A stretch of DNA of 64,000 bases from a virus. The notes below the pieces were generated by a model, which made no database searches, was not told the DNA's origin, and saw only the letters and a program-made list of their open reading frames with translations. The stretch spans positions 30,390-94,389 of IMG/VR virus record IMGVR_UViG_3300017917_002740, one strand, 5' to 3'. The translations under genes and the position numbers were made by a program. This document shows, in pieces, positions 1 to 64,000 of this stretch; positions within the stretch are counted from its first letter, which is position 1, and the number at the start of each line of letters is the position of its first letter.

Positions 1-368
1 AAATAGGGTCACCGCCGTTTGGCAAATATTTCTTATTTGACACAGACACCATGAATTTCTTTGCGGGTTATGTTGCTTCAGTAAATCCCAATATTAAAAA
101 AGTTGCCATGGGCATGCAGGCCAACGATGGCAATCACAGTTTGGAAGATCGCCGAGTACGAGGTAATAAAATTCTGTCAGCGTTCACTGATGCGGAAAAG
201 ATCTATCCTGTATTATATATGACCAAGCGTGAAATTTATGATCTGCTACCACAAAGCCTGCGTAACATTTTCTGGAGTTGCCGTCGCCCTGTTTATTTAG
301 AAAACAGTATCACACCCTGTAAAAAGTGTGATACCTGTGTCAAGTTACGAGATCAAGGTATTCGTTAA
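1..368 (+). CDS. QueC-like PP-loop protein, C-terminal part (5' truncated by the window)
   Basis: The frame stays open upstream of ATG 51 to the window edge. It carries TKREI..WSCRRP..CKKCDTC, the Cys cluster typical of the QueC C-terminal Zn site. Confidence 0.6.
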   Translation, partial: IGSPPFGKYFLFDTDTMNFFAGYVASVNPNIKKVAMGMQANDGNHSLEDRRVRGNKILSAFTDAEKIYPVLYMTKREIYDLLPQSLRNIFWSCRRPVYLENSITPCKKCDTCVKLRDQGIR

Positions 369-2845
369 ACTCCGTAACGATTTCTTGTTGCGTTAAAGTT
401 TTGTAGTACTTCGCCTGCTGTGAGTTCTTTACCGTAGCAGAGTACACGACCAATCTTACCGTTCAGCAAGTTCCCGCCAATACCAAAGCAGGCAATATTA
501 GTGTTGCCATTTTGATTGTGCGGAGTTTGATAACTTAGATTTTGTGTGTCTAAAACACCATTTACATAAAGTTTTATACCGTTGGCCACGCTGAATGTTA
601 CAGTAGCACAGTACCAAGTATCGGTATTAAATGTCATAACAGATCCAAACGCATTATAGGGAAAAACGTTACTGTGACCAGCATACAGAGTCGTGCTTTG
701 ATTAAAATACATAAAGTGTCCGCCATTGTCGCTGCTGACTAAGTTATTATCTGCTGAAAATGTGTCGATTTTGAACCATACCATTTTGGTATAGGCTGCT
801 TGAGGTATGATATTAGAACCGGCTACGGTAGCATATTGATTTACACCATCGAAGTTAAAATATCCTGGAGGACCATTGTCCCAGTATGGATTGTTAAGTA
901 ATGTAGCATTGTTACCAAGGCCTGAAAGGTCGGTCCAGGTAGTGCCTGTGCCACTGTAACTTGTGGTATTATTAGCATCAAGATTTAATGTAAGACTGTC
1001 AGTGGCGATACCATCAATATCAAAGGCCCAGTCCACACTGGCACCATAGTTAATACGATCACCTGCGTCAAAGCGGATACTACCACCATAGGTTGGAGGC
1101 AGATATGTAAAGGTTAGACCACCTGCTGTACCAGGATCAAAGTTTACACCTATTCGAATTATTTCTGGAGTGATAAGATAAGCATTGGCTCTGACAGTTC
1201 CTAATATATCTTCACCGTAGGCCACAGTCCAGCCTGTTCTAACTTTTAATAGTTCTACGTTAAAGTTAGTACTGCTATAGTCTACTACATAAGTGGTAGG
1301 GCTATTGCCACCGTAGGTATTAGTAGCTTGTGTTACACTGGTGAGGTCTTCAGAAACAGTATATACAAGTTCAGGCGGTGTGCTTGCTGGTAGGCTTGAA
1401 AACTGTAGGTTACCAAAATAATTTGGATCAATGATATAGTCACTCCAACCTGCCCCGTCACTGACCAAGAGACCAACTCGCAAATTAGGTGGATATGGCG
1501 TAGGTGTTATGAGATTATTGCCATATCCTATAGCAGTGAATGTAGCACCTGGATATGTAAATGGATCATCTTCACTGTAAGTTGGTGTATTGCTCAGTAT
1601 AGCAGCCTTGTAACTTACAACATCATCAAAGGCTGTGCCAGAACTCATTGCTGGTAGGAGGAACACAGTACCAGTCTGCGGCTGTACGGGTAATACAGGC
1701 ACAGAGAAGTTTGTAGTATATTTGGCGTATCCTTTGATGATATGTAGGTCTTTGATGTAACCTTGGAAGTTACCGTTAGGTATCTCGCCTGTGCCTACCA
1801 CGAGCTCTGCGTTGGTAGCAGTGATAGCTTGATTGGCATAGGGCCATGACATATACTCGCTACCATTTGAATAGAGTTTTACTGTGTTGTCTTTACGCAC
1901 TATGGCCATGTGTTCCCAACCTATGCCGTAGTGATTTTTCAAAGGTCTATATTCTTGTTGTGCAGGGAAACCGTTGTTGATCCAGAAAAAATCTCTGCCA
2001 ACACCTTCATAACTTAGACTTACTACCTGTCCAGAAGCAGAATTTAATAAACCGATACACCAAGGTCGAGTATTTACACCAATGGCTTCTGCTTTCTGCC
2101 ACCACTCAATGGTAAAGTCATCATAGATAAACTGTTGTGGTGCTTCGTACTTACTTCTTGTAGAATCATAGTTACTGGCTGTGTTGCCAAAGTCCAATCT
2201 AAATTCTGCCAGCATACCCTGATATCGGGCACTGATTCCATTGTTGGTTATGCTGGTTGTACCAAATCCTGCCACAAATGGATTGCCTTGTAACTCCCAG
2301 GAATGGGTGGCTGTGACCGCTGTTCCGCCGTTCAACTGTAGCAGAGCCTGTGTGCCGTTGTGTCTAAAGTAGATATGATTCCATTCATTGAGATTTACTG
2401 TGTTAGCAGTGGTCATTGGACCGATGTTCATACCTGCCCAGAATCCGCCAGTGATAGTATTATTGCCATTTATAGTCAAGGCAGCGTGATGGTAGTTAAC
2501 GTTTTCTGTAGTCTGTCCCTGTATGGTCATTAGTATGCGGCCATTAGCAGTGGGATAGAACCAAATGTTCATATAGACCTGGCTAACGTTGCTGAACACA
2601 CCAGTGGTCATTAACTGATTAGTGCCATTAAAATCCCACATCTGACCGGTGGTCATATTGTCAGGAAACGTGTAATTAGAATTGTAAAAAGGTTTGTCAG
2701 GATCTATACCTGCGGATCCCCAGACTATGGGAGAACCATCCCAGAAGTGTGTGCCGTCTGGAGAAACACCACCCCCGCCTCCACCCCCGCCACCACCCGC
2801 GGATATGGTTAGATTAGTGCCTATAATCGCTTGTATAATGCTCAC
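365..2845 (-). CDS. Virion/tail protein with about three LamG (concanavalin A-like) domains
   Basis: 826 aa with a poly-Gly linker near the N-terminus. LamG-type segments: WNHIYFRHNG..LQLNG, FTIEWW..WEHMAIVRK..LYSNG..IKDLHIIKG, and LNLDA..WTDLSG..LYVNG..QNFNA. Confidence 0.8.
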   Translation of the reverse strand: MSIIQAIIGTNLTISAGGGGGGGGGGVSPDGTHFWDGSPIVWGSAGIDPDKPFYNSNYTFPDNMTTGQMWDFNGTNQLMTTGVFSNVSQVYMNIWFYPTANGRILMTIQGQTTENVNYHHAALTINGNNTITGGFWAGMNIGPMTTANTVNLNEWNHIYFRHNGTQALLQLNGGTAVTATHSWELQGNPFVAGFGTTSITNNGISARYQGMLAEFRLDFGNTASNYDSTRSKYEAPQQFIYDDFTIEWWQKAEAIGVNTRPWCIGLLNSASGQVVSLSYEGVGRDFFWINNGFPAQQEYRPLKNHYGIGWEHMAIVRKDNTVKLYSNGSEYMSWPYANQAITATNAELVVGTGEIPNGNFQGYIKDLHIIKGYAKYTTNFSVPVLPVQPQTGTVFLLPAMSSGTAFDDVVSYKAAILSNTPTYSEDDPFTYPGATFTAIGYGNNLITPTPYPPNLRVGLLVSDGAGWSDYIIDPNYFGNLQFSSLPASTPPELVYTVSEDLTSVTQATNTYGGNSPTTYVVDYSSTNFNVELLKVRTGWTVAYGEDILGTVRANAYLITPEIIRIGVNFDPGTAGGLTFTYLPPTYGGSIRFDAGDRINYGASVDWAFDIDGIATDSLTLNLDANNTTSYSGTGTTWTDLSGLGNNATLLNNPYWDNGPPGYFNFDGVNQYATVAGSNIIPQAAYTKMVWFKIDTFSADNNLVSSDNGGHFMYFNQSTTLYAGHSNVFPYNAFGSVMTFNTDTWYCATVTFSVANGIKLYVNGVLDTQNLSYQTPHNQNGNTNIACFGIGGNLLNGKIGRVLCYGKELTAGEVLQNFNATRNRYGV

Positions 2846-2854
2846 AGCAGATCC

Positions 2855-5800
2855 TTAATCGTTGTCGTAGATGTCACCCGGGCCACTGACAATCCATACA
2901 TCTGGATAATCAGCATCGTTGTCGCTGGCACTCATAATGTAGCCTTCTTTGATTTTTAAGAATGTGACCATGCTTCCCGAACCCGAATCTGGAATACCAA
3001 TTACATAAGTTTCTATATTTCGTCCTGCCAGTTTCAATCTACCACGATTACTTGGGCCGGATTGACATTGTATGTAACAATCTGAACCTGTGGTATTAAC
3101 TAATGTAAATGTAAATCCTACAGGTAAAGTTTTTAACTGCCAATGCGGAATATAAACCCAACCATTCTCGTGTTCGTAGAATATGTGCTTGCCCGAATCC
3201 TGTTCTGTTAGATAATAATCATTAGCTGCAGGAATCTGCGGAATAACATTGGTAGCAAAACTTTGTTTGCTGCCGTCACCAAATTCTAAATACCCTGCGC
3301 TGTCATCGGTGATAGTATATGTCCATACTTTCAGTTCTCCGTCTGGTGCTCTGGTCACATAGTTGCGAGCATCAACAGTATTAGTAATAGTGTCAATGTG
3401 TTGATCTGCTGTGAATGATTCAAACGCTGGAGTAACAGTGGTCACGTTGACTGTGTGACGATTCATGATATGCTCACCAATGTTCCATCTTTCATCTATA
3501 TCAATATTAACTAAACCGTCTAACGGCAATTTCATTAGCAGAGAGTTGTAGTAGTTATCTGTAGGCACATAGGTATAGCCCGCCATGACAACATAATCTC
3601 CTGTGGCATCCGAGTAGATGTCGGTGAAATTAGCCGTAGGTGTGTTGTAATAGACTCTATTTCCGTTACCGTCTGAACTGAATACCCTGTGACGAATCAC
3701 CGTACCATTGTCCGGGTTGATAATCATATAGGCCAGTCCGGAATTATTATTATTGGTTCCTTGCTCAAAACTTACAACGATGTTGTTACCTAAGGGCTTG
3801 AGGCTGATTTCTGGATCTACCCATTCTGCGACACCTTGTGCTTCCATTGCGTAGGTCTTTTGCCATACTGCTGTGCCTGCCGCAGTAATCCTTGTAAGGA
3901 TAATTTCACTGCTTTCACCGCCGTACCATTCACCGCCTACCATGATATCTGTGCTGTTGGGTACAAGACATACCGCACGGGCTTGTCTATTAACAGTTGT
4001 GGCTTCAGTGAACTTGATGTCCTTGCTCCAAACTATAGAACCATCTGTAGCATCAAATTTAACTACCAATGCTTGATCGTAGTTGGTTTCGTAACGTCCA
4101 CGACCTACTGCGTACAAGGCTGTGCCGTCCGCACTCCAGGTAACATCGTAGAATCTATCACTGTTACCACCACCTATGGCATTGGTCCAGGTAGGTGTCC
4201 ATACGAATGCTTCGCCGCCCAAGTTCTGACGCATTGACCACGAACCACCTGGAGCACTAAAGTCAACACCATCTACACGGATTTTTAATACATTTGTTGG
4301 ACCAGTTCCTGATATTGTGCCTCCTGTAATGGAGTTTATACCACCACCGCCACCAACTGAAAATATGGTTAATGTGGCATCGTTGGCAGGACTTGTGCCA
4401 CCGCCAAACAAACTGCCGGCAATGGTTAGAACATCACCTGCTACATAATTAGATCCAGGATCGTTAATTCCATTATATGAGAAACTGCCATCTGCTGGGT
4501 TAATATAAACGGAAATTTGTGCTCCACTACCAGTTTGATAGTTGGTGCCTGTGACATTATTATAAGTGCCGCCACCGACATCACCACCGGTTCCCGAAAT
4601 AGATACTGCTTCAATTGATCCGCCTGCACCTATTTCTGTTACTTCAATAATAGCATCATTGGCAGGTGTAGCACCGCCCAAGGCAGTACCTAATATTTTA
4701 ATCTTATGTCCTACCAGATAGTTTGTACCTTTGTTAGGAACTGTGGCTAAAGCACTGACATAGGCAAGACCATCTCCTGCTGAAACAACTTGAAATTCTG
4801 CTCCGCTACCTTGGCGTACTGTGGTTGCGAGACTGGTGTATTGATTAACTCCATCTACATTGTTCTGTCCATTGATTCCTGTACCTGTGACCCAAAAATC
4901 CGAATAGTTGTCATAAGGACTACCTGGATAGTGTTCGGCGTCTATTTCTGATTTCAGTATGTAAAAATATCCGTCCAATCCATTAAGTATTGACAGTAGG
5001 CCAAACTCACGGTATTCGTTGTACTTCTCACCAACTATGGCAATACCGCCATCAACCTCTAATGTAGCAATACTGTTGGGGAAGATATCGCCTTCATCAC
5101 TGAGTGTAACAGTTTCCTCTATAACACCAGTAAGCGGATTTATGAAATAGACATTAGCCCAAGTCCAGAAGTTGTCTTGTGCGTCGCCTCGACCAGTGCT
5201 ATATTCTGTAGTTACTATAAGTTTATCGTTAAAATCGTCGTAGGCAATAGCACAGACATCGCCTTGGATATCATCGTAAAATGATGAAATAGTTGAATTA
5301 TATGTAAGGATGCCGACATCGTAGCCCGGTTTAACTGAAGCAGTAACTATTCCACCCGATCCGTCAATCGAGTTCACGATGATAATAAAATTGTTGTTCC
5401 AACCACCACCAATCTCGTAACCCTCAAATGGGATCTCTTCGCCTACTTTGTATCCTGTACCTACTTGGGTAATACCATTAATTGTAATGGTTCCGCCGCC
5501 AATTGTTATAGCAAATGTTGCTCCACGTCCTGCGGTAATTTGTTTGACCCATACTTGCTCACCTGTACGAATATCAAACTTATAAATCTTGGCATTATCG
5601 TTGCTGTTGTCGATATAGTAGTCACTGCCCAAGACATAAGCATAGTTGCCACGCACTACCACGCTCTCAAACCAAGCGTCGTCATCATTGTTAGGACGAT
5701 CACCTACGAGGTTGATGAAGCCTTTTATGGTATTGGGTATTGATGGAGTGCCGCCACCTAATACACTTTGTCCACTGCTGTTAAGAATGTCGCCACCTGA

Positions 5801-6766
5801 CGGTAATCTTAATGCTCCGTTGCTACTAAATTCCCAAGTCTTACCATCTTCGTCAGCATTAATAACAACACTATTGCCGCCGCTGATCCTTAATGCATTT
5901 CCGTTAATATTTTCGTCTTGATCGATGTAACCATAACTAAAACGAATTTCTCCACCTTCGGGTAGTTCTAAATTACCGTTGGTATTGAATGTCCATAACT
6001 TGAAACTTTCAATTGAGTTTGTAAAAATATTAATGTTACCTTCACTGGTAATTGCTAATGAGCCACCACCGAAACTTTCGCTTATTCTATAGTCTGATGT
6101 TCCTGGAAACTTTAAACTGCCATCGACACCAAATTGCCATTCTTTTTCGCCAGCTGATGACTTTACAAATACATCACTGTCTGATTCAATAGTTAAATCG
6201 CCATCATTGGTCTTAATTGTTGCTTGATCAGCCTGTAGAATATCACCGTCGAAACTATAGTTTCCTAATCCCGGACCACCACCGCCTAATAATCCAGTAT
6301 TGTCAGTTAGTTCTGAAATGTCTGTTGGCGCATTGGGGATATCTGTGTAGGTTATGTTTTGACTGATAGGAATGTTGTTTACTCGCAGTTCGTTAGTTCC
6401 TGGTTCGAGGCTTAATGGAACACCTCCGAGATATACTGTTGAATTACTAACATATAATGATCTGAACGGACGTGTTGGTGAACCAAGATTTCCACCTTGA
6501 GCTACAGATGGTAAAATGTCGCCACCTACTGTTAAATCGCTGCTGATTATTGTTGCTTGATCAATCACAATAGAACTACTGTCAGTAGTACTCATGGTAC
6601 TACCTGTAAATTCAAATGCTCCAAGATTTAGTGTAGGATCATTGACCAATCCCAACTGTGTATAAAGTTCCGTAAAATTTGAATTTACTTTTTGGAACGC
6701 GGCTCGTAGGCTGTCGCCTTTTTTGTCATTAGCTGTTTGACCTACATTAATTGTTTGTTTTGCCAT
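2855..6766 (-). CDS. Large tail fibre/baseplate-associated protein
   Basis: 1303 aa. The N-terminal KQTINVG..NDKKGDSLRAAFQKVNSNFTELY resembles the T4 gp9/gp10 N-terminal motif. It has three WxFxxxGxLxxP repeats, propeller-like repeats and two GG(A/T)xPAND repeats. Confidence 0.75.
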   Translation of the reverse strand: MAKQTINVGQTANDKKGDSLRAAFQKVNSNFTELYTQLGLVNDPTLNLGAFEFTGSTMSTTDSSSIVIDQATIISSDLTVGGDILPSVAQGGNLGSPTRPFRSLYVSNSTVYLGGVPLSLEPGTNELRVNNIPISQNITYTDIPNAPTDISELTDNTGLLGGGGPGLGNYSFDGDILQADQATIKTNDGDLTIESDSDVFVKSSAGEKEWQFGVDGSLKFPGTSDYRISESFGGGSLAITSEGNINIFTNSIESFKLWTFNTNGNLELPEGGEIRFSYGYIDQDENINGNALRISGGNSVVINADEDGKTWEFSSNGALRLPSGGDILNSSGQSVLGGGTPSIPNTIKGFINLVGDRPNNDDDAWFESVVVRGNYAYVLGSDYYIDNSNDNAKIYKFDIRTGEQVWVKQITAGRGATFAITIGGGTITINGITQVGTGYKVGEEIPFEGYEIGGGWNNNFIIIVNSIDGSGGIVTASVKPGYDVGILTYNSTISSFYDDIQGDVCAIAYDDFNDKLIVTTEYSTGRGDAQDNFWTWANVYFINPLTGVIEETVTLSDEGDIFPNSIATLEVDGGIAIVGEKYNEYREFGLLSILNGLDGYFYILKSEIDAEHYPGSPYDNYSDFWVTGTGINGQNNVDGVNQYTSLATTVRQGSGAEFQVVSAGDGLAYVSALATVPNKGTNYLVGHKIKILGTALGGATPANDAIIEVTEIGAGGSIEAVSISGTGGDVGGGTYNNVTGTNYQTGSGAQISVYINPADGSFSYNGINDPGSNYVAGDVLTIAGSLFGGGTSPANDATLTIFSVGGGGGINSITGGTISGTGPTNVLKIRVDGVDFSAPGGSWSMRQNLGGEAFVWTPTWTNAIGGGNSDRFYDVTWSADGTALYAVGRGRYETNYDQALVVKFDATDGSIVWSKDIKFTEATTVNRQARAVCLVPNSTDIMVGGEWYGGESSEIILTRITAAGTAVWQKTYAMEAQGVAEWVDPEISLKPLGNNIVVSFEQGTNNNNSGLAYMIINPDNGTVIRHRVFSSDGNGNRVYYNTPTANFTDIYSDATGDYVVMAGYTYVPTDNYYNSLLMKLPLDGLVNIDIDERWNIGEHIMNRHTVNVTTVTPAFESFTADQHIDTITNTVDARNYVTRAPDGELKVWTYTITDDSAGYLEFGDGSKQSFATNVIPQIPAANDYYLTEQDSGKHIFYEHENGWVYIPHWQLKTLPVGFTFTLVNTTGSDCYIQCQSGPSNRGRLKLAGRNIETYVIGIPDSGSGSMVTFLKIKEGYIMSASDNDADYPDVWIVSGPGDIYDND

Positions 6767-6778
6767 TTACTCGCTCCG

Positions 6779-8614
6779 TTAACCGTATGTTGCTAATTCG
6801 CCAAGCACAATATAACTGCCGCCAATATTTGAAATAGTAAACAGAACTACATCTCTCTTGCTGGCATTGCCTGTAGGTGGACTATTATCTTTCCACAATA
6901 ATGTTTGTGCTGCTCCATCTATTTGTACAGCAGTTGGTACTCTTGGGGTAATATCTTGTACTATGATCAATCTAACTTGTGTAATAAATCCATCAGCAAG
7001 ATTCATATTTGTGATGTTTACAGTGAAGTTTGCTGCAGGTGTTACATGTCTAAATGTGCTGCCTAACGCATAGTTATGAACAACCACACCAGTAGCTCCT
7101 GATAACGGAGTCACTGCAGATTGCACAGCTTTGCTTAACGTGTTTCCACCGACTGACAAATTATTTGTCACTGAAGCTGTAGTTGCATTTAAAACTGTTG
7201 CTGATAATCTTACGGTAGTTAATAGATTATTAACAATAAGATCATTTTCTGCAATAGCATCTGATTCAAATCTTATTAACGGTGTGACAACTATTGCCGA
7301 TGAATCAGCACTATCGATTAAGTTAGTAAACACATTACCTGTTAGTGTTCCTGAAAATGCTCCACTAAATGTGCCTGCAGTCAATGTATTGCTATTGGGA
7401 TTATAGGTTAAATTTGTGTCAGTTCTTACATTCTCATTACCGGTTGCTGTATCAACAAAAGTGATAAAGTGTGCGGCATTAGTAGTATCAGTAGCAGTCA
7501 ATGTCACAGTACTGGCCACATTAGCAGTTCCGTTAAGGTTTCCTGTTACGTTGCCTATCACAGTTCCTGTAAATGTTCCTTGTACAACTTCTGCTGGAAT
7601 TCTTCCACCAGGACCGTCAACTAACAATGTAGAATTATCTGCAAACACCGATCCTATGATATCTATTCTCTGATTAAGAGCAATAGTCATTGTGTCTGTT
7701 GATGGACTATTGGTTAAGATAATACCATAACCTTGAGTTATATTAAATGTATCAGCAGTATTATCTGATAAAATATCGTTGACTGACAAGTCACCAGTTA
7801 TATGAAATCTTGTAAATGCTGTCTGGGGAGCTACACCTGAATTAAAAGAAACTTGTGCAATACCTGTTGCTACGTCTGTAGAAACTTGTATACCAAAACC
7901 AGCTTGAACATCTATAATACCAGTATTGGTTATTCTTATATTATCACCAGTACCTGCGGTAATATTAATACCTGCGCCTGTAGATCTACCTGCTGGTAAA
8001 GTTGCTACGTTTTGTAAACTTCTAACACCAGTATTGGTAATGGTCAACGGATTAGTTCCAGATACACTTATACCAGAACCTGCACTGGCTGTGATAATAC
8101 CAGTATTAGTAACAATTATAGATTCTGCTCCGCTGTCAACATTTATGTTAATACCAGTGCCTGATGTAAATCCAAACGAATCGTTAAATTCTGTAGCAAG
8201 AATACTTTCATCGTTGTCTATTTGTATACTATTGAACCAAGTTTTAGCAGGATCAATAATTAAATTGCCGTCTACTGTGGAATTAGCCGGTAAGTCTACA
8301 GTAAATCCAATGCCTTTGACATGCGCCGATCCAAGATATAGACCGTTGGTATTGTTGCTTCCGGTCGTACTATATTCATTTAGAAACAGTGATTTCCATC
8401 GTCTGGTTCCTGTTTCTCCTAATGTATAGGTATTATCTGCAGCCGGACTTACATTAGTATCTAAAGTTGAAAAGTCAATAGGACTTAATCCGCTGCCATC
8501 GCCAACTGTGGCTACGAGGATGTCAAAGTTTTCATTAATCTTAATAAAAGCATCGTTGACATCACTCCATAGCAAGGGAGGACGACCTGGTGTAATATTT
8601 GAATTAAAAGACAT
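6779..8614 (-). CDS. Virion structural (fibre-like) protein
   Basis: 611 aa, Gly/Thr/Asn-rich, with N-terminal DAFIKINENF, AGSGISVS-type repeats and G-N-V-T-G segments. It lies within the structural gene block. Confidence 0.7.
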   Translation of the reverse strand: MSFNSNITPGRPPLLWSDVNDAFIKINENFDILVATVGDGSGLSPIDFSTLDTNVSPAADNTYTLGETGTRRWKSLFLNEYSTTGSNNTNGLYLGSAHVKGIGFTVDLPANSTVDGNLIIDPAKTWFNSIQIDNDESILATEFNDSFGFTSGTGININVDSGAESIIVTNTGIITASAGSGISVSGTNPLTITNTGVRSLQNVATLPAGRSTGAGINITAGTGDNIRITNTGIIDVQAGFGIQVSTDVATGIAQVSFNSGVAPQTAFTRFHITGDLSVNDILSDNTADTFNITQGYGIILTNSPSTDTMTIALNQRIDIIGSVFADNSTLLVDGPGGRIPAEVVQGTFTGTVIGNVTGNLNGTANVASTVTLTATDTTNAAHFITFVDTATGNENVRTDTNLTYNPNSNTLTAGTFSGAFSGTLTGNVFTNLIDSADSSAIVVTPLIRFESDAIAENDLIVNNLLTTVRLSATVLNATTASVTNNLSVGGNTLSKAVQSAVTPLSGATGVVVHNYALGSTFRHVTPAANFTVNITNMNLADGFITQVRLIIVQDITPRVPTAVQIDGAAQTLLWKDNSPPTGNASKRDVVLFTISNIGGSYIVLGELATYG

Positions 8615-11600
8615 TATGTTCTCCCTACAGCAATTTCAATTGTACCAATATGATCCGAATCATATGTTTGCAGTGCTTTACCTACTACTGTACCTACCGC
8701 AGCATTTGATCCTGCCGATACAGCAACTCCAGGTATATTAGAAGTCACTAACAAATCTCCTTTTTGTATTTTACCAACTACACGACATGGTACACGTCCT
8801 TGTAATGCTACAAGATTCTTGTGTCCTGGGCATGCATCGTACATTACAAACGCAGCAGTATTAGAAACAACTCCTGCTACTCTTGTATCATGATGCTTGT
8901 TAGATATAGTAACTTCTTTATCGCCGCCGAATACAAGAACTGTACCAACTTCATATTCTTTATCGCCTTCGTAGTACTCTGCAAGGTCTGCTGAATATGT
9001 AGCTTGTAATCTTGATTCGTTAGGCGAAGTTCCAGTTAGTGTCCAACGTCCTGTAATTGTACCAGCAGTAGTATTACCGCCTGTGGTAATAGCAGTTACT
9101 TGAATTTGTGAAGCAGTTACTGGTGCAAGGCTCAGACCATTTTGTGTTCTAAACTGGTGAGCATCATTGTCGTAGTATGTGATTTTATCAGCAGCCAACG
9201 AACCATTACTTACAAGTACTCCGCCGCCACCGTTCCAACCGTAGTATCTAATAACTCCACCTGTGGCTGTGGTTGTGCTATCTACAGAAATATTGTTATC
9301 GACTTTTAATTGTGATACATCAACTACTCTTGCACCAAAGTCACCATTGCTATCTCTTATAACAATTTTGCTGGCTTCTGGAGCAGCAGCAGTACCTGCA
9401 GCAGCTTCTACCACAGTGTAGTCGCCGTCTGAACTAAAGCTACCTGAGCTTGTTCTTCTTAAGAAACCTGTAGTTGAATATTGATTCTTTTTAATGGCGC
9501 CGCCATCGTCGACCACTGTGGTAAATGCCACTGCTGTAACGTTGGCTGTACCAAGAGTTGAATTTCCTAAAACAGTCTTAGTTGCAATTTGTGGCAAGTC
9601 AGGTAATACAAGACCGTTAGGCTTGACAGTGACCCATCCGTCAGTGACATCAAATACCGAGCTGTCAAAGCTGGCTAATCCTCTGTCTGCTTGTGTAATT
9701 CCAGTAGCATTAGCACGAGTTGTTGCAGCATTCATAGCCAACTTACTTTGTGCAATGGCCGCACTGGCATTAACGTCGGCATTGATAATTACGCCTGGAT
9801 TAATTTGAGCATCTATTTGATTCAGGGTTGAATCAACACCTGGTCGTAGATCAAAAGTTAAGTCTCCGACAACAGTAGCATTTACAGAACTGTTTCCAGA
9901 TCCAGTAAACACTAATATATCAGCGGAATCAAGATTAGTACCAGTAAAGTTCTGGAAGTTAGCCCAAGTTAAACTTCTTAGATTAACAGCATCTTGAGGA
10001 TTAGTTGGATTAGTTAGGTTAATGATCTTATTGTTATTAAGATTCATATTATTCTTCATACCCAACTGTCCGTCGAGTGCCATATATCCGCCTGTGTTTA
10101 CAGGTATCAATTGACTGTCAACTACTGGTGCACCGTCGTGTGTTAGACCTAATCTACGTTCGATATAGATACGTGCAGCATTTTCTGTTGGAACAGTGTC
10201 TGTGGCGTTGTCTGTAAAACCAGAGTCTGTTGAGAACTCAGATACAGGTACGCCTCGTTTAAATCCAATACCGTCAAGGTTACTTAAAGCAATACTTGAT
10301 GAGAATGTAACAGTACCAGTACCTTGGTCAACTTTAAAGTATGGGCCTACTCTGAAGTTACCAAATTGGTCAGTAGTTACATAGAAGCAACGACCAACAT
10401 CTCGTTCTTCAGTTTCGAAATCTTCGTTAACAGGGTTAACTGATTGACCATAAATTTCTTTTGGATAGTTTGTATCTGCATACGAACCTGTACCGATTTC
10501 TAATAAGTCATGTGATGTTACACGAGTTAGAGAAATACGAATAGTTAAAGTTCCTAAAGAACCAGTAGTTCTAATAGCAACTGCGGCTTTGGCAGTATAT
10601 GAAGAACCATATTGTATGATACTATCAACTAAAGGTCTATTTAAAGTTACCCTGGCATAAGGTTCATTTGTAACAGTTTCTGGTTCATAGGTTGAAACAA
10701 TATATTCTTCGCCCTTGAATACAAGTTTTGATCCAGCTACTCTGCTAATTTCTTGCGTAGCTACTGGTACCACGGCAAACGCACTGTCTCCTGCACGACC
10801 AGTAACCAATCCAACTCTGTGAGTTCCGCTTTGTGTACCTGTGGTATCAGCAGCAAGCCCGCCTGGTGTTAAACTAACTCTAAAGGAGTTTAGACCAAGA
10901 CCTGCAGCAAGAACAAAGTAATTGTTGGAAGGATTAATTCCGGAAGGCAAATTACCATCTGTGGTAAATTTAACAACGTCACCTGCTGAAAATCCGTGGC
11001 TGGATAAAGTTATCACGGCAGGAGATGCTATACTAATGGTACAGACAGCTCCGCTGGTTACAAATTCTCCAGGTTGCCAAATGGTTAATTCAACATAGTT
11101 ATAATTCTCTCTTAAATTAGTTTTGGTTAAACCATACATGTTAAACGTATGTGTTCCGGACCCTGCTGTAGTTGTATTAAGAGGATTTCCAAATCGTGTT
11201 GCAGAAATTGAAAATTCTGTTTCTGTTAATGCTGTTGAAGCAACATAATATATTTCACCTGGTAATATAGGATTTGGTAAACTGCCAGTAGTTGAGAAAA
11301 TTAGTGTGTAATTTTCTAACATACGATGTGTTCGAGCACCCTTTATAGTTAGACCTGTTCCGTTGGTCAGTGTAACAGTACTACCACCTGGACTCAAGGC
11401 AACTGTAAATTGATTATACTTAGGAACTGTCTTAATATAATAAATTGTTCCCGCAGTAAATCCGTTGGCTGTCGAAGTAGGTATAAACTGATCGCCTATT
11501 CTTAATTTGTGATTGCGAGAGGTTGTACAAACATCAGTATTAATAGTTGTTACAGTTTCTAATATTCTGATACTTACTGGCGAACTATTTGAAATGCTGA

Positions 11601-14600
11601 TCTCGTAAGGACCGTTTGAATCTGTGTAAGCAGCAAATTGTAAAACACGATAAACAGTATCACTGGTTTCACGAAGTTTTAAACCGGTCGATGGTCTTAC
11701 CGCAACGTTGACAAGATTACCAGTTAATAAAATTTGTCCATTATTACGTAAGGTCATCTTAGTACCGTCTGGTACTGCTGCATATAATCCTTCAGTTCCG
11801 CCACCTGTTCCTGTTGACAGATTAAGTCTGGACACACCTGGCGGCAAGTCTACAGTGGTAGCCGATACCACTGGATATCTAAACACAATGTTTCCATGAT
11901 CAATTTCAAGTTCTGAATTTGACAATGGTTCATAGTCGTAGTTTGTTACAAAAATAAACAGACCACCGATAACGTTTGCATAAGTTGGACTTGGGAAATA
12001 GCAGTCCACTCGCTGAGACATATCCTCAAATAATGTAGTAGGTGTTGGAACTTCTAATGGATCAGCACCTTCAGCAACCAACGCATAGACACCGTGAGCA
12101 CTTGATCCTCCCACAGAACGTATTTGACCACCTGTTACAGAGTAGTAAGAAATGTAACAGTAATATGTGAACATAGACACAAGTTCTAATAGTCCGCCGT
12201 TCATAGCAATTGCGCCATAGCCCATGTCGTTGATCTGTGTAAAGTCGTTGGCTAACATAGATCTATTACCAGGCATTAACAATTCATATTGATTACCTGT
12301 TTCGTTAACAAAATCAATAACTGATGTTTGTATTGAACTCTTAGAACTGGCTATTGATATTCTTGCATTTACGTTTGTTGTATTATAGGCATAGGCTCCT
12401 ATATCTGGCAGAACTTCGACTATAGAACTTTGTGCAGTAGCAAAATTATTAACACTGATTGCATTAGATATAGGTGTCATCAATGATGCAATTCTTGTGG
12501 CCTCTGTGGCAGTTGCTGGAGTACCTGTTGTTCTTGTCAATGTAGAGTACACAACCACTGGAGCAAGATTCTGTATAATTCTTTGTGCTATGGTGCTGGC
12601 ATAACTAATTGCAGATGCACATCGCGCTGGTTGACCTGCAGCCAACAAAGATACACCAGTTAGGTTATTATAATATTTTAAAGCTGCCCTTCTTGTGGCA
12701 GTGTTACCGCCATAGATCAAGTCATAGATTACAGCTTCAATAACATACAATGTGTCTCTTTGAGATTTAGAAACGTTAAAGGTGTCACCAGTTGCCCAAG
12801 GTGCTATATTTCCAGCTATCTGTGCTTGTATCCAACCGTTTACTTCTGCTACGATATAATTTCTGTTGGCCAACAACAATGTATAAGCGTTGGTTAAATT
12901 AGTCGAAAGTCCTGGAGGTAACGTATAAGTTAATGACGGAGCACCTGTAACACCTCTTTCGATAATGTCAACAATTGTCGAAGAACTTAAATCTACAATC
13001 TGTTGAACTGTGGTGTAAGCAGGAATAGTAGCTTTGGCCAGATCATGAGCTAACTCGATTGCATCAATAGTAATCTGTCTTTGATCTTGCAATACCACTT
13101 CGGCATTAGAAAGACGATAAGTTAATCCAGACAGTCTTGTATTGTAGTTTGTTCCGAATACAATGTCATACCCAAGACCGTCTATAATTAATCCTACGTC
13201 TCGAGAACATGCAGCCGAATCGTAAACAAATACATCGTAAGGCCATGGTGTTGATTCATCTAAGATAAATGTAGCACTGGATCCTGCTGGACTATACACA
13301 AAATCTCGAACATAGTTGATTCGATATACAGAGTCAGCAACAATAAAAGAACAAGGCAGTTGCGGGAATCTTGACAGTCTTGAAACTTCTAATCTTGTAG
13401 GAGTATCAACAACATCAATAGTAAATTGTAAGTTTCCAGCAAATCCGTCTGCGAACATACCGCCCGCAAAAGTCTGTCTATCTATAGATCTCGAAAAGCT
13501 GGCACACTCCTGAGCATAGGGCGACTTGGCAAGAATTTGACCCTCTGGATCAAGTACGCACATGAAGCCGCCGTGGCCCTGTGCAGTAATAGCCTGCCAA
13601 CGAACTGCGTCGTTAGCAAGGAAAACGTCCATTTGATTATTTTCTTTAGGATAGTTTACAGATCCTGATCCATCTATAACATCTTTCAGTGCATCGACTA
13701 AGTCTGCAATTACTGAGCCGCTTCCAAGTTCAGCCTGGAATGCTTGATCAATAACTTGATTAACTAATGTCTGTCTTACAGGAGTATATGCAGTATTATT
13801 AATAATGGCCTGCATTAACAAATTCATTTGAGTTAACACAGCCAAATATTGTGTCAACTGAGCTGTAATGGCTATTAAAGCACTTTGGCTTTCGTAGTAC
13901 TTTAGTCCTGCAGATATAGTTCTATTTTGTCCACCATACTTAAGATCAAATGCAAATGCGTCAACTAAAAGACCTGCATCTCTTTTACATAAAGTTACAT
14001 CATAATCAAAAGAAGTGTTAAACGGAGTAATATTGTTTACAATGTTGAAATTCATCCAAGCAATAATTTCTTCTTGAATAAATGTTCTGTTCAATTCTAA
14101 TAAGGCTGCTGCAGACTTATAGTCGCCTTTGTTGTCAATAGGCAGTCCAGTTGATGGTTTAACATAAACTGGTCTTGAGCTGTCTTGTAGATAATGATAT
14201 CCGAATTCTCTGTCAGCTACCGTTAGGCCGTCGATGACAAGATCTCTACGGAATTTTGTAAATGCCCAAGGGCTTGATGATGTACCGTTCTTTGGTCTAA
14301 AAATAACACGGCGGAATTCGTCACCAACAATAGATACGTTTTGTGGAACTTTTAATGGATAATTTTCGTAGTATTCGCCGCTTTCTACTAAAACTGTAAT
14401 TTGGACATTCTTTGTAACATCACCATAGGAAATAGTTTCTCCGACTTGGAAGTTACCGTACTTGATGTCAACATCAAATAATTCGTTACCACCGCTATCT
14501 AAACTTCCGTTGTGATTCAAAATTTGAGCCAATGCTCCAGAAGTATTTCCTTTTAAGAATAAACCTTCTCTGAGATCTCTGGTTCTCACAGCTTCTATGG

Positions 14601-16080
14601 TTGACGTAGTAACATCGCCAGTGAAGTCTGTTCTAAAGCCTGCAGTGAAAATAGCAAATCGAGGAAGGTCAACGTTTAGTGTTGGTAGAGAAGTAAAGCC
14701 TGATCCTTTGTCAGTGATAGTGATACTGATAATCTGACCGCTGTTAACCACCGCAGTACCAAATGCTCCTGTACCGCCACCTCCTGAAATTCTTACAGAT
14801 ACTAAACCGTATCCTGTACCTCTACCATCTACTCCATCTTCTGCAATGGTTTTAATTCTTACGCTGTTAACTCTGTAGGTTACATCGAATCGAGCACCAA
14901 ATCCTATAGGACCTGCTCCAATAGGAGATGCTGTAATAATACTAACTGGCACATTGTTTGAACCAGGTAGCACACTATATGCACCAGAACTAACAATTCT
15001 AAATGTTAAAATTTGTCCAGGAGTTGTAGAAGTTGTTAAAACTTCAATGCTACATTTTCCGCCACCGGATGAAATTGTTCCGCCTACTAATTCTAATACA
15101 TCACCTGGATAGTAGTTAGCACCTGGGTTGGCCAAATCTAATTCTACAGTATCCACGCTCATACTGAGAACACCTTGGAAACCAGAACCCGAAGCAGGTG
15201 CTGGAGTAATAGAAGTCAGTGTACACTCAGCTTGTCCGTTATTGTATGTTAGTGTTTTTCTATATGGACCGATATCCTGAGGAGCTTCTAAAATTATTTC
15301 TTCTGCACGTTTGAGTGCAGCTTCTAATGTTCTATACGCATATGCTAATGCACGACCCTGGAATGCTTTAGATACACCAGGTCTATCATCTTGACCCGAT
15401 GTTGCAACATATAAGTTTGCAACAGATCCAAACGCAGCATTGTCGACGTATCTTTTTGTAGCAGCAATTAAACCGCCATAAACTTCGTCGTCATCTGGCT
15501 CTGGATCTCTGGATAAAATCAATGGACCGCCCATACGACCAAATGCTGAATTAACATTACCTGTTTCTGGGTCTATGGCATTTACACCCTGTAAAGAAAC
15601 TTTGCCATCTGCATAGGCTTTGTTTACAGCTTCGTGTTTAAAAATGGGCTGTAAAGGAGTTCCAGTAGTTCCGAGATCTAATACTCTATATTGATTTCCA
15701 CCCGAACGAGCAGAAAGATTTCCACCTAATTGTGGACTGCTGTCAGCTGAAATTTCTGCGAAATCAGCGTTGATGGTAATTTCATTGGGGTTGGAAGCAA
15801 AATCAAGGCTAATACCATTACCAGGTCTTAGCTGTTTAAATGTTAATCCCGATTCGGTATTGTTAACAGTAACGACAGGAGTTGCATTAGTTACGCTATC
15901 GTTTTGTCCTACATAACTTGGGGGAGTATCGTCTAACGCTATAAAAGTTAATCTTTCTCCAAGACCCAAGGAACTATATAGTTCACGGAAATTATCGTTA
16001 ACCTTACGAAAGGAATCACGTATACTATCACCAGTGCCGTCATTACCAACTGCACCGATATCAATAATCTTTCTTGCCAT
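8614..16080 (-). CDS. Very large virion structural protein (baseplate/tail) with C-terminal intramolecular chaperone/peptidase-G2-like domain
   Basis: 2488 aa. gp9/10-like N-terminus IDIGAVGNDGTGDSIRDSFRKVNDNFRELY. C-terminus ADLAEYY..GTVLVFGG..VALQGRVPCRVVGKIQKGDLLVTS. Confidence 0.75.
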   Translation of the reverse strand: MARKIIDIGAVGNDGTGDSIRDSFRKVNDNFRELYSSLGLGERLTFIALDDTPPSYVGQNDSVTNATPVVTVNNTESGLTFKQLRPGNGISLDFASNPNEITINADFAEISADSSPQLGGNLSARSGGNQYRVLDLGTTGTPLQPIFKHEAVNKAYADGKVSLQGVNAIDPETGNVNSAFGRMGGPLILSRDPEPDDDEVYGGLIAATKRYVDNAAFGSVANLYVATSGQDDRPGVSKAFQGRALAYAYRTLEAALKRAEEIILEAPQDIGPYRKTLTYNNGQAECTLTSITPAPASGSGFQGVLSMSVDTVELDLANPGANYYPGDVLELVGGTISSGGGKCSIEVLTTSTTPGQILTFRIVSSGAYSVLPGSNNVPVSIITASPIGAGPIGFGARFDVTYRVNSVRIKTIAEDGVDGRGTGYGLVSVRISGGGGTGAFGTAVVNSGQIISITITDKGSGFTSLPTLNVDLPRFAIFTAGFRTDFTGDVTTSTIEAVRTRDLREGLFLKGNTSGALAQILNHNGSLDSGGNELFDVDIKYGNFQVGETISYGDVTKNVQITVLVESGEYYENYPLKVPQNVSIVGDEFRRVIFRPKNGTSSSPWAFTKFRRDLVIDGLTVADREFGYHYLQDSSRPVYVKPSTGLPIDNKGDYKSAAALLELNRTFIQEEIIAWMNFNIVNNITPFNTSFDYDVTLCKRDAGLLVDAFAFDLKYGGQNRTISAGLKYYESQSALIAITAQLTQYLAVLTQMNLLMQAIINNTAYTPVRQTLVNQVIDQAFQAELGSGSVIADLVDALKDVIDGSGSVNYPKENNQMDVFLANDAVRWQAITAQGHGGFMCVLDPEGQILAKSPYAQECASFSRSIDRQTFAGGMFADGFAGNLQFTIDVVDTPTRLEVSRLSRFPQLPCSFIVADSVYRINYVRDFVYSPAGSSATFILDESTPWPYDVFVYDSAACSRDVGLIIDGLGYDIVFGTNYNTRLSGLTYRLSNAEVVLQDQRQITIDAIELAHDLAKATIPAYTTVQQIVDLSSSTIVDIIERGVTGAPSLTYTLPPGLSTNLTNAYTLLLANRNYIVAEVNGWIQAQIAGNIAPWATGDTFNVSKSQRDTLYVIEAVIYDLIYGGNTATRRAALKYYNNLTGVSLLAAGQPARCASAISYASTIAQRIIQNLAPVVVYSTLTRTTGTPATATEATRIASLMTPISNAISVNNFATAQSSIVEVLPDIGAYAYNTTNVNARISIASSKSSIQTSVIDFVNETGNQYELLMPGNRSMLANDFTQINDMGYGAIAMNGGLLELVSMFTYYCYISYYSVTGGQIRSVGGSSAHGVYALVAEGADPLEVPTPTTLFEDMSQRVDCYFPSPTYANVIGGLFIFVTNYDYEPLSNSELEIDHGNIVFRYPVVSATTVDLPPGVSRLNLSTGTGGGTEGLYAAVPDGTKMTLRNNGQILLTGNLVNVAVRPSTGLKLRETSDTVYRVLQFAAYTDSNGPYEISISNSSPVSIRILETVTTINTDVCTTSRNHKLRIGDQFIPTSTANGFTAGTIYYIKTVPKYNQFTVALSPGGSTVTLTNGTGLTIKGARTHRMLENYTLIFSTTGSLPNPILPGEIYYVASTALTETEFSISATRFGNPLNTTTAGSGTHTFNMYGLTKTNLRENYNYVELTIWQPGEFVTSGAVCTISIASPAVITLSSHGFSAGDVVKFTTDGNLPSGINPSNNYFVLAAGLGLNSFRVSLTPGGLAADTTGTQSGTHRVGLVTGRAGDSAFAVVPVATQEISRVAGSKLVFKGEEYIVSTYEPETVTNEPYARVTLNRPLVDSIIQYGSSYTAKAAVAIRTTGSLGTLTIRISLTRVTSHDLLEIGTGSYADTNYPKEIYGQSVNPVNEDFETEERDVGRCFYVTTDQFGNFRVGPYFKVDQGTGTVTFSSSIALSNLDGIGFKRGVPVSEFSTDSGFTDNATDTVPTENAARIYIERRLGLTHDGAPVVDSQLIPVNTGGYMALDGQLGMKNNMNLNNNKIINLTNPTNPQDAVNLRSLTWANFQNFTGTNLDSADILVFTGSGNSSVNATVVGDLTFDLRPGVDSTLNQIDAQINPGVIINADVNASAAIAQSKLAMNAATTRANATGITQADRGLASFDSSVFDVTDGWVTVKPNGLVLPDLPQIATKTVLGNSTLGTANVTAVAFTTVVDDGGAIKKNQYSTTGFLRRTSSGSFSSDGDYTVVEAAAGTAAAPEASKIVIRDSNGDFGARVVDVSQLKVDNNISVDSTTTATGGVIRYYGWNGGGGVLVSNGSLAADKITYYDNDAHQFRTQNGLSLAPVTASQIQVTAITTGGNTTAGTITGRWTLTGTSPNESRLQATYSADLAEYYEGDKEYEVGTVLVFGGDKEVTISNKHHDTRVAGVVSNTAAFVMYDACPGHKNLVALQGRVPCRVVGKIQKGDLLVTSNIPGVAVSAGSNAAVGTVVGKALQTYDSDHIGTIEIAVGRT

Positions 16081-16152
16081 ATTATAATCCCAGAATGAGC
16101 AAATGCTCTAATATTTAGCCCAATATTTTAAAAGCCGAATGTAAATAAATGT

Positions 16153-16440
16153 ATGTTCTTAAAGATAGAAATTCAAGAAAATCAATATACAAGACGCAGT
16201 AAATGCGGTGTTGAACACAATTTTGTTAGAACAAAAACTGTGGCTGTTCTTCGTTGTGATAATTGCGATGAAACTTTTTATAGAGATCTAAAACATATGG
16301 ATCGTAAGAGACTCAGCAACAATTATTTTCATTGTTGTAAAAATTGTGATCCTAAGAAATTTGCTCAACGTAAAGGAGTTGAGCAGAAAAAAATATGGGA
16401 TATGCCTGCCAGCGTAGAGCTACCAGTTTCTAAATTCTAA
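16153..16440 (+). CDS. Small Cys-rich putative Zn-binding protein
   Basis: 95 aa with CDNC..CCKNC. A TAAATA box lies 5 nt before the ATG. Confidence 0.55.
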   Translation: MFLKIEIQENQYTRRSKCGVEHNFVRTKTVAVLRCDNCDETFYRDLKHMDRKRLSNNYFHCCKNCDPKKFAQRKGVEQKKIWDMPASVELPVSKF

Positions 16441-16756
16441 AACTTTCCCCGCAGCCGCAACGGTCTTTTTCAGCAGAATTACGAAATTCAAACCCTTCGT
16501 TTAGACCTTGCTTAACATAATCTATTTCTAATTCGTTGAAATAAGCCAAGTGTTTTTGATTGATATAAACACAGAAATTTTCAAATAATTTAGTATATCC
16601 GGGGTCAAGATTAGTTAAATCATCGAGGTATTCAAGAGTATAAGCCAAACCAGAGCAGCCTGTAGTTCGTACGCCAATAGAGATTCCTTTACCTTTGCCT
16701 CTTCGAGACAACTGTTCTTGAATTTTTTTAGCTGCTGTGCTTGTTACGGTAATCAT
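16430..16756 (-). CDS. iscA: A-type Fe-S carrier IscA/HesB
   Basis: TTGCSGLAY motif and C-terminal CGCGESF. Confidence 0.93.
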   Translation of the reverse strand: MITVTSTAAKKIQEQLSRRGKGKGISIGVRTTGCSGLAYTLEYLDDLTNLDPGYTKLFENFCVYINQKHLAYFNELEIDYVKQGLNEGFEFRNSAEKDRCGCGESFRI

Positions 16757-17114
16757 TTACTGCTGCTTTAATAGCGTCTTCTGCAAGGATAGAGCAATGA
16801 ATTTTAACTGGCGGCAGTGCTAACTCTTCTGCGATTGCTGAGTTTTTGATGGTTTCTGCTTGATCAAGAGTTTTTCCTTTGAGCCACTCTGTGACAAGAC
16901 TTGAGCTGGCGATTGCCGAGCCGCAGCCATACGTTTTAAATTTCGCATCTGTAATAATACCTGTAGCATCGTCCACCTTTATTTGTAGTTTCATAACATC
17001 ACCGCAGGCAGGAGCTCCTACCATTCCTGTGCCTACAGAATCGTCGCCCTTGTCAAAACTGCCAACATTGCGAGGATTTTCATAATGATCAATAACTTTA
17101 TCGCTATAAGCCAT
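16728..17114 (-). CDS. iscU: Fe-S scaffold protein IscU
   Basis: MAYSDKVIDHYENPRNVG, APACGDVM, YGCGSAIASSS and the LPPVKIHC motif. Confidence 0.96.
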   Translation of the reverse strand: MAYSDKVIDHYENPRNVGSFDKGDDSVGTGMVGAPACGDVMKLQIKVDDATGIITDAKFKTYGCGSAIASSSLVTEWLKGKTLDQAETIKNSAIAEELALPPVKIHCSILAEDAIKAAVNDYRNKHSS

Positions 17115-17115
17115 A

Positions 17116-17673
17116 TTATACTCCTAATCTAATGTCAACAACTTCCCAATTAATAATGCGCCAAATGTTTGCAAGATATTTGGCCTTGTCCTGTTGATAG
17201 TCTAAAGCCCAAGCGTGTTCCCAGGCATCAATTAACAGAGCAATTTTCATAGTCTTTTTGTATTCGTGATTGTGTATGGTATGTAAGTTTCCGTCGGTAT
17301 CCATGTAGATCCAGTTAGATCCTTGTGCAGCCATAAACTCTTTTTCTACAGCTTCTTTGAATTTATCAAAGCTGCCATACTTATCGTCTATTAAAGATTT
17401 ACTGAGCCCCTCGGGTTTATTGGCAGCTCTGGGCGGGGTCAAGTTTGCAAAGAAGATATTATGTAGCACTGCACCGCCGTAATTAAAATCAGGATCTCCT
17501 TCGCCTTTATTATAGCGTTCCGAATATTTGGCAGCCAGCCCATCGTAATGATACTTGATAGTATCTTCACTCATTACAGGCGCAAGTTCATCTTTACCAA
17601 ATTTTAGTTTATCTTGGTAAATTTCACGTTTGTCTACGGATTCGGTCAAACTTTTAATAAAATGTAAGGTCAT
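17116..17673 (-). CDS. sod: Fe/Mn superoxide dismutase
   Basis: Metal ligands present in IKYHY, LHNIFF and DAWEHAW. C-terminal YLANIWRIINW. Confidence 0.9.
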   Translation of the reverse strand: MTLHFIKSLTESVDKREIYQDKLKFGKDELAPVMSEDTIKYHYDGLAAKYSERYNKGEGDPDFNYGGAVLHNIFFANLTPPRAANKPEGLSKSLIDDKYGSFDKFKEAVEKEFMAAQGSNWIYMDTDGNLHTIHNHEYKKTMKIALLIDAWEHAWALDYQQDKAKYLANIWRIINWEVVDIRLGV

Positions 17674-17712
17674 ACCGTTATTTATTGTAAATAAAGCACA
17701 GGAGGATTTATC

Positions 17713-17907
17713 ATGTTTGGATTTTTAAAAAAGCTATTTGGTTCTGCCGATCTTAACAAAGACGGTAAAGTAGATGCCGCTGATGCTAAAGTTGCGGTTG
17801 AAGCTGTTAAAACTGAAGCTAAAGAAGTAGTTGCTAAAACTAAAACTACTGTTAAGAAAGCAGCCAACAAAGCTAAATCACAGCGTAAGCCAAAATCAAA
17901 GGCCTAA
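17713..17907 (+). CDS. Small protein with an EF-hand-like loop and a Lys-rich tail
   Basis: AGGAGG SD and an upstream TAAATA box. DLNKDGKVDAAD loop and basic C-terminus. Confidence 0.7.
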   Translation: MFGFLKKLFGSADLNKDGKVDAADAKVAVEAVKTEAKEVVAKTKTTVKKAANKAKSQRKPKSKA

Positions 17908-18924
17908 TAATTTAGCTTGTTCATAAAGTGCAAAGCTGGCCAAGTTTTTGGCTTTGCTTTCGCACATTATGTCTGCCACAGGTCTAAAACTCAGTGCCCA
18001 TTCATTTGCTGCGGTATTCCAGTAGAAATTTGAATGAGCTCTGAGTTTTGCTTTCTTGTGTCCGCTTTCCATTAGCGTATGAAGATTGGGAAGTTGCTCA
18101 TCGGGATGGCCAACAAGATGTTCTTCCCGTGATACAGAATAATGTATAACAGGACGCTGACCACGCCAGCTGTCAACAATCCTTTTAACACGGTCGTCAT
18201 TTGCTTCAATATATTCTCCAGTTTTAATCCAGTGATGATGTATGTCTAATACCAAAGCACAATCTTTGACTAATTCAAGGCTGTGTTCGATACCCCAAGT
18301 CATTTCATCGTTTTCGATAGTTAGTGTATTACGAGCTTCGGGTGTCATGCGAGCCAAGGCAGCTCGAATGCCATCGGGGCCACGGCGTCCTGCAATATGT
18401 ACGTTAATCTTAAAGTCTTGAAACGTTTTCCCATAGCCCATCCATCGAGCCATATCTACGTGATATTCAAATTCTTCAATAGAACGATTTACAATATCAT
18501 CTGACTCAGATGCCAACACGCAAAACTGCCCAGGATGAAAACTAACCCTAACATTCCTCTCGCGAGCCAAATTCCCCACACGCCCAAATGCTCTTTCACA
18601 ATAGGCTCGGACATCGGGAGTCCGCCAAAACCAACTCCAAGTTGGCTCAGTGTACACAGGAAGGCAATCGCTGCCGAGTCGTACCATTCTAAGATCTTCA
18701 TCAAGTTCTCCTACTCGTTCGACCAGTAGTCGAAACGATTCTATATTTTGTTCCATTAATGACCACAGTTTTTCTGTGGCTACGTCCTTACTTTGTCTAT
18801 TCAGCCAGGCTACAGTTGTAGATCCGGTGTTGTATTTTTTACAGTCGTCTTTGGGTTTAATACCATCTACTTGTGCAGGATGGTCAATCCATTTACAGGC
18901 AAAGCCAATTCTTTTAGGCATCAT
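17896..18924 (-). CDS. uvsE: UV damage endonuclease UvsE/UVDE
   Basis: RIGFAC, RLGSD, SFHPGQF, INVHI, TIENDE, LDIHHHW, RAHS and MCESKAKNLA motifs. Start probably at MMPKRIG. Confidence 0.9.
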   Translation of the reverse strand: MMPKRIGFACKWIDHPAQVDGIKPKDDCKKYNTGSTTVAWLNRQSKDVATEKLWSLMEQNIESFRLLVERVGELDEDLRMVRLGSDCLPVYTEPTWSWFWRTPDVRAYCERAFGRVGNLARERNVRVSFHPGQFCVLASESDDIVNRSIEEFEYHVDMARWMGYGKTFQDFKINVHIAGRRGPDGIRAALARMTPEARNTLTIENDEMTWGIEHSLELVKDCALVLDIHHHWIKTGEYIEANDDRVKRIVDSWRGQRPVIHYSVSREEHLVGHPDEQLPNLHTLMESGHKKAKLRAHSNFYWNTAANEWALSFRPVADIMCESKAKNLASFALYEQAKLLGL

Positions 18925-19117
18925 CACTTCCACAGTCTATGCGCCACGGACAGCGCATTAGTACATCAGTTGAACAGTCATCCTCACCCCAACATTCTGG
19001 GGGTTCAGACCCGCGAAGCTGTTTAATTTCAGCATGAATCATCCAACGGAACTCATTGTTTTGACCAGAATTGGCCAATCGAGCCTCTTTGTCTAACAGT
19101 TGTTGAATAGCAGTCAT
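18914..19117 (-). CDS. Hypothetical protein (Cys-containing C-terminus)
   Basis: 67 aa ORF directly behind a perfect sigma70 promoter. Confidence 0.6.
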   Translation of the reverse strand: MTAIQQLLDKEARLANSGQNNEFRWMIHAEIKQLRGSEPPECWGEDDCSTDVLMRCPWRIDCGSDDA

Positions 19118-19123
19118 ACTACT

Positions 19124-19152
19124 ATTATAACACTGTTAGTGCCAATTGTCAA
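19124..19152 (-). promoter_or_regulatory. Consensus sigma70 (early) promoter
   Basis: TTGACA (19147-19152), 17-nt spacer, TATAAT (19124-19129) on the minus strand. Confidence 0.85.
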
Positions 19153-19939
19153 CTACAAATTTATCCTGAACGTCTTGTGGTTTGGGTTCGCCGTGAAACA
19201 CAGTTACACAGCAGTCTGGATGCACTTCTACTGAGTGATCTGTTTCTTTGAACTGTCTTTTACCATTTAATACTACCAATTCTTCTCTACTACGTATTTC
19301 CCATTTGTAACTTTGGATCCATTCTTTGGGCCAAAATTTTATCTGTGTCTGGCATAGTTTCCAAATCCAATCTTGATCACCTTGAAGTTTTTGAGCTTCT
19401 TTGGGATTCTCTTTAAATTTTTCCCAGATATGATGCTGAGTACCGTGATTCCAAGCCATTACAGAACTATTCAAATATTTCCATGATGCATAAAATTTTC
19501 TGTTGAAATCGTGTATTCCTAAAAATTCTGTAGGATATATTTTGGCCAACTTGTCTATGTTGTTATGAATAACTACGTCTAAGTCGAAATAAAGAATTCT
19601 TCCCCGTAATGGTAATCTTGCATCAAACATATGAACCTTATGCCACCAACCCTTTTGATATTGTGCATTAGGTTGATAAATGGTAGTAACACCTTCAATG
19701 TGATGTTGATCGTCGGTTAAACAATAAAATTCGTAGGGTACAGTAAGATGTCGCGAAACCATATTTCGCAAACGTTCTACATATTCCTTACTATATCGAT
19801 TACCAAATCTTACGCAAAGAACATTAATTTTCTCAGTGGAGTTTCCAAATAGCTCTGATAAATCTTCTGGAGAACTATTACCTTTGGCTAATCTTTTTTC
19901 AGCTTTAAGCCTGCGCTTTTCTTCTTTTGACAATTCCAT
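19136..19939 (-). CDS. GT-A fold glycosyltransferase (GT8-like)
   Basis: DxD motif YFDLDVVI, plus NSSVM, GDQDWI and VFHGEPKP. Confidence 0.7.
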   Translation of the reverse strand: MELSKEEKRRLKAEKRLAKGNSSPEDLSELFGNSTEKINVLCVRFGNRYSKEYVERLRNMVSRHLTVPYEFYCLTDDQHHIEGVTTIYQPNAQYQKGWWHKVHMFDARLPLRGRILYFDLDVVIHNNIDKLAKIYPTEFLGIHDFNRKFYASWKYLNSSVMAWNHGTQHHIWEKFKENPKEAQKLQGDQDWIWKLCQTQIKFWPKEWIQSYKWEIRSREELVVLNGKRQFKETDHSVEVHPDCCVTVFHGEPKPQDVQDKFVVDNWH

Positions 19940-20744
19940 CGATTTCTATCAGTTCTTCCAAAATGTTGTAAAGATTATCAATTTTAATCATATTAGGTCC
20001 GTCGCTGGGAGCGTTATCTGGATCTTCGTGGCACTCCATGAAAATGCCTGCAACTGATCCGGTAGCTACAGCGGCCCTCGCCAAGTAGGGTACCATCTCG
20101 CGATCTCCGCCTGAGACTGTTCCCATTCCGCCAGGCTGCTGTACAGAATGTGTTGCATCAAAGACAACGGGATAACCAGTACGTTCCATAATAGGTAAAC
20201 TGCGCATGTCAACCACAAGATTATTGTATCCATGAGTATATCCTCTTTCACAAAGCATGATGCGTTCATTACCAGTTGATGCTATCTTGGCTGCAACGTT
20301 TTTCATATCATGCGGAGCAAGGAACTGTCCTTTTTTAATATTAATAGCTCGACCAGTATTTCCAGCAGCCAAAAGCAAGTCGGTCTGTCTGCAAAGAAAA
20401 GCAGGAATTTGTATAACATCAACTCCGGCATCTGCTATTAATTCTGCTTGATAGGATTCATGAATATCTGTAAGTACAGGAATACCAAACTCGTGTTTAA
20501 TTGAATTAAGTACCTTAAGGCCTTCATCGATACCTATTCCTCGTTTAGTTCCTATACTGCTTCTGTTGGCTTTATCGAAACTGCTTTTATAGATAAGATC
20601 AATATCTAATTTATCGCAGATATCTTTGATACGACCTGCAGTTTCTTCTGCATGATCTTGGCTTTCTATTTGACAGGGACCAGCAATGAGAAAAAATTTA
20701 TTTTCATTGCTGGCAACGATTCGGTTAATTGAAAATGTACGCAT
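19905..20744 (-). CDS. kdsA: 3-deoxy-D-manno-octulosonate 8-phosphate synthase
   Basis: IAGPCQIES, KSSFDKANRSS, QIPAFLCRQTDL, IKKGQF, DATHSVQ and SDGP motifs. Start revised to ATG 20744. Confidence 0.95.
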   Translation of the reverse strand: MRTFSINRIVASNENKFFLIAGPCQIESQDHAEETAGRIKDICDKLDIDLIYKSSFDKANRSSIGTKRGIGIDEGLKVLNSIKHEFGIPVLTDIHESYQAELIADAGVDVIQIPAFLCRQTDLLLAAGNTGRAINIKKGQFLAPHDMKNVAAKIASTGNERIMLCERGYTHGYNNLVVDMRSLPIMERTGYPVVFDATHSVQQPGGMGTVSGGDREMVPYLARAAVATGSVAGIFMECHEDPDNAPSDGPNMIKIDNLYNILEELIEIDGIVKRRKAQA

Positions 20745-20766
20745 ATAATTATTTATGCGGAAATTT

Positions 20767-21252
20767 TTAACCTTCGTAGGTTGCTGAGTTAGCACCGTGT
20801 TCAAATACTTCAACAGATTTAATACGCACAGTTGGATTGATTGGATAGCGCATATTTCCTCCGGCTAATAGTTCAGCCATCTTGTCGAAGCACAATTTAG
20901 CAAACATTTCGCAGCCAACAGCCGGAACAATTCGTAGATCGCAGATGCCGCTGTCATTAAAGCCACCTTTGATTTCATTTAACTGTTTGAACAGTTCTAA
21001 ATGAGGATCATCTTCTGCAACAACTAAGGTGTGATCAAACATGTAATCGGCCCAAGTTTTAAATTCCTTAAGACCACCAAAGTCCATACACCAATTTTTG
21101 TCATCTAACGTATCGCACTCAAATATAAGTTTGATGCCGATCGAGTAACCATGCAGCGTCGAGCAATGACTGTGAGTGGCACGCCATTGTCTAAAGCAGC
21201 AACTCAGACCTCTGTCGTTGCCATATGTTTTTGTTGAATAAAATTTCGCCAT
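20767..21252 (-). CDS. queD: 6-carboxytetrahydropterin synthase / PTPS family
   Basis: HCSTLHGY, DFGGLK, FDH, GCEMFA and EVFE motifs. AGGAGG SD. Confidence 0.8.
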   Translation of the reverse strand: MAKFYSTKTYGNDRGLSCCFRQWRATHSHCSTLHGYSIGIKLIFECDTLDDKNWCMDFGGLKEFKTWADYMFDHTLVVAEDDPHLELFKQLNEIKGGFNDSGICDLRIVPAVGCEMFAKLCFDKMAELLAGGNMRYPINPTVRIKSVEVFEHGANSATYEG

Positions 21253-21284
21253 CTCTTGCCTCCTGTAAATTAAGCGAGTAAGTT

Positions 21285-21337
21285 TGATGACTTGCAGAAT
21301 ATTTAAAGAGGGTTGAAAGTCATTGAAGTCCTCTATA
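21285..21337 (-). ncRNA. Candidate preQ1-I-like H-type pseudoknot (riboswitch?) in the queD 5' UTR
   Basis: P1 is AGAGG (21330-34) with CCUCU (21307-11). The loop AUGACUU (21317-23) is complementary to downstream AAGUCAU (21287-93). Confidence 0.45.
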
Positions 21338-21340
21338 GAA

Positions 21341-21979
21341 CTATTGTACTACAGAACTATTTATGAAATCAACCTCAAGTTGAGCAATGTTCTTGAAATT
21401 AACATTTGATCTTTGCCAATCTTGAGGAGTTATCCAATCGGATTTGTTGAAGATATTAAATTTAATATTAGGATAATGAATGAAAATTTGAGAAATTTGA
21501 TAAACCCAATACGAATAGTCTACAGCCTGCGAACCAGCTTTGGCATAATTACTCGTATTTTTATAGATGTTATTAACTTTTTCATTATTGGGATATAGAT
21601 CAAAACCTAATAAGTCAACATTTTCGAAACCTAAATGTGCTGCCAACAACACAGCATAACAACCACTACCCCAGTGATCTGGTTGATCTCTTTTCAGTTC
21701 TCCAATTTTTGGTATTGGCGGAAGATGACAAATATTTTTATTTTTTAATATTTTGCGAAAATAATGATACCAGTTATCTCGAACGTATATTTGAGTGTTT
21801 TCAATATTGGGATTTTTTACAGCTTCGTCGGCCATTCTTCGATCACAGCAGATAAGATGATCAACTTTATAATCTCTATGAATAGCGTTACAGCCTATGA
21901 TAGTGTAATGGGATTGCCAAGTGGTTAGGTTTATATTTTTACGACTTTCGCCGTTGCCTACTACTAATGCTTGAGACAT
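21341..21979 (-). CDS. Rossmann-like protein, MptE/MAF (DUF115)-like
   Basis: LVVGNGESR, IGCNA, GSG..A..LA..LGF..LLGFD pattern. Confidence 0.5.
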   Translation of the reverse strand: MSQALVVGNGESRKNINLTTWQSHYTIIGCNAIHRDYKVDHLICCDRRMADEAVKNPNIENTQIYVRDNWYHYFRKILKNKNICHLPPIPKIGELKRDQPDHWGSGCYAVLLAAHLGFENVDLLGFDLYPNNEKVNNIYKNTSNYAKAGSQAVDYSYWVYQISQIFIHYPNIKFNIFNKSDWITPQDWQRSNVNFKNIAQLEVDFINSSVVQ

Positions 21980-22821
21980 TATTCGATTCTACCGAAACCG
22001 CTCCATAGGCCTGGATTGCCCGCTCTTGTACAAACCCATCCTACAAATTTTCCAGGATCTGGATTTGAATTCCACATAATATCACCTTCAGTAAATGTAC
22101 CACCTTGTGGAGGCTCTAATCCGCTTAGATGAATTTTATCATTGAATTTAATAGGACCGCTGACATGCAGATTGGTTCTGGGATCAATAGTGTTAACATT
22201 TACTCCAACTGATCCTATTACAGAAACTTTAATAGGGCCTGTGCTGTAGTTACCTAATCTAATGTCTCCATTTGCTACGATAGTTAGTCTTGGCGTGTTG
22301 TCTGTTACTAACTCTAAATCTGCAGAATTAAATGTTCCAATACTTCCTACATTTGGTTCGCTGGCACCTAAGACTAACTCGATATTCATGTCAACAATGC
22401 TTATAGGAGCTTTAGGTTGATCGGTACCGATTCCTAATCTATCAGTGTTGGCATCGTAAAATAGATATTGATTTATACTAACGGAACCATCAACTAATAG
22501 TCCATTAAGTCTACCTACTTCTCGTAGATAACTTTTTGTTACAGTAGGACCTAATTCATTCTCGTTGAGAACTTTAATGTTATTCATCATTAAAGATTTC
22601 CCACGTGCAAGATCTAAATCTTCAGATACAAAAAATCTATTAGGATTATCTATAAAAATAAATTGTTTATTATTGCCCTGTCCAGACCAAATTAAACCTT
22701 TGCCAACAATGTCTCCTTTAAAATTAATAAAAGGCACTTCTGCGACATCGACATCTTTACCAGATTCTAAAACTTCTCTAAGAGAACTTAACAGGGTTTC
22801 AATTTTATCAGACATGATCAA
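21979..22821 (-). CDS. Virion/tail-associated protein (paralog of the upstream gene)
   Basis: Contains RLGIGT and the C-terminal GDIMWNSNP..GWVCTRAGNPGLW. Confidence 0.6.
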   Translation of the reverse strand: MIMSDKIETLLSSLREVLESGKDVDVAEVPFINFKGDIVGKGLIWSGQGNNKQFIFIDNPNRFFVSEDLDLARGKSLMMNNIKVLNENELGPTVTKSYLREVGRLNGLLVDGSVSINQYLFYDANTDRLGIGTDQPKAPISIVDMNIELVLGASEPNVGSIGTFNSADLELVTDNTPRLTIVANGDIRLGNYSTGPIKVSVIGSVGVNVNTIDPRTNLHVSGPIKFNDKIHLSGLEPPQGGTFTEGDIMWNSNPDPGKFVGWVCTRAGNPGLWSGFGRIE

Positions 22822-23921
22822 CTATTTCCAATTTTGCCAAAGGGTTCCCATAGACCTGGTGTTCCGGCTTGAACACAAACCCAACCTACGTATTGATTAA
22901 TTTTTGGTTCTGAATTCCACACAATATCTCCGGCATTGTATGATCCAGCAGTAGGAGATGAACGATCAACTCTCTGTAACCTATTTCCAAACTTAACTGA
23001 TCCTGCAACATGAAGATCGACATCTGGATCAGGAGTATTCACTTTGATCGATAATTTTCCATGAACTGAAACCTGTACTGGTGGAAGTTTAGGATTACCT
23101 AAAGAAATATTACCAGCAGAAGAAACAGAAATTCTTGTGGTATTATCTGTAACTATATCAAAAGTGTGACTGGCATATGTACCGATAAACCCTTTGCTAA
23201 AATCTTTACTTCCTAAAACAATCTCAATACCGTCTTCTACAATTGCAAACGCAGAGTGGGGTTCTTCTGTTCCTAATCCCAATCTGTTTGTTTCGTTACT
23301 AAAATTTAAATATTGTCCAATTGAAACATCACCGTCAACGATTAAACCTTGTAATCTACCTACTTGTCTAAGATGACTCTTGGTAATGGTTGGACCTAAT
23401 TCTTCTTCGCTGAATAATTTTATTCCGTTAACAGTAACACTTTTGCCTCTGCCTAAATCGATGTCTTCTGAACTAAAAAATCTATCAGGATTTGATGCAA
23501 AAATAAACTGTTTGGTATTACCAGCACCGGACCATAATAATCCTTTGCCTTCCAAGCTATCTCCTGAAAATACAATAGGAGTGTCTTTTTCAAATTTTAT
23601 ATCGGCTCTGATTTCTTTTACTTCTAATATATTAGTTTTAAGAGTACCAGATACTGTGAGGTCGTCGATATGTTCGGCCTTTAAATTTCTAATATGTACA
23701 CCGTCGTCTTTGACCGTGATCTGAGTCTTTGATGCCTGATCGGAAATTCCTGCACTACTAAAATTTTGTACAGTGCCACCGTTGATATGATCGCCGCTTA
23801 GGGATCTTAAAGGAATTTTTTTAACAAAGGACTTGGGATCAGTCATAAAACTGTCTGGCTCCATGCCCTTTAATGCATCCGCCAGTGCCGCTAAGGCTTG
23901 ATCAATGTTGTTTTTGTTCAT
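22818..23921 (-). CDS. Virion/tail-associated protein
   Basis: C-terminal GDIVWNSEP..GWVCVQAGTPGLW. Start revised to ATG 23921, behind a TAAATA box. Confidence 0.6.
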   Translation of the reverse strand: MNKNNIDQALAALADALKGMEPDSFMTDPKSFVKKIPLRSLSGDHINGGTVQNFSSAGISDQASKTQITVKDDGVHIRNLKAEHIDDLTVSGTLKTNILEVKEIRADIKFEKDTPIVFSGDSLEGKGLLWSGAGNTKQFIFASNPDRFFSSEDIDLGRGKSVTVNGIKLFSEEELGPTITKSHLRQVGRLQGLIVDGDVSIGQYLNFSNETNRLGLGTEEPHSAFAIVEDGIEIVLGSKDFSKGFIGTYASHTFDIVTDNTTRISVSSAGNISLGNPKLPPVQVSVHGKLSIKVNTPDPDVDLHVAGSVKFGNRLQRVDRSSPTAGSYNAGDIVWNSEPKINQYVGWVCVQAGTPGLWEPFGKIGNS

Positions 23922-23944
23922 GATAAGGTATTTATCAATAAACA

Positions 23945-23969
23945 AAAAGCGGGCACTTGGCCCGCTTTT
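23945..23969. terminator. Intrinsic terminator (bidirectional)
   Basis: aaaagcgggc-acttg-gcccgctttt hairpin with A/T tails, separating early from late genes. Confidence 0.85.
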
Positions 23970-23986
23970 ACTGAGGATTTACTTTG

Positions 23987-25168
23987 TTATTGTACTCGTA
24001 ATAGGATAGTTTCTTCGTTTAAACGACCGTTTAGTTTAATATCTACTGCTTTAATGTCGTCTAAGAACTTGCGTAAAGCTACTTTACCTGCGCCTTTGAA
24101 CTCTTTGAGCTGTTCTTCGGGTTTACGTAGAGTCTTAGCCACGCTTTTATTCTCGTCAAAGTTAATAATAGATGTACCTTTTACGCTGAGATCGCTGTAT
24201 TCAGAGGCTACATATTTGCCCAACTTACGAGTCTTAACATTAAAAACCCATAATTCTTTAGCACCAATAATGTCTACAGGATTAATTGAAACAAGTTTGA
24301 GCTTATCATCTTGTTTCAAATATTTTACTTTGGCAACAAGTTTAGCTTTATCTGTGGGTTTCTTGGCACGTGGCTTACGATTAACTTTGGCTTCCTGTGC
24401 TAACATATCGCAGGCAGAAATAATCTCACCGTAAAACTGTGTGATCTTTTTAATTTGAGGTTTTGTCAAATGACTGTAAGCTTCTTTGAGTTGCTCACAT
24501 TCTCCATCGGCCAATTCGAGATATTCATCATATTGACGCTGATAATAGTCTTTGATCACACGAGCATGAGCTGCCTTGGCCTGTTTACCACGCAAAAGAT
24601 TAAGAACTTTAAACGCTTTAGGGTCGAATGTTTCAGGGTCCTGACTAAAGATTTCTAACGCATCTTCTAATTCTTCGGTCATAGCATAGGCAGCATCGCG
24701 AAGTCTTTCCTGAATTGAAGGAACATATACTGCAGGTTTGTCCTCTACAACAGCAGTTTCATCTACGATTTCGTCATCTTTACCTTCGGACACAACTCGA
24801 GCAATCTGCTCACGCAACCAAACGGTAGAATCTCGACCATCGTTAAAGTCTGCGCGAACAGCAGGCATGCCTCTCAATAGATTGGCAGCAATAGAACCCA
24901 TGGTTAAATTACAACGATTGTCCTTGGTATCTTTAAATGCTTTAATTTGATCTTTGGTATAACCATTTTGTTGCATCCAGAGTACAACTTTTGGTTTCAA
25001 ATCTTTACCAGAAAAATCCAAACGATAGTGATCCATAGTAAGTCGGAATTGACGCATAAACTGATCAGTTGACCAAGATTCGTGTCCGTCCCATTTTGGA
25101 CTGACATCTTTGCCTTTGGCCTTATCTACAGCCAGTTGAACAGCTTTGCTTCTGGATTTTGTCGCCAT
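23987..25168 (-). CDS. Hypothetical phage protein (early)
   Basis: 393 aa, AGGAG SD, downstream of a sigma70 promoter. Confidence 0.8.
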   Translation of the reverse strand: MATKSRSKAVQLAVDKAKGKDVSPKWDGHESWSTDQFMRQFRLTMDHYRLDFSGKDLKPKVVLWMQQNGYTKDQIKAFKDTKDNRCNLTMGSIAANLLRGMPAVRADFNDGRDSTVWLREQIARVVSEGKDDEIVDETAVVEDKPAVYVPSIQERLRDAAYAMTEELEDALEIFSQDPETFDPKAFKVLNLLRGKQAKAAHARVIKDYYQRQYDEYLELADGECEQLKEAYSHLTKPQIKKITQFYGEIISACDMLAQEAKVNRKPRAKKPTDKAKLVAKVKYLKQDDKLKLVSINPVDIIGAKELWVFNVKTRKLGKYVASEYSDLSVKGTSIINFDENKSVAKTLRKPEEQLKEFKGAGKVALRKFLDDIKAVDIKLNGRLNEETILLRVQ

Positions 25169-25200
25169 TTGAATGCTCCTATTTGTTTACTAATATAACT

Positions 25201-25229
25201 ATTATAACATCATTTTAGTATAATGTCAA
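25201..25229 (-). promoter_or_regulatory. Consensus sigma70 promoter with extended -10
   Basis: TTGACA (25224-29), 17-nt spacer, TATAAT (25201-06), preceded by TGn. Confidence 0.85.
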
Positions 25230-25412
25230 TCGTTCAATTTCTACGATATCGCCGGTTTCGGTTTCTTGATAGATAGTAACTGCTTCGATACCCTCTTGTT
25301 CGAGATGGGTTATAGCAAGTTCTTTAGCTTCTTTTAAGCTTCTTGTCGTTTCAATTAGTTCTTCGTGGCCCAAATCGTCTTCGGACCAGACCTCATAAAG
25401 TTCCCAGGTCAT
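25215..25412 (-). CDS. Hypothetical acidic protein
   Basis: 65 aa ORF collinear with its neighbours. Confidence 0.6.
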   Translation of the reverse strand: MTWELYEVWSEDDLGHEELIETTRSLKEAKELAITHLEQEGIEAVTIYQETETGDIVEIERLTLY

Positions 25413-25431
25413 TTTGGTTTTATTAATCTCC

Positions 25432-25839
25432 TTAGTTATCTTTGGAATATGGCACAGGCACCCATCCCAGTTTATTTAAATCTTCTTTGATTTCTTCTGT
25501 TACTACACCTTCCGGAACATATCCACGTGCTTGAAATTCACGATCGATCTTGTCGGGATCATCGTCATCAAATGCTGCAAACCCACCCATTCCGGAGCAG
25601 TACCAATCCATATAGTCTTCTCCACCGCCACGTATTTCGGCAACTATTCCGCCAGCATAGCGCCAAGAGCAACTCCAAAGTTCGCTCTTCAAGATTGGAA
25701 TAACATCCAATTTCTGCCATTGCATATTACACAATGCCGAATAAAGATTTTGTGCATAAGATTTGTTTTCTCGAACTTTGATTAAAAACCATTCGTTCTT
25801 AAAAAGTTCATCTTCTAAATTAGGACGATCAGAGTTCAT
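25432..25839 (-). CDS. Hypothetical phage protein
   Basis: 135 aa with YAQNLYSALCN..SWRYAGG..DWYCSG. Confidence 0.75.
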   Translation of the reverse strand: MNSDRPNLEDELFKNEWFLIKVRENKSYAQNLYSALCNMQWQKLDVIPILKSELWSCSWRYAGGIVAEIRGGGEDYMDWYCSGMGGFAAFDDDDPDKIDREFQARGYVPEGVVTEEIKEDLNKLGWVPVPYSKDN

Positions 25840-26806
25840 GACACTTGTTTAAACCACGCCAGCGTTTAATACCAACAGCCTTTTCTCCATCTTCTTTCCA
25901 AGAGCGTCCAGTCCATTCACACATATGTTCAATTGGAAAAGGCCAAGTTGTGGATTCAAACTCACATTCGTAAGTACCTTTGTGAGAAGGTTTTACACTG
26001 ACATCAAACCATTCTGTTTTATCTTCGTCTGACCAGTCCGGTTCAGATTCACCAAACTCTTCTTTAAATTCGTTTACTATCTTTTCCAATTCTGCTGCCG
26101 GATCCCAAGACTCGTCTTCTTCTGGCAACTCATAGCGTTCCCATTTACCTTCGTCGTCAACAATACGAACCATGACCATGTCAGAGCTTTTGCCATCAGT
26201 GCTACCGCCCCAGTTTTCAATCTCTTCACCGTCGTAGTATACACAGTTAACGATTTCTTCACCATCAATTTCTTCGTAGTGAAGTTCTAATTTTTCAATG
26301 TTAAAAGGTGCCTTTAATTCAATCTCACCTTCAAAAAAGGTACCTTTTTCGTTGCTACTTCCAACAAAGACCACTTCGCCTTTCTTTCTGCTTCCAATCC
26401 AGATTTCATCGTTGCAACACCAATCCGGCTCGCCATCGCATCCGCCACCTCCGATATCGTCGAAACTTTTTTCATATACAGTATTACCGTTTTCGTCTTC
26501 GATTTGTAAAGTTCCTGCACTTCTGCTCACACCATTAACATGTCCCATGTTATCACACTCGTACCAAGAGCCCGGAGTGAAGGGCAACTGATCAATATCT
26601 AAACCACGTTCTTCGGTGAATACATCATAGTCTCCCCAAGCTAAATCAACTATATCGATTCGATGTTTGAGGCAATAATCCCAGGCTTTAGGGTCTACGG
26701 TACCCATAACCTTCTCGCCACCGTAACCCCACATAGTGATTTTGTAGGTTCGTGGCGTGAATTTTAAAATTTCTAATAGTTCTTGTTTTTCTTCTTTAGT
26801 TGCCAT
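25829..26806 (-). CDS. Hypothetical acidic protein
   Basis: 325 aa ORF overlapping its neighbours in operon fashion. Confidence 0.75.
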   Translation of the reverse strand: MATKEEKQELLEILKFTPRTYKITMWGYGGEKVMGTVDPKAWDYCLKHRIDIVDLAWGDYDVFTEERGLDIDQLPFTPGSWYECDNMGHVNGVSRSAGTLQIEDENGNTVYEKSFDDIGGGGCDGEPDWCCNDEIWIGSRKKGEVVFVGSSNEKGTFFEGEIELKAPFNIEKLELHYEEIDGEEIVNCVYYDGEEIENWGGSTDGKSSDMVMVRIVDDEGKWERYELPEEDESWDPAAELEKIVNEFKEEFGESEPDWSDEDKTEWFDVSVKPSHKGTYECEFESTTWPFPIEHMCEWTGRSWKEDGEKAVGIKRWRGLNKCHEL

Positions 26807-27137
26807 TGCGTGCCTCTCTGAAAGTTTTTACATCTTTTACTGCGGTCTTTAATGTTTCTGAATAGTTAAGCGCCTGCTGCTCGGTCATTATAACTGAACC
26901 TTCGTACTCTACATAGCCTTTGGTTACCAAGGACCAAATGGTTTTCCAGCGATTCATCGACCACCATTTAGATTTAAGTTTAGTATAAGTTGTAACACTT
27001 ACACCGGTATCATCTGCTTCTACCCAAACATTGTGTTCGCAGTCTGAACCGCAACAAGAACAAGGAATAAGATAACTCTTAGAGTCACCATAGTCCCCAC
27101 GTTTTAAAATTCCTTCTGCTGGTATTTGTGATTTCAT
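26796..27137 (-). CDS. Hypothetical protein (CxC..H motif)
   Basis: 113 aa with an ATGA-type overlap with the upstream gene. Confidence 0.7.
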   Translation of the reverse strand: MKSQIPAEGILKRGDYGDSKSYLIPCSCCGSDCEHNVWVEADDTGVSVTTYTKLKSKWWSMNRWKTIWSLVTKGYVEYEGSVIMTEQQALNYSETLKTAVKDVKTFREARNGN

Positions 27138-27352
27138 TGTAATGACGGCCCTGTAAATGTTTTAATATCATGTCTACGTTCATAGATACTATCGACCATG
27201 GCAAGATACTCATCTTCTGGCAGTAGTGTTTTGTACATAGTTAAGGCCTGCACAGTTAATACTGCTGCCATTTCTAATGGATCATAATCAGAAATTAGCT
27301 GACTATGAATTTCCATATATTTCGCATACAACTCTTCGTGTCTATCCGCCAT
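27134..27352 (-). CDS. Hypothetical protein
   Basis: Start revised to MADRHEEL (AGGA SD), downstream of a promoter. Confidence 0.65.
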   Translation of the reverse strand: MADRHEELYAKYMEIHSQLISDYDPLEMAAVLTVQALTMYKTLLPEDEYLAMVDSIYERRHDIKTFTGPSLQ

Positions 27353-27417
27353 TTTTATCCTTTTGATGTCGATACTCTCTTTTAATCCACCACTTATATT
27401 TGTTCCAATACTCTTGC

Positions 27418-27446
27418 ATTCTATACGGTTGTTCACCAAAAGTCAA
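27418..27446 (-). promoter_or_regulatory. sigma70-like promoter
   Basis: TTGACT, 17-nt spacer, TAGAAT. Confidence 0.65.
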
Positions 27447-27508
27447 ATGTTCTTCGCAGTTTTGATGCCAAAGGCGTTGTACCCAGAGTCTAAAACGAGT
27501 AGGATCTT

Positions 27509-28327
27509 TTATGTCCATAGGCTTTCACGAATTTTGATTAAGCGAATCATCATTTCTTCATCTTCTTTTTCGTATTGTACTTCCAACTTCTGTAGCTTGT
27601 CAAGAGCCTTACGACTTTCAGTTTTCTCTTTTTTGGTTTTTTCTTCTGGTAAAAACTCATCTGGATAGTCTTTACGTCGACGTTCACAGACATCATGCCA
27701 GCCACTGGCTTCATAGGGGTCTGGACGATTTGGACGAATCTCTTTCCACCAAGTGTAGATTTCCAAAATCTCCTTAGCGGCTTTGGCCTGATAAGTAGGT
27801 TCGGGGGTTTCGCCTTCCTTGATAAACTCTTCGTTAGTTAGTGTCATCGCCCATTTTAGATAATCAATACCTGCTTCTGGACAGCGCCATGTGCGGAAAC
27901 GAAAGAATGTTCGAGTCCAAGGAGTGAGATATTTTTTACGGGTATCATCATCCCACATCACATGGTGCCACGCCTGTTCAATTTCTACAAAGTCCACAAG
28001 CTCGTTCATTAGGCAAGGCAGAAAACGATTGCCAACGTCCTGCCACTGTCCGGGTTTGATATCTTTAGGGTGAGCGGTTAGACAGTGTGTGCGAGTAATC
28101 CAGCGGTTATTAATATAGTAACGAACATCATTGATACGATCTGGAATCCAGCACCATACATTTTGGACGTAGTCAAGCCCTTCTTCGGCTATCCAATAAC
28201 GGATAGGATGTGACTCTTTAGATGCACGTTTCCAGGTCGCCCATTCTTTTGAGGTACCAGCATGAAGCTTTGGCGTACCGCGAAGCCAATCTGCAAACTT
28301 TGAGCAAGTCCAATAATTTGATCTCAT
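27509..28327 (-). CDS. Hypothetical Trp-rich phage protein
   Basis: 272 aa ORF behind a consensus promoter. Confidence 0.8.
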   Translation of the reverse strand: MRSNYWTCSKFADWLRGTPKLHAGTSKEWATWKRASKESHPIRYWIAEEGLDYVQNVWCWIPDRINDVRYYINNRWITRTHCLTAHPKDIKPGQWQDVGNRFLPCLMNELVDFVEIEQAWHHVMWDDDTRKKYLTPWTRTFFRFRTWRCPEAGIDYLKWAMTLTNEEFIKEGETPEPTYQAKAAKEILEIYTWWKEIRPNRPDPYEASGWHDVCERRRKDYPDEFLPEEKTKKEKTESRKALDKLQKLEVQYEKEDEEMMIRLIKIRESLWT

Positions 28328-28354
28328 GATATTTTCTTTCTGTAGAACAACTTA

Positions 28355-28383
28355 ATTATACTATCATTAAAGAAATCTGTCAA
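28355..28383 (-). promoter_or_regulatory. Consensus sigma70 (early) promoter
   Basis: TTGACA (28378-83), 17-nt spacer, TATAAT (28355-60). Confidence 0.85.
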
Positions 28384-28401
28384 TAACGATTGAAAAATGA
28401 A

Positions 28402-28788
28402 TCAAAATTTTTGTTGATATCCAGCCAAATTGAGCATCATACTATACTGCTCATAGGCTTTTTTGACTGCTTCGTTTGAGTTACGATAAAATGCTTCTTC
28501 ACGTTCTTTGTCCATAAGTGTTTGAAACATGTCAACTTCGGATCGAGTATGATGTTGCCATTTAAAGAAACGCTGTTCTAATTCTACAAGAGCTCTAAGA
28601 CGACCCTCTGGGATTTCTATAGTATAGACTCGTTCATCTTCAAACTCCACAATATCCTTGCGAATGATATCAGCACGTTCTGGGTCTGTGAAAAATCGTG
28701 GAGGATGATAACGTGCCCTACGTTTGGAATCGTTTAGGACACGTACCTCATAGTTTTCACAAAAGTTTTTTAGTTTATTATCGTCCAC
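28402..28788 (-). CDS. Hypothetical phage protein
   Basis: 128 aa, GTG start, C-terminal AVKKAYEQY..MLNLA. Confidence 0.7.
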   Translation of the reverse strand: MDDNKLKNFCENYEVRVLNDSKRRARYHPPRFFTDPERADIIRKDIVEFEDERVYTIEIPEGRLRALVELEQRFFKWQHHTRSEVDMFQTLMDKEREEAFYRNSNEAVKKAYEQYSMMLNLAGYQQKF

Positions 28789-28933
28789 GGCCCGCAGATT
28801 TCTTTGCTGGTTTGTTTACGCTTACTTGACTACCGTGAATACCGTGATCTCCATCCTTGGCATTCTTAGTATTGGTTTGTTTTTGATTGGACTTCTTTTT
28901 TTCTAAAGCAGCTTTTAAAAAATCAGTTTTCAT
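28778..28933 (-). CDS. Small basic protein (51 aa, below the ORF-track cutoff)
   Basis: Manually translated as MKTDFLKAALEKKKSNQKQ..KSAGRGR. It has an AAGGAG SD and fills the gap after thyX exactly. Confidence 0.65.
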   Translation of the reverse strand: MKTDFLKAALEKKKSNQKQTNTKNAKDGDHGIHGSQVSVNKPAKKSAGRGR

Positions 28934-28935
28934 AA

Positions 28936-29607
28936 TTACTCCTTGGCAATTAAACTGTCAGTCATTGGGAATATAGCAGCGATGGCTTTGGCGCAGGCCA
29001 ATGCCACCAGTTGATGTTCTTTCTGTGTTCCATTACCAGAACGTAGTTCAATAAAATGTACCCACGAACGAAGTGTTCCGTTCATATACAATCGACTTTC
29101 AATAAGTCCTTCTGGTAGCACAGCACGAGCCTGTTCTTTAGCTATGCCCTTAGCGATAGCCCATTCGTAGGCACTTCGTGCATAATCGATGACCTGTTGT
29201 TGCTGTCGCTCCCAATCTCTCTGTAAGCGTTCATCATCCGTTTCGACACTGTTCTGTCTGTTCTTTGGGTCTTGAAGTCGTGCTTCTCGCAGTACAAACG
29301 AGAGGTCTTTAACAGGGTCAGCATATCGCTGACTGAACTCTTGGAATGAGAAACTTCTGTGTCTGAGAATCTGTCTTGCGATATCTCTTGTGGTTGTGAT
29401 TTCCACACAGGCTGATACCATTTCAAGGGGTGACCAGTGTGCGTGTTTAACAAGATATCGTATAAGCTTCTCTGATGTCTCTGTATTGAGCTGGTTTGAT
29501 GGGTTTGAGACACGGGCGCAATACGCAATGAGTTCCTGCGCATCGTCGATGCCCAGATTTGCAAATTCCACTGTGGGTTGGGAGTAAGAGACCAAGCGAA
29601 CATCCAT
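28936..29607 (-). CDS. thyX: Flavin-dependent thymidylate synthase
   Basis: RHRSFSFQEFSQRY (RHRx7S motif), plus HWSPLE, EQARAVLP and TQKEH. Confidence 0.96.
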   Translation of the reverse strand: MDVRLVSYSQPTVEFANLGIDDAQELIAYCARVSNPSNQLNTETSEKLIRYLVKHAHWSPLEMVSACVEITTTRDIARQILRHRSFSFQEFSQRYADPVKDLSFVLREARLQDPKNRQNSVETDDERLQRDWERQQQQVIDYARSAYEWAIAKGIAKEQARAVLPEGLIESRLYMNGTLRSWVHFIELRSGNGTQKEHQLVALACAKAIAAIFPMTDSLIAKE

Positions 29608-30062
29608 TATGCTTCCTTAAGAATTTTCATTAATTTTTCTTTTTCTAAAAGATCTTTTTCAAGTTCTATATATTGCTTACGCAATTCTTTGAGTTGTTTC
29701 CAACGATCTTCTAACTCTGGATTAGGGTTGAGAATACCTAATCTTTCTTCAATCTTTTCTATAGCGTCTGAAAGACTTTTACCGCCTATTTTAATATCTC
29801 CACCTTCTTTGACATTAATGCCATTGGTATCGATATTAACACTGGCAGCATTGTTCCAATCACTGGTTGAAGTATTGTATGTATAAGTCACAGGAGATGT
29901 AAGACTCCCTGTGACAGAATACATAGATGGATCTAATGTTATAGATGTAGCGCCAGTGCCGCCAAATCCGCCCGCACCTATGTTATAGATGGGCCCGCCG
30001 GCACCGCCACTACTTAAATCAAGATCTAATTGATCAGTAATATCGATCTTGCTCACAGACAT
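29607..30062 (-). CDS. Hypothetical protein (Gly/Thr-rich N-terminus, coiled-coil C-terminus)
   Basis: Start revised to MSVSKID to avoid overlap with the Hc1-like gene. Confidence 0.65.
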   Translation of the reverse strand: MSVSKIDITDQLDLDLSSGGAGGPIYNIGAGGFGGTGATSITLDPSMYSVTGSLTSPVTYTYNTSTSDWNNAASVNIDTNGINVKEGGDIKIGGKSLSDAIEKIEERLGILNPNPELEDRWKQLKELRKQYIELEKDLLEKEKLMKILKEA

Positions 30063-30063
30063 T

Positions 30064-30258
30064 TTATTTTGCCTTGGCTTCTTTGCGGGCGTTTTTTTCT
30101 GCTGTGATTTCATTTCTACGTGCTTTTACTGCTTTACCAACTTCTTGTAGAGCCTTACGAGCTCTTGTACCGGCAGCCGAGTTACCTGCTGCGAATTTTG
30201 CATCTTCTGCTAAGAAAGCTTCGAATGCTGCTTTTAGTTGTTCTACTGTGTTTGACAT
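30064..30258 (-). CDS. Histone H1-like Hc1-family protein
   Basis: GNSAAGTRARKAL..K..RNEI motif. GAGG SD. Confidence 0.7.
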   Translation of the reverse strand: MSNTVEQLKAAFEAFLAEDAKFAAGNSAAGTRARKALQEVGKAVKARRNEITAEKNARKEAKAK

Positions 30259-30299
30259 AATAATTCCTCTTGTTATGTGTCTTTACTTATAAAAGTATT

Positions 30300-30410
30300 T
30301 GGTGTGGCCGGTAGGATTCGAACCTACAGAGGCTGTGTCTAAGACGGCGCCCCATTCCCAAGTGCGTTTCGCAACGGACTGGAGGTCTACCATATTCCAC
30401 TGACGACCAC
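30300..30410 (-). ncRNA. Atypical tRNA-like RNA (Leu-like body, no canonical anticodon loop), 111 nt
   Basis: Acceptor stem GTGGTCG/CGGCCAC, A73 and encoded CCA. T arm GTAGG-TTCGAAT-CCTAC. D loop GGAATATGGTAGAC. Confidence 0.75.
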
Positions 30411-30416
30411 ATGTAT

Positions 30417-30445
30417 ATTATATACTCGGCTTTTGCGATCTGCAA
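30417..30445 (-). promoter_or_regulatory. sigma70-like promoter for the tRNA-like RNA
   Basis: TTGCAG, 17-nt spacer, TATAAT. The -10 lies 6 nt before the RNA 5' end. Confidence 0.65.
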
Positions 30446-30473
30446 CCTAATAGCGGTTAAATAACAGCAGTTT

Positions 30474-31574
30474 ATGAATACCTATACGCAAATTGAACCT
30501 TTTGGTACACCGCATTTTCAAATTACCTGGGAAGCTACTTTAAAATGCAATTTGGATTGCAGCTATTGTAGCCCCAATGATCACAACAATAAGATACCTC
30601 ATCCAAAATTAGAGGACTGTCTTAAGACTGTAGACTTTCTTTTGGAATATGTCGATGTGTATATGCAGAACAAAAATCCTGCTCATCGAAATGCAGGCTT
30701 CAATGTGTTCGGCGGTGAAAGCCTTTTCCATCCAGACATTGTAGAAATACTGACTTACATTAAAGAACAGCATAAAAAATACGAACATCGCTGGACTATG
30801 GCAGTGCAGACTGTGACAAACGCTGTAGTCAAAGAAAAAATTTGGAAAGAAATTGTTCCTTTGATTGATTACTTCACTGTAAGTTATCATAGCGAAGCAA
30901 CCGTAGAACAGCAAGATTTGGTAAGACAAAATTTATTAATGCTGAAAGCAAACAACAAAAGATTTACCTGTTCTATATTGATGCATGCAGGACGATGGGA
31001 CAATTGTCAAAGCATGATACAATGGTGCAAGGACAACGATATTCCTCATCTTCCAAGACAGATAGATCACAGTTGGCATGATCTAAAATTTTGGTATAAC
31101 AAAGAACAAACACAATGGTGGAATGAACATAGAGGTATTGACACTGACATTCCCCTACACAAAAAAATTATCAATATCGTAAATTTAGACAGTCAAGGTC
31201 GTAGCTGTTGTGGAGGAACTGAGCTAAGTGTTAATGGTAATACTTCTTGTTCACAGACATACATACCAGGTAATAATTTTAAAGGCTGGAGTTGCAGTGT
31301 AAATTACTTTTTTGCCTATGTAAAACAGGTGACCAAAGAAGTATTTTTAAACAAAGATTGCATGATGAACTTTGACGGCAAAGTAGCACCTATAGGAACT
31401 GTAGATCAAGGTGCTGAAATCATAGCAGATCTAAAAAGAAATTTTGCCAACAATACTATGCCTGTGGTTACCTGTGCCAAGTCTAAGTGCTGGTGTGGAT
31501 TGTGCGCTCCTAAGGCGCACGACAGATCGACTTTCGATACTATGATGGAAAAGTATGTCACAGATACCGTTTGA
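30474..31574 (+). CDS. Radical SAM protein with C-terminal Cys-rich (SPASM/twitch-like) domain
   Basis: CNLDCSYC, FGGES, and C-terminal C..CAKSKCWCGLC. Confidence 0.9.
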   Translation: MNTYTQIEPFGTPHFQITWEATLKCNLDCSYCSPNDHNNKIPHPKLEDCLKTVDFLLEYVDVYMQNKNPAHRNAGFNVFGGESLFHPDIVEILTYIKEQHKKYEHRWTMAVQTVTNAVVKEKIWKEIVPLIDYFTVSYHSEATVEQQDLVRQNLLMLKANNKRFTCSILMHAGRWDNCQSMIQWCKDNDIPHLPRQIDHSWHDLKFWYNKEQTQWWNEHRGIDTDIPLHKKIINIVNLDSQGRSCCGGTELSVNGNTSCSQTYIPGNNFKGWSCSVNYFFAYVKQVTKEVFLNKDCMMNFDGKVAPIGTVDQGAEIIADLKRNFANNTMPVVTCAKSKCWCGLCAPKAHDRSTFDTMMEKYVTDTV

Positions 31575-32526
31575 TAAAATAATTAGATTCGGTCAACAGA
31601 CAATGTTAGACACTGATTTATTTTCAGTAAGCTGGATCCTGGGTAGATTCTGTAACTACAAGTGTTCATATTGCTGGCCTTATGCTCGTACAGATAAACC
31701 AGATCACTATGAGCTTGAAGTTTATCAAAGAACCATAGATGAAATTAAAACACAGTCTCGAGCAAATGGATTTACAAGATTTCATTGGAGTTTCAGCGGA
31801 GGTGAGCCCACAGCTTATAAACAATTTTTAGAAGTTGTTCGTCATCTTGACGACGGAGCAATAACACCCTATCAAAGCATACACATGACTACCAATCTTT
31901 CGCCCGGAACAAAGTGGTGGAAGTCTTGGTGTCAAGCCACAGAAGTATTACAGCGTAGAAGCATCACGGCCAGCTATCATGCAGAACATGCCAAAGAAGA
32001 TGAGTTCGGAGACAAGTGTCTAAAACTAATGAATGAAAATGTCTTTGTCACAGTTAATCAAGTTATGGTTCCTGATCAGTTCTATGAAACTTTAGAACGC
32101 TGCTATAGACTAAAATCCAGAGGAATAAATGTAACTCTAAAACCACAGAGCGATCCTACTGCCAGTTTTGTAGTCAGTGGCTACACCGATGAAATGCTAA
32201 GGATAATGCAAGAAGAATTCCAGCAACAGGTCAAGGGTGAAAATCTTTACCAAATTAGACTGTCAGACGGTACGCAAGATTATTATATAGATCAAGCAGA
32301 AAGATTCAATGCTTTTGGTTTTAACCGTTTTCAAGGTTGGAGTTGCAATAGTGGCTATCAAAGTGTTATAATTAGAGAGAATGAGGTTAAAAGATCTTAC
32401 AGTTGCCACGATAAACCTTTAGGAACTCTAACTGAAGGGTTTAAACTTTTCGAGCAACCAGCAAAATGTATTACTCCGAGCTGTGTAAGTTCGGCAGACA
32501 GCAAGGTACCAAAAAGTAAAATATGA
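31555..32526 (+). CDS. Radical SAM protein (twitch-like C-terminus)
   Basis: CNYKCSYC, SGGEP and TTN motifs. C-terminal CNSG..C..CITPSC. Confidence 0.9.
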   Translation: MSQIPFDKIIRFGQQTMLDTDLFSVSWILGRFCNYKCSYCWPYARTDKPDHYELEVYQRTIDEIKTQSRANGFTRFHWSFSGGEPTAYKQFLEVVRHLDDGAITPYQSIHMTTNLSPGTKWWKSWCQATEVLQRRSITASYHAEHAKEDEFGDKCLKLMNENVFVTVNQVMVPDQFYETLERCYRLKSRGINVTLKPQSDPTASFVVSGYTDEMLRIMQEEFQQQVKGENLYQIRLSDGTQDYYIDQAERFNAFGFNRFQGWSCNSGYQSVIIRENEVKRSYSCHDKPLGTLTEGFKLFEQPAKCITPSCVSSADSKVPKSKI

Positions 32527-33044
32527 TTCATGTATTCGGTGATAGCTTTTCTATAGATAACAGTAACGATAGTTGGGTTACTCGCTTGAATGCAACCTCG
32601 TATTCTACCTGCGGAGCAAGCGAATACAGAATATGGAAAACTTATCAAAGCAATAAACACCTAATTAAACCAAATGACACTGTTTTATTTTGTCATACTT
32701 TTCCGTATAGAGTTTTTTTAAAAAACAACAGTACATTGTTAAGCAGATTGTTACCTTCTCATCCTTTTTGCGATATCATCATCAATGATATCATTGCTAA
32801 GAAAGAATCAAAATTTATAAGTGTTTTAAAAACTATATGGGACGAAGATTATTTTTATGACACTTACCTGTTACTTGTTAATGATTTAAAGAAAGTTCCT
32901 AATAGCTTTCACTTTACTTTTTTTGAATCTACTCTAATGCATTCATTTTACGAAACATGGATAAACAACAAAGGAAACATCAATCATTTAACTGTAAGTG
33001 GTAACAATGCTGTTTATAGGGACATTAAAAAGTGGATAGATTAA
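32523..33044 (+). CDS. SGNH/GDSL-like protein
   Basis: VFGDSF..GAS..NHL. Confidence 0.55.
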   Translation: MIHVFGDSFSIDNSNDSWVTRLNATSYSTCGASEYRIWKTYQSNKHLIKPNDTVLFCHTFPYRVFLKNNSTLLSRLLPSHPFCDIIINDIIAKKESKFISVLKTIWDEDYFYDTYLLLVNDLKKVPNSFHFTFFESTLMHSFYETWINNKGNINHLTVSGNNAVYRDIKKWID

Positions 33045-33652
33045 TAGCATTCGGATCATCATACACATACGGCGACGGATTACCAGATACGTTTCCCGAG
33101 AATACTACGCCAAGCAAACTGGCATGGCCAAGTATTTTAGCCGCTGAACTTAATTTGGAATGTGTTAATATGAGTTCGAGGGGTGCAAGTAATAGAAAAA
33201 TATGGCACGACATTCTGCATTTTAAATTTGAACCTAATGATGTTGTTTTTATATTATGGGCATTTCCAAATCGACATACTATTTTTGATTCTAAGTTAGA
33301 ATTTAGAAACTTATTGCCGTCAGGAGTTAATAAATCAAACGAAGCTGATGCCTATTATCGCTATATCTATACCGAGTATGATTCGGCATTGACTACTAAA
33401 CTGTATATCAATCACGCCAACCAACTGATATTGTCTAATAACATACAGGTACATCATTTATTACTGAACATAGAAAGCAAAGACCTTTTTGAATTAGGTG
33501 GCCAGAAGATAGAATTTATTCCTTTGGCATTTGAAGATTCGTATAAAACAGCATATCCTTTAAGTATTGATAAACTACATCCGGGTGAAAAATGTCATAG
33601 AGCGTTTGCCAAAGATATTTCGCAGTGGTTAAAACAGCAAGGATTATTTTAA
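33032..33652 (+). CDS. SGNH/GDSL-like hydrolase or acyltransferase
   Basis: AFGSSYTYG..GASN..DKLHPG..H. Confidence 0.65.
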   Translation: MDRLIAFGSSYTYGDGLPDTFPENTTPSKLAWPSILAAELNLECVNMSSRGASNRKIWHDILHFKFEPNDVVFILWAFPNRHTIFDSKLEFRNLLPSGVNKSNEADAYYRYIYTEYDSALTTKLYINHANQLILSNNIQVHHLLLNIESKDLFELGGQKIEFIPLAFEDSYKTAYPLSIDKLHPGEKCHRAFAKDISQWLKQQGLF

Positions 33653-33653
33653 T

Positions 33654-34250
33654 ATGCAAATTGATTTAAAACATCTACACCACTGGATGCAGGCTATAAG
33701 ACAAAGTCCGGATCCTATAAGAACAATGGACGCATTCTGGCAAGGGCAATTAAACAGTAAAGTATGGCTGATTAATGAATTAAGAAAACATGTCGACAGA
33801 TTTGTTACTGTGGACATACACGGTGGTTGGGTTGGAGTGTTAGCCAGTCTTATGTTCCAAAGTAATTTGCCTATAAAATCTATTCGAAGCATAGACATTG
33901 ATCTTCAGTGCGAACCTTTGGCCAAAGAAATGAATAGGTTAGAAGAAACATCAGGTAGGTTTACAGCCGTTACTGCAGATATGTGTGATATTGTTAGCGA
34001 TGCTGATGTAGTTGTTAACACCAGCTGTGAACATATAACACAAGAACAATACGATCGATGGTTAGCTGGATTGAAGTCAACCAGTATATTGGTATTACAG
34101 AGTAATAATTTTCCCATACCAGAACATGTAAGAATAGTAGAGAGCTTGCAGGAGTTTATAGATCAGTCCGATGTAGAAGTACTATGGTCAGGCGAAATGC
34201 AGTTGCACCTTTATACCAGATATATGATTATAGGAAAGAAGCGTGTTTAA
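33654..34250 (+). CDS. Class I SAM-dependent methyltransferase-like protein
   Basis: DIHGGWVG, SIDID, ADM and NTSCEH motifs. Confidence 0.65.
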   Translation: MQIDLKHLHHWMQAIRQSPDPIRTMDAFWQGQLNSKVWLINELRKHVDRFVTVDIHGGWVGVLASLMFQSNLPIKSIRSIDIDLQCEPLAKEMNRLEETSGRFTAVTADMCDIVSDADVVVNTSCEHITQEQYDRWLAGLKSTSILVLQSNNFPIPEHVRIVESLQEFIDQSDVEVLWSGEMQLHLYTRYMIIGKKRV

Positions 34251-35343
34251 TTTCAAAGAATTAAAAAGTGTACACATAGAGATATCTAACAGATGTCAAG
34301 CATCTTGTCCTATGTGTCCAAGAAATATAAACAGCGGCATAGAGAATCCATTAATTAAAAATGCTGATTGGACTCTGGAAGAATTTAAAACTGTGTTCAA
34401 TCAGGAAGTATTGGCGCAGTTAGAAAAGATCTCCTTCTGCGGAACGTTTGGCGATCCAATGATGAATGGCGATCTTATTGCTATGTGTCAATATGTAACT
34501 GATAATGCTCCCCATATGGACATAAGAATACACACCAACGGCAGCGCCAGAAATATCAAATGGTGGAAACAGTTGGCCAAATCACTGCCTAAAAAGCATC
34601 TTATTGAATTTGGCATAGATGGGTTGACAGATACTCATCATTTACACAGAGTAGGAACCAACTTTGAAAGAATAATCGATCATGCTCGAGCAGTAATTGA
34701 AGAAGGTGCCAAAGCTTCTTGGTTGTTTATTAGATTCAAGCACAATGAACACCAGGTAGAACAGGCTCGTGCTATGAGCAAAGAACTGGGATTTGATCAG
34801 TTTGTACTAAAAAATACAAGAAGATTTACAGACGAAAAATTTATAGTGTTGGATAGAGATGGTAAGTTTTCACACTTCTTAGAAATGCCCACGGGTAATG
34901 TGGTAAACTTTGTCAACAAAAAAGATCTCGAAGATCATCAGTCGTGGCCCAATGCCACTGACATCAACTGTTTTGCACTGGATTCAAATGAAATTTATAT
35001 CGATGCCAATTTCACTGTGATGCCTTGCTGTATTATTGCTGCCTTTTTGTATACAAATTATGACAATGAAATACAAAAACAGCACGGACTCTATGACGCC
35101 GCAACATCTGTAAATAGTGTAGGCGATCAGATACAAAAACAAGTTTACGAAATAATCGATGAACTTGGCGGATTGAACAGTTTGGATGCAAGACAGCAGG
35201 GAATAAAACAGATCATCAACAGTGATCGATGGCAGACTATATGGCATGAAAAGTGGAACACCAACACTTCGGCCTGCTGTACTGTAATGTGCAGTGCAGA
35301 CAGTCCTTACACTAAACTAAAAGAACAACTAATTACTGAATAA
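34243..35343 (+). CDS. Radical SAM/SPASM protein
   Basis: CQASCPMC, GTFGDP, HTNG, GIDG, and C..YIDA..PCC..C..C. Confidence 0.9.
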   Translation: MFNFKELKSVHIEISNRCQASCPMCPRNINSGIENPLIKNADWTLEEFKTVFNQEVLAQLEKISFCGTFGDPMMNGDLIAMCQYVTDNAPHMDIRIHTNGSARNIKWWKQLAKSLPKKHLIEFGIDGLTDTHHLHRVGTNFERIIDHARAVIEEGAKASWLFIRFKHNEHQVEQARAMSKELGFDQFVLKNTRRFTDEKFIVLDRDGKFSHFLEMPTGNVVNFVNKKDLEDHQSWPNATDINCFALDSNEIYIDANFTVMPCCIIAAFLYTNYDNEIQKQHGLYDAATSVNSVGDQIQKQVYEIIDELGGLNSLDARQQGIKQIINSDRWQTIWHEKWNTNTSACCTVMCSADSPYTKLKEQLITE

Positions 35344-36434
35344 TGTATACCTATAAAGAAATAAGAGTGCTGCACGTAGAATTGACATCTAACTGTCAAG
35401 CATCCTGTCCTATGTGTGCCCGCAATCATCATGGTGGTTTAGAGAATCCACTTCTAAAAGTCAATGATATACCGTTAGAAGTATTCAAGAAAATTTGTCC
35501 CGGTGACTTTATCAAACAATTGCACACAATTACCATGTGCGGTAATTTTGGTGATCCTATTTTACATAAAGACTTAATCAAAATTGTTGAATATATCAAA
35601 CAAGAAAACGTAGGCATACACATAGACTTACACACTAACGGCGGTGCGAGAACTGTTAAATGGTGGAGAGAGTTGGCCAAGGCATTGCCCGAGCGTCATG
35701 TCGTACAGTTTGGTATAGACGGACTGGCTGACACTCATCACTTGTATCGAGTAGGAACAAGTTTCGATAAGATCATTGAAAATGCCAAAGCCTTTATCAG
35801 TGAAGGCGGTAAGGCAAGATGGAATTTTATAACCTTCAAACACAATGAACATCAACTGGAGGCCTGCAAACAGATGGCCAAGGATTTAGGGTTTGATAGT
35901 TTCTATGAAAAACAGACCAGCAGATTTATCGGTAATCCTTGGTTTGATGTCTACGATAAAAATGGTAATACCACTCATAGATTAGAAGGGCCCACTGAAC
36001 AAAAATTAATTTTTGTTGATAGAAAAACTGTGGAAAATTACAAAGAAGTTATAGCTCGTGCTAAAATAGTCTGTGAAGTAGAAGAACAAAAAAGTGTTTA
36101 CATAGATGCATTAGGTTATCTGTTCCCTTGTTGCTTTGTAGGTGCAACACCTTATATACATTCCTATGAACATCAGTTAGTCCATGCTTTTAGATTAGAT
36201 AGCCAAAACAGCCTTAACCAGTTATTGGATAAGTTTGGCGGTATAGAATACTTTAATTTGCAAAACAGATCTATACAAGAAATCATAGACAGTGACAATT
36301 GGCAAACTCTTTGGAATCAAAGTTTCGAAGGTAATAAATTACACGTCTGCGCCAGAACTTGCGGCAAGTTCGAGGAACCAACGATCAGTCAGTGTAGAGA
36401 TCAATTTTTAGATTTAGAGAAATTCAATGAATAA
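35343..36434 (+). CDS. Radical SAM/SPASM protein (tandem paralog of the previous gene)
   Basis: CQASCPMC, GNFGDP, HTNG, PCC and CARTC. Confidence 0.9.
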   Translation: MYTYKEIRVLHVELTSNCQASCPMCARNHHGGLENPLLKVNDIPLEVFKKICPGDFIKQLHTITMCGNFGDPILHKDLIKIVEYIKQENVGIHIDLHTNGGARTVKWWRELAKALPERHVVQFGIDGLADTHHLYRVGTSFDKIIENAKAFISEGGKARWNFITFKHNEHQLEACKQMAKDLGFDSFYEKQTSRFIGNPWFDVYDKNGNTTHRLEGPTEQKLIFVDRKTVENYKEVIARAKIVCEVEEQKSVYIDALGYLFPCCFVGATPYIHSYEHQLVHAFRLDSQNSLNQLLDKFGGIEYFNLQNRSIQEIIDSDNWQTLWNQSFEGNKLHVCARTCGKFEEPTISQCRDQFLDLEKFNE

Positions 36435-37845
36435 AACCTTTTGGCTACAGCCTGAAACTACCCAATTGGGTGATTGGCAAAAACAAATAACTGATCTCAC
36501 AGGCAGTCCCAGTTTCTGTGTGCTGCCCTGGATACACTTGGCCACACGTCCCAATGGTGATATGCGTATATGTTGTGTGGCCAATGCCAGTGGTGCAGAC
36601 AGCGGAGACTATACCGTAGGTTTGGTCAAGATGGAAGATGGTCAGCCCGCTAACTTTGGTCATAATTTACCTACAGAAGCATTTAACAATGACTACATGA
36701 AATCTGTACGTAAAACAATGTTGGCTGGAGAAGTACCTGCCAGTTGTTTGAAATGCTATGAAGAAGAACAACAGGGTATAGCCAGTAAACGAATATGGGA
36801 AACAGGCACGTGGCATCTGCAAGAACAGATCGATATCAAAGAACTAATAGCTGAAACCACAGAAGATGGCACAGTACCATATAATCTTCGATACTTAGAT
36901 CTTAGATTAGGACATACCTGCAATTTAAAATGTATCATGTGTTCACCTCATGACAGTAGTATGTGGGTCCCTGAGCATAAGAAAGTGTTTCCTATATTCC
37001 AAAGTCCGCTGATCAAAAAACAAATGGATTGGGATCCCAATAAGTTTGACAATAATTGGCATGAAAATCCCAAGTTCTGGGAAGAAATATTCGAACAGAT
37101 TCCTAACATCAGGCAGTTGTATTTTGCAGGTGGAGAGCCTTTATTGATCAAAGAACACAAACTGTTTCTCAAAGAAATTATACGTAGAGGCTATGCCAGC
37201 CAGATAGGTCTAAGATACAATACCAATGGCATTTTAGTCAATGAAGAAATTATAGAAATCTGGGAACACTTTAAAAAGGTCAAAGTGGGCATTAGTTTAG
37301 ATGCCATAGGAGATCGAGTAAACTATATTAGATATCCCACAGAGTGGTCTGTGGTAGAACAAAATCTCTGGAGATTAGAAAACACCAGTGATAAAATACA
37401 GACCAATATTGCTCTGGCTGTACAGATATTAAACATCAAACATGTTCCAGATTTCATCAAGTGGAAAGTTCGCAGCGGATTTAAAAAATTAAATTTTGAT
37501 ACCAATGCCGCAGGTCAAGTTGCTGGCGGCGGATTAGTGGGTGTTCACTTGTTGTGGATTCCTACTTGGCTAAGTCTACGTGTATTGCCCAAAGAAGATA
37601 AGGCAGAAGTTAGAGAACTATTTGTAGAACTGCAACAATGGTTATGGGACAACTATACCAAAGATCCCGAATTCTGGGAAAAGAATCCGTATGGATGGAA
37701 ACGTTGGGAAGGTATACTGGATTGGATGGATGCAGAAGATCACACAAATCTACTACCAGACTTTCGAGAGTATATCGCGACCATGGACGCTCAACGTGGT
37801 ACAGACTTTAAAACTGTATTTCCGGAATTAGCTCATCTGCTATGA
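36427..37845 (+). CDS. Radical SAM protein with N-terminal twitch/SPASM domain
   Basis: N-terminal CVLPW..ICC..CLKC, followed by CNLKCIMC, AGGEP and YNTN. Confidence 0.9.
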   Translation: MNKTFWLQPETTQLGDWQKQITDLTGSPSFCVLPWIHLATRPNGDMRICCVANASGADSGDYTVGLVKMEDGQPANFGHNLPTEAFNNDYMKSVRKTMLAGEVPASCLKCYEEEQQGIASKRIWETGTWHLQEQIDIKELIAETTEDGTVPYNLRYLDLRLGHTCNLKCIMCSPHDSSMWVPEHKKVFPIFQSPLIKKQMDWDPNKFDNNWHENPKFWEEIFEQIPNIRQLYFAGGEPLLIKEHKLFLKEIIRRGYASQIGLRYNTNGILVNEEIIEIWEHFKKVKVGISLDAIGDRVNYIRYPTEWSVVEQNLWRLENTSDKIQTNIALAVQILNIKHVPDFIKWKVRSGFKKLNFDTNAAGQVAGGGLVGVHLLWIPTWLSLRVLPKEDKAEVRELFVELQQWLWDNYTKDPEFWEKNPYGWKRWEGILDWMDAEDHTNLLPDFREYIATMDAQRGTDFKTVFPELAHLL

Positions 37846-39083
37846 AAAAAATCTGTGTCTTGCCTTTCATGCACACACTGATATTGCCTAACGGTGATAT
37901 TAATCTTTGCTGTAACAGTGAAGTTCGTGAAGGCATGCCAAATGTACAAGATCAAGGATTAGATAATATTCTTAATAATCCTCATCATGTAGAAATACGC
38001 AGACAGATGATAGCTGGTGAACAACCTGATATATGTAGGCGCTGTTGGGACAATGAAAAATTAGGTATGAAAAGTTATCGACAACAGATGAATTTTACCT
38101 ATATGAAATATTTTCCTCGTATATTGCGCACAGAAATATCTGGAAAGATTCCATTAGGAGTAAAATACTTCGATGTGCGTTTTAATAATACCTGTAATCT
38201 AAAATGTGTAATGTGCTCCAGCAGTTACAGTTCTGCATGGATTGACGATGAAAAGAAACTGATGCCGATGATCAAAGACGACTCTCTCAACGGCGAATTA
38301 AAATACAGAATCGATCACTATGACAAGGAATCTTTTAAGTGGGCTAAAGATGACGACATTTTAGAAACAATTATTAAAAATGCTGAAAGTTTAGAACGTA
38401 TTCATTTTGCTGGTGGAGAACCATTATTGGCCAAACAGCATGATACATTAATTAAAGAATTAATTAGAATAAAATTAGCACCTAAATTATTTTTAAGTTA
38501 TAATACCAATGCTGAGTTTATCACGCAAGAGACTTTAGACCTGTGGAGTCATTTCAAAAGAGTAAGAATATTTTACAGTATGGATGACATCGGTGAACGT
38601 AATGAATACATTCGGTTCCCCAGCAAGTGGTCAACGCATGAGAAAAATTTAGAGTTGATCGAAAAAAGCAGCCCTAAAAACATCGAATGGCGCATAGCTG
38701 CTACTATCAGTGTTTTAAATGTCGCATACATTCCGGAATTTGTGGAGTGGAAAATATCTCGAAACTTTAAAAACTTTCATAACAGTTGGATGGATGGTGC
38801 TTTGTTGTATGCCAATATTTTAGAATATCCCAAATATCTTAATATGAATGTATTGCCAAACAACGTCAAAGACAGTATCATACATAAATTAGAAACACAT
38901 CAAGTTCCTAAAAAATATAAAAAACATTATGAAAGCATCGTCTATAATATGAGAAATTATATCTACGACGAATCCCACACTGAACACTTACCTGTATTAA
39001 AAGAATATCTGGAAGGATTAGACAGTGTCAGAGGAACTGACTACAAGAAAACGTTTCCGTTAATTGGCGACTTGCTTGGTTAA
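37842..39083 (+). CDS. Radical SAM protein with N-terminal twitch/SPASM domain
   Basis: CVLPF..LCC..CRRC, then CNLKCVMC and AGGEP. Confidence 0.9.
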   Translation: MKKICVLPFMHTLILPNGDINLCCNSEVREGMPNVQDQGLDNILNNPHHVEIRRQMIAGEQPDICRRCWDNEKLGMKSYRQQMNFTYMKYFPRILRTEISGKIPLGVKYFDVRFNNTCNLKCVMCSSSYSSAWIDDEKKLMPMIKDDSLNGELKYRIDHYDKESFKWAKDDDILETIIKNAESLERIHFAGGEPLLAKQHDTLIKELIRIKLAPKLFLSYNTNAEFITQETLDLWSHFKRVRIFYSMDDIGERNEYIRFPSKWSTHEKNLELIEKSSPKNIEWRIAATISVLNVAYIPEFVEWKISRNFKNFHNSWMDGALLYANILEYPKYLNMNVLPNNVKDSIIHKLETHQVPKKYKKHYESIVYNMRNYIYDESHTEHLPVLKEYLEGLDSVRGTDYKKTFPLIGDLLG

Positions 39084-39956
39084 CGGTATATCAGCAGCAC
39101 AGGTACACCAATCTCTACTACAGGTTATAGCCTGTAATTGTTCAGTAAATGTACCTTGATAAATGTTGCCCAAGCTGCCGCCTACACGACAGGTAGCACG
39201 ATATACTTCACCGTCCCAGTTAATCATAAGACTTTCGATACCTGCATTACAAGTCCAGCCTTTGAATTGATTTAGATGTTTTTTAATAACATCGTTGGCA
39301 TGCATGATTTTTTCACCGTCGATGATACAGTTGGGTTTTACAGTAGCATCTTGAGCAAGTATCCATTCGAGATCTTTGCCATCATAACGCATGTCATCAA
39401 ACACATTGTGATCACCTTCAGTCCAGCGTATTCTACGCACAGCAAATTTTACACCTATTTCTTGGAATTTTTTAACCACAGTTCGAACATGTTCCATTTT
39501 ATCATGATGCGCCATGACATTTACAAAAAAGTCTCGTTCGGTGCTGTCGTAGTATTTTAGAATAGTGTCGACTATGCGAGTCCATTCGTGTTCAAAATGT
39601 AAACTGAAAATAATATGATTCCAATACATCTCATTGTCCAAGTACCAACGATAACCCCGTGTGCCATTTGTAGTTACATTTACCCAAAATACGTTTTTGC
39701 GTTTCATGTAGTCTAATAGATCTTCTATGTTAGGATGCACACAGGGCTCGCCTCCAGTTAAACTGATGCGTAAAGGTTTATCGAGCTCACAAAGCCTATC
39801 TACAGTTTTTTCCAAGATATTGATATCTGTGTGAGGGCTGAAGTTGTCATGTATGCTGGCTGGGCAATATGAGCAATCGTAGTTGCAGCGTTTGCCAAGA
39901 TTCCATTCTATCTTGATTTGATCTTGATGAGGCCATGCAGATGTTATTTTAAACAT
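39060..39956 (-). CDS. Radical SAM protein (twitch-like C-terminus)
   Basis: CNYDCSYC, TGGEP, TTNG, and CNAG..C..CSRDWCTC. Confidence 0.9.
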   Translation of the reverse strand: MFKITSAWPHQDQIKIEWNLGKRCNYDCSYCPASIHDNFSPHTDINILEKTVDRLCELDKPLRISLTGGEPCVHPNIEDLLDYMKRKNVFWVNVTTNGTRGYRWYLDNEMYWNHIIFSLHFEHEWTRIVDTILKYYDSTERDFFVNVMAHHDKMEHVRTVVKKFQEIGVKFAVRRIRWTEGDHNVFDDMRYDGKDLEWILAQDATVKPNCIIDGEKIMHANDVIKKHLNQFKGWTCNAGIESLMINWDGEVYRATCRVGGSLGNIYQGTFTEQLQAITCSRDWCTCAADIPLTKQVAN

Positions 39957-41205
39957 ACTGTTTGAATTCCGGAGTGATATCTGTGAAACTTTGATTTCTG
40001 GTTTGATCTAATCTACGATTAAATTCCACACAGTCTGTCCATAGATCGCTGCGATCTCTGGCTCGTAGATAGTTTTGATTATCTTCTATCTGTCTTAGAG
40101 TATAGTTTAGCAGCATTGGGTGTTTTTTAATAATTTCATAATCCAATATTTTGTTCTTCATAGCTTCCAGTCTATCATAAGCCACATCAACTAACGGACG
40201 AGGCAATACTTGAGCTGATAACACGTTAGGATACTCAACTCTATGAGTATGGAACACTATGCCAAGGTCATTTAAAAAGTATTCGATCATTTTGTCTAAG
40301 ATTAGAATGTTACTGATTTGTACAGTAACAGCACCGACTATTCTACTTATGTTTGGTATAGTTTGTATCTGTTTGATGTTATGAACTAATTCAGCCCAAG
40401 ACGCATTGCCACGTATGTACTCATAACTGTCGCCAATACCGTCTATACTGACATTGACCGCTATGCTCTTAAACTTAGGCCAGTATTCCCATATAGTTCT
40501 ATTGCTCTTACCTAACATAGACAAGTTAGTTGCATACTTGATTTCGATTTGATTACCGTATGGAGCCAGCATATCAAGTATTCTATAATGCTGTGGATCC
40601 ATTAGAGGTTCACCACCAGCAAACTCTACACGTCTAAAATGCGGTAAATTCTTTTCTAAACTTGCCCACCATTCTGGATTGTCCTGGAACTTGTCTAAGA
40701 ATGGTTTTTCTTTGAGATTGTGTTCCTTGACAATATGGAACATAATATTATTTTCTTTTTCGTAGAATTCTTCTACCTGATCCCAATCGTTCCAAGATGT
40801 ACTGTCCATAGGATGGCACATGCGGCATTTGAGATTACACAGATTATTGAGTTTTAATTCCATTGTGGGAATTTCAAAAGGCATCGTGTAATCATGTTGC
40901 ATCTTAGACAGTGCATTAGGATATAGATTAATACGTGCTTCTGGTATTTCTCCCTTGATATGACGCTGGCGCAGACTTTCTACACCTTGATCCTCTAATG
41001 AGAAACAAGGCTCGCACTCTTTAGGACGTTCGCCAATTAGGACCTGCCTGCGAATACGCTGCATAGTCTCGCCATTCCAATGATATTCAAGTGGTGCTTG
41101 ATCGATGAATCCAATAGGATGACTGCGACAACAGACACAGATAGCACCGTCTTCACGTGTTGCTAATCCTGTAAAAGGATGCATACAAAATGTTTTACTT
41201 TGCAT
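39949..41205 (-). CDS. Radical SAM protein with N-terminal twitch/SPASM domain
   Basis: CMHPF..VCC..CEPC, then CNLKCRMC and AGGEP. Start revised to MQSKTFC. Confidence 0.9.
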   Translation of the reverse strand: MQSKTFCMHPFTGLATREDGAICVCCRSHPIGFIDQAPLEYHWNGETMQRIRRQVLIGERPKECEPCFSLEDQGVESLRQRHIKGEIPEARINLYPNALSKMQHDYTMPFEIPTMELKLNNLCNLKCRMCHPMDSTSWNDWDQVEEFYEKENNIMFHIVKEHNLKEKPFLDKFQDNPEWWASLEKNLPHFRRVEFAGGEPLMDPQHYRILDMLAPYGNQIEIKYATNLSMLGKSNRTIWEYWPKFKSIAVNVSIDGIGDSYEYIRGNASWAELVHNIKQIQTIPNISRIVGAVTVQISNILILDKMIEYFLNDLGIVFHTHRVEYPNVLSAQVLPRPLVDVAYDRLEAMKNKILDYEIIKKHPMLLNYTLRQIEDNQNYLRARDRSDLWTDCVEFNRRLDQTRNQSFTDITPEFKQYV

Positions 41206-41935
41206 TGTCAATAGCCCACTGTCTTTCTTTACACCAGAAACATTTACCGCATGTCGGAACATATTGTCCTGGTGTGTATGTTTGATAATCTATCTCTTTG
41301 AATTCGCCTTCGCAACTACGAGTCATCTCAAATAACGACATGAGATCTAATCTTATATATTGTTTAACTACCCAAGATTTTTCAACAAATCTAAAAGGAT
41401 GTATAGCCCACTTGTTCATATGTTGCATAATCCTTAGATGCTGATTATCTTCTGATGGTTCTATATCTCTTTCAACCATGCCATCGAAATCATGTCCTCT
41501 GGGATTGCGTGTTACAGCATTATAATAAGCATCGCAGTTTTCCCAATGACAGATATATTCAGCAAATGCTCGTTGCTCAATATTATCTCCGCTGACTAAT
41601 TTGTTATATTCATCTTTGAGAGACGGACCAATATTACCATATTCTAATTCTGGTGCAATAAAATTTGTATGTCTATAAAAGTTTATATTAGGAAATTTAA
41701 CTTTCATCCAATTAAAAATCTTTAAACTATCCCAACTCTGCCAGGGTCTTGTTTTCCACATGCGAGTATGGCTAATACAATGTATTTCAAAACCTTCTAT
41801 TTTTTTGTTAGTAATAATATCGCATAACAAGTAGGTCATTAAAGCACTGTCTGCACCGCCACTAAGGCCTATTGCAATTCTACGCCAGTGTGTGTCGAAT
41901 GGAATTACTACACCATCAATGTTGTAGTTGAGCAT
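41195..41935 (-). CDS. QueC-like PP-loop ATPase
   Basis: LSGGADSA PP-loop and C-terminal TRSC..CGKCFWCKER. Confidence 0.75.
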   Translation of the reverse strand: MLNYNIDGVVIPFDTHWRRIAIGLSGGADSALMTYLLCDIITNKKIEGFEIHCISHTRMWKTRPWQSWDSLKIFNWMKVKFPNINFYRHTNFIAPELEYGNIGPSLKDEYNKLVSGDNIEQRAFAEYICHWENCDAYYNAVTRNPRGHDFDGMVERDIEPSEDNQHLRIMQHMNKWAIHPFRFVEKSWVVKQYIRLDLMSLFEMTRSCEGEFKEIDYQTYTPGQYVPTCGKCFWCKERQWAIDNAK

Positions 41936-42782
41936 TTTCTAAATACCTTATCAGCGGACTGACACCTACAGGTTCACCGTTGCGCAAAGCCAGATGTATA
42001 CTTCTCGTAGGAGTTAATTCGAAGTCTCTGCAGACTTTGTAATAGCGTTCACCGTGTGTAAGCCATAGGTAATCCGAAGGAAGATTTCTTACAAAGTGTA
42101 GACCGATCATTGCCAATGCACGATTGTTCATACGAAAGTCGTTCATAATGGTAATGGCATCTGGTTTAGTTTCTTTGGTCCATCTAAGTCCAATTCTATT
42201 CCACCCCAGTCCTAAACCTTTGCTTAGGCTAATACCAACAGATACCACAGCAGGGTGATCAAAATTGAAATCAACAGAGCGGCTACACGTGATCCATGCT
42301 CCGTCGATGTGTACTGGTATATTTTTCTTAATACATTCATCTAATATTTCTCCCATGTCAGGATGAATTCTTCCTATTTGCGGAAACGGTAATGCTATGA
42401 TTAATGGAACTCCAGGTATCAGCGATCCTATATCTTTGACCGCTGTGGCCAATTTTAATCTTTCGTGATATCTATAATCTCCTGAGATAACCTGTACAGG
42501 TCCATTCATATATACAGTATCAATAAATTGAGTACACCCGATGATTATGTCTTTTCTTGTGTAAGAATCAAGACCAGTAATTTGGTTAAACGGGCTATTT
42601 AAAATCCATTGTTCAGCTTCTTGTTTAAAATTGTCGTAGACTGTGTCAGAGATATCTTTGTCTAACTTCCCACTGAGAACTTCCAAAATTAGAGATTCAA
42701 TTTTACGATCGCTGAGTGTCTGTGGTCTATCGATTTCCAAAAAGTCGCTGCTGTACTCTGGAGCAATTTTATTTCTAATCAT
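41916..42782 (-). CDS. PLP-dependent (fold type I) enzyme
   Basis: VHIDGAW, SLSKG (Schiff-base Lys) and RIG. Confidence 0.7.
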   Translation of the reverse strand: MIRNKIAPEYSSDFLEIDRPQTLSDRKIESLILEVLSGKLDKDISDTVYDNFKQEAEQWILNSPFNQITGLDSYTRKDIIIGCTQFIDTVYMNGPVQVISGDYRYHERLKLATAVKDIGSLIPGVPLIIALPFPQIGRIHPDMGEILDECIKKNIPVHIDGAWITCSRSVDFNFDHPAVVSVGISLSKGLGLGWNRIGLRWTKETKPDAITIMNDFRMNNRALAMIGLHFVRNLPSDYLWLTHGERYYKVCRDFELTPTRSIHLALRNGEPVGVSPLIRYLENAQLQH

Positions 42783-42786
42783 GATA

Positions 42787-42816
42787 TATTTAAGCCATTA
42801 TAATAGCACATAAATA
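42787..42816. promoter_or_regulatory. Divergent pair of TAAATA late-promoter boxes
   Basis: tattta at 42787-92 and taaata at 42811-16, each 4 nt from a start codon. Confidence 0.65.
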
Positions 42817-42820
42817 TTTT

Positions 42821-43489
42821 ATGCTCAACTCTACCAATTATACAGTACCTCAAGACATACTACAACAGGCAGTAAATTCTATTCCTGGTATCGATTCTCG
42901 CTTGTCGTTAAATCAGCCAACTGGTAGATTTTTTAATGACCCGTGGGAACTCAAACCCGAGTTCAAAGGCACAGTTTGGGAAACTATATTGAATATTTTG
43001 GATGAACCAAAAGGCGAAGCTCGATTAATTAAATTAACACCAGGTGAATCATATCCCAGCCATGCTGACATTGACGATCGCTGGCACCTTGCTCTAACAG
43101 GAAATAACTCTTATCTAATAGATTTAGAAAACTGTGTGATGCACCGAACAGACAAAAATGGAATATGGTACAGCATGAATGCAGGTCACAGGCACACAGC
43201 AGCAAATTTTGGCAGTGAAGACAGAATTCAGTTGGTAGTTCGAAAATTATTGCCGATGCCAAATATTAAAAATCCGGTTGAAGTTGCTATCACTTTAAAA
43301 ACAGTAGTTGAAGATCGTAGATTTATATTCGACGATGTAATTAGTCCGTGGTTAAATTATGCTTACAAAAAAGGAATAGTGGATAATTTTAAAGGTGAAG
43401 ATTTAATTGCTACTATGACAGTAGAATCAGATCATGTTGATGAATTAACAGAATTAACCAAAGAATATTTTGTGTTGGCCATAAAATGA
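42821..43489 (+). CDS. Asp/Asn beta-hydroxylase-like Fe(II)/2OG oxygenase
   Basis: HAD..RWH..HTAANFG..RIQLV. Confidence 0.75.
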   Translation: MLNSTNYTVPQDILQQAVNSIPGIDSRLSLNQPTGRFFNDPWELKPEFKGTVWETILNILDEPKGEARLIKLTPGESYPSHADIDDRWHLALTGNNSYLIDLENCVMHRTDKNGIWYSMNAGHRHTAANFGSEDRIQLVVRKLLPMPNIKNPVEVAITLKTVVEDRRFIFDDVISPWLNYAYKKGIVDNFKGEDLIATMTVESDHVDELTELTKEYFVLAIK

Positions 43490-44184
43490 ATATAGATAAT
43501 TGGACACCTTTTTATAAAATCAATCCAGATGATGGGCAGCTTATAGAAACAAATTTGATTTATACGCCATTGATAAGCCCAGACGGTAAAATATTCTGTA
43601 TGAATTTTGACCATCAGCATTCTTATCAAAACGAACAATTAGCACATTGGTTACCTCATAGGCCTTACTATACCAAAGAAATGGTCAACTTCTTTTTTAA
43701 TAGAGAACTAAAATATCTTACGGTATTTGCCAACAGATCTTGGGCACCTAAGGTATTAGAAATAGACATAGAAAAACAACAGATCTTTTTTGAATGGTCT
43801 GGAGAAACCTGTAATCAAATAGTTTACACAGACAAAAAGATTGAAGATTATTGTCCTGATTGGAAAGCACAGATGTTGTCCATACTAAAAGACATAGTTG
43901 TCAGCGGCTACTACAAAACCAGTTTGTATCCTCACTGTTATTTTATTAGCAATGGTCAATTAAAAACTTTTGACTTTTACGGTTGTGTAGAAATCAAAGA
44001 TCCCTATGTGTCTATAAATGATATTAAAGGTATGATCGGAGAAACATCTGGTCCTCGATTTGAAGCAGCAGTCAAGGACAATATGTTAAATGTTGAAATA
44101 CTGTTTAAAGATGCTCTAAAAACTTGGGTTAAATGGCCCGACGATGTACTGCCTATGTTTTACGAGGAGTTATTTGGTGATTAA
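43486..44184 (+). CDS. Protein-kinase-like fold protein (degenerate catalytic loop)
   Basis: FNRELKYL (alphaC Glu), APKVLEI..FEW, YKTSLYPHCYF..KTFDFY. Confidence 0.5.
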   Translation: MNIDNWTPFYKINPDDGQLIETNLIYTPLISPDGKIFCMNFDHQHSYQNEQLAHWLPHRPYYTKEMVNFFFNRELKYLTVFANRSWAPKVLEIDIEKQQIFFEWSGETCNQIVYTDKKIEDYCPDWKAQMLSILKDIVVSGYYKTSLYPHCYFISNGQLKTFDFYGCVEIKDPYVSINDIKGMIGETSGPRFEAAVKDNMLNVEILFKDALKTWVKWPDDVLPMFYEELFGD

Positions 44185-44761
44185 ACTCGTAGGCAATTTT
44201 AATAATTTAATCAACTGGAATGACGTTGTCTCGCACCTCGAAGACACAGAACAGCCTATTGTAAAAAGAGCAGCACCTGAGTATTGGTTAGAACCTACTA
44301 TATTAGAACCAGGATATAACAGTTCTGGTACTGAAAGAAACTTAGATAAAGAAATGTGCGATAGTTGGGTAGCTGCCAATTACTTTTTTGATTCGGCAGT
44401 ATGGTTAGTATATCGAGTCGGTGTACATTATCCGCAGTCCTTAGAAGATTTGATCTGTCAGCAATTAAACATCTCAGTAAATTGGTCTGTGATTAATAGA
44501 GTTGATCCTGGACGCACAGTTCCACTGCACATAGATCCTGACGATAATCCAGAATTTGATGGAGATAAAAAAGTAAGATTCATCTGTCAGATATCTCTTC
44601 CTGCTCGTGGACAGGTTTTAACAGTTGGTGATCAAGCATTAACGAATTTGCAGGTAGGGGATATGTATCAATGGGATAATTATTTAGAACAACATTCTGC
44701 TGCCAATGCTGGATTAACTCCGGTATATTATTTTTCTATTGAGGGATTCAGTCGTGATTAA
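44177..44761 (+). CDS. Fe(II)/2OG oxygenase (AspH-like)
   Basis: PGRTVPLHID..HSAANAG. GTG start 44177 with a GAGGAG SD. Confidence 0.75.
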   Translation: MIKLVGNFNNLINWNDVVSHLEDTEQPIVKRAAPEYWLEPTILEPGYNSSGTERNLDKEMCDSWVAANYFFDSAVWLVYRVGVHYPQSLEDLICQQLNISVNWSVINRVDPGRTVPLHIDPDDNPEFDGDKKVRFICQISLPARGQVLTVGDQALTNLQVGDMYQWDNYLEQHSAANAGLTPVYYFSIEGFSRD

Positions 44762-45263
44762 TTGGGATGAAATTATCGGTAGTCTTTTTAATGGTGTGCC
44801 TATTACTGCTGATAAAAGTAAATGGAATCTTTCAACCCCCGGCTACTTAGAAATTTACAAATCATGGGAAGATGCTAAGTTTAATATGAGCGCAATTAAA
44901 TGGATTAATTATTATCCCAGAACACACTATCCAGAAGAAGTAGATACTAAGATGTGTGAGCAGTTGGGTATCAATAAATTACGAGCTTGGATTAGTAGAA
45001 TAGATCCTGGTTATTGCGCACCTTGGCATTGGGACGTTGACGACAATGAAGAACAATATCTTAGTCTTGGAGAAATACAAAGATACAGTTGTTTTATCAG
45101 CAAACCTGCCAATGGGCAAATGTTTCAGTTAGGCAATCAGTATTATACTGCGCAGCCTCAAGGTACTATTGTTAAATGGGACGATTACAAACAATGGCAT
45201 GCTGGAGTTAATGCTGGGACTACTTCTAAGTTTATGTATCACATTATGGGGTATAGGCACTGA
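44754..45263 (+). CDS. Fe(II)/2OG oxygenase (AspH-like)
   Basis: PGYCAPWHWD..WHAGVNAG..K. Confidence 0.75.
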   Translation: MINWDEIIGSLFNGVPITADKSKWNLSTPGYLEIYKSWEDAKFNMSAIKWINYYPRTHYPEEVDTKMCEQLGINKLRAWISRIDPGYCAPWHWDVDDNEEQYLSLGEIQRYSCFISKPANGQMFQLGNQYYTAQPQGTIVKWDDYKQWHAGVNAGTTSKFMYHIMGYRH

Positions 45264-45765
45264 TCTGCAGCGTTAATCTTGTAGCCATACTAATATTAAC
45301 TACTCCGTGATAGCACATGGGGTCATCCCATAAAAACAAATCACCAGCTTTGTAATCAGCTAACAGATAATTATCATAGACAAAAACGTGTCCAGGTTGA
45401 TAATCTAACAAAGGCATAGTCCATCTTTGACATTTTGAAACTTGTGTGACGTGAGGATCAAAATGCATGGGCTGCATCTGACCAGGTTTTAATTTAATGA
45501 TCCACCAATGGTATTCACCTTCGATATCTATAGGCATTTTAATATCTAAATGTTTTAAACAATCTGTATTCTTAGTATACTGGCAGAAGTGATGATTCCC
45601 AGCAGGATAACCAGCTTGTTCTATAGCTGTACGTGCTGCATCAAATTCAGGAGTACCTCTCCATTTTTCAGGTTGATACACAGGTGTAACATCACCATCG
45701 TTGTTAAGTAGGATGTCTAATAGTTCTGGAGTAATCCAGTCTCGATAATTGCCTATGAGTTTCAT
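45244..45765 (-). CDS. Fe(II)/2OG oxygenase (AspH-like)
   Basis: PGQMQPMHFD..YHGVVN..RLTLQIS. Confidence 0.75.
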   Translation of the reverse strand: MKLIGNYRDWITPELLDILLNNDGDVTPVYQPEKWRGTPEFDAARTAIEQAGYPAGNHHFCQYTKNTDCLKHLDIKMPIDIEGEYHWWIIKLKPGQMQPMHFDPHVTQVSKCQRWTMPLLDYQPGHVFVYDNYLLADYKAGDLFLWDDPMCYHGVVNISMATRLTLQISAYTP

Positions 45766-46568
45766 TAATACGACTCTATATGATCTATGCCTAACTTTTT
45801 ACGGAATTCGTCTGTGAACTTTCCGTCAATGCGCAGACTATAGCTGGGCTCCATAATTCGTTCACCACCATGCCAGTCTTGATCATTCCACCATGCGGCA
45901 CGAGTGTTTAGATATATTTTGTTTTTGTGTTCAGGGTCCCAGATGTAAAATGCTTTCTTTGTATTGGGTCTTATGTGTATGAATTCATTACGATGAGGAA
46001 ATGTAACATTCATACCGTTCTTGGCATCGAGGTCTCTATGTTCGAAAGGAATGCCATCTGCTTCACAATGGAAAAATATAACACGTCCGATATGCTCGAA
46101 TAAATTTTGATCAATAAGCTGTTCGACCCATTTAACTACATTAGGAAAATAAGCAGCTTCTGGAGTTAACTTACGAGGAGCAGTACGATCGTCCCAAGAA
46201 CCTTCTTCCCATAGGAAATAATAAATGTACGGGTCATATGCGCCCATGGCCATTTTTAAGAATCTTGTGAATTTGTTTCTCTGTTGATAATTGCCAAAGT
46301 CTCGGTACAACGGCATTCCAGCAACCTTGATAGGATCATCATCTGGCAATGCTAAGAATTCATCTTTGGCCTTGTATATAGGTTTCCAGTGAGGTTGATA
46401 ACTCATTCGCTCAAAGGTAAAGCCCGGGGCCATCCATGTACCTTCTTTGGCATATTCTCTGGCTTCAGCAAAACCTCTAATGATTTCAGGCTGTAGTCGA
46501 TCAAACTCAGCCATGTCTAAGTAAGACTCTAAATCAAAATAAGGTTGATGATTAATACCTTTGATCAT
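45765..46568 (-). CDS. Fe(II)/2OG oxygenase-like protein
   Basis: GRVIFF..EHRD..WHGG..YSLRIDG facial-triad pattern. Confidence 0.6.
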   Translation of the reverse strand: MIKGINHQPYFDLESYLDMAEFDRLQPEIIRGFAEAREYAKEGTWMAPGFTFERMSYQPHWKPIYKAKDEFLALPDDDPIKVAGMPLYRDFGNYQQRNKFTRFLKMAMGAYDPYIYYFLWEEGSWDDRTAPRKLTPEAAYFPNVVKWVEQLIDQNLFEHIGRVIFFHCEADGIPFEHRDLDAKNGMNVTFPHRNEFIHIRPNTKKAFYIWDPEHKNKIYLNTRAAWWNDQDWHGGERIMEPSYSLRIDGKFTDEFRKKLGIDHIESY

Positions 46569-47455
46569 TACACATCTCTGGCTTTTTGTTTGGCCAATGG
46601 CCAGATCACTTTTTCAATCCTGTTCTCTGGGCATAGGTTACACTGCGGTATAATTTCTAACAATGTATCTGTAAAGTGTTTGATAAATTCGTCAGAGTCA
46701 TAGGGACTGCAGGCACGATATTGATTAAGCAGATCAACTGCTCGCTGTTCAACATTAAACTGATTGACAAAGTCGTCTTTGAAAGCAACCAAGTGACACT
46801 TGTATAAATGACCTTTTACAAAATAATGACACTTGTTGGCAGAACAATTTTCATGAGCAATCGCAGGATCGCTGTCGTGTAAGTAGATAACACCGTCACG
46901 AATTTCTTTTCTACTGCTGGTGTGTAGTTTCCAACGCTGTCTAATATCAGCTACTAACTTTCCATCCACATAGTATTGTTTACCTGGATCTTCAAATTTA
47001 CGACCCAAGGTTGTTTTGGTTATTTCTGTGGTTGTATAAGTGTACTTGGATAATAATTCTTCTACATGAAACTTAGTTTCGTCGTAGTGTGAGGGATCGT
47101 GTACAGATATGTCTAACCATATGCCAAGATCGATGATGTCCTGAGTTAGTTCTTTGTTTGTACCAAAATATGTGCCGTTGGTGACCACAGAAAAGTCTGT
47201 GATCTCTGGCCAAAGTTTTCTAAGATTGTAGGCCCAGTTCCATAGGTCTGGATTAGCATAGGGTTCGCCACCCAGAATATTCATCATGTCTACGCTAAGG
47301 ATTTTTGACCAATCCTCGTAGTAGGCTCTGTAGTCCTCAAACTTATAGTGTCCTTTGAAAACCTTGTCATTGTAGGTTATGCAGTTGTCACAGGTGAGAT
47401 TACACACATTGGTAATGTAGTGATCGCCTTCTAATATTCTATATTTTTTAGTCAT
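46568..47455 (-). CDS. Radical SAM protein
   Basis: CNLTCDNC, LGGEP, TNG, and C-terminal C..C..YKC..CNLCP. Confidence 0.88.
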   Translation of the reverse strand: MTKKYRILEGDHYITNVCNLTCDNCITYNDKVFKGHYKFEDYRAYYEDWSKILSVDMMNILGGEPYANPDLWNWAYNLRKLWPEITDFSVVTNGTYFGTNKELTQDIIDLGIWLDISVHDPSHYDETKFHVEELLSKYTYTTTEITKTTLGRKFEDPGKQYYVDGKLVADIRQRWKLHTSSRKEIRDGVIYLHDSDPAIAHENCSANKCHYFVKGHLYKCHLVAFKDDFVNQFNVEQRAVDLLNQYRACSPYDSDEFIKHFTDTLLEIIPQCNLCPENRIEKVIWPLAKQKARDV

Positions 47456-48489
47456 CGTCTTTGATATTTAACCGGTACTTCATCCTGTAATTTCATGCCC
47501 TTGTTTATCACAGCATCACGTAGCATTACCTGATGCATCAAGTTGGTAGGCGGAACTCCTGGAACAAAACTGCCCCATGGACCGCATACCAGTTCGTCAA
47601 GGTCCACGCTTTTGGCATCAGCCCATTGTATGATCCTGTGGGTGGCGCCATTGATCTTAACCATGTAGTGATAGATATTGTCGTCAGCTAAGATCTTTTC
47701 CCATGTATAATTTAATTTGGTAACCTGTCTATACACTTCATAGACCAATTCACTCAAGAACAATCTGGGTTCGTCTGGACAACGTCCTATGTCTGCGCCG
47801 CCCCTGATCCTAAATTCTTCTACAAAGTCTTTGAATGTCTGTATTTCTTCAAGTATAAAAGGAATTTGATCTATGCTGGATAATGTGTAATTTATATTCT
47901 TAATTCTTAGGCCAACTTCACGACAATTTTGTATGGCCTGCAGTTGTTTCTTATGTACTGCTTCACCCTGATAGTCAGGATGGTTTAGACCTACGGTGAC
48001 AAATTCGCAACCTGCTGCGATCAGCTGTTTACAAAAATCCATGCTGCTGAGTTTTAGTCCATTGGTCAGCACATTAAGCTCTCTGTTGGTTTTAGTTCTA
48101 ATAGCAGTGATCAATTCACAGAGGTCATTGCGCATGGTCGGCTCAGCACCTGCCAGAGTCACACTATACCCATCATCGGGGAATGAGTTGATCTGATCTA
48201 TGATAGAGTCTATGGACTTGTCTTTCTTTTTGTTATCTGGTTCTTGATAGCAGTGCGGGCAGGTAAGATTGCAGCGATCAGTTACTTCAAGCACATATCC
48301 GCCTGCGTCATAGTGTTCAGGATGATGCTTGAGTGTTTCTTGGAATATTTTTTCACGCTCGATCATATGTTCAGAATAACCATGCTCTGGGCAGGTTTTA
48401 CTGATCCACAACTCTCTGCCTCGTTCAAATCTGTGTGCTGGTATGTGTCTGTAGCAGATCTCGCACAATGACATAGTTTCTTTGATCAT
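47452..48489 (-). CDS. Radical SAM protein with an N-terminal CxxC..CPEHG metal site (MJ0619/Tes-like N-terminus)
   Basis: SLCEIC..KTCPEHG, then CNLTCPHC, AGAEPT and TNG. Confidence 0.85.
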   Translation of the reverse strand: MIKETMSLCEICYRHIPAHRFERGRELWISKTCPEHGYSEHMIEREKIFQETLKHHPEHYDAGGYVLEVTDRCNLTCPHCYQEPDNKKKDKSIDSIIDQINSFPDDGYSVTLAGAEPTMRNDLCELITAIRTKTNRELNVLTNGLKLSSMDFCKQLIAAGCEFVTVGLNHPDYQGEAVHKKQLQAIQNCREVGLRIKNINYTLSSIDQIPFILEEIQTFKDFVEEFRIRGGADIGRCPDEPRLFLSELVYEVYRQVTKLNYTWEKILADDNIYHYMVKINGATHRIIQWADAKSVDLDELVCGPWGSFVPGVPPTNLMHQVMLRDAVINKGMKLQDEVPVKYQRR

Positions 48490-49127
48490 TGCGGTACTCC
48501 GTTGATCATAAAAGGCAAACTAATACGGCTGCCGTAGTCGTTGGGCCAGCCTTCGGGTGCCTGTGCCACCACCATGTGATTCATCCATCCTGGCCACAAA
48601 ATTAAATCACCTTCTTCTACGTCTACGGTGATCTCTAATGAACCTTTGGGAAAGCTGCTGCGTATATGTGGTTCGTACAACAGAGCATGAGGATGTTCAA
48701 ACACCATTTGTTGTACTCCTTGACATTCAAGATATAGGCCACCGCCGATTAAAAATTCTGAATGATTGTGCATAAAGCCAATACCAGAAATATAAGTCTG
48801 GCACCACATGTCTGTGATCTCAGGTTTGAGAGTTTTATCTACTCTAAGTGTATCAAAATAATTGAGAACATGTGGCATGATTTGCTCTATGGCCGATTGC
48901 ATCTCAGGTCTAAGATGCAGTAGTTTTCCATTTGGATCCATGGTATCTTTGGTCGGAAATGTGCTGTAATTTGGACTACCTCCGGTGCTGGTACCGATCC
49001 ATGGTGGAATAAGTGCATCTGGTTGTGACCATAACTCATTGAGATAGGGAAGAATGCCGTTTAGTATTTCTCGGCTGTTGGCTATTTTGGTACGGATAAT
49101 TGGGCTGGGGAACCAGTATTCAGTCAT
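48486..49127 (-). CDS. Putative 2OG-Fe(II) oxygenase (TIGR02466-like)
   Basis: MW..HNH..GGLYL..EGDLILWPGWMNHMV..RISL. Confidence 0.7.
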   Translation of the reverse strand: MTEYWFPSPIIRTKIANSREILNGILPYLNELWSQPDALIPPWIGTSTGGSPNYSTFPTKDTMDPNGKLLHLRPEMQSAIEQIMPHVLNYFDTLRVDKTLKPEITDMWCQTYISGIGFMHNHSEFLIGGGLYLECQGVQQMVFEHPHALLYEPHIRSSFPKGSLEITVDVEEGDLILWPGWMNHMVVAQAPEGWPNDYGSRISLPFMINGVPQ

Positions 49128-49168
49128 GAAAATATTTATGTGCGCATTTTATCCAATAAATATTTTCA
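49127..49168. promoter_or_regulatory. Divergent late promoters forming a 13-bp inverted repeat
   Basis: tgaaaatatttat (49127-39) and ataaatattttca (49156-68). Confidence 0.7.
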
Positions 49169-50305
49169 ATGGAACTCAACTATCACCTGGACAATTTACC
49201 AAATCATCAGATCATCAAAACTGAAGGTTATTGGAACTATACCGTCAATAAAAAATTATTAGATCCTTTATGCGGTAATACTTCGTTTATCTTTGGTTAT
49301 AACAATAAATCGATCTTAGACTCGATGTACAAACTGCAATCCCAGATAGGCTTCTTGCGTGGTATGAGCAACGAGACCTGTAACGAAAATCAAGAATTGC
49401 TGACGGAGATCTGTCAACGTGGCGGATTTGACAGCGTGGCCTGGGCAGTCAGCGGCAGTGATGCTGTGGAAGCTGCTGTCTATATCAATGACGAATACTG
49501 GCGCAAATTAGAAAAGGATCGTCCTACCATAGTTACATTTACACCAGGTTATCACGGCACAACTTATCTGGCAAAACTTTTTAGAGAAGAATATCCCACA
49601 GGCGAACGTGCCGCGGTCATAGAACGTAGTCTTGATGATGCTGACACATTGTTGACCTTGGAAACTCTGTTAGAACTAAATCCCAAGATTGGAGCAGTAT
49701 TGATAGAGTCTGCACCGTGGAATGGCGGTCTTAGATTATGGTCGCAGGCATGGTGGAATGATCTTAGGCTCCTATGCGATCAATACAACATCAATTTAAT
49801 AGTAGATGATGTATTAGGAGGAGTGGGCAAGTTAGGACATTTCTTTAGTCACCAAAGATACGGAATACAGCCAGACATCGTGGCCATGGGCAAAGCATTG
49901 ACCAATGGTTATAGTCCTCTGGGCTGTGCCTGCACTACCAAGCGGATTTCCAATGTGATCAAAGATTCTTGGAATTTCGGTCATACCTGGTCGCCCAATA
50001 TGGCTGGCATTGGTGCTGCATTAGAAGTCTGTAAGATCTATGACACCATAGACTTTAATGCCATAGAAATGCGGTTAAAAAAGTTAGGTGACGAATTAAA
50101 AGCAGCAGGTCTGATCAAGGATTACACAGCAGCAGGACTTTTGTTTTACATCACGTTAGATAAAACTTATTCGCCAGATGCTCTATACACAGCAGGCATC
50201 AACGGCACGCTCAACGATAATAATGGCATATTCATCTGTGCGCCTGCTATTGCTGACAGCGAGTATTTTTCTGAATTATCTAATAGACTTAGATCTTTTC
50301 TTTAA
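49169..50305 (+). CDS. Class III PLP aminotransferase (BioA/ArgD-like)
   Basis: SGSDAVEAA, GYHG, LIVDDV..G.GKLG and PDIVAMGKALTNGY. Confidence 0.88.
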   Translation: MELNYHLDNLPNHQIIKTEGYWNYTVNKKLLDPLCGNTSFIFGYNNKSILDSMYKLQSQIGFLRGMSNETCNENQELLTEICQRGGFDSVAWAVSGSDAVEAAVYINDEYWRKLEKDRPTIVTFTPGYHGTTYLAKLFREEYPTGERAAVIERSLDDADTLLTLETLLELNPKIGAVLIESAPWNGGLRLWSQAWWNDLRLLCDQYNINLIVDDVLGGVGKLGHFFSHQRYGIQPDIVAMGKALTNGYSPLGCACTTKRISNVIKDSWNFGHTWSPNMAGIGAALEVCKIYDTIDFNAIEMRLKKLGDELKAAGLIKDYTAAGLLFYITLDKTYSPDALYTAGINGTLNDNNGIFICAPAIADSEYFSELSNRLRSFL

Positions 50306-51176
50306 CCGGCTTTAACGGATATAGTTTCTTATTGATCCTATACTCTGGACAGAGCTTACACTGCGGAACTGGTTCTTCTAATGCTCCTATGAAACTTGAT
50401 ATTTTTTCATTGGAGTCAAATGGACTACAGAAATCAGATTCATTTAGTAATTGTTTAGATGCAGGATCAATATTAAATTGATTGGTTAGATCCTCGTGTA
50501 TAGAAGTTAGAAAACACTTGTATAGGTCGCCCCTGACTACGTAATGACATAATCTTGCCTTGCAGTTTTTGTGAGCTATTTCTGGATCGCTGTCATGCAT
50601 GTGAATAATACCGTTGTGTATCATCTTAGTTGAGTGTGTGCCAAACTCATAGACCTGACTGAGCTTAACAGCCAGTCTACCATCTACATAATAATTTTCT
50701 TCTTGATAGGTAGCATTGGTCATGTTAGTGCCGATAGTGATATCTTTGCTGTAATCGTACACAGATAAAATTTCTTCAACTTGACTTTTGGCACGATCAT
50801 AGTGAGCAGGATCGTGCAATGAAATATCTAACCATAAACGTTGATCAATGATAGCTCGAGAAAGATCCGTTTCGTGTAGATATGTGCCATTGGTACAGAC
50901 ACAAAAATCTTCAAGGTCTGGCCAACATTGTCTCAGTCCTATAACCCAATTCAACAAGTCTGGATTAGCATAGGGCTCACCGCCCAAAATACAGATCTTA
51001 GGCGGCTGTAAAATTTCTCCCCAACGCTGACATTTATCTTGGTAGTCTGCGAATTTAAAATGACCTTTGAATCTTAGATCATTGTATGTGATACAATTTT
51101 CACAGGTAAGGTTACACACATTGGTAATGTAAAAGCACAGATAGGCTTCTGTGATCATTGTGAATTTTGGATCCAT
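50289..51176 (-). CDS. Radical SAM protein (paralog of 46568..47455)
   Basis: YITNVCNLTCENCITYND, LGGEPYANPDL and HDSDP..AH.NC. Start revised to 51176. Confidence 0.88.
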   Translation of the reverse strand: MDPKFTMITEAYLCFYITNVCNLTCENCITYNDLRFKGHFKFADYQDKCQRWGEILQPPKICILGGEPYANPDLLNWVIGLRQCWPDLEDFCVCTNGTYLHETDLSRAIIDQRLWLDISLHDPAHYDRAKSQVEEILSVYDYSKDITIGTNMTNATYQEENYYVDGRLAVKLSQVYEFGTHSTKMIHNGIIHMHDSDPEIAHKNCKARLCHYVVRGDLYKCFLTSIHEDLTNQFNIDPASKQLLNESDFCSPFDSNEKISSFIGALEEPVPQCKLCPEYRINKKLYPLKPVKEKI

Positions 51177-51217
51177 GCAATATTTATTGGCAGTAATAAC
51201 AGCATATAAATATTGCA
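51176..51217. promoter_or_regulatory. Divergent late promoters forming a 12-bp inverted repeat
   Basis: tgcaatatttat (51176-87) and ataaatattgca (51206-17). An exact T4 late consensus TATAAATA lies at 51205-12. Confidence 0.7.
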
Positions 51218-51221
51218 CACC

Positions 51222-51926
51222 ATGAAATTCCATTATTATTACAATCAAATTCCCGGAGGCGAGCCCTGGAGAAACAATTTGATTTACACCAGTTTGATCA
51301 GCGAGGACAAAAAAACTTTTGTCCAATGGTATCACAACGACAGCGAATATCACAAAGGCATGAATGAAGTTGTTGATCCAGCATTGATGAATGAAAAGTG
51401 GAGCAGAGAACTCTGCTTTCTTAATTACATGAATCGATGGCACCCAGAATCTGTGCCAGAAATTTTAGATATTGATTTATTGGAAAAAAAGATTTATTTA
51501 AAAATTGACGGTGTGGATCTATGGCAACGCAGTTTAGACAACCACAACTGCGCTTTTGATCAGATAGTGCCTGATTGGCAGGAACAGATGTTGGCCATAT
51601 TTAAAAATCATATAGATCTAAATCTATGGAAATACAGCCTTCACCCCAGCAGTTATTTCATTGTAGATGGTCAGTTAAAAAGCATAAACTACTTTTTCAC
51701 TTACAGCTCAGATGACGGTCCTATCACGGTCAGAGATCATCTCAGCCATATCAGCGAAGGTCGTAGAGCAGAAATGAAACCCAAGACAGAAGCCATGGGC
51801 ATAGACTGGGACACACCTCAAAGTCTGTATACCATGCAGATGTTGGCCTTTGAAAGTTTTAGAAGTAACTATCCCACGGACTTTATAGATCGAGCCAAGA
51901 GTCTTTATGACCACCTCAAAGATTAA
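51222..51926 (+). CDS. Protein-kinase-like fold protein (paralog of 43486..44184)
   Basis: Shared motifs NLIYT.LIS.D.K.F, REL..L, PDW..QML and KxSLxPxxYF..GQLK. Confidence 0.5.
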   Translation: MKFHYYYNQIPGGEPWRNNLIYTSLISEDKKTFVQWYHNDSEYHKGMNEVVDPALMNEKWSRELCFLNYMNRWHPESVPEILDIDLLEKKIYLKIDGVDLWQRSLDNHNCAFDQIVPDWQEQMLAIFKNHIDLNLWKYSLHPSSYFIVDGQLKSINYFFTYSSDDGPITVRDHLSHISEGRRAEMKPKTEAMGIDWDTPQSLYTMQMLAFESFRSNYPTDFIDRAKSLYDHLKD

Positions 51927-53919
51927 ACACTTTTATCTGTTTACCAAAGACAGCTATGGTACAAAAACCGTGTCTGTGCCATTGCTTTGGTGTAGCATGA
52001 AAACCTACTACGAAGAACAAAGTGCAAAAAGCGCAGAGTGGCAGTGGCACGATCCTTTTATAACCAGACGTTCTGATGCGGAGATATTTGCAGAGTTAGA
52101 ACGTGATCCTCCTGATGTTGCTGGCTTCAGTGTCTATGTGTGGAATGAGGTATACATGGATCAGCTGGCAGCAACGGTAAAACAGCTTTATCCTAACTGC
52201 TTGATCATCTACGGAGGCCCACAGCAGAATACCAAACACAATGAAAATTATTTCGAAGAAAAGCCTTGGGTAGATATTGTGTTCCCCAGCGATGTCTACG
52301 GAGAGATAGTGATCAAAGAAGTGTTGGACAATTACCCCGTACAAGACATACGGTCTATACCCACTGCCTACTATCAAAATGCCGCAGGACTAACAGCAGA
52401 AAGCGGCATACCCATAGACAAGCGTGGGTTTCAATGGCCTCACAATATTTTTAAATCTCAAGAGCAGTATATTTTACCCACACTACAATCTGCTAAAAAC
52501 CAAGATTACGACATAGTGGCTCTCTACGACACAGCACGAGGCTGTCCTTATCGCTGCATCTATTGCGAGTGGGGAGGCGGTACACATACCAAGGTGGTCA
52601 AGAAACCATTCGGCACGGTGCTTGACGAATTGACATGGTTGGCTGCAGTAGGAGAAATCACAAGAATTGAAATCACTGATGCCAACTTTGGTATTATGAG
52701 CATAGACGTTGAAATTGCTCGACACTTAGCTGAACTAAAAAACACCTACGGATATCCCAAAAACGTTGATATTACCAATGCTAAAAACAACATTGATCGA
52801 GTATTGGACATCATGGAAATATTTTTAGAAGCTGACATGATCAGTCAGTATATCATTCCTATACAGACACTTGATGAAACCACAAAGAAAAATATCCAAC
52901 GCACAGACATTCCATTTGAAGAACAGATCACAGGACTTGCTCGTTTAAGAAAAAACAAAAACGGTCAAAAGATGATTACATTCTTTGAGTCTATAATGGG
53001 GTTGCCAGGTGATAGTTATCAGGTCAATTGTCAGCAGATTGACACACTTTATGAACACGGACAGCCCTTGGGCAGTATGTTAAATCACACTTGGATGCTG
53101 TTACCTGAAACTCCAGCATACACGCCAGAGCTAAGACAGAAATTTAAAATCAAAACGGTCAAGAAGACCTTGGATTTTTTTACTAAAATAAAACCCGGAC
53201 GAGCAGTAACAGGTCCTATTCCAGACAACACCATGGCAGCATGGACCAACAGCTCTGTAGAAATCGTTGTGGGCACCTATAGTTATTCTACAGAAGAATG
53301 GGTCAAGATGCTGAGGTTAAACAATTTGGTCATTGCTGGAGAACGCATAGGTATCAATGATTATATTCTCAAGTACATGGTCCGTGAACATGGATTGACA
53401 CCTTCACAGGTTTTAACTGACATCATAGACTATGCCTACATCCAAGGATTTAAAGATGCTGATGTAAATGAATTTTTTAAAATGGAGCATCTACACATAA
53501 TACAATGGCTGTATCAAGACAATTTGGATTCTGGTATAGACATAGGAGAGGATTTTCCATTCCTGATCCCCTATTATGCATTTTTGCTATTAATGATCTT
53601 AGGCAATGGATCAGTGATCACTGAATTAACCGACATGCTGGCCGAGAAATACCATGATGAAAAAATCCAAGATTTGGGCAGATACATTTCAAAAAGCCTA
53701 TTAGGCACTGAATATCAAGGCACATGTTCTTTCATTACGGCATATGATTGGTTGAATTATTTTGCCAATGATAGTAAACTTATAAAGGGCACATATCAAT
53801 ATCAGACCGTAGACCCTGCACACGATTGCAGAGATTTACAGGAATATTATTGTTGGATGCTGGATCGTCACAACGAAAATCAAAGTCTTGTGGCCCAAGT
53901 GAGATTAAATGACATTTAA
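51907..53919 (+). CDS. B12-binding radical SAM protein
   Basis: N-terminal PPDVAGFSVYVWN..IYGGPQ (cobalamin-binding-like), then RGCPYRCIYCEW, DANFG and GLPG. Confidence 0.88.
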   Translation: MTTSKIKHFYLFTKDSYGTKTVSVPLLWCSMKTYYEEQSAKSAEWQWHDPFITRRSDAEIFAELERDPPDVAGFSVYVWNEVYMDQLAATVKQLYPNCLIIYGGPQQNTKHNENYFEEKPWVDIVFPSDVYGEIVIKEVLDNYPVQDIRSIPTAYYQNAAGLTAESGIPIDKRGFQWPHNIFKSQEQYILPTLQSAKNQDYDIVALYDTARGCPYRCIYCEWGGGTHTKVVKKPFGTVLDELTWLAAVGEITRIEITDANFGIMSIDVEIARHLAELKNTYGYPKNVDITNAKNNIDRVLDIMEIFLEADMISQYIIPIQTLDETTKKNIQRTDIPFEEQITGLARLRKNKNGQKMITFFESIMGLPGDSYQVNCQQIDTLYEHGQPLGSMLNHTWMLLPETPAYTPELRQKFKIKTVKKTLDFFTKIKPGRAVTGPIPDNTMAAWTNSSVEIVVGTYSYSTEEWVKMLRLNNLVIAGERIGINDYILKYMVREHGLTPSQVLTDIIDYAYIQGFKDADVNEFFKMEHLHIIQWLYQDNLDSGIDIGEDFPFLIPYYAFLLLMILGNGSVITELTDMLAEKYHDEKIQDLGRYISKSLLGTEYQGTCSFITAYDWLNYFANDSKLIKGTYQYQTVDPAHDCRDLQEYYCWMLDRHNENQSLVAQVRLNDI

Positions 53920-54481
53920 GATTGTACCGTGGTCCGAGGAACTTGACAGCACACTGACTGCTTTTTACGCAGAAGCGGATCGCCGCGGATTTGCAAATAA
54001 TGCCAGTCGACGTATGTTGGTTGACAGCATTGCACGTGAACGTGAGTGGGCTGTTTGGATTCTTTATTATAATGACACAGCCGTGGGTTCAGTGGCTGCA
54101 CATAGTTTTCCAGAAATGGGAGAACGCTGTTATCGTATTGCAGCTCGTACCTGTGTGTTCACAGACCTGCTGCCAGGAGCATATGGATCTGCGCTTAGAA
54201 CAAAAAGCGTGATCACTGAACATCAAAACCCCACAGCACAATTTTTAATTCCTGCCTGTCTAAGATGGACTCCAGCAAACAGCAGATTGTTCATCACATC
54301 TAATCAAAGCACCGTGGGAACACAGCGTAGGGTGCATAATATTTTTGGACCTTTGTTAGAACGACAAGGCACCATGCAGCGTATACAAGACTTAGAATAT
54401 CGAGGAACCACACAGACGGTGTGGCAGTTTTTCCCTCACGTATTTTATGAACAGATGAACAAGTATCCCAGATGGCAATGA
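53909..54481 (+). CDS. Hypothetical protein, possibly GNAT fold
   Basis: Pattern VWILYY..AVG.VAAH..YRIAAR. Confidence 0.45.
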   Translation: MTFKIVPWSEELDSTLTAFYAEADRRGFANNASRRMLVDSIAREREWAVWILYYNDTAVGSVAAHSFPEMGERCYRIAARTCVFTDLLPGAYGSALRTKSVITEHQNPTAQFLIPACLRWTPANSRLFITSNQSTVGTQRRVHNIFGPLLERQGTMQRIQDLEYRGTTQTVWQFFPHVFYEQMNKYPRWQ

Positions 54482-56538
54482 AAAAAGTCTACCTACTATA
54501 CAGAGACACTGCGGAAGAGTCATTTCTTTCTCTGCCTTTGCTGTGGTGTTCAAGCAAGACCTATTATGAAGAAAACAGCTCAAAAGCCAACGAATGGTCG
54601 TGGGGATATCCTTACTTTGGCAAAACAGAAACTGCTGAAGAAATTTTAGCAACGCTGCGAGCAGATCCTCCTGATGTGGTAGGATTCAGCATCTATGTAT
54701 GGAACGAACAATTTTTTGATAGTGTCGCAGAGCAGGTCAAAAAAGAGTTTCCCAACTGCTGGATAGTCTACGGCGGTTTCCAACCCAGTGTCAAACACAA
54801 TCCAGATTTCTTTAGACAAAAGCCTTGGGTAGATGTTGTGGTGCCCGGCAATGTCTATGGTGAGCCTGTGATACAAGAATTATTAGACATTTATCCTAAT
54901 AAAAATTTCAGCGAAGTCATACATGTCTACTATCCAGATGCTGACGGTAATAGAATGATCAGCGACAAAACTTTTGAGAAAAAAGAATTCCGTTGGCCCA
55001 ACAATATCTTTAAGAGCCAAGAACCTTATCTGTTAGAACGAGTTGAAAGAGATAGAGGTAGGCTCAGCATCACTGCGTTTTATCAAACCAGCAGAGGCTG
55101 CCCTTATCAATGTATCTATTGTGATTGGGGTGGTGGCACCAATACCAAGACCATCAAAAAGCCTTGGGAAATAGTCAAAGACGAAATGCTATGGTTAGCA
55201 TCCGTGGCCAAAGTAGACCGTATAGAATTAACTGATGCTAACTTTGGTATCAATGCCATTGATCTTGAAACTGCCAGATACTTTGTGGAACTTAAAAAGA
55301 CCTATGGTTATCCCAAGATCTTAGACTACGAACCTGCTAAGAATCATACCAAGCGTGTGGTGGAGATCGCAGAAACATTGGCCAATGTAGACGCATTGAC
55401 CTTTCACCGTGTGAGCTTACAGAGTTTAGATCCCGTCGTACAAAAAAATGTCATAAGAATCAATGCTCCGTTAGAAGAACAGATCAGCGGCATGAAGTAC
55501 ATCGAACGCATCAGCCAAGGTCGTGTGCCTTTGTATATTGAATGTATGTTGGGCCTGCCTGGAGATAGTTATCAGGCTATCTGTAATCAAATTGACACGG
55601 TCTATGGATACGGTGTAGCACCTGGTTGGATACACAACTATGGTTGGATGCTGTTGCCCGAAAGTCCTTCATATAGTCCCGAAGGCAGGGCCAAACATAA
55701 ATTGGTCACGGTAAAGAAATGGATCAATCATAATGCCAAGCTAAAGAAAGGATTTGTCATAGAGGACAATAGTTCTTTGAATTTATTAGATCCGTTTGAA
55801 ACCAAGTATGTTGAAACGGTAGTGGGCACATATAGTTACACGCAAGAAGATTATATGCAGATGTTTAGATTGACTAACTTCTGTATCGCCACTCACATCA
55901 CTGGGGTTAATGATTACCTAATCAGATATATTGCGGATACGCACAATGTCAAACCCAGCGAAATACTCACAGAAATTTTAAATTTCATAGACGGAAAAAA
56001 TTTCGAGGATCAGGAATTGGCCAAATTGTTTGATCTGCAAAAAAGAGTTCTGCGTAATTGGATGTACGATGATCATAGCGGCAGTGGCATTGACCTTGAT
56101 CCCGAGTTTCCTTTGATGTTGGCACACCATGCATTTTTCACGATGTCTATTATGTTGCACATAGATAGTTTTTACAAAGAAATCTGTGATTTGCTAAGTT
56201 CGAAATATCAAGACACGAGAATACAAGATTTGGGAATATATCTAAAAAATTCTATCATTGATTATGAATACCAGCAAGGTAGAACGTTCGTTACTAATTA
56301 TGATTGGTCGAATTATTTTAGTAACCAGCAGACTTTGGAATTAGGCCACTATCAATATCAGTGTAATGATGAGTTTGAATTAGTTGCCAAAGATAAAAGT
56401 CAGCGATTATTAGAATATTATAAATTTGCTGCAGGTAATAATCTTAATCCTGCTGTGAAAATCTCTAAGGATATAAAGTTAATTAGTCCAGTCTTGACTA
56501 TGCCAAGTGGGTTTGACCAACGACTCTATATCAGTTAG
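54472..56538 (+). CDS. B12-binding radical SAM protein (paralog of 51907..53919)
   Basis: PPDVVGFSIYVWN, RGCPYQCIYCDW, DANFG and GLPGD. Confidence 0.88.
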   Translation: MAMKKVYLLYRDTAEESFLSLPLLWCSSKTYYEENSSKANEWSWGYPYFGKTETAEEILATLRADPPDVVGFSIYVWNEQFFDSVAEQVKKEFPNCWIVYGGFQPSVKHNPDFFRQKPWVDVVVPGNVYGEPVIQELLDIYPNKNFSEVIHVYYPDADGNRMISDKTFEKKEFRWPNNIFKSQEPYLLERVERDRGRLSITAFYQTSRGCPYQCIYCDWGGGTNTKTIKKPWEIVKDEMLWLASVAKVDRIELTDANFGINAIDLETARYFVELKKTYGYPKILDYEPAKNHTKRVVEIAETLANVDALTFHRVSLQSLDPVVQKNVIRINAPLEEQISGMKYIERISQGRVPLYIECMLGLPGDSYQAICNQIDTVYGYGVAPGWIHNYGWMLLPESPSYSPEGRAKHKLVTVKKWINHNAKLKKGFVIEDNSSLNLLDPFETKYVETVVGTYSYTQEDYMQMFRLTNFCIATHITGVNDYLIRYIADTHNVKPSEILTEILNFIDGKNFEDQELAKLFDLQKRVLRNWMYDDHSGSGIDLDPEFPLMLAHHAFFTMSIMLHIDSFYKEICDLLSSKYQDTRIQDLGIYLKNSIIDYEYQQGRTFVTNYDWSNYFSNQQTLELGHYQYQCNDEFELVAKDKSQRLLEYYKFAAGNNLNPAVKISKDIKLISPVLTMPSGFDQRLYIS

Positions 56539-57855
56539 ACCGATGTCCTGAGCTCTAACTGCTTGATTAACTGAAATATCTACAAAGCCGCTGGCAGCTC
56601 GTCTTGTAAAAATAGTTCGAGCATCAGGACATTGCTCCTGTAGTTTTTTAATAAAACTATTTTCGCTGTGTATTCTATTCTTAACACTTCTTACGGTAGC
56701 TGTTCCTATGTAGTTAAAAACATTGGTTAGGTTAACAACTGTATTGGGTATGTTCTCTATCCAAGAAATATCTGTTTCTGTGTTTAACAGATCGCACCAA
56801 TGATATTCAAATTTTACAGTTTGAATAATCTCTTTCCATACAGATCGATCGATATCTGTAAACTCAGAAGATCCACAATAGGGAACATGCTCGCTGATCA
56901 TAGAAAACTTATTTTTATGATATTCCTCGGCAAAATCTTTGTAGTTAGAGCCATCCCAGTTTTCTACGAGATACTTAATGTATTCTAAAGTTAAAAAACT
57001 GTAATCATAAAATTTAACCTTGGTATTAGAATTAAAATCTAACATAGTCAAATAATGTATCCAATTTAATCCGCTGGCAGATACAACCAATTGTTGAACA
57101 GGACCTTGCATGTTAACAGGCACTATAGTTTCGCTGTTGTTTAGATATATGGCTGTACCGCTACAAAAACCTTGACGAGCATACAAAAATCCCACTTGAT
57201 CCTGATAGCTGGAATATTCTGGATAATAATATCTTTTATTATTTCTTAATCCTTCATCAAATACTTTTATGGGTAACTTATTATCTAATGCTAAAGATAT
57301 TAGATTCCATCCGTGTGCTCGATGAGAATATTCAAAGATTGTACTACCAGATTTAATCCATAAAGGAGTGTAATTGTCATGGTAGTTTTCTTGACTTCTT
57401 CTTGGTATAGTTTGTTGATGACTATCAAAAAATGACCGCTGACCAACTGCTGGACAATTTAATTTTTTATAAGTGGCGAGATTAACAACATAGCATTGTT
57501 CGTGCAATTCATAATAAAACTCGTTTCGATCTAATATATGTCCTGCAATAAAAAAATCTTCTTGACATAATTTTTCTACACAGTCAAACCAATCATAGCT
57601 GTTAACAAACTCTAATCCTGTAGACAACACTACAGCATTTTTGGCTTCGGTATTTGCGGCAGCTCGTAGTAGTGTATCTTCATCTGCAGAAACTAATACA
57701 GTGTATCCTAATATAGTAATGTTCTGTACAGTCCAGTCGCTGATATTTTTAACAGCTTCTTGATTTTCTTTACAGGCACTAATTCTATCAACTATACAGA
57801 ATATAATATGATCTTTAAGCTCTGAGGAATTTTCTTTAAATTTAACTACGTTCAT
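56479..57855 (-). CDS. Hypothetical two-domain protein
   Basis: 458 aa. The N-half has GHILD..YELHEQC. The C-half is Rossmann-like (ASG..FYD..DLL..NLTNVF). Confidence 0.7.
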   Translation of the reverse strand: MNVVKFKENSSELKDHIIFCIVDRISACKENQEAVKNISDWTVQNITILGYTVLVSADEDTLLRAAANTEAKNAVVLSTGLEFVNSYDWFDCVEKLCQEDFFIAGHILDRNEFYYELHEQCYVVNLATYKKLNCPAVGQRSFFDSHQQTIPRRSQENYHDNYTPLWIKSGSTIFEYSHRAHGWNLISLALDNKLPIKVFDEGLRNNKRYYYPEYSSYQDQVGFLYARQGFCSGTAIYLNNSETIVPVNMQGPVQQLVVSASGLNWIHYLTMLDFNSNTKVKFYDYSFLTLEYIKYLVENWDGSNYKDFAEEYHKNKFSMISEHVPYCGSSEFTDIDRSVWKEIIQTVKFEYHWCDLLNTETDISWIENIPNTVVNLTNVFNYIGTATVRSVKNRIHSENSFIKKLQEQCPDARTIFTRRAASGFVDISVNQAVRAQDIGLTDIESLVKPTWHSQDWTN

Positions 57856-58570
57856 AACTTCTTACAATAAGTTCAGCAAAGTCCTGTTTTCGATAGCCGT
57901 ATACTCCAAAGCCTATCATATGAATGCGATCTTTAGAACTAAAATTGATCACAGCATGTCTATGACGTATGTTGATCAAAAATGCTCGATTAGGCTTGAA
58001 CGGAACAATGCCGAACCCTTCTAACACCATGTCGCAGTTCTTGGGATGAATCAATGCCACGTTCACAGGACATCCTAACTCCAAGGGATCGTAGTCAATG
58101 GGTTCACCGGGTATGTAACCACGACCGGGTGCATCGCTGTGGGGAGCAATATAGCCGCCAGCTGCCACTCGCATAAATCTAACTCTTTTGTATTTTTCTG
58201 CAGGAAATGATTTCCAGAACTCTGTGGCTGCAGGAACTTCGTTGCTGAGTTCAGTCCACTTGTAGGTTTCGTCAGTTTCTTCTGAGACATACTCGGGCCA
58301 GTTCTGTGTAGCATCAGTTCTTATGCCGTGGATACAACAACTATCCCAACCTGAGCTTTCGCCTTCTCGATGTGGCACATAATATTTTTCTGCAGCAAGA
58401 CATTCATGATAAAGTTCTGGAACATCTATGTCTAATTCTAACCAAGCAAAGTTAGGGTTATTAACGATCCAACGAGCTTTATCTATCGTAGATAAATCTT
58501 TAGGTAGCTCCGGAGGAACATACTTTAAATTTTTATTCGCATTATAAAAATCTAATACTTCTCGATTCAT
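57842..58570 (-). CDS. AspH-like Fe(II)/2OG oxygenase
   Basis: RVRFM..GGYIAPHSD..HAVIN..RIHMI. Confidence 0.8.
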   Translation of the reverse strand: MNREVLDFYNANKNLKYVPPELPKDLSTIDKARWIVNNPNFAWLELDIDVPELYHECLAAEKYYVPHREGESSGWDSCCIHGIRTDATQNWPEYVSEETDETYKWTELSNEVPAATEFWKSFPAEKYKRVRFMRVAAGGYIAPHSDAPGRGYIPGEPIDYDPLELGCPVNVALIHPKNCDMVLEGFGIVPFKPNRAFLINIRHRHAVINFSSKDRIHMIGFGVYGYRKQDFAELIVRSYERS

Positions 58571-59637
58571 TGTGGCAACTTAAAATCTTTGATATTTGCT
58601 GTGTTTACAAAGTCTATGATTTCTTCTTCATAGCGTTTTGCATATTCTTCTTTGAGATACGGTTGCCAAAAATCTTTTTGTAGATTGCTGTAGTCGTGCT
58701 GTATACGATAACACAATCTATCTTTGATATCACCTAATCTGCGATGAAGTGTAATTGAATTATCAAACAGACAGAAGTCCCCTTCGTTGGCATACCAATG
58801 ATCATAGATATATTGATCAACAAATAGTCCTCGATTTATTTCGTCGAACACTGCTTGAGATTCTTTTTCAGTCATACCTTTGATGCTGTGTATGGTATTA
58901 ATAGAATAATGTAGGCCAACTATTCCTCCAGGACTGCGCATGACAATAGGTATTTCAACACCGTCAACTGGACACATATTGGCATGCATGACTTCATCTT
59001 GTTCTATTCTTAGACCTGGATTAATTCTGCCTGGTGTAAACTTGTGTATCAAAATCATTTCATCTAATTCGCTGCGAAAGCTGTTAGAAACTGATTCGTA
59101 ATAATCCGGGGTAGTTAAAAATCCTGTTGACGAACCTACTACATTTTTTGCAGCCAACAATGCTACGCCGGGTGTAAATGTTAGTGTACCACTTTCATTT
59201 GAGTGCCATAGCAGTTCACCTTCGGCGAACATTCCTAAAGGATGGCCATTTTCATCACGTTGTCCAGTTACACGCATAATATGTCGTCCTGTGATAGGAT
59301 CTACTTCTTGCATGCGAGCAATATTAGATAATCTAATTTTATCAATTTCTTCAATTTCAGAACTATTCTCCAAGCTGAGTTTTACTACTTGGCTCCAAGT
59401 GTATTGCGGATATTTTTTGAGGATGTTATATCTAATACCATAGCGAGTGTCACCCCATTTCATTAACCACTCGGGTTGATTTTGCCATTTGAGATTACAG
59501 TCTCTAATAATAGTTACAAAATTTTCTAAATGTAATCGACCGATTTCCATCCACTCTTCGTCCGAAAGGTGATCAAAATCAACACCGTCGATGAATATAC
59601 CAAATCGTCCTAAACCTGGTATTTTTGAAATCTTCAT
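58567..59637 (-). CDS. TauD/TfdA-family dioxygenase
   Basis: LLWHSNE, T.F, H.W..GD..LFDNSITLHRR..R..YR. Confidence 0.85.
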   Translation of the reverse strand: MKISKIPGLGRFGIFIDGVDFDHLSDEEWMEIGRLHLENFVTIIRDCNLKWQNQPEWLMKWGDTRYGIRYNILKKYPQYTWSQVVKLSLENSSEIEEIDKIRLSNIARMQEVDPITGRHIMRVTGQRDENGHPLGMFAEGELLWHSNESGTLTFTPGVALLAAKNVVGSSTGFLTTPDYYESVSNSFRSELDEMILIHKFTPGRINPGLRIEQDEVMHANMCPVDGVEIPIVMRSPGGIVGLHYSINTIHSIKGMTEKESQAVFDEINRGLFVDQYIYDHWYANEGDFCLFDNSITLHRRLGDIKDRLCYRIQHDYSNLQKDFWQPYLKEEYAKRYEEEIIDFVNTANIKDFKLPQ

Positions 59638-59640
59638 AAG

Positions 59641-59676
59641 AAAGCCCTTAAACGTTATACACTATTTAAGGGCTTT
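59641..59676. terminator. Hairpin/terminator overlapping a TAAATA late box
   Basis: aaagcccttaaa..tttaagggcttt 12-bp stem, with tattta at 59663-68. Confidence 0.6.
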
Positions 59677-59700
59677 TATGTAATTAAGTTTTGATTATGA

Positions 59701-60792
59701 TTAGACTGTTGTCCAAGCAGTTCCATCAAATACCACAGTCTTGTTAGTAACTGCAGGTACAGTACCAGACTGCATAAACACCATCATTCCCTGTTGAGGA
59801 GTTGGAATGGCTGCTGCACGAGCAGCGTCATTAGCATATACCGCCAATTGAACAGCACCTGGCAATACCAAGGTTCCATTGCCTTGGAAAACATATGCAC
59901 TGAAATTTGATCCGCCTGCTGATGTTGCAAAAATCAAATCAGATTCTGGATTAGCATCGGCCATGTTAGCTGATGCAGACAATTGATTCAACATACCAAA
60001 AGTAGATTTAAATGTTGAACCGTCATAAACACGTATTACCATACCTGCAGCTTCATCACCTGCTGCAAGACTTGTTGGGGCAGTTAACGTTCCTTTAGAA
60101 ACTAAGAAACCAATATTAGGTGGAGTTGTGCCATCTGTGATACTTCTAATAGCAAATGGATACTCTGTTAAACCTGTTACTGCAACTGTTGTGGGATTAG
60201 CAGGATTACCAAGATTAAGTTCGCCATCTGGATGACTAATAGAACTTGTAGTAATAGAACCATCAGTTTGATCTACGATTATAGTACTATCTGCTGCAAC
60301 AATACTTCCCTGAACATCACCTGTAACATTACCGTTTAGGCTGCCTGTTACATTTCCTGTAACATTACCTGTTAAGTTTCCTGTAACATTACCTGTAACA
60401 TTACCTGTAACGTTTCCAACTAAAGTTCCTCTAAGAGTACTACTTACACCGTCTACTAAAATTGTCGAATCGTCAGCTACAAAAGTGCCTTTAAATGCAT
60501 CTGCTTTAACAGTTCCAGCATAATCTGATAAATTTACTGTAGCTGTTATTAAGTTTGTAGAACTATTATATGTAAAACCAATACCAGTATGTGTTCCACC
60601 TGTAAAGATAGCTGCGGCTGCATCTTGTGCATCGTTGTTTGTGTAACCAGTAATCTGTATTCCACCTAAAGTAGAACCGTTACCGATGTATAGTCTTTGA
60701 TCATCAGTGACATACAACAACTCGCCTTGTGCAAGTGGTTGTGTCATCGCTACACGTTCTGCTTGAGTGCCTCTGCGAATCTGTAAGGGCAT
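59701..60792 (-). CDS. Tail fibre-like protein with Mtd/hyaluronidase-type N-terminus and GNVT repeats
   Basis: MPLQIRRGT..LAQGEL..LYIGNG and (GNVT)n. AGGAG SD and an upstream TAAATA box. Confidence 0.75.
   Translation of the reverse strand: MPLQIRRGTQAERVAMTQPLAQGELLYVTDDQRLYIGNGSTLGGIQITGYTNNDAQDAAAAIFTGGTHTGIGFTYNSSTNLITATVNLSDYAGTVKADAFKGTFVADDSTILVDGVSSTLRGTLVGNVTGNVTGNVTGNLTGNVTGNVTGSLNGNVTGDVQGSIVAADSTIIVDQTDGSITTSSISHPDGELNLGNPANPTTVAVTGLTEYPFAIRSITDGTTPPNIGFLVSKGTLTAPTSLAAGDEAAGMVIRVYDGSTFKSTFGMLNQLSASANMADANPESDLIFATSAGGSNFSAYVFQGNGTLVLPGAVQLAVYANDAARAAAIPTPQQGMMVFMQSGTVPAVTNKTVVFDGTAWTTV
60314..60417 (-). repeat. Degenerate 12-bp coding tandem repeat (G-N-V/L-T)
   Basis: cctgtaacatta-type units encoding GNVTGNVTGNVTGNLTGNVTGNVTGSLNGNVTGDV. 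Confidence 0.85.
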
Positions 60793-60838
60793 ATTAATAA
60801 CTCCTGGAAATTTCCTGTCTAATATATTTATGCCAGCC

Positions 60839-60867
60839 AAAAAAATAGGGCTCCGAAGAGCCCTATT
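60839..60867 (-). terminator. Intrinsic terminator
   Basis: AATAGGGCTC-TTCG-GAGCCCTATT followed by a T run on the minus strand. Confidence 0.9.
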
Positions 60868-60879
60868 AAAGTGCGTAGT

Positions 60880-61488
60880 TTAATCTACAATAGGTCCGTT
60901 TCCGTTACGAAAACCTACTTGCCCGCCCTCTTCTGTAATGCGTTTTAGCACATCTTCGAAAAGTATAGGCGCAAAGTCCGGAGTTTGTTCTACACAAACA
61001 CAGTGATATCTTGTATCAATTTCATCACTGTACAAAATAGCACCTGTTCTGGCATCTACTCCGCGGGCTTTTTTTACACGTTGATAGTGTAAGTGTCCGT
61101 GAATATTAACGCCAAAACGTCCCAAACTTGCTTCGTGGACAGGAATATGACTAAGAATCATACCGTTCATAACATGGTAAGCACGAAGCTCACGGAAGTA
61201 CATGCGGTACTCATCATCACGGAAAATATCGTGGTTTCCACGGATCAATACTTTGTCACCGTTTAATCTACGAAGTGTAGCCAACGCTTTTCTGTTGATC
61301 ACAACATCGCCTAAATGGTAGACTTTGTCCGTAGGACGAACACGATCGTTCCATGCTTTGATCATAGCTTCATCCATTTCTGCAGGATCGTCCCACGGGC
61401 GAAGTTTTGTAACTCCATCATCTCGAGTGAAACGGCACACACCAGCGTGACCGAAGTGCGTATCACTCACTAACCATACGCTTGGCAT
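60880..61488 (-). CDS. Calcineurin-like metallophosphoesterase
   Basis: SDTHFGH, HLGD, GNHD, SH and HGHLH motifs. Confidence 0.9.
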   Translation of the reverse strand: MPSVWLVSDTHFGHAGVCRFTRDDGVTKLRPWDDPAEMDEAMIKAWNDRVRPTDKVYHLGDVVINRKALATLRRLNGDKVLIRGNHDIFRDDEYRMYFRELRAYHVMNGMILSHIPVHEASLGRFGVNIHGHLHYQRVKKARGVDARTGAILYSDEIDTRYHCVCVEQTPDFAPILFEDVLKRITEEGGQVGFRNGNGPIVD

Positions 61489-61505
61489 AATGCCCTCCTT
61501 TTAAA

Positions 61506-62081
61506 TTAATCGAAATATTCTACGTCTGCAGCCAGTACAAATCTGTATTGATTGCTCTGAACTATACCCGGACGATGCCAGGTATTTCCTGGATATATTA
61601 ACCAACTATAATTAGATGGTTTAATAAAGAATTTATTATCACTGTCTAATCCTTCTGGAGCCATTTCTGTTCCAGCGTAGTCAAAGTCTTTAACATCGTT
61701 AGGTATATGAAGATAAAATATACCACTCATTATTTTACCATTAGGTTGTTGCGGATGCCAATGATGATGCCATAACTTTTCACGATCTTCGGCACCTTCG
61801 AGATTGGTCATAAAAGACCAAGCCATCATGTTACCTACTTTAACTTCTCGACCAAGATACATGAATACACTGAATAAAAAGCTCATACGATACTTCAACC
61901 ATATAGACTCTTGCCTTTTAAAAATATTTTCTTTTGTTTGAAACTTAGGAGAATTAGTAAAATAATTTCCATCAGCGATAATATTTTTAATTATTCCGCA
62001 AGCTTCTTGATTATCTTGCTCTGTTATAGTACTGCTAAAATCAAACTTACGAAAGATTAAATCTTGATCTATTACCTGCAT
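61506..62081 (-). CDS. Putative 2OG-Fe(II) oxygenase
   Basis: WHHHWH..SGIFYL..GTE..IYPGNTWHRP..RFVLA. Confidence 0.65.
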   Translation of the reverse strand: MQVIDQDLIFRKFDFSSTITEQDNQEACGIIKNIIADGNYFTNSPKFQTKENIFKRQESIWLKYRMSFLFSVFMYLGREVKVGNMMAWSFMTNLEGAEDREKLWHHHWHPQQPNGKIMSGIFYLHIPNDVKDFDYAGTEMAPEGLDSDNKFFIKPSNYSWLIYPGNTWHRPGIVQSNQYRFVLAADVEYFD

Positions 62082-62082
62082 A

Positions 62083-62643
62083 TTATTCCTTGTATACACC
62101 AGGGTCCAAATCAGTGTCCATATTCCAACTGATAATAGTTTTTTGATCGCCCTGATTGACTGGTGCTCTGTGTACTACGAAGCTGGGGAAAGTAAGTATA
62201 TCTCCCTCAGCTATATCAAATTCCGAAACAGTGGTCTGATCAAATGGATTTATCATCTGCGTCTTAGGGCTGTTAACAGGAAGATCGAGATAATATACAC
62301 TGGTCCAATTATATCCATGAACATGCCAACCGTGGTACGATTCAGCCTTGTATTGCTGAAACCATATTTCTTTGATAGTAAATTTAGAATACCCCATGAA
62401 CTCAGTTTGAGTAATGAGATGCTCTATTAAATGAGGTCTAAAAATTTCTAACCAAGGACGGTTAGGTTGAAATCGAAAGATGTTCCAATCACTTTTGCTT
62501 ATGTTTACATTGCCGTGATCTTCAGTAATGTTCCCCAGTGGAATGATAACATCGTTGATTGCTTTTAAGACTTGAGATTTAATCTGCTCATGCTTGGCAA
62601 ATCTACTGATAATGATAGGACACTGTATACCTGTTTTTTTCAT
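62083..62643 (-). CDS. Putative 2OG-Fe(II) oxygenase (TIGR02466-like)
   Basis: WFQQY..HGWHVH..SVYYL..EGDILTFPSFVVHRA..KTIISWN. Confidence 0.7.
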   Translation of the reverse strand: MKKTGIQCPIIISRFAKHEQIKSQVLKAINDVIIPLGNITEDHGNVNISKSDWNIFRFQPNRPWLEIFRPHLIEHLITQTEFMGYSKFTIKEIWFQQYKAESYHGWHVHGYNWTSVYYLDLPVNSPKTQMINPFDQTTVSEFDIAEGDILTFPSFVVHRAPVNQGDQKTIISWNMDTDLDPGVYKE

Positions 62644-62650
62644 GCAATTA

Positions 62651-62724
62651 TGGAGCGGGATAGGAGAATCGAACTCCTAACCGAAGATTGGAAATCTGCT
62701 GTTTTACCATTAAACTAATCCCGC
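62651..62724 (-). tRNA. tRNA-Gly(TCC)
   Basis: GCGGGAT/ATCCCGC acceptor stem, anticodon loop TT-TCC-AA, GTTCGATTC and encoded CCA. 74 nt. Confidence 0.93.
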
Positions 62725-62747
62725 GGTGAAGTATTTACAACTTTGTT

Positions 62748-62822
62748 TGGTTGCGGAGGCTGGAATCGAACCAGCGATCTTCAGGTTATGAGCCTGACGA
62801 GTTACCTCTTCTCTACCCCGCG
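62748..62822 (-). tRNA. tRNA-fMet(CAT), initiator type
   Basis: CGCGGGG..CTCCGCA with a C1:A72 mismatch. TCAGG-CTCATAA-CCTGA anticodon arm and encoded CCA. Confidence 0.92.
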
Positions 62823-62833
62823 ATAGTCTTAAC

Positions 62834-62939
62834 TTTAAGGAATAGACTGAAGGGAATTTATAGAGCCCATCGGTCGGCAAACCGACTTGCACACCTTCCA
62901 TTGCCGTGGTATAATGCACTCGTCAATCTACTCTTTAAA
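62834..62939 (-). ncRNA. Candidate structured RNA upstream of tRNA-fMet
   Basis: A 17-position closing stem (one mismatch, G-U pairs) encloses two internal hairpins. Confidence 0.5.
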
Positions 62940-63146
62940 ATTGTTTAGCCACTTACACCACATAAGCCCTAAACTGAGCTGTTACTCTGTCCATTAACCT
63001 TTCAATATAGACGGTGTTAACATCCGCCTTTGTGATTTTTCAAGTCGCCCATGTAAGCGGGCCTTGCGGCAGATCCAATGCGCCGTGTCTTTTATGGTAC
63101 AGACAATTGACCCCCAATACTTACGAGTAAGGGACCCCGGGTATTC

Positions 63147-63719
63147 TTACAGTAGACCTTCCGCTTGTAGTAGAGCTACTGTGTCCTCACTCAACGGAAT
63201 TTCTGTCTTGATATTCAATTCGAGAATCTCATCGTTGAGTTTTTGTTTCTGTTTTTTGAGATTAAGAATCTCTGTCTTGGCCTGAGCGATCTGCGACGCA
63301 TCTAATACTCCAGTACTCACTGTGTCGGCATAGCCGTAGACACTGCGACGACTTTCGCCTTTGTCGTTACGAATCTTTTCTAACTTGCCTTTGATCACAG
63401 TGACATCAGTGATTTCAGTGGCTGCAGCCAATTGTTCGAGTTGACCGATACGCTTATCAATGAATGCTGCCTTAGCCAGAGCTGTGTCGATTCCGCTGGC
63501 TGCATTTGCTGTACCTACCAGAGCTCTAATGTTATAAAGAGCCATAGTGAGTTGCTGTCTACGACCATCGTTAACGATTAATTCGTTATTGACTTTGGCC
63601 AGAGTCTGTTCAACATCTTGAAATTCATTGATCTCAATAGTAAGATCAATTTTGATATTTTTTAATGTATCGTTGATGCTGTTTTGTACTGCATTTGCTT
63701 TGCGAAGTGTGATATTCAT
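63147..63719 (-). CDS. Coiled-coil protein, DIP1984/'septicolysin'-like by eye
   Basis: Start revised to MNITLRKA. Shows N..A..AL....I..L and C-terminal L..Q...LNDEILELNIKTEI patterns. Confidence 0.6.
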   Translation of the reverse strand: MNITLRKANAVQNSINDTLKNIKIDLTIEINEFQDVEQTLAKVNNELIVNDGRRQQLTMALYNIRALVGTANAASGIDTALAKAAFIDKRIGQLEQLAAATEITDVTVIKGKLEKIRNDKGESRRSVYGYADTVSTGVLDASQIAQAKTEILNLKKQKQKLNDEILELNIKTEIPLSEDTVALLQAEGLL

Positions 63720-64000
63720 TGTGTCTCTCTTTATAAAATTAAAACGGTTCGGTAAAAGGTCAAGTAATAGACCGGACAATTGACAGGGGAAGGGCCGAGC
63801 CCATACTCTCCGACAACTTGCAATAGACAGGCGACAGAGGCCTGATTATTTCCGATCAGCAAATGACAGGTATTAGATAAAATCGGATCACTCAAGCACG
63901 GACACTTTTCAATTGTGTTTGCCAGAATTAGAATTAGGATTATAAGTCCTAATCTTTTGTCTATCCTCTTCTACCTTCTACCTCACCGGTTGGAACATTA

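Follow-up and report, generated by a model that had tools for sequence, protein, structure and literature searches.

A covarying pseudoknot in the leader of a QueD-like gene of large uncultured phages: a candidate translational ON riboswitch

The leader of a QueD-like 6-carboxy-/6-pyruvoyl-tetrahydropterin synthase (PTPS) gene, found in a viral DNA stretch of 64,000 nt (the window), contains a small pseudoknot that is conserved, with compensatory changes, in hundreds of related phages. We propose that the leader acts in cis as a regulatory RNA and most probably is a riboswitch (with a probability of roughly 0.6), in which a pseudoknot aptamer of 42 to 49 nt, depending on the variant, would switch translation of the PTPS gene ON. 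Three features by which riboswitches are generally recognized were observed together in this leader: a covarying aptamer with invariant unpaired bases, a location in the 5' UTR of genes of a single pathway, and an expression platform whose pairing excludes that of the aptamer. In the literature, of which our coverage was incomplete, we found neither a phage queD or 7-deazaguanine riboswitch nor a regulator of phage 7-deazaguanine DNA-hypermodification genes.

Structure and covariation of the leader pseudoknot

All the features described here lie on the minus strand of the window. The PTPS/QueD-like gene (positions 20767 to 21252; 161 aa) was recognized by PF01242 (E = 2.9e-15) and by PHROG 2389, "QueD-like" (128 bits), placing the leader in the 5' UTR of a QueD-like gene, as a sequence-only reading had previously claimed; the TIGR03367 QueD model gave 35 bits, below its cut-off. 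Direct reading of the strand recovered all the leader parts named in that earlier account, including a TAAATA box (21358 to 21363), there called a late box, the Shine-Dalgarno (SD) sequence AGGAGG (21259 to 21264), and the ATG of the PTPS-family open reading frame (21250 to 21252).

The whole candidate aptamer comprises 48 nt at positions 21287 to 21334; it scored 57.7 bits with covariance model R1 (E = 1.9e-18) and was the sole strong match in the 94-kb record. P1 is formed by AGAGG (21330 to 21334) and CCUCU (21311 to 21307); the loop between both strands reads ACUUCA-AUGACUU-UCAAC, and CCUCU is followed by UUAAAUAUUCUGC and AAGUCAU. Within the loop, L1 (ACUUCA, 21324 to 21329) has a start that fits the conserved N-C-U of alignment A2, and the P2 5' strand AUGACUU (21317 to 21323) pairs with the P2 3' strand AAGUCAU (21293 to 21287), the proposed switching strand. 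The H-type pseudoknot that had been suggested, composed of P1 and a loop-tail P2, is real and covaries across the related phages, but its loops have to be redrawn. The UCA formerly drawn in L2 (21314 to 21316) pairs with the UGC formerly drawn in L3 (21296 to 21294), which forms the 3' half of a P2 extension according to pair scans of IMG/VR, resulting in a U·C juxtaposition and two extra pairs (C-G and A-U). This leaves a true L2 of 2 nt (21312 to 21313), an A followed by the C that abuts the P1 3' strand. L3, UUAAAUAUUC (21297 to 21306), has a fixed length and the consensus N-N-A-N-A-N-A-Y-U-C.

In homologous queD leaders, sequence changes in P1 and P2 are both compensated. P1 was always 5 bp long and was paired in 98.4% of cells among 101 unique sequences, with compensatory changes at four of its five pairs and no one-sided changes; eight pair combinations were observed (AGAGG/CCUCU, AGCGG/CCGCU, AGUGG/CCACU, UGCGG/CCGCA, ACCGG/CCGGU, AUCGG/CCGAU, AGUCG/CGACU, and GGCGG/CCGCU). 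For the whole pseudoknot (95 distinct sequences), 95.1% of pair cells were paired versus 81.3% in shuffles, and controls with a slid 3' partner reached 26 to 54%. Double changes were present at 10 of the 12 pairs, with 174 double-change cells compared to 50.5 in shuffles, although these shuffle tests overstate the significance because the sequences are related. P2 consists of 4 to 7 bp, followed by the U·C juxtaposition and two more pairs; pairs k1 to k5, counted outward from the junction, were paired in 69 to 92% of cases and exhibited many pair types (for example, GGCAU/AUGCC, GGCG/CGCC, GACGC/GUGUC, GGUG/CACC, and GUGU/ACAC). The extra pair 23-41 was evaluated by four IMG/VR scans and was A-U in at least 98 true motifs and G-C in at least 69, each of these states occurring on four different P1 backgrounds, while the intermediates were nearly absent from the complete scans (A·C, 1; G·U, 0 to 1). 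Single-sequence folding of the window leader was no better than chance: its minimum free energy (MFE) was -15.1 kcal/mol, and shuffled sequences averaged -15.6 kcal/mol (z-score of 0.17).

Among the unpaired nucleotides, alignment A2, which is protein-anchored, shows no variation at the C and U of L1 or at the L2 C that abuts the 3' strand of P1; the rest of L1 varies in length, and the A's at positions 3, 5, and 7 of L3, together with its UC, are invariant in the protein-anchored set. In the pattern-derived sets, the invariance of some positions arises partly by construction, and the protein-anchored set (A1/A2) alone is free of this bias.

Association with the PTPS gene and its pathway

The same element was present at 77 of the 80 closest PTPS loci of IMG/VR; three close PTPS homologues (L031, L036, and L037) are without the leader, indicating that the element is dispensable in some lineages. 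Each of six genomes searched whole contained one strong copy (51 to 69 bits), the next-best match reaching 15 bits. When the motif itself was the starting point of the scan, all 72 true instances among the matches listed had a PTPS homologue 12 to 33 nt downstream, and these homologues shared only 29 to 83% identity. Overall, a PTPS/QueD-like gene follows the motif at this distance in nearly all cases; the PTPS proteins behind the motif are 29 to 93% identical and 147 to 196 aa long, and the divergent ones keep the motifs HCxxxHGY, FDH, and DDP. In one lineage, a second full copy of the motif is located ahead of a radical SAM gene.

Among 185,579 prokaryote genomes, the motif was detected in only five short MAG contigs and in no complete bacterial chromosome. 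Eight QueD loci of cultured phages (Flavobacterium immuto, Cellulophaga phi13:1 and phiSM, Synechococcus BUCT-ZZ01, Sinorhizobium Phosso, PA5oct, Mendera, and Microcystis Me-ZS1) were scored with R1, and none exceeded 10.9 bits; in seven of the eight, queD abuts the upstream open reading frame. No match was obtained by blastn of the leader against 50,697 phage records, nor by megablast of the 2-kb region.

A strict one-to-one link with PTPS would also be expected from autoregulation. The leader might then be a protein-binding operator, at which PTPS itself or another conserved phage or host protein shifts the equilibrium between pseudoknot and hairpin; the same structural evidence applies to such an operator, and there are phage and bacterial precedents for pseudoknots of this type. 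The mRNA of phage T4 gene 32 carries a 5' pseudoknot operator that is bound by the gene's own product. T-fold PTPS/QueD enzymes are not known to bind RNA, which counts against an operator of this kind. In the case of rpsO, S15 selects between pseudoknot and hairpin conformers (PMC3985624). As in the phage element, the pseudoknots of gene 32 and rpsO are located at or near the mRNA 5' end and control downstream translation; however, both are bound by their own nucleic-acid-binding product, whereas the phage leader precedes a predicted T-fold PTPS/QueD-like enzyme and is far more conserved than that enzyme. The unpaired bases of the RNA are invariant even though the PTPS proteins drop to 29 to 45% identity and range in length from 147 to 196 aa. 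The constancy of the loop bases, even where protein identity has fallen to about 30%, points to a conserved small molecule, and not to the protein itself, as the partner, and the full motif copy in front of the radical SAM gene likewise stands against the operator, which seems unlikely to us.

The surroundings of the gene were also evaluated, and their pathway context favors the proposed riboswitch. In relatives, FolE lies 3 to 4 kb from PTPS, and in a complete 355-kb relative, QueE-like and purine phosphoribosyltransferase-like genes adjoin PTPS. In the source record, which represents about 27% of a genome, QueC, FolE, and TGT were not found with Pfam models, and no match was obtained with the QueE-like protein of the 355-kb relative as the query. 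The phage group also encodes a TGT-fold (DpdA-like) protein of 513 aa, for which sequence searches (Pfam, PHROGs, PADLOC, NCBIfam, and PDB) were negative or insignificant. A confident AF2 model of this protein was obtained from a deep alignment only (pLDDT of 91, compared to 33 with a shallow alignment), and all 50 listed Foldseek matches of the model were tRNA-guanine transglycosylases (E about 2e-7).

The 5' end of the transcript and the alternative hairpin

A consensus scan located a sigma-70-like promoter with a -35-like hexamer TTGATT (21367 to 21372) and a -10-like hexamer TACAAT (21343 to 21348), the latter ending 8 nt before P1; TTGATT-18-TACAAT agrees with the consensus at 9 of 12 positions, which is a consensus match only, such sites being no commoner in the region than in shuffles. 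Across the motif instances, a TAYAAT box was seen in 66, its end mostly 7 to 8 nt before P1, and a TAAATA box was seen upstream in 86 of 181, with a commonest gap to P1 of 5 to 9 nt (23 nt in the window leader). Since these promoter-like boxes end 5 to 9 nt before P1, transcription probably starts at P1 or a few nucleotides from it, and the pseudoknot would be located at the very 5' end of the queD-like mRNA. In addition, a terminator-like hairpin was found by consensus scan just past the PTPS stop codon (20740 to 20759), and this arrangement suggests that promoter, leader, PTPS, and terminator form a monocistronic unit in the source phage.

The MFE structure of the leader contains an alternative hairpin at positions 21248 to 21291, corresponding to the putative OFF state, in which GUCAUC pairs with GAUGGC over the AUG, CUU with AAG, and CUC.CU with AGGAG over the SD. 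Pairing of the P2 3' strand with the initiation region is a property of the family, with a mean duplex energy of -8.4 kcal/mol versus -3.9 kcal/mol for shuffled partners. This strand can pair with the AUG or the SD in every linker class (GUCAUC/GAUGGC, GCCAUUG/CAAUGGC, CCUAUG/CAUAGG, and ACUCC/GGAGU), and covariation was seen between the position just past CAU and the one just ahead of AUG (C-G in 44 cases, U-A in 31, A-U in 3, and unpaired in 8). The P2 3' strand is common to both folds; therefore, the pseudoknot and the sequestering helix are mutually exclusive, and a translational ON switch is predicted. An ON-type switch had been anticipated in the sequence-only reading through pairing of CCUCU with the SD. 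The ON-type platform is supported by our results, but the partner was wrong, as it is the P2 3' strand that pairs with the AUG and SD; the CCUCU-SD pairing was rejected on the variation of the P1 3' strands (CCGCU, CCGCA, CCACU, CCGGU, and CCGAU) beside a constant SD, AGGAG.

By nearest-neighbour energies, the sequestering helix is slightly more stable than P2 (-7.4 versus -5.9), so the pseudoknot state would need extra stabilization. In the riboswitch that we propose, the P2 3' strand would pair either with the P2 5' strand, completing the pseudoknot, or with the AUG/SD region, forming the blocking hairpin. A putative small ligand would be located at the P1-P2 junction, lined by the C-U of L1, the U·C juxtaposition, the C of L2, and the A..A..A-Y-U-C of L3. 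Binding of this ligand would stabilize the pseudoknot and free the AUG and the SD, and in this way we infer that translation is turned ON in vivo. The ligand might belong to the GTP-to-pterin/7-deazaguanine route and be a heterocycle that presents a guanine-like face, candidates being dihydroneopterin triphosphate, CPH4, CDG, preQ0/preQ1, and guanine. It is unusual for a biosynthetic gene to be under an ON switch, and this counts against the proposed riboswitch.

Two alternative folds of similar energy, in an element at what appears to be the extreme 5' end, would also suit a leader that acts independently of any ligand, with co-transcriptional folding kinetics, temperature, or 5'-end protection setting the balance of pseudoknot and hairpin and thereby tuning how much PTPS is translated and when, or mRNA stability. 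Such a leader leaves about 12 invariant unpaired positions and the exact loop lengths unexplained, as well as the confinement of the element to one enzyme family among the hundreds of genes in genomes of 230 to 355 kb, and we judge it quite improbable.

Relation to known RNAs and significance

The preQ1-I riboswitches are characterized by a small P1 of 5 to 6 bp within an H-type pseudoknot; a conserved cytidine at the end of L2 reads the Watson-Crick face of the ligand, the A-rich L3 tail docks in the P1 minor groove, and an L3 A and an L1 U contact the ligand (PMC10622847). The phage element is similar to preQ1-I (RF00522; B. subtilis queC, T. tengcongensis, and E. coli type III) in that an H-type pseudoknot leads a 7-deazaguanine-pathway gene. 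The two share a 5-bp P1, a conserved C that immediately precedes the 3' strand of P1, and a conserved U within L1, and the conserved A's of L3 could lie along the minor groove of P1; in each, switching would occur as the 3' tail (P2) docks, stabilized by the ligand. The L2 C of the phage leader (21312) is in the position of the specificity cytidine of preQ1-I and, by analogy, may have the same role.

Given the que-gene context and the alternate A's of L3, which resemble the B. subtilis preQ1-I tail AUAAAAAACUAA (PMC3273816, PMC10622847), these likenesses would fit a genuine preQ1-I riboswitch of a further, divergent subtype, with preQ1 or preQ0 as its ligand and repression of queD as its output. 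The preQ1-I-like assignment made previously did not hold, however. In Rfam scans with a threshold as loose as E <= 10, neither the window leader nor any of three other variants had a match to a preQ1 model of classes I to III, and the whole window had none at the gathering score; no other relevant family emerged from the same scans, which gave chance sRNA/miRNA matches only; membership in preQ1-I is thus unsupported. A longer loop, a longer P2, and a less A-rich tail had already been pointed out; L1 is indeed longer, and L3 is less A-rich than AUAAAAAACUAA. Whereas the preQ1-I aptamer has 34 nt and a P2 of 3 to 4 bp, the phage element has 42 to 49 nt and a P2 of 4 to 7 bp plus the U·C and 2 bp, with an overall range of 6 to 10 bp, a conserved U·C, and an extra UCR/YGC segment. 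It also differs in its 2-nt L2, in an N-C-U L1 of up to 10 nt, and in the extra invariant Y-U-C/Y-G-C. Moreover, P2 of preQ1-I sequesters the SD or favors a terminator, and the characterized preQ1 riboswitches are all OFF switches (PMC10622847), whereas the P2 3' strand of the phage element is without an SD and is itself the anti-AUG/anti-SD strand, so that formation of P2 would free the AUG and SD (predicted ON). Finally, the phage element was found in viral contigs and the five short MAG contigs, and in no complete bacterial chromosome. Overall, these differences make a divergent preQ1-I subtype very unlikely.

Other riboswitches, such as SAM-II/SAM-V, preQ1-II, guanidine-III, and fluoride, are, like the phage element, small pseudoknot aptamers with a pocket made of loop-helix contacts, and several of them act on translation via the pseudoknot 3' strand; nevertheless, their Rfam models gave no match here, and their conserved sequences and gene contexts differ. 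The orphan motifs manA and wcaG, reportedly described by Weinberg et al. in 2010 mainly from uncultured phage and marine sequences upstream of auxiliary metabolic genes, are likewise 5'-leader phage motifs, but with other folds and genes; both are in Rfam, and neither matches. The absence of any RNA function, with the leader being a chance inverted repeat, conserved DNA (promoter or operator), or a short upstream open reading frame, might be read from the MFE z-score of 0.17 and from the AUG in the P2 of the window, which opens a frame of 6 codons (AUGACUUUCAACCCUCUUUAA), but it is effectively refuted by the covariation counts, since pairing is maintained on one strand through compensatory changes, the G·U pairs tolerated in the pseudoknot helices fit RNA rather than DNA, and the AUG and stop of that frame are not conserved in most relatives.

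A more specific form of the proposed riboswitch, which we hold tentatively, as somewhat short of an even chance, is a new class rather than a preQ1-I subtype, confined to large uncultured phages, acting as an ON switch, and sensing an intermediate or by-product of 7-deazaguanine DNA modification. The sensed molecule may be dihydroneopterin triphosphate, CDG/preQ0, or guanine freed by the DpdA-like transglycosylase, and QueD synthesis by the phage would thereby be gated by the metabolic state of its infected cell. Virus-confined riboswitch classes are rare.

The RNA motif sharply marks a group of uncultured phages that is very abundant and has genomes of about 230 to 355 kb. With hundreds of natural variants, a very small size (about 45 nt), and a design with two clear states, the element is directly testable in vitro and in E. 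coli reporters. If a ligand is bound, the leader would represent a new fold, or a new variant, among aptamers that recognize a guanine-like or pterin-like metabolite, the first counterpart of the preQ1-I architecture with ON-type behavior, and a compact part for synthetic biology, and it would mean that phages sense metabolites to time their anti-restriction DNA-modification pathway.

Covariation and fold of the leader pseudoknot

On the minus strand, the leader is contained in an 88-nt spacer (21340-21253) between the CST-I-like glycosyltransferase ORF upstream (21341-21979) and a 161-aa ORF of the QueD-like 6-pyruvoyl-tetrahydropterin synthase (PTPS) family downstream (20767-21252). Direct reading gives AGAGG, an 18-nt loop, CCUCU, UUAAAUAUUCUGC, AAGUCAU, a 22-nt linker, AGGAGG, and AUG, in that order, and every spacer element listed in the sequence-only reading is present exactly as described. 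With Rfam 15, no preQ1 family of any class was found for the leader even at an E value of ≤10, so the model scan proposed in that reading gave no match; two tRNAs, and nothing else in the whole window, scored above the gathering score. The minimum free energy (MFE) of the leader was also no better than that of its own shuffles (z 0.17). However, this negative picture was reversed by comparative evidence.

A protein-anchored search with the window PTPS identified 346 relatives in IMG/VR, and the leader was common to 77 of the best 80, which were fetched (77-93% identity). Three relatives (L031, L036, and L037; PTPS identity of 88-89%) were without it, and their gene is fused to or directly follows the upstream ORF, indicating that the element was lost or replaced in some lineages. 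Across 55 unique leaders, double substitutions were seen both in P1 (AGAGG/CCUCU, AGCGG/CCGCU, UGCGG/CCGCA, AGUGG/CCACU, AGUCG/CGACU, and AUCGG/CCGAU) and in the loop-tail helix P2 (AUGACUU/AAGUCAU, GGCAU/AUGCC, GGCG/CGCC, and GACGC/GUGUC), and 92% of cells were paired, versus 79% in column shuffles and 32 to 54% with slid partners. On 101 unique sequences, P1 was 98.4% paired, with compensatory changes at four of five pairs and no one-sided changes.

In one leader of the protein-anchored set, UCA became UCG in the segment earlier drawn as L2 together with a change of UCUGC to UCCGC in the earlier-drawn L3, pointing to an extra P2 pair between positions 23 and 41. IMG/VR was scanned for all four combinations, filtering for P1 complementarity and an N-C-U start of L1. 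True motifs numbered at least 98 of 116 for A-U and at least 69 of 120 for G-C; the complete scans for A·C and G·U gave 1 of 116 and 0 to 1 of 71, respectively. Both the A-U and the G-C states occurred on four different P1 backgrounds and hence do not reflect a single clade split. P2 therefore runs on past an invariant U·C juxtaposition into a C-G and then an R-Y pair, so that in the refined model the true L2 is N-C only and L3 is N-N-A-N-A-N-A-Y-U-C. For 95 distinct sequences, in an alignment fitted to P1 only, 95.1% of the cells of the full pseudoknot were paired (shuffles, 81.3%; slid controls, 26 to 54%), with double changes at 10 of 12 pairs and 174 double-change cells versus 50.5 in shuffles. 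Overall, the compensatory changes in the leaders of related phages bear out the proposed H-type pseudoknot, whose structure is established at the level of sequence comparison.

Association with PTPS genes and distribution

R1, a covariance model of the leader pseudoknot, detected a single strong copy per genome in the six genomes searched whole (51 to 69 bits; next best, 15 bits), in all six directly 5' of a PTPS gene. A motif-first scan of IMG/VR with the conserved core, without gene reference, listed 80 matches, of which 73 were true by R1. Among these listed matches, the ORF starting 12 to 33 nt downstream was a PTPS homologue in 72/72 cases, with only 29 to 83% identity to the window protein, indicating that the RNA is linked to the enzyme family across deep divergence; its unpaired bases stayed unchanged while the proteins diverged. 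These homologues have HCxxxHGY, FDH, and DDP motifs in common. The first is invariant in the subfamily behind the motif, including the window protein; in E. coli QueD, the corresponding motif is CxxxHGH. Replacement of the final zinc-binding His by Tyr may set these proteins apart as a distinct enzyme subfamily.

Additional copies were also seen. Two IMG/VR relatives carry, 1.5 kb upstream of the copy at PTPS, a second intact pseudoknot (L054:1346-1396 and L051:1346-1396; 51 bits), followed by a linker without a clear SD and a 208-aa radical SAM protein with CxxxCxxC, which NCBIfam describes as generic rSAM/SPASM-like, not QueE. Two other copies look decayed: L424:11406-11452 (minus strand), the only instance in IMG/VR with A·C at pair 23-41, with no ORF of at least 60 aa after it, and L124:7-53 (plus strand; 28.9 bits), with a broken P1 and a methyltransferase-like ORF downstream of it.

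In prokaryotes, highly specific patterns gave only five instances among 185,579 species, each species being represented by one genome. All lie on MAG contigs (L464 to L468; four of 4 to 8 kb, one of 39 kb) labeled Bacteroidetes, Crocinitomicaceae, Chitinophagales, Haliscomenobacter, and Nitrospira, i.e., four Bacteroidota and one Nitrospira, and a PTPS homologue was confirmed downstream in four of five. These contigs are probably mis-binned phage DNA, and their labels may hint at Bacteroidota hosts. The motif was absent from eight cultured phages with QueD genes, no INPHARED record matched the leader, and no account of such an element was found in the searchable literature.

Predicted switch and comparison with preQ1-I

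A promoter-like TTGATT-18-TACAAT ends 8 nt before P1 on the minus strand of the window (consensus scan). Across 181 instances, TAYAAT boxes end most often 7 to 8 nt before P1 and are frequently preceded by a good TTGACA at a spacing of 16 to 17 nt, and TAAATA boxes end most often 5 to 9 nt before it. The aptamer would therefore start at the mRNA 5' end or within a few nucleotides of it. With a terminator-like hairpin just past the PTPS stop codon, the unit in this phage looks monocistronic.

In the MFE structure of the window leader, the P2 3' strand GUCAUC pairs with GAUGGC, which holds the start codon, and CUC.CU pairs with the SD AGGAG. The P2 3' strand remains complementary to the initiation region in every linker class, with differing sequences: GCCAUUG with CAAUGGC, GUCAUCUU with AAGAUGGC, AAGUCAUC with GAUGACUU, CCUAUG with CAUAGG(AG), and ACUCC with GGAGU. 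The mean duplex energy was -8.4 kcal/mol, versus -3.9 with shuffled partners and -6.5 when the partners came from other classes, and the nucleotide following CAU covaries with the one preceding AUG (C-G, 44; U-A, 31; A-U, 3; unpaired, 8). Comparison across linker classes thus establishes this alternative pairing. The sequestering helix and the pseudoknot are mutually exclusive, having one strand in common, and the former is somewhat stronger by nearest-neighbor energy (-7.4 versus -5.9 for P2); whatever stabilizes the pseudoknot would thus be expected to expose the initiation site, which predicts an ON switch. A ligand-stabilized pseudoknot would occupy the P2 3' strand, free the AUG and SD, and turn on PTPS translation. 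We infer ligand binding, the identity of the ligand, and the direction of regulation in vivo. The ON logic suggested earlier is thus retained, but through P2 rather than the CCUCU-SD pairing, which is not conserved among relatives.

The preQ1-I riboswitch, an H-type pseudoknot of 34 nt, has a P1 of 5 to 6 bp whose minor groove takes up an A-rich tail; its ligand pairs with a conserved L2 cytidine and is contacted by conserved bases in L1 (U) and L3 (A), and the riboswitch acts as an OFF switch via the SD or a terminator (PMC10622847, PMC3273816). The phage element resembles it in H-type topology, a 5-bp P1, an invariant C at the corresponding position, conservation of a U in L1, and A's in L3, and by analogy plausibly works like it, through ligand-stabilized tail docking. 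However, it matches no preQ1 model and differs in size (42 to 49 nt), its P2 is longer and carries additional conserved elements, and its predicted logic is the opposite. The idea of a preQ1-I-like variant aptamer is partly supported, and we do not file the element as a preQ1-I member. It is most likely a new, essentially phage-restricted riboswitch-like pseudoknot activating translation of a QueD-like enzyme.

Genomic context and the 7-deazaguanine pathway

The source record has 94 kb (completeness of ~27% by CheckV), and relatives reach 355 kb with terminal repeats, indicating a jumbo-type uncultured phage. In the window (19136-21979, minus strand), the neighbors of the motif-PTPS unit are a KdsA/DAHP-synthase-family gene, a glycosyltransferase, and the CST-I-like sialyltransferase-family gene, with no other que genes among them; this context differs from that of the relatives. 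Thirteen Pfam Radical_SAM matches, 11 above the cutoff, are packed into ~25 kb of the record (window ~30500-55600; 60.9 to 86.0 kb of the record, G000:C1), a density extraordinary for a virus.

In the complete 355-kb relative, FolE lies 3.6 kb upstream of the motif-PTPS unit. Around its PTPS gene (L012, G001:C1:136723-143205) are a purine phosphoribosyltransferase-like gene, an RfaE-II-like nucleotidyltransferase, a HIT protein, an ADP-heptose-epimerase-like gene, and a QueE-like radical SAM gene, a mix that recalls 7-deazapurine nucleoside/nucleotide pathways rather than a plain queCDE set. About 27 kb before the window, the source record encodes a 513-aa protein (G000:C1:1674-3215, minus strand), with homologues at G001:C1:127711-129225 and, in a further relative, G002:C1:177976-179466. 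It had no Pfam, PHROG, PADLOC, or NCBIfam match, and profile searches alone did not support a DpdA call. AlphaFold with 51 diverse homologues gave a confident model (pLDDT of 91), for which all 50 listed Foldseek matches were tRNA-guanine transglycosylases (TGT; E value of about 2e-7), and the protein retains DSGG(F/Y)Q, a motif with D, S, and the second G invariant. The model thus identifies a long DpdA-like enzyme overlooked by standard profiles. In three relatives, its homologues lie 6 to 10 kb from FolE and PTPS. Given this TGT-fold protein and its FolE/PTPS neighborhood, it is very probable that the phage group synthesizes a 7-deazaguanine and inserts it, and the PTPS/QueD-like enzyme, the predicted target of the switch, is the second step of this predicted route.

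Follow-up and report, generated by a model that had tools for sequence, protein, structure and literature searches.

Island layout and transcription signals

The window, a stretch of 64,000 nucleotides, belongs to a 94-kb fragment of an uncultured T4-type jumbo phage whose genome is roughly 350 kb. An island of 31 overlapping or abutting ORFs fills 29 kb of it (30474-59637), matching an earlier note on this DNA that had estimated about 31 tightly packed genes. Intergenic spacing within the island ranges from -68 to +41 nt, the single larger nominal overlap, between g24 and g25, being a start-codon artefact. A gap of 63 nt separates the island from g32, the fibre gene that had been proposed as its right edge (Mtd_N, E 1e-9) and whose product carries GNVTG repeats. 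All island proteins are predicted to be soluble. The features, by window position and strand, are as follows.

16430-17673 (-): support operon outside the island; SOD 17116-17673, IscU 16728-17114, IscA 16430-16756
30474-31574 (+): g01, radical SAM, opens block A; PF04055 E 8.5e-7, CNLDCSYC motif
31555-32526 (+): g02, radical SAM, STM4011-like under cut-off; PF04055 E 4.5e-11, NF038073 E 4e-11
32523-33652 (+): g03 and g04, SGNH/GDSL-like hydrolases; g04 Lipase_GDSL E 2.3e-5
33654-34250 (+): g05, conserved protein, 65% identical in the related phage G001
34243-36434 (+): g06 and g07, paralogous radical SAM; PF04055 E 5e-9 and 1.6e-13
36427-39083 (+): g08 and g09, N-terminal-twitch radical SAM; NF033640 398 and 353 bits
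39060-39956 (-): g10, radical SAM; PF04055 E 1e-11
39949-41262 (-): g11, N-terminal-twitch radical SAM; NF033640 321 bits
41195-41935 (-): g12, PP-loop ATPase with QueC-like C-terminal Cys motif; invariant SGGADS
41916-42782 (-): g13, probable fold-type-I PLP enzyme, first in block B; invariant SLSKGLG with K188
42821-43489 (+): g14, AspH-like Fe/2OG oxygenase, opens block C; PF05118 E 8.5e-5
43486-44184 (+): g15, protein-kinase-fold protein, paralogue of g25; profile A3 against PDB, TTK kinase domain E 7e-7
44144-45765 (g16 +, g17 +, g18 -): small cupin-type Fe(II) oxygenases of one family; invariant HxD...H
45765-46568 (-): g19, Fe(II)/2OG dioxygenase of an unnamed family; fold and invariant H177-x-D179...H233/R246
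46568-47455 (-): g20, radical SAM, paralogue of g24; PF04055 E 1e-8, CNLTCDNC motif
47452-48489 (-): g21, radical SAM with N-terminal HMPTM-type zinc ribbon; PF23545 E 4.7e-15, PF04055 E 1.2e-16
48486-49127 (-): g22, 2OG-FeII_Oxy_5-type oxygenase, first in block D; PF13759 E 1.8e-5, 25.5 bits against a cut-off of 27
49169-50305 (+): g23, class III (BioA-like) aminotransferase, block E; PF00202 E 7e-41
50289-51177 (-): g24, radical SAM; PF04055 E 1.2e-4, CNLTCENC motif
51222-51926 (+): g25, protein-kinase-fold protein, opens block G; PDB TTK E 7e-7
51907-53919 (+): g26, B12-binding radical SAM; PF04055 E 1e-8, B12-binding E 3.8e-4
53909-54481 (+): g27, GNAT-like protein; nearest Atlas clusters viral
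54472-56538 (+): g28, B12-binding radical SAM, paralogue of g26; B12-binding E 3e-6, PF04055 E 4e-5
56479-57855 (-): g29, two-domain protein, GT-A-like N-domain and class-I-methyltransferase-like C-domain; AF2 model pLDDT 81.6
57842-58570 (-): g30, AspH-like Fe/2OG oxygenase; PF05118 E 1.2e-6
58567-59637 (-): g31, TauD-family Fe/2OG oxygenase, first in block H; PF02668 E 1.7e-11
59701-60840 (-): g32, fibre protein bounding the island; Mtd_N E 9.6e-10, Gly-zipper matches
61506-62643 (-): two more 2OG-FeII_Oxy_5-type oxygenases past the fibre gene; PF13759 E 8.8e-4 and 2.9e-7

All eight transcription blocks of the island begin 4-31 nt past a TAAATA box, and sigma70-like sites are no commoner there than chance, which upholds the earlier reading that every block opens at TAAATA and none at a sigma70 promoter. 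On the plus strand the box lies at 30458-30463 in block A (10 nt upstream of the g01 ATG), at 42811-42816 in block C (g14) and at 49157-49162 in block E (g23), and block G (g25) has TATAAATA at 51205-51212, 9 nt upstream of the ATG at 51222. Minus-strand boxes precede g13 in block B (42787-42792), g22 in block D (49133-49138) and g31 in block H (59663-59668, within a hairpin), as well as g24, where the box at 51181-51186 is 3 nt upstream of the ATG opening MDPKF. The true start of g24 is probably 51177 rather than 51443, the longer ORF having an extra hydrophobic 89-aa extension that overlaps g25. TAAATA also occurs upstream of baseplate, fibre and SOD-IscU genes, so that the box is indeed shared with structural genes; by analogy with T4, it may direct late transcription in this phage.

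The support operon is under the same box type, with TAAATA 11 nt upstream of SOD. Its products match Sod_Fe_C (SOD, E 2e-21), NifU_N (IscU, E 2e-54) and Fe-S_biosyn (IscA, E 4e-14), and in G001 genes for IscU (91% identical) and IscA are located 5 kb from the island.

Enzyme families of the island

Thirteen CxxxCxxC proteins had been anticipated; there are exactly 13, all matching PF04055 and 11 of them passing its gathering cut-off, with g24 (22.7 bits) and g28 (24.3 bits) below. The finer assignments also held: two are B12-binding (g26 and g28), three have an N-terminal twitch (g08, g09 and g11, NF033640, 321-398 bits against a cut-off of 170) and the one CxxC..CPEHG N-terminus is the zinc ribbon of g21 (PF23545). 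The best family for g26 and g28 is KedN5-like, at E 1e-48 to 1e-50 and far under the family cut-off (g26, E 9e-50, 169 bits against 700; g28, E 4e-48). Similarly, g21 is TrsS-like (E 1e-29) and Tes-like (E 5e-24), both under cut-offs, g10 is weakly STM4011-like and weakly QueE-like (TIGR03963, 41.8 bits against 260), and g07 has a weak SPASM match (E 3e-4).

The eight predicted oxygenases are all present (g14, g16, g17, g18, g19, g22, g30 and g31). The g16/g17/g18 family consists of cupins of about 170 aa in which P90, H97, D99, R115, H154 and N158 are invariant (alignment A12); it matches cupins and the 7v4f beta-hydroxylase weakly, aligns with the g19 family at hhalign E 1.7e-4 and occurs in 1 to 5 copies per relative. 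The AF2 model of g19 (pLDDT 72.6) has Foldseek matches to proline cis-4-hydroxylase and PHD2 at E about 1e-5.

Among the remaining genes, the proposed class III aminotransferase is clearly g23 (TIGR00508 E 6e-40, under cut-off), and the kinase fold suggested earlier is supported for g15 and g25, whose family alignment contains no invariant Asp. Other calls stood in part. Motifs identify g12 as a PP-loop ATPase, with C208, C229, C232 and C235 invariant, while its Pfam matches are weak (QueC E 0.03, NAD_synthase E 0.02); likewise g13 has the motif of a fold-I PLP enzyme and a weak threonine-aldolase match across the SLSKGLG stretch. The SGNH-like label is confirmed by profile for g04, g03 having an N-terminal GDS motif alone. 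For the GNAT-like g27 the Atlas neighbours provide a lead only, one of the nearest clusters being named N-acetyltransferase and one having PF00583 in 20% of its members, and no Pfam or PDB match was obtained. The supposed methyltransferase g05 had no Pfam, NCBIfam or PDB match; in Bdellovibrionota cassettes its counterpart is the C-terminal portion of proteins of 413-448 aa.

In the g29 model, residues 10-228 (VIA) match the PBCV-1 capsid glycosyltransferase (Z 10.7) and the LH3 GT domain (Z 10.4), and residues 228-437 (VIA) match EgtD and NNMT (Z 9.1-9.5), within a flat list of Z 9-10.7 that spans GT-A and nucleotidyltransferase folds. Given so flat a list, g29 counts only as a putative transferase with a GT-A-like fold. 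A DED motif is kept in the family consensus, and members of a related viral cluster carry an AspH fusion; g29 and g30 also occur side by side in phage loci and at four bacterial loci. The KedN5-like B12 radical SAM proteins, the aminotransferase, the PLP motif and the QueC-like PP-loop are of kinds typical of small-molecule pathways.

Conservation in phages and bacteria

The most conserved island gene, g19, was found at 76-85% identity in 189 IMG/VR contigs and has matches among metagenome proteins, 956 in number. Across the 80 g19 loci that were fetched, which define the synteny and occurrence counts, it is 76-85% identical (80/80) and belongs to a syntenic module, g27-g25-(g21)-g19-g18-g17-g15-g14-(g13)-(g12)-g11-g10-g08. 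Its universal partner is g25 (79/80); g27 is a core partner of both (69/80), followed by g11 (61/80, median identity 67%), g21 (55/80, 1 to 3 copies) and g10 (47/80). Each of five longer relatives has between 8 and 17 radical SAM genes grouped together, and a 93%-complete relative has a single 38-kb island with 15. Because of this synteny and clustering, we regard the island, as had been proposed, as a dedicated system whose genes are conserved together, not as genes assembled by chance. At least 27 of the 80 loci have a fibre gene of the Mtd_N type no more than 10 kb from g19. The G001 island contains a carbamoyltransferase, and relatives also carry halogenase-like genes and, from sequence reading only, amidinotransferase-like and SDR-like genes.

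Four genes (g02, g05, g07 and g08) are common to the island and to chromosomal cassettes of Bdellovibrionota, with g02 45-51% identical to its cassette counterparts. Scanned in aggregate, the cassette neighbourhoods include GT2-type proteins, a GDP-mannose-dehydratase-like gene and a SIS gene.

Candidate substrates and proposed pathway

Aquatic myophages have a hyperplastic tailoring region linked to fibre genes, and the island is best explained as the form that this region takes in the present phage; its analogue in the literature is the "host recognition cluster" of pelagimyophages. As had been claimed, it contains no precursor ORF and no NRPS/PKS, and a scaffold-forming enzyme was not found either; nor were a membrane protein or exporter among the island genes. 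The broader idea of a dedicated late biosynthetic system is partly sustained, by co-conservation, the shared box and this lack of precursor, NRPS/PKS and scaffold genes.

A RiPP-type peptide is disfavoured as substrate, since no RiPP hallmarks were found: neither precursor peptide, RRE domain nor Cys-His-tail protein was detected for the island. The evidence leans instead towards a small-molecule or sugar-type substrate because the island has an aminotransferase, a PLP enzyme, a QueC-like amidotransferase and a GT-A-like protein, relatives have carbamoyltransferase, amidinotransferase, SDR and halogenase genes, and the bacterial homologues adjoin glycosyltransferases. A protein substrate would account just as well for the universal trio (kinase fold, GNAT-like protein and PHD/P4H-like dioxygenase) and for the AspH-like enzymes.

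Our tentative proposal, to which we give somewhat less than an even chance, is late cytoplasmic tailoring in which a host-supplied, sugar-like metabolite is edited and then attached to a virion component, probably the fibres. The soluble, cytoplasmic enzymes would be transcribed from TAAATA boxes like the structural genes and would act on a metabolite from the host, for which a nucleotide-sugar or a comparable small polar compound is the likeliest candidate. Editing could comprise radical SAM C-H chemistry, including B12-dependent C-methylation, Fe/2OG hydroxylation, transamination by g23 and g13, ATP-dependent amidation by g12 and acylation by g27. Transfer to the virion component would follow, possibly by the GT-A-like g29 with the AspH-like g30, the likeliest target being the fibre proteins produced at the same time. 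The role of IscU, IscA and SOD would be to provide the numerous Fe-S clusters and to shield them under oxic conditions, O2 being needed by the oxygenases as well.

Among 21 related records, a sugar-1-phosphate nucleotidyltransferase was found in none and KdsB was likewise not found; a canonical GT2 exceeded its cut-off in only one, a KdsA-like gene occurred in only three, and NAD epimerase/dehydratase genes exceeded the cut-off in 11.

Enzymes encoded in the island

The interval from 30474 to 59637 contains 31 ORFs (g01 to g31 from left to right) that overlap or abut with inner gaps of -68 to +41 nt, in agreement with the tight packing described in the earlier note. These genes make up eight transcription blocks on alternating strands and overlap within translationally coupled blocks. 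Exactly 13 of the proteins carry a CxxxCxxC motif, the number previously counted, and all 13 match PF04055 and can be assigned to the radical SAM superfamily; the gathering score is passed by 11, with g24 and g28 below it. They account for every radical SAM match on the whole 94,389-base contig.

Three of these enzymes, g08, g09 and g11, had been singled out for an N-terminal twitch/SPASM domain and are full-length members of NF033640 (N_Twi_rSAM; 398, 353 and 321 bits, respectively, versus a cut-off of 170). The SPASM match spans residues 5-69 in g09 and 26-86 in g11, on the N-terminal side of the radical SAM core, as in NF033640, where a Cys-rich twitch domain precedes the CxxxCxxC core. That family is without a known substrate, and here three of its paralogues occur within one phage. 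The two B12-binding radical SAM enzymes noticed earlier are g26 and g28, in which the domain is matched at B12-binding Pfam scores (20.7 and 27.5 bits) below the cut-off of 32.1. Their best NCBIfam family is KedN5 (NF033712, E about 1e-49), and 169.5 bits for g26 and 164.1 for g28 against a cut-off of 700 place both outside it; the architecture fits that of class B cobalamin-dependent radical SAM methyltransferases. A pattern search of IMG/VR returned no relatives of g26. The CxxC..CPEHG N-terminus reported for one enzyme belongs to g21, which has an HMPTM-type zinc ribbon. Others form loose groups (g01/g02/g10, g06/g07 and g20/g24) whose family matches are all sub-threshold.

Eight proteins were recovered as the Fe(II) oxygenases that had been counted before:

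g14 and g30: AspH-like, over the Pfam cut-offs
g31: TauD, over the Pfam cut-off
g22: 2OG-FeII_Oxy_5, just below the cut-off
g19: Fe(II)/2OG dioxygenase, by predicted fold and HxD...H residues
g16, g17 and g18: one cupin family of about 170 residues, with an invariant HxD...H and weak fold evidence

In an alignment of 31 sequences of distant g19 relatives, H177, D179 and H233 were the sole invariant residues and R246 was near-invariant; predicted fold and residues together provide the double-stranded beta-helix, the HxD/E...H triad and the basic 2OG residue of an Fe(II)/2OG dioxygenase. Distant relatives of g19 mostly lack Pfam domains; in one of them the protein is joined to a Rieske oxygenase. 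PDB profile searches with g19, g27 and g05 gave no match, and Pfam at E up to 10 yielded nothing for g13, g15-g19 and g27 and chance-level or weak matches only for g12, g25 and g29. Two further oxygenases are encoded beyond the fibre gene on the right.

Among the other proteins named in the earlier note, the class III aminotransferase was identified as g23 (E 7e-41) and the kinase-like proteins as g15 and g25, protein-kinase-fold paralogues (PDB TTK, E 7e-7) whose family alignment lacks an invariant Asp. The SGNH-like proteins are g03 and g04; g12 is a PP-loop protein with SGGADS and a QueC-like Cys motif; g13 is a probable fold-I PLP enzyme, judging from an invariant SLSKGLG; and g27 is GNAT-like by an Atlas lead only. 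The methyltransferase label given to g05 found no match in Pfam, NCBIfam or PDB sequences, a GxGxG-like DIHGGW motif being the sole visible hint. The predicted model of g29 (pLDDT 81.6) combines a GT-A-like N-domain with a class-I-methyltransferase-like C-domain. Its N-domain resembles PBCV-1 A64R (PDB 2p72; Z 10.7) and the GT domain of LH3 (Z 10.4), at 8-10% identity and in a flat Z list, a likeness at the level of the fold only. The g29 gene adjoins that of an AspH-type Fe/2OG oxygenase, and the two are fused in other viruses. Viruses are known to decorate virion proteins with pairs of a hydroxylase and a glycosyltransferase, for which collagen LH3, Mimivirus L230 and the PBCV-1 capsid glycosyltransferase A64R are the points of comparison; in contrast to such pairs, g29 has an extra methyltransferase-like domain, and no collagen-like substrate was identified.

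Transcription signals and flanking genes

A TAAATA box stands 4-31 nt before the first start codon of every block, which corroborates the arrangement reported earlier. The boxes lie at 30458, 42787-42816, 49133-49162, 51181-51212 and 59663, most of them just 3-10 nt from the block-start ATG, and at these starts no Shine-Dalgarno sequence is visible, e.g. those of g24 (TAAATA-TTGC-ATG) and g25 (TATAAATA plus 9 nt). Since the box is so near the ATG and a Shine-Dalgarno sequence is missing, the mRNAs may be leaderless or nearly so. There are 31 copies of TAAATA on both strands of the 64 kb, including those before a giant gp9/10-like baseplate gene, two fibre genes and the SOD-IscU-IscA operon. 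By analogy with T4, we infer that the box marks late transcription. The blocks had been said to lack sigma70 promoters, and sigma70-like sites are indeed no commoner than in shuffled sequence. Box positions also led us to correct two gene starts: the longest ORFs of g24 (50289-51443) and g25 (51213-51926) overlap by 231 nt, whereas the boxes point to shorter genes starting at 51177 and 51222, respectively, in which case g24 probably lacks the hydrophobic 89 residues that the longer ORF would add at its N-terminus.

The following features flank the island:

8614-16080, minus strand: a 2488-aa protein with a T4 gp9/10-like N-terminus, then fibre/baseplate proteins of 611, 1303 and 826 aa
16430-17673, minus strand: SOD-IscU-IscA operon, with a TAAATA box in front
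19136-21979, minus strand: GT8-like glycosyltransferase, DAHP_synth_1/KdsA-like (E 4e-72), PTPS/QueD-like and CST-I-like sialyltransferase-type genes
21979-23945: two fibre-like genes, directly preceded by that run
59638-59700: spacer between g31 and g32
59701-60840, minus strand: fibre gene g32
62654-62822, minus strand: two tRNA genes just right of the island (Rfam RF00005, 63-65 bits)

The fibre gene that was proposed as the right-hand boundary is supported by an Mtd_N match and is separated from the island by 63 nt. Within this spacer, a hairpin (AAGCCCTTAAA...TTTAAGGGCTT) encloses the TAAATA box of g31 and looks like an overlapping terminator and promoter. The g32 protein contains GNVTG/GNLTG pentapeptides in a row, and the Asn-x-Thr motif repeated in them is, on sequence grounds, a possible target for Asn hydroxylation or glycosylation. 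The large adsorption apparatus at 8614-16080 has the same box as the island.

The operon upstream of the island encodes an Fe/Mn superoxide dismutase, IscU (E 2e-54) and the A-type carrier IscA. In a 93%-complete relative (G001), genes for IscU (91% identical) and IscA are situated 5 kb from the radical SAM island. We infer a link between operon and island: a phage-encoded Fe-S scaffold and superoxide protection would suit the load of 13 multi-cluster enzymes in a cell that has to give O2 to about ten oxygenases as well.

Related phages and comparable genomic regions

The source contig is an IMG/VR fragment estimated to be 27% complete. Its relatives carry a T4 gp23-type capsid gene, whose nearest cultured matches (67-72% identity) are Vibrio phage 2.275.O, Sinorhizobium phage Phosso, PA5oct and 121Q-like phages; phage size is about 330-380 kb, in the jumbo range, and psbA was not found. 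Against 50,697 cultured phage records, neither megablast of 19.5 kb of the island nor tblastn of g19, g21 and the 1303-aa fibre protein gave a match. In cultured phages g11 matched nothing but isolated, distantly related genes, which belong to Ralstonia phage RsoM2USA and Vibrio phages K566 and K567; RsoM2USA was rejected as a model because no other island gene lies near its g11 relative.

Metagenomes, in turn, contain 956 close homologues of g19 on contigs of up to 381 kb, and the g19 family comprises 361 clusters at 50% identity and is present on 189 IMG/VR contigs. Across 80 related loci fetched around g19, the protein itself is 76-85% identical and its neighbours are conserved far less. 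Their presence ranges from 79 of the 80 loci for g25 through 69 for g27, 67 for g17, 61-64 for g08/g11, 55 each for g18 and g21 and 52 for g14 to 47 for g10, in the stable order g27-g25-(g21)-g19-g18-g17-g15-g14-(g13)-(g12)-g11-g10-g08. Relatives differ in how many copies of g17, g18, g19 and g21 they have and in which cassettes they have gained or lost. In the G001 genome (331.6 kb, 93% complete), all 15 radical SAM genes fall within the stretch from 240 to 277 kb, and four other long records have 8 to 17 each. The co-conservation that a dedicated system would show is thus found both in gene order and in the clustering of radical SAM genes in long relatives, and the stable core together with this clustering indicates one recurring plastic module rather than a chance collection.

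The same variability could be taken to mean that the genes share no pathway at all, and that the region is a dumping ground in which independent auxiliary genes expand by duplication. Variable copy numbers and the turnover of cassettes agree with this, and hyperplastic regions are known from T4-like phages (PMC7029224, PMC3037559). Against it stand the core order kept across 80 loci, the translationally coupled overlaps, the confinement of all G001 radical SAM genes to one island and the occurrence of the same cassettes in bacteria, and we consider the idea to have a small chance of being right.

Several genes recur in the related loci and are not in the window: a B12 radical SAM enzyme of about 515 aa adjoining g19 in 49 loci, which has no counterpart here, SDR-like genes (23 loci), a flavin halogenase (12) and amidinotransferase-like genes (10). 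A carbamoyltransferase gene sits within the G001 island, and Mtd_N fibre genes occur in at least 27 of the 80 loci.

The closest published counterpart is the host recognition cluster (HRC) of pelagimyophages, a variable region of about 45 kb in which fibre genes stand together with glycosyltransferase and LPS genes and with radical SAM cassettes, and whose core genes include AspH (Zaragoza-Solas et al. 2020, PMC7029224); cyanomyophages carry multiple 2OG oxygenases, a carbamoyltransferase and prnA (Sullivan et al. 2010, PMC3037559). A function is assigned to these regions in neither paper. Like them, the island is large, variable and fibre-linked and belongs to T4-type aquatic myophages; taken together with its relatives, it has in common with these regions radical SAM cassettes, AspH-type/2OG oxygenases, glycosyltransferase-like proteins, a carbamoyltransferase and a halogenase. 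The features that define an HRC (PMC7029224) are present: gp23 in the relatives, an adjacent fibre gene and content that varies over the 80 loci. In contrast to the HRC, the island resides in another phage lineage, a jumbo of about 330-380 kb lacking psbA; it packs radical SAM genes far more densely (13 in 29 kb) and has few canonical GT and LPS genes, g19, g25 and g27 form a fixed core, and the phage brings its own IscU, IscA and SOD.

Possible substrates and bacterial counterparts

The earlier note saw no precursor ORF in the island, and the window indeed leaves no room for a small ORF. Over the 80 related loci there is no widely conserved ORF under 80 aa of the kind expected for a RiPP precursor; the PqqD-like RRE (PF05402) is absent from the island proteins and from all 21 related records, in which the controls matched; and two or more units of (CHx[ST])n occur in no frame of the 94-kb contig (27% of the genome) or of the loci including L001-L190. 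The lack of a small ORF, an RRE and a (Cys-His-x-Ser)n tail is evidence against a RiPP. RiPP clusters (PqqE, AlbA, SkfB, HxsB/HxsC) do resemble the island in combining several radical SAM enzymes with auxiliary-cluster domains in one operon, but the profile matches to their maturases are weak, all far under the family cut-offs, and the island is without precursor, RRE or (CHxS)n tail.

These negative results also weigh on the proposal that the enzymes act directly on virion (fibre) proteins or on a peptide, introducing side-chain hydroxylations, C-methylations and cross-links by means of radical SAM, AspH-like and PHD/P4H-like enzymes, with kinase-fold and GNAT proteins that also act on protein. 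In its favour, peptides are frequent substrates of SPASM/twitch radical SAM enzymes and the weak NCBIfam matches are mostly to RiPP maturases; g14 and g30 are AspH-like, g19 is like prolyl hydroxylases, and g29 is like the GT domain of the collagen lysyl hydroxylase LH3; the fibre gene adjoins the island and has the promoter box in common with it; and g19 is conserved about as well as core proteins (IscU 91%, phosphoesterase about 85%). The class III aminotransferase, QueC-like ATPase, carbamoyltransferase, amidinotransferase-like and SDR-like proteins, however, are small-molecule enzymes, and we regard direct protein modification as unlikely, if a serious candidate.

If the product were instead a free small molecule (antibiotic-like, a signal or a cofactor) made from a host metabolite and kept in the cell or freed at lysis, the palette would recall the tailoring sets of aminoglycoside and nucleoside antibiotics. 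Aminoglycosides are tailored by such enzymes as BtrN, GenK/GenD1, GenB, GenP and TobZ, and those sets share with the island a twitch radical SAM enzyme, a B12 C-methylase, a class III aminotransferase, a kinase fold and an acetyltransferase-like protein; their carbamoyltransferase and amidinotransferase-like enzymes have counterparts in relatives of the island, which also encode a halogenase. In addition, both g19 and the small cupins have the nucleoside-antibiotic hydroxylase 7v4f among their matches. In contrast to aminoglycoside clusters, no aminocyclitol synthase was found, there are no canonical glycosyltransferases and no family-level matches, and the resemblance is one of enzyme class only. 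DHQ/DOI synthase (PF01761) and sugar-1-phosphate nucleotidyltransferase (PF00483, NTP_transferase) were each found in 0 of the 21 records, evidence against an encoded scaffold, and NRPS/PKS domains are absent from the Pfam matches of the island proteins. Neither an exporter nor a resistance gene is encoded within the island, and its content differs strongly among relatives, which is unusual for a fixed product. We therefore see only a slender chance that a free small molecule is made.

The QueE-like g10, the QueC-like g12 and the phage PTPS/QueD, with FolE in relatives, might alternatively supply a 7-deazapurine or pterin that other enzymes elaborate for DNA or tRNA. The PTPS gene lies at 20767-21252; G001 encodes FolE and PTPS but neither a canonical QueC nor any radical SAM gene beyond its island; the Cys motifs of g12 are QueC-like and g10 weakly matches QueE; the zinc ribbon of g21 is that of a pterin methylase; and tRNA genes and a tRNA-like RNA flank the island. 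Yet the canonical QueE, QueC and TGT of the preQ0 pathway were not recovered, FolE (in G001) and PTPS being the parts present: the only matches to QueC (PF06508) are sub-threshold and to g12 orthologues, g10 reaches 41.8 bits where the QueE family requires 260, PF01702 (TGT/DpdA) is absent from the source contig and four relatives, and no preQ1 riboswitch was matched by Rfam at E up to 1 before the PTPS gene (window 21100-21500). As it would moreover account for 3 or 4 of the 31 genes, nucleic-acid modification appears very improbable.

A role in reshaping the host envelope, whether its LPS, its lipid A or further lipids, so as to block superinfection or to alter the cell late in infection, is suggested by another set of likenesses. 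The lipid A hydroxylase LpxO also belongs to the AspH family PF05118; g03 and g04 are SGNH lipase-like; KdsA-like, GT8-like and CST-I-like genes occur at 19136-21979; and g21 and the N-twitch enzymes match, below cut-offs, profiles of the lipid-acting Tes/GDGT-MAS radical SAM enzymes. Such a role was put forward for the pelagimyophage HRC (PMC7029224). On the other hand, signal peptides and convincing membrane helices are missing from all island proteins and all appear soluble, which together with the missing exporter speaks against membrane lipid work and against secretion. The KdsA-like gene is sporadic (3 of 21 records) and KdsB absent (0 of 21), and the shared late-type box suits work on the virion better than exclusion of competitors. 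On balance this reading strikes us as rather improbable.

A small polar substrate derived from the host is favoured by the aminotransferase, PLP enzyme and QueC-like ATPase of the island, by the carbamoyltransferase, amidinotransferase-like, SDR-like and halogenase genes of relatives, by the NAD epimerase/dehydratase genes of the related records and by the glycosyltransferases in bacterial neighbourhoods. Of the families expected in a glycan or nucleotide-sugar pathway, PF00483 is found in 0 of the 21 records, PF01370 (NAD epimerase/dehydratase) is over the cut-off in 11 of the 21 and not in the source contig, PF00535 in 1 of 21, and the window has the GT8-like gene at 19136-19939 and the GT-A-like fold of g29. 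A protein target is favoured by the AspH-like and prolyl-hydroxylase-like oxygenases, the kinase fold, the GNAT-like protein and the adjacent fibre gene, as well as by the predicted GT-A domain of g29, which in the model is like the PBCV-1 capsid glycosyltransferase and the LH3 GT domain and is paired or fused with AspH. The reading that we tentatively prefer is of a pathway in which a metabolite of the host is edited and the product then transferred to a virion component; this is quite possible, if short of probable.

A bolder reading is possible but doubtful as a whole. A widespread clade of T4-type jumbo phages and, separately, Bdellovibrionota would possess a previously undescribed, natural-product-like pathway in which upwards of ten radical SAM enzymes, along with some ten Fe(II) oxygenases, yield a heavily C-methylated, hydroxylated and aminated decoration; the phages would put it on virion fibres late in infection, as a virion modification of a chemically new kind, where it would govern adsorption or the evasion of host defences, and would bring their own Fe-S assembly and superoxide protection for use in oxic cells. 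If the island does encode one pathway, it would be among the densest C-H-activating enzyme sets known from any virus, present in hundreds of environmental phage genomes, and would point to a new virion chemistry, possibly deciding host range. It would also offer substrates for families that are without any, e.g. the N-twitch radical SAM enzymes and the g19 dioxygenases, and show how oxygen-sensitive Fe-S enzymes may work beside oxygen-dependent ones by way of phage IscU, IscA and SOD.

The cassettes shared with Bdellovibrionota provide a cellular route into this chemistry. An N-twitch alignment scan of one genome per species revealed 232 relatives, the great majority of them in Bdellovibrionota MAGs; the contigs are chromosomal and up to 3 Mb long, and tandem arrays are frequent. 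Many of these loci contain a cassette of g05-like, g08-like (45-48% identical), g07-like and g02-like (45-51%) genes, some with relatives of g13, g29/g30, g01 and g12 as well. A Pfam scan of 95 neighbouring ORFs, taken in aggregate, found GT2-type glycosyltransferases, further B12 radical SAM enzymes, QueC-family proteins, TauD, a GDP-mannose-dehydratase-like epimerase and a SIS-domain protein. The cassette also encloses a gene whose product, about 240 aa long, has a DGD motif; six phage loci contain it as well. The tandem arrays on Bdellovibrionota chromosomes (e.g. L124:10007-19789) comprise as many as seven N-twitch radical SAM paralogues. A Gammaproteobacteria MAG (locus L109) carries 11 island-like genes in one strand-uniform block, and this locus may itself be viral.
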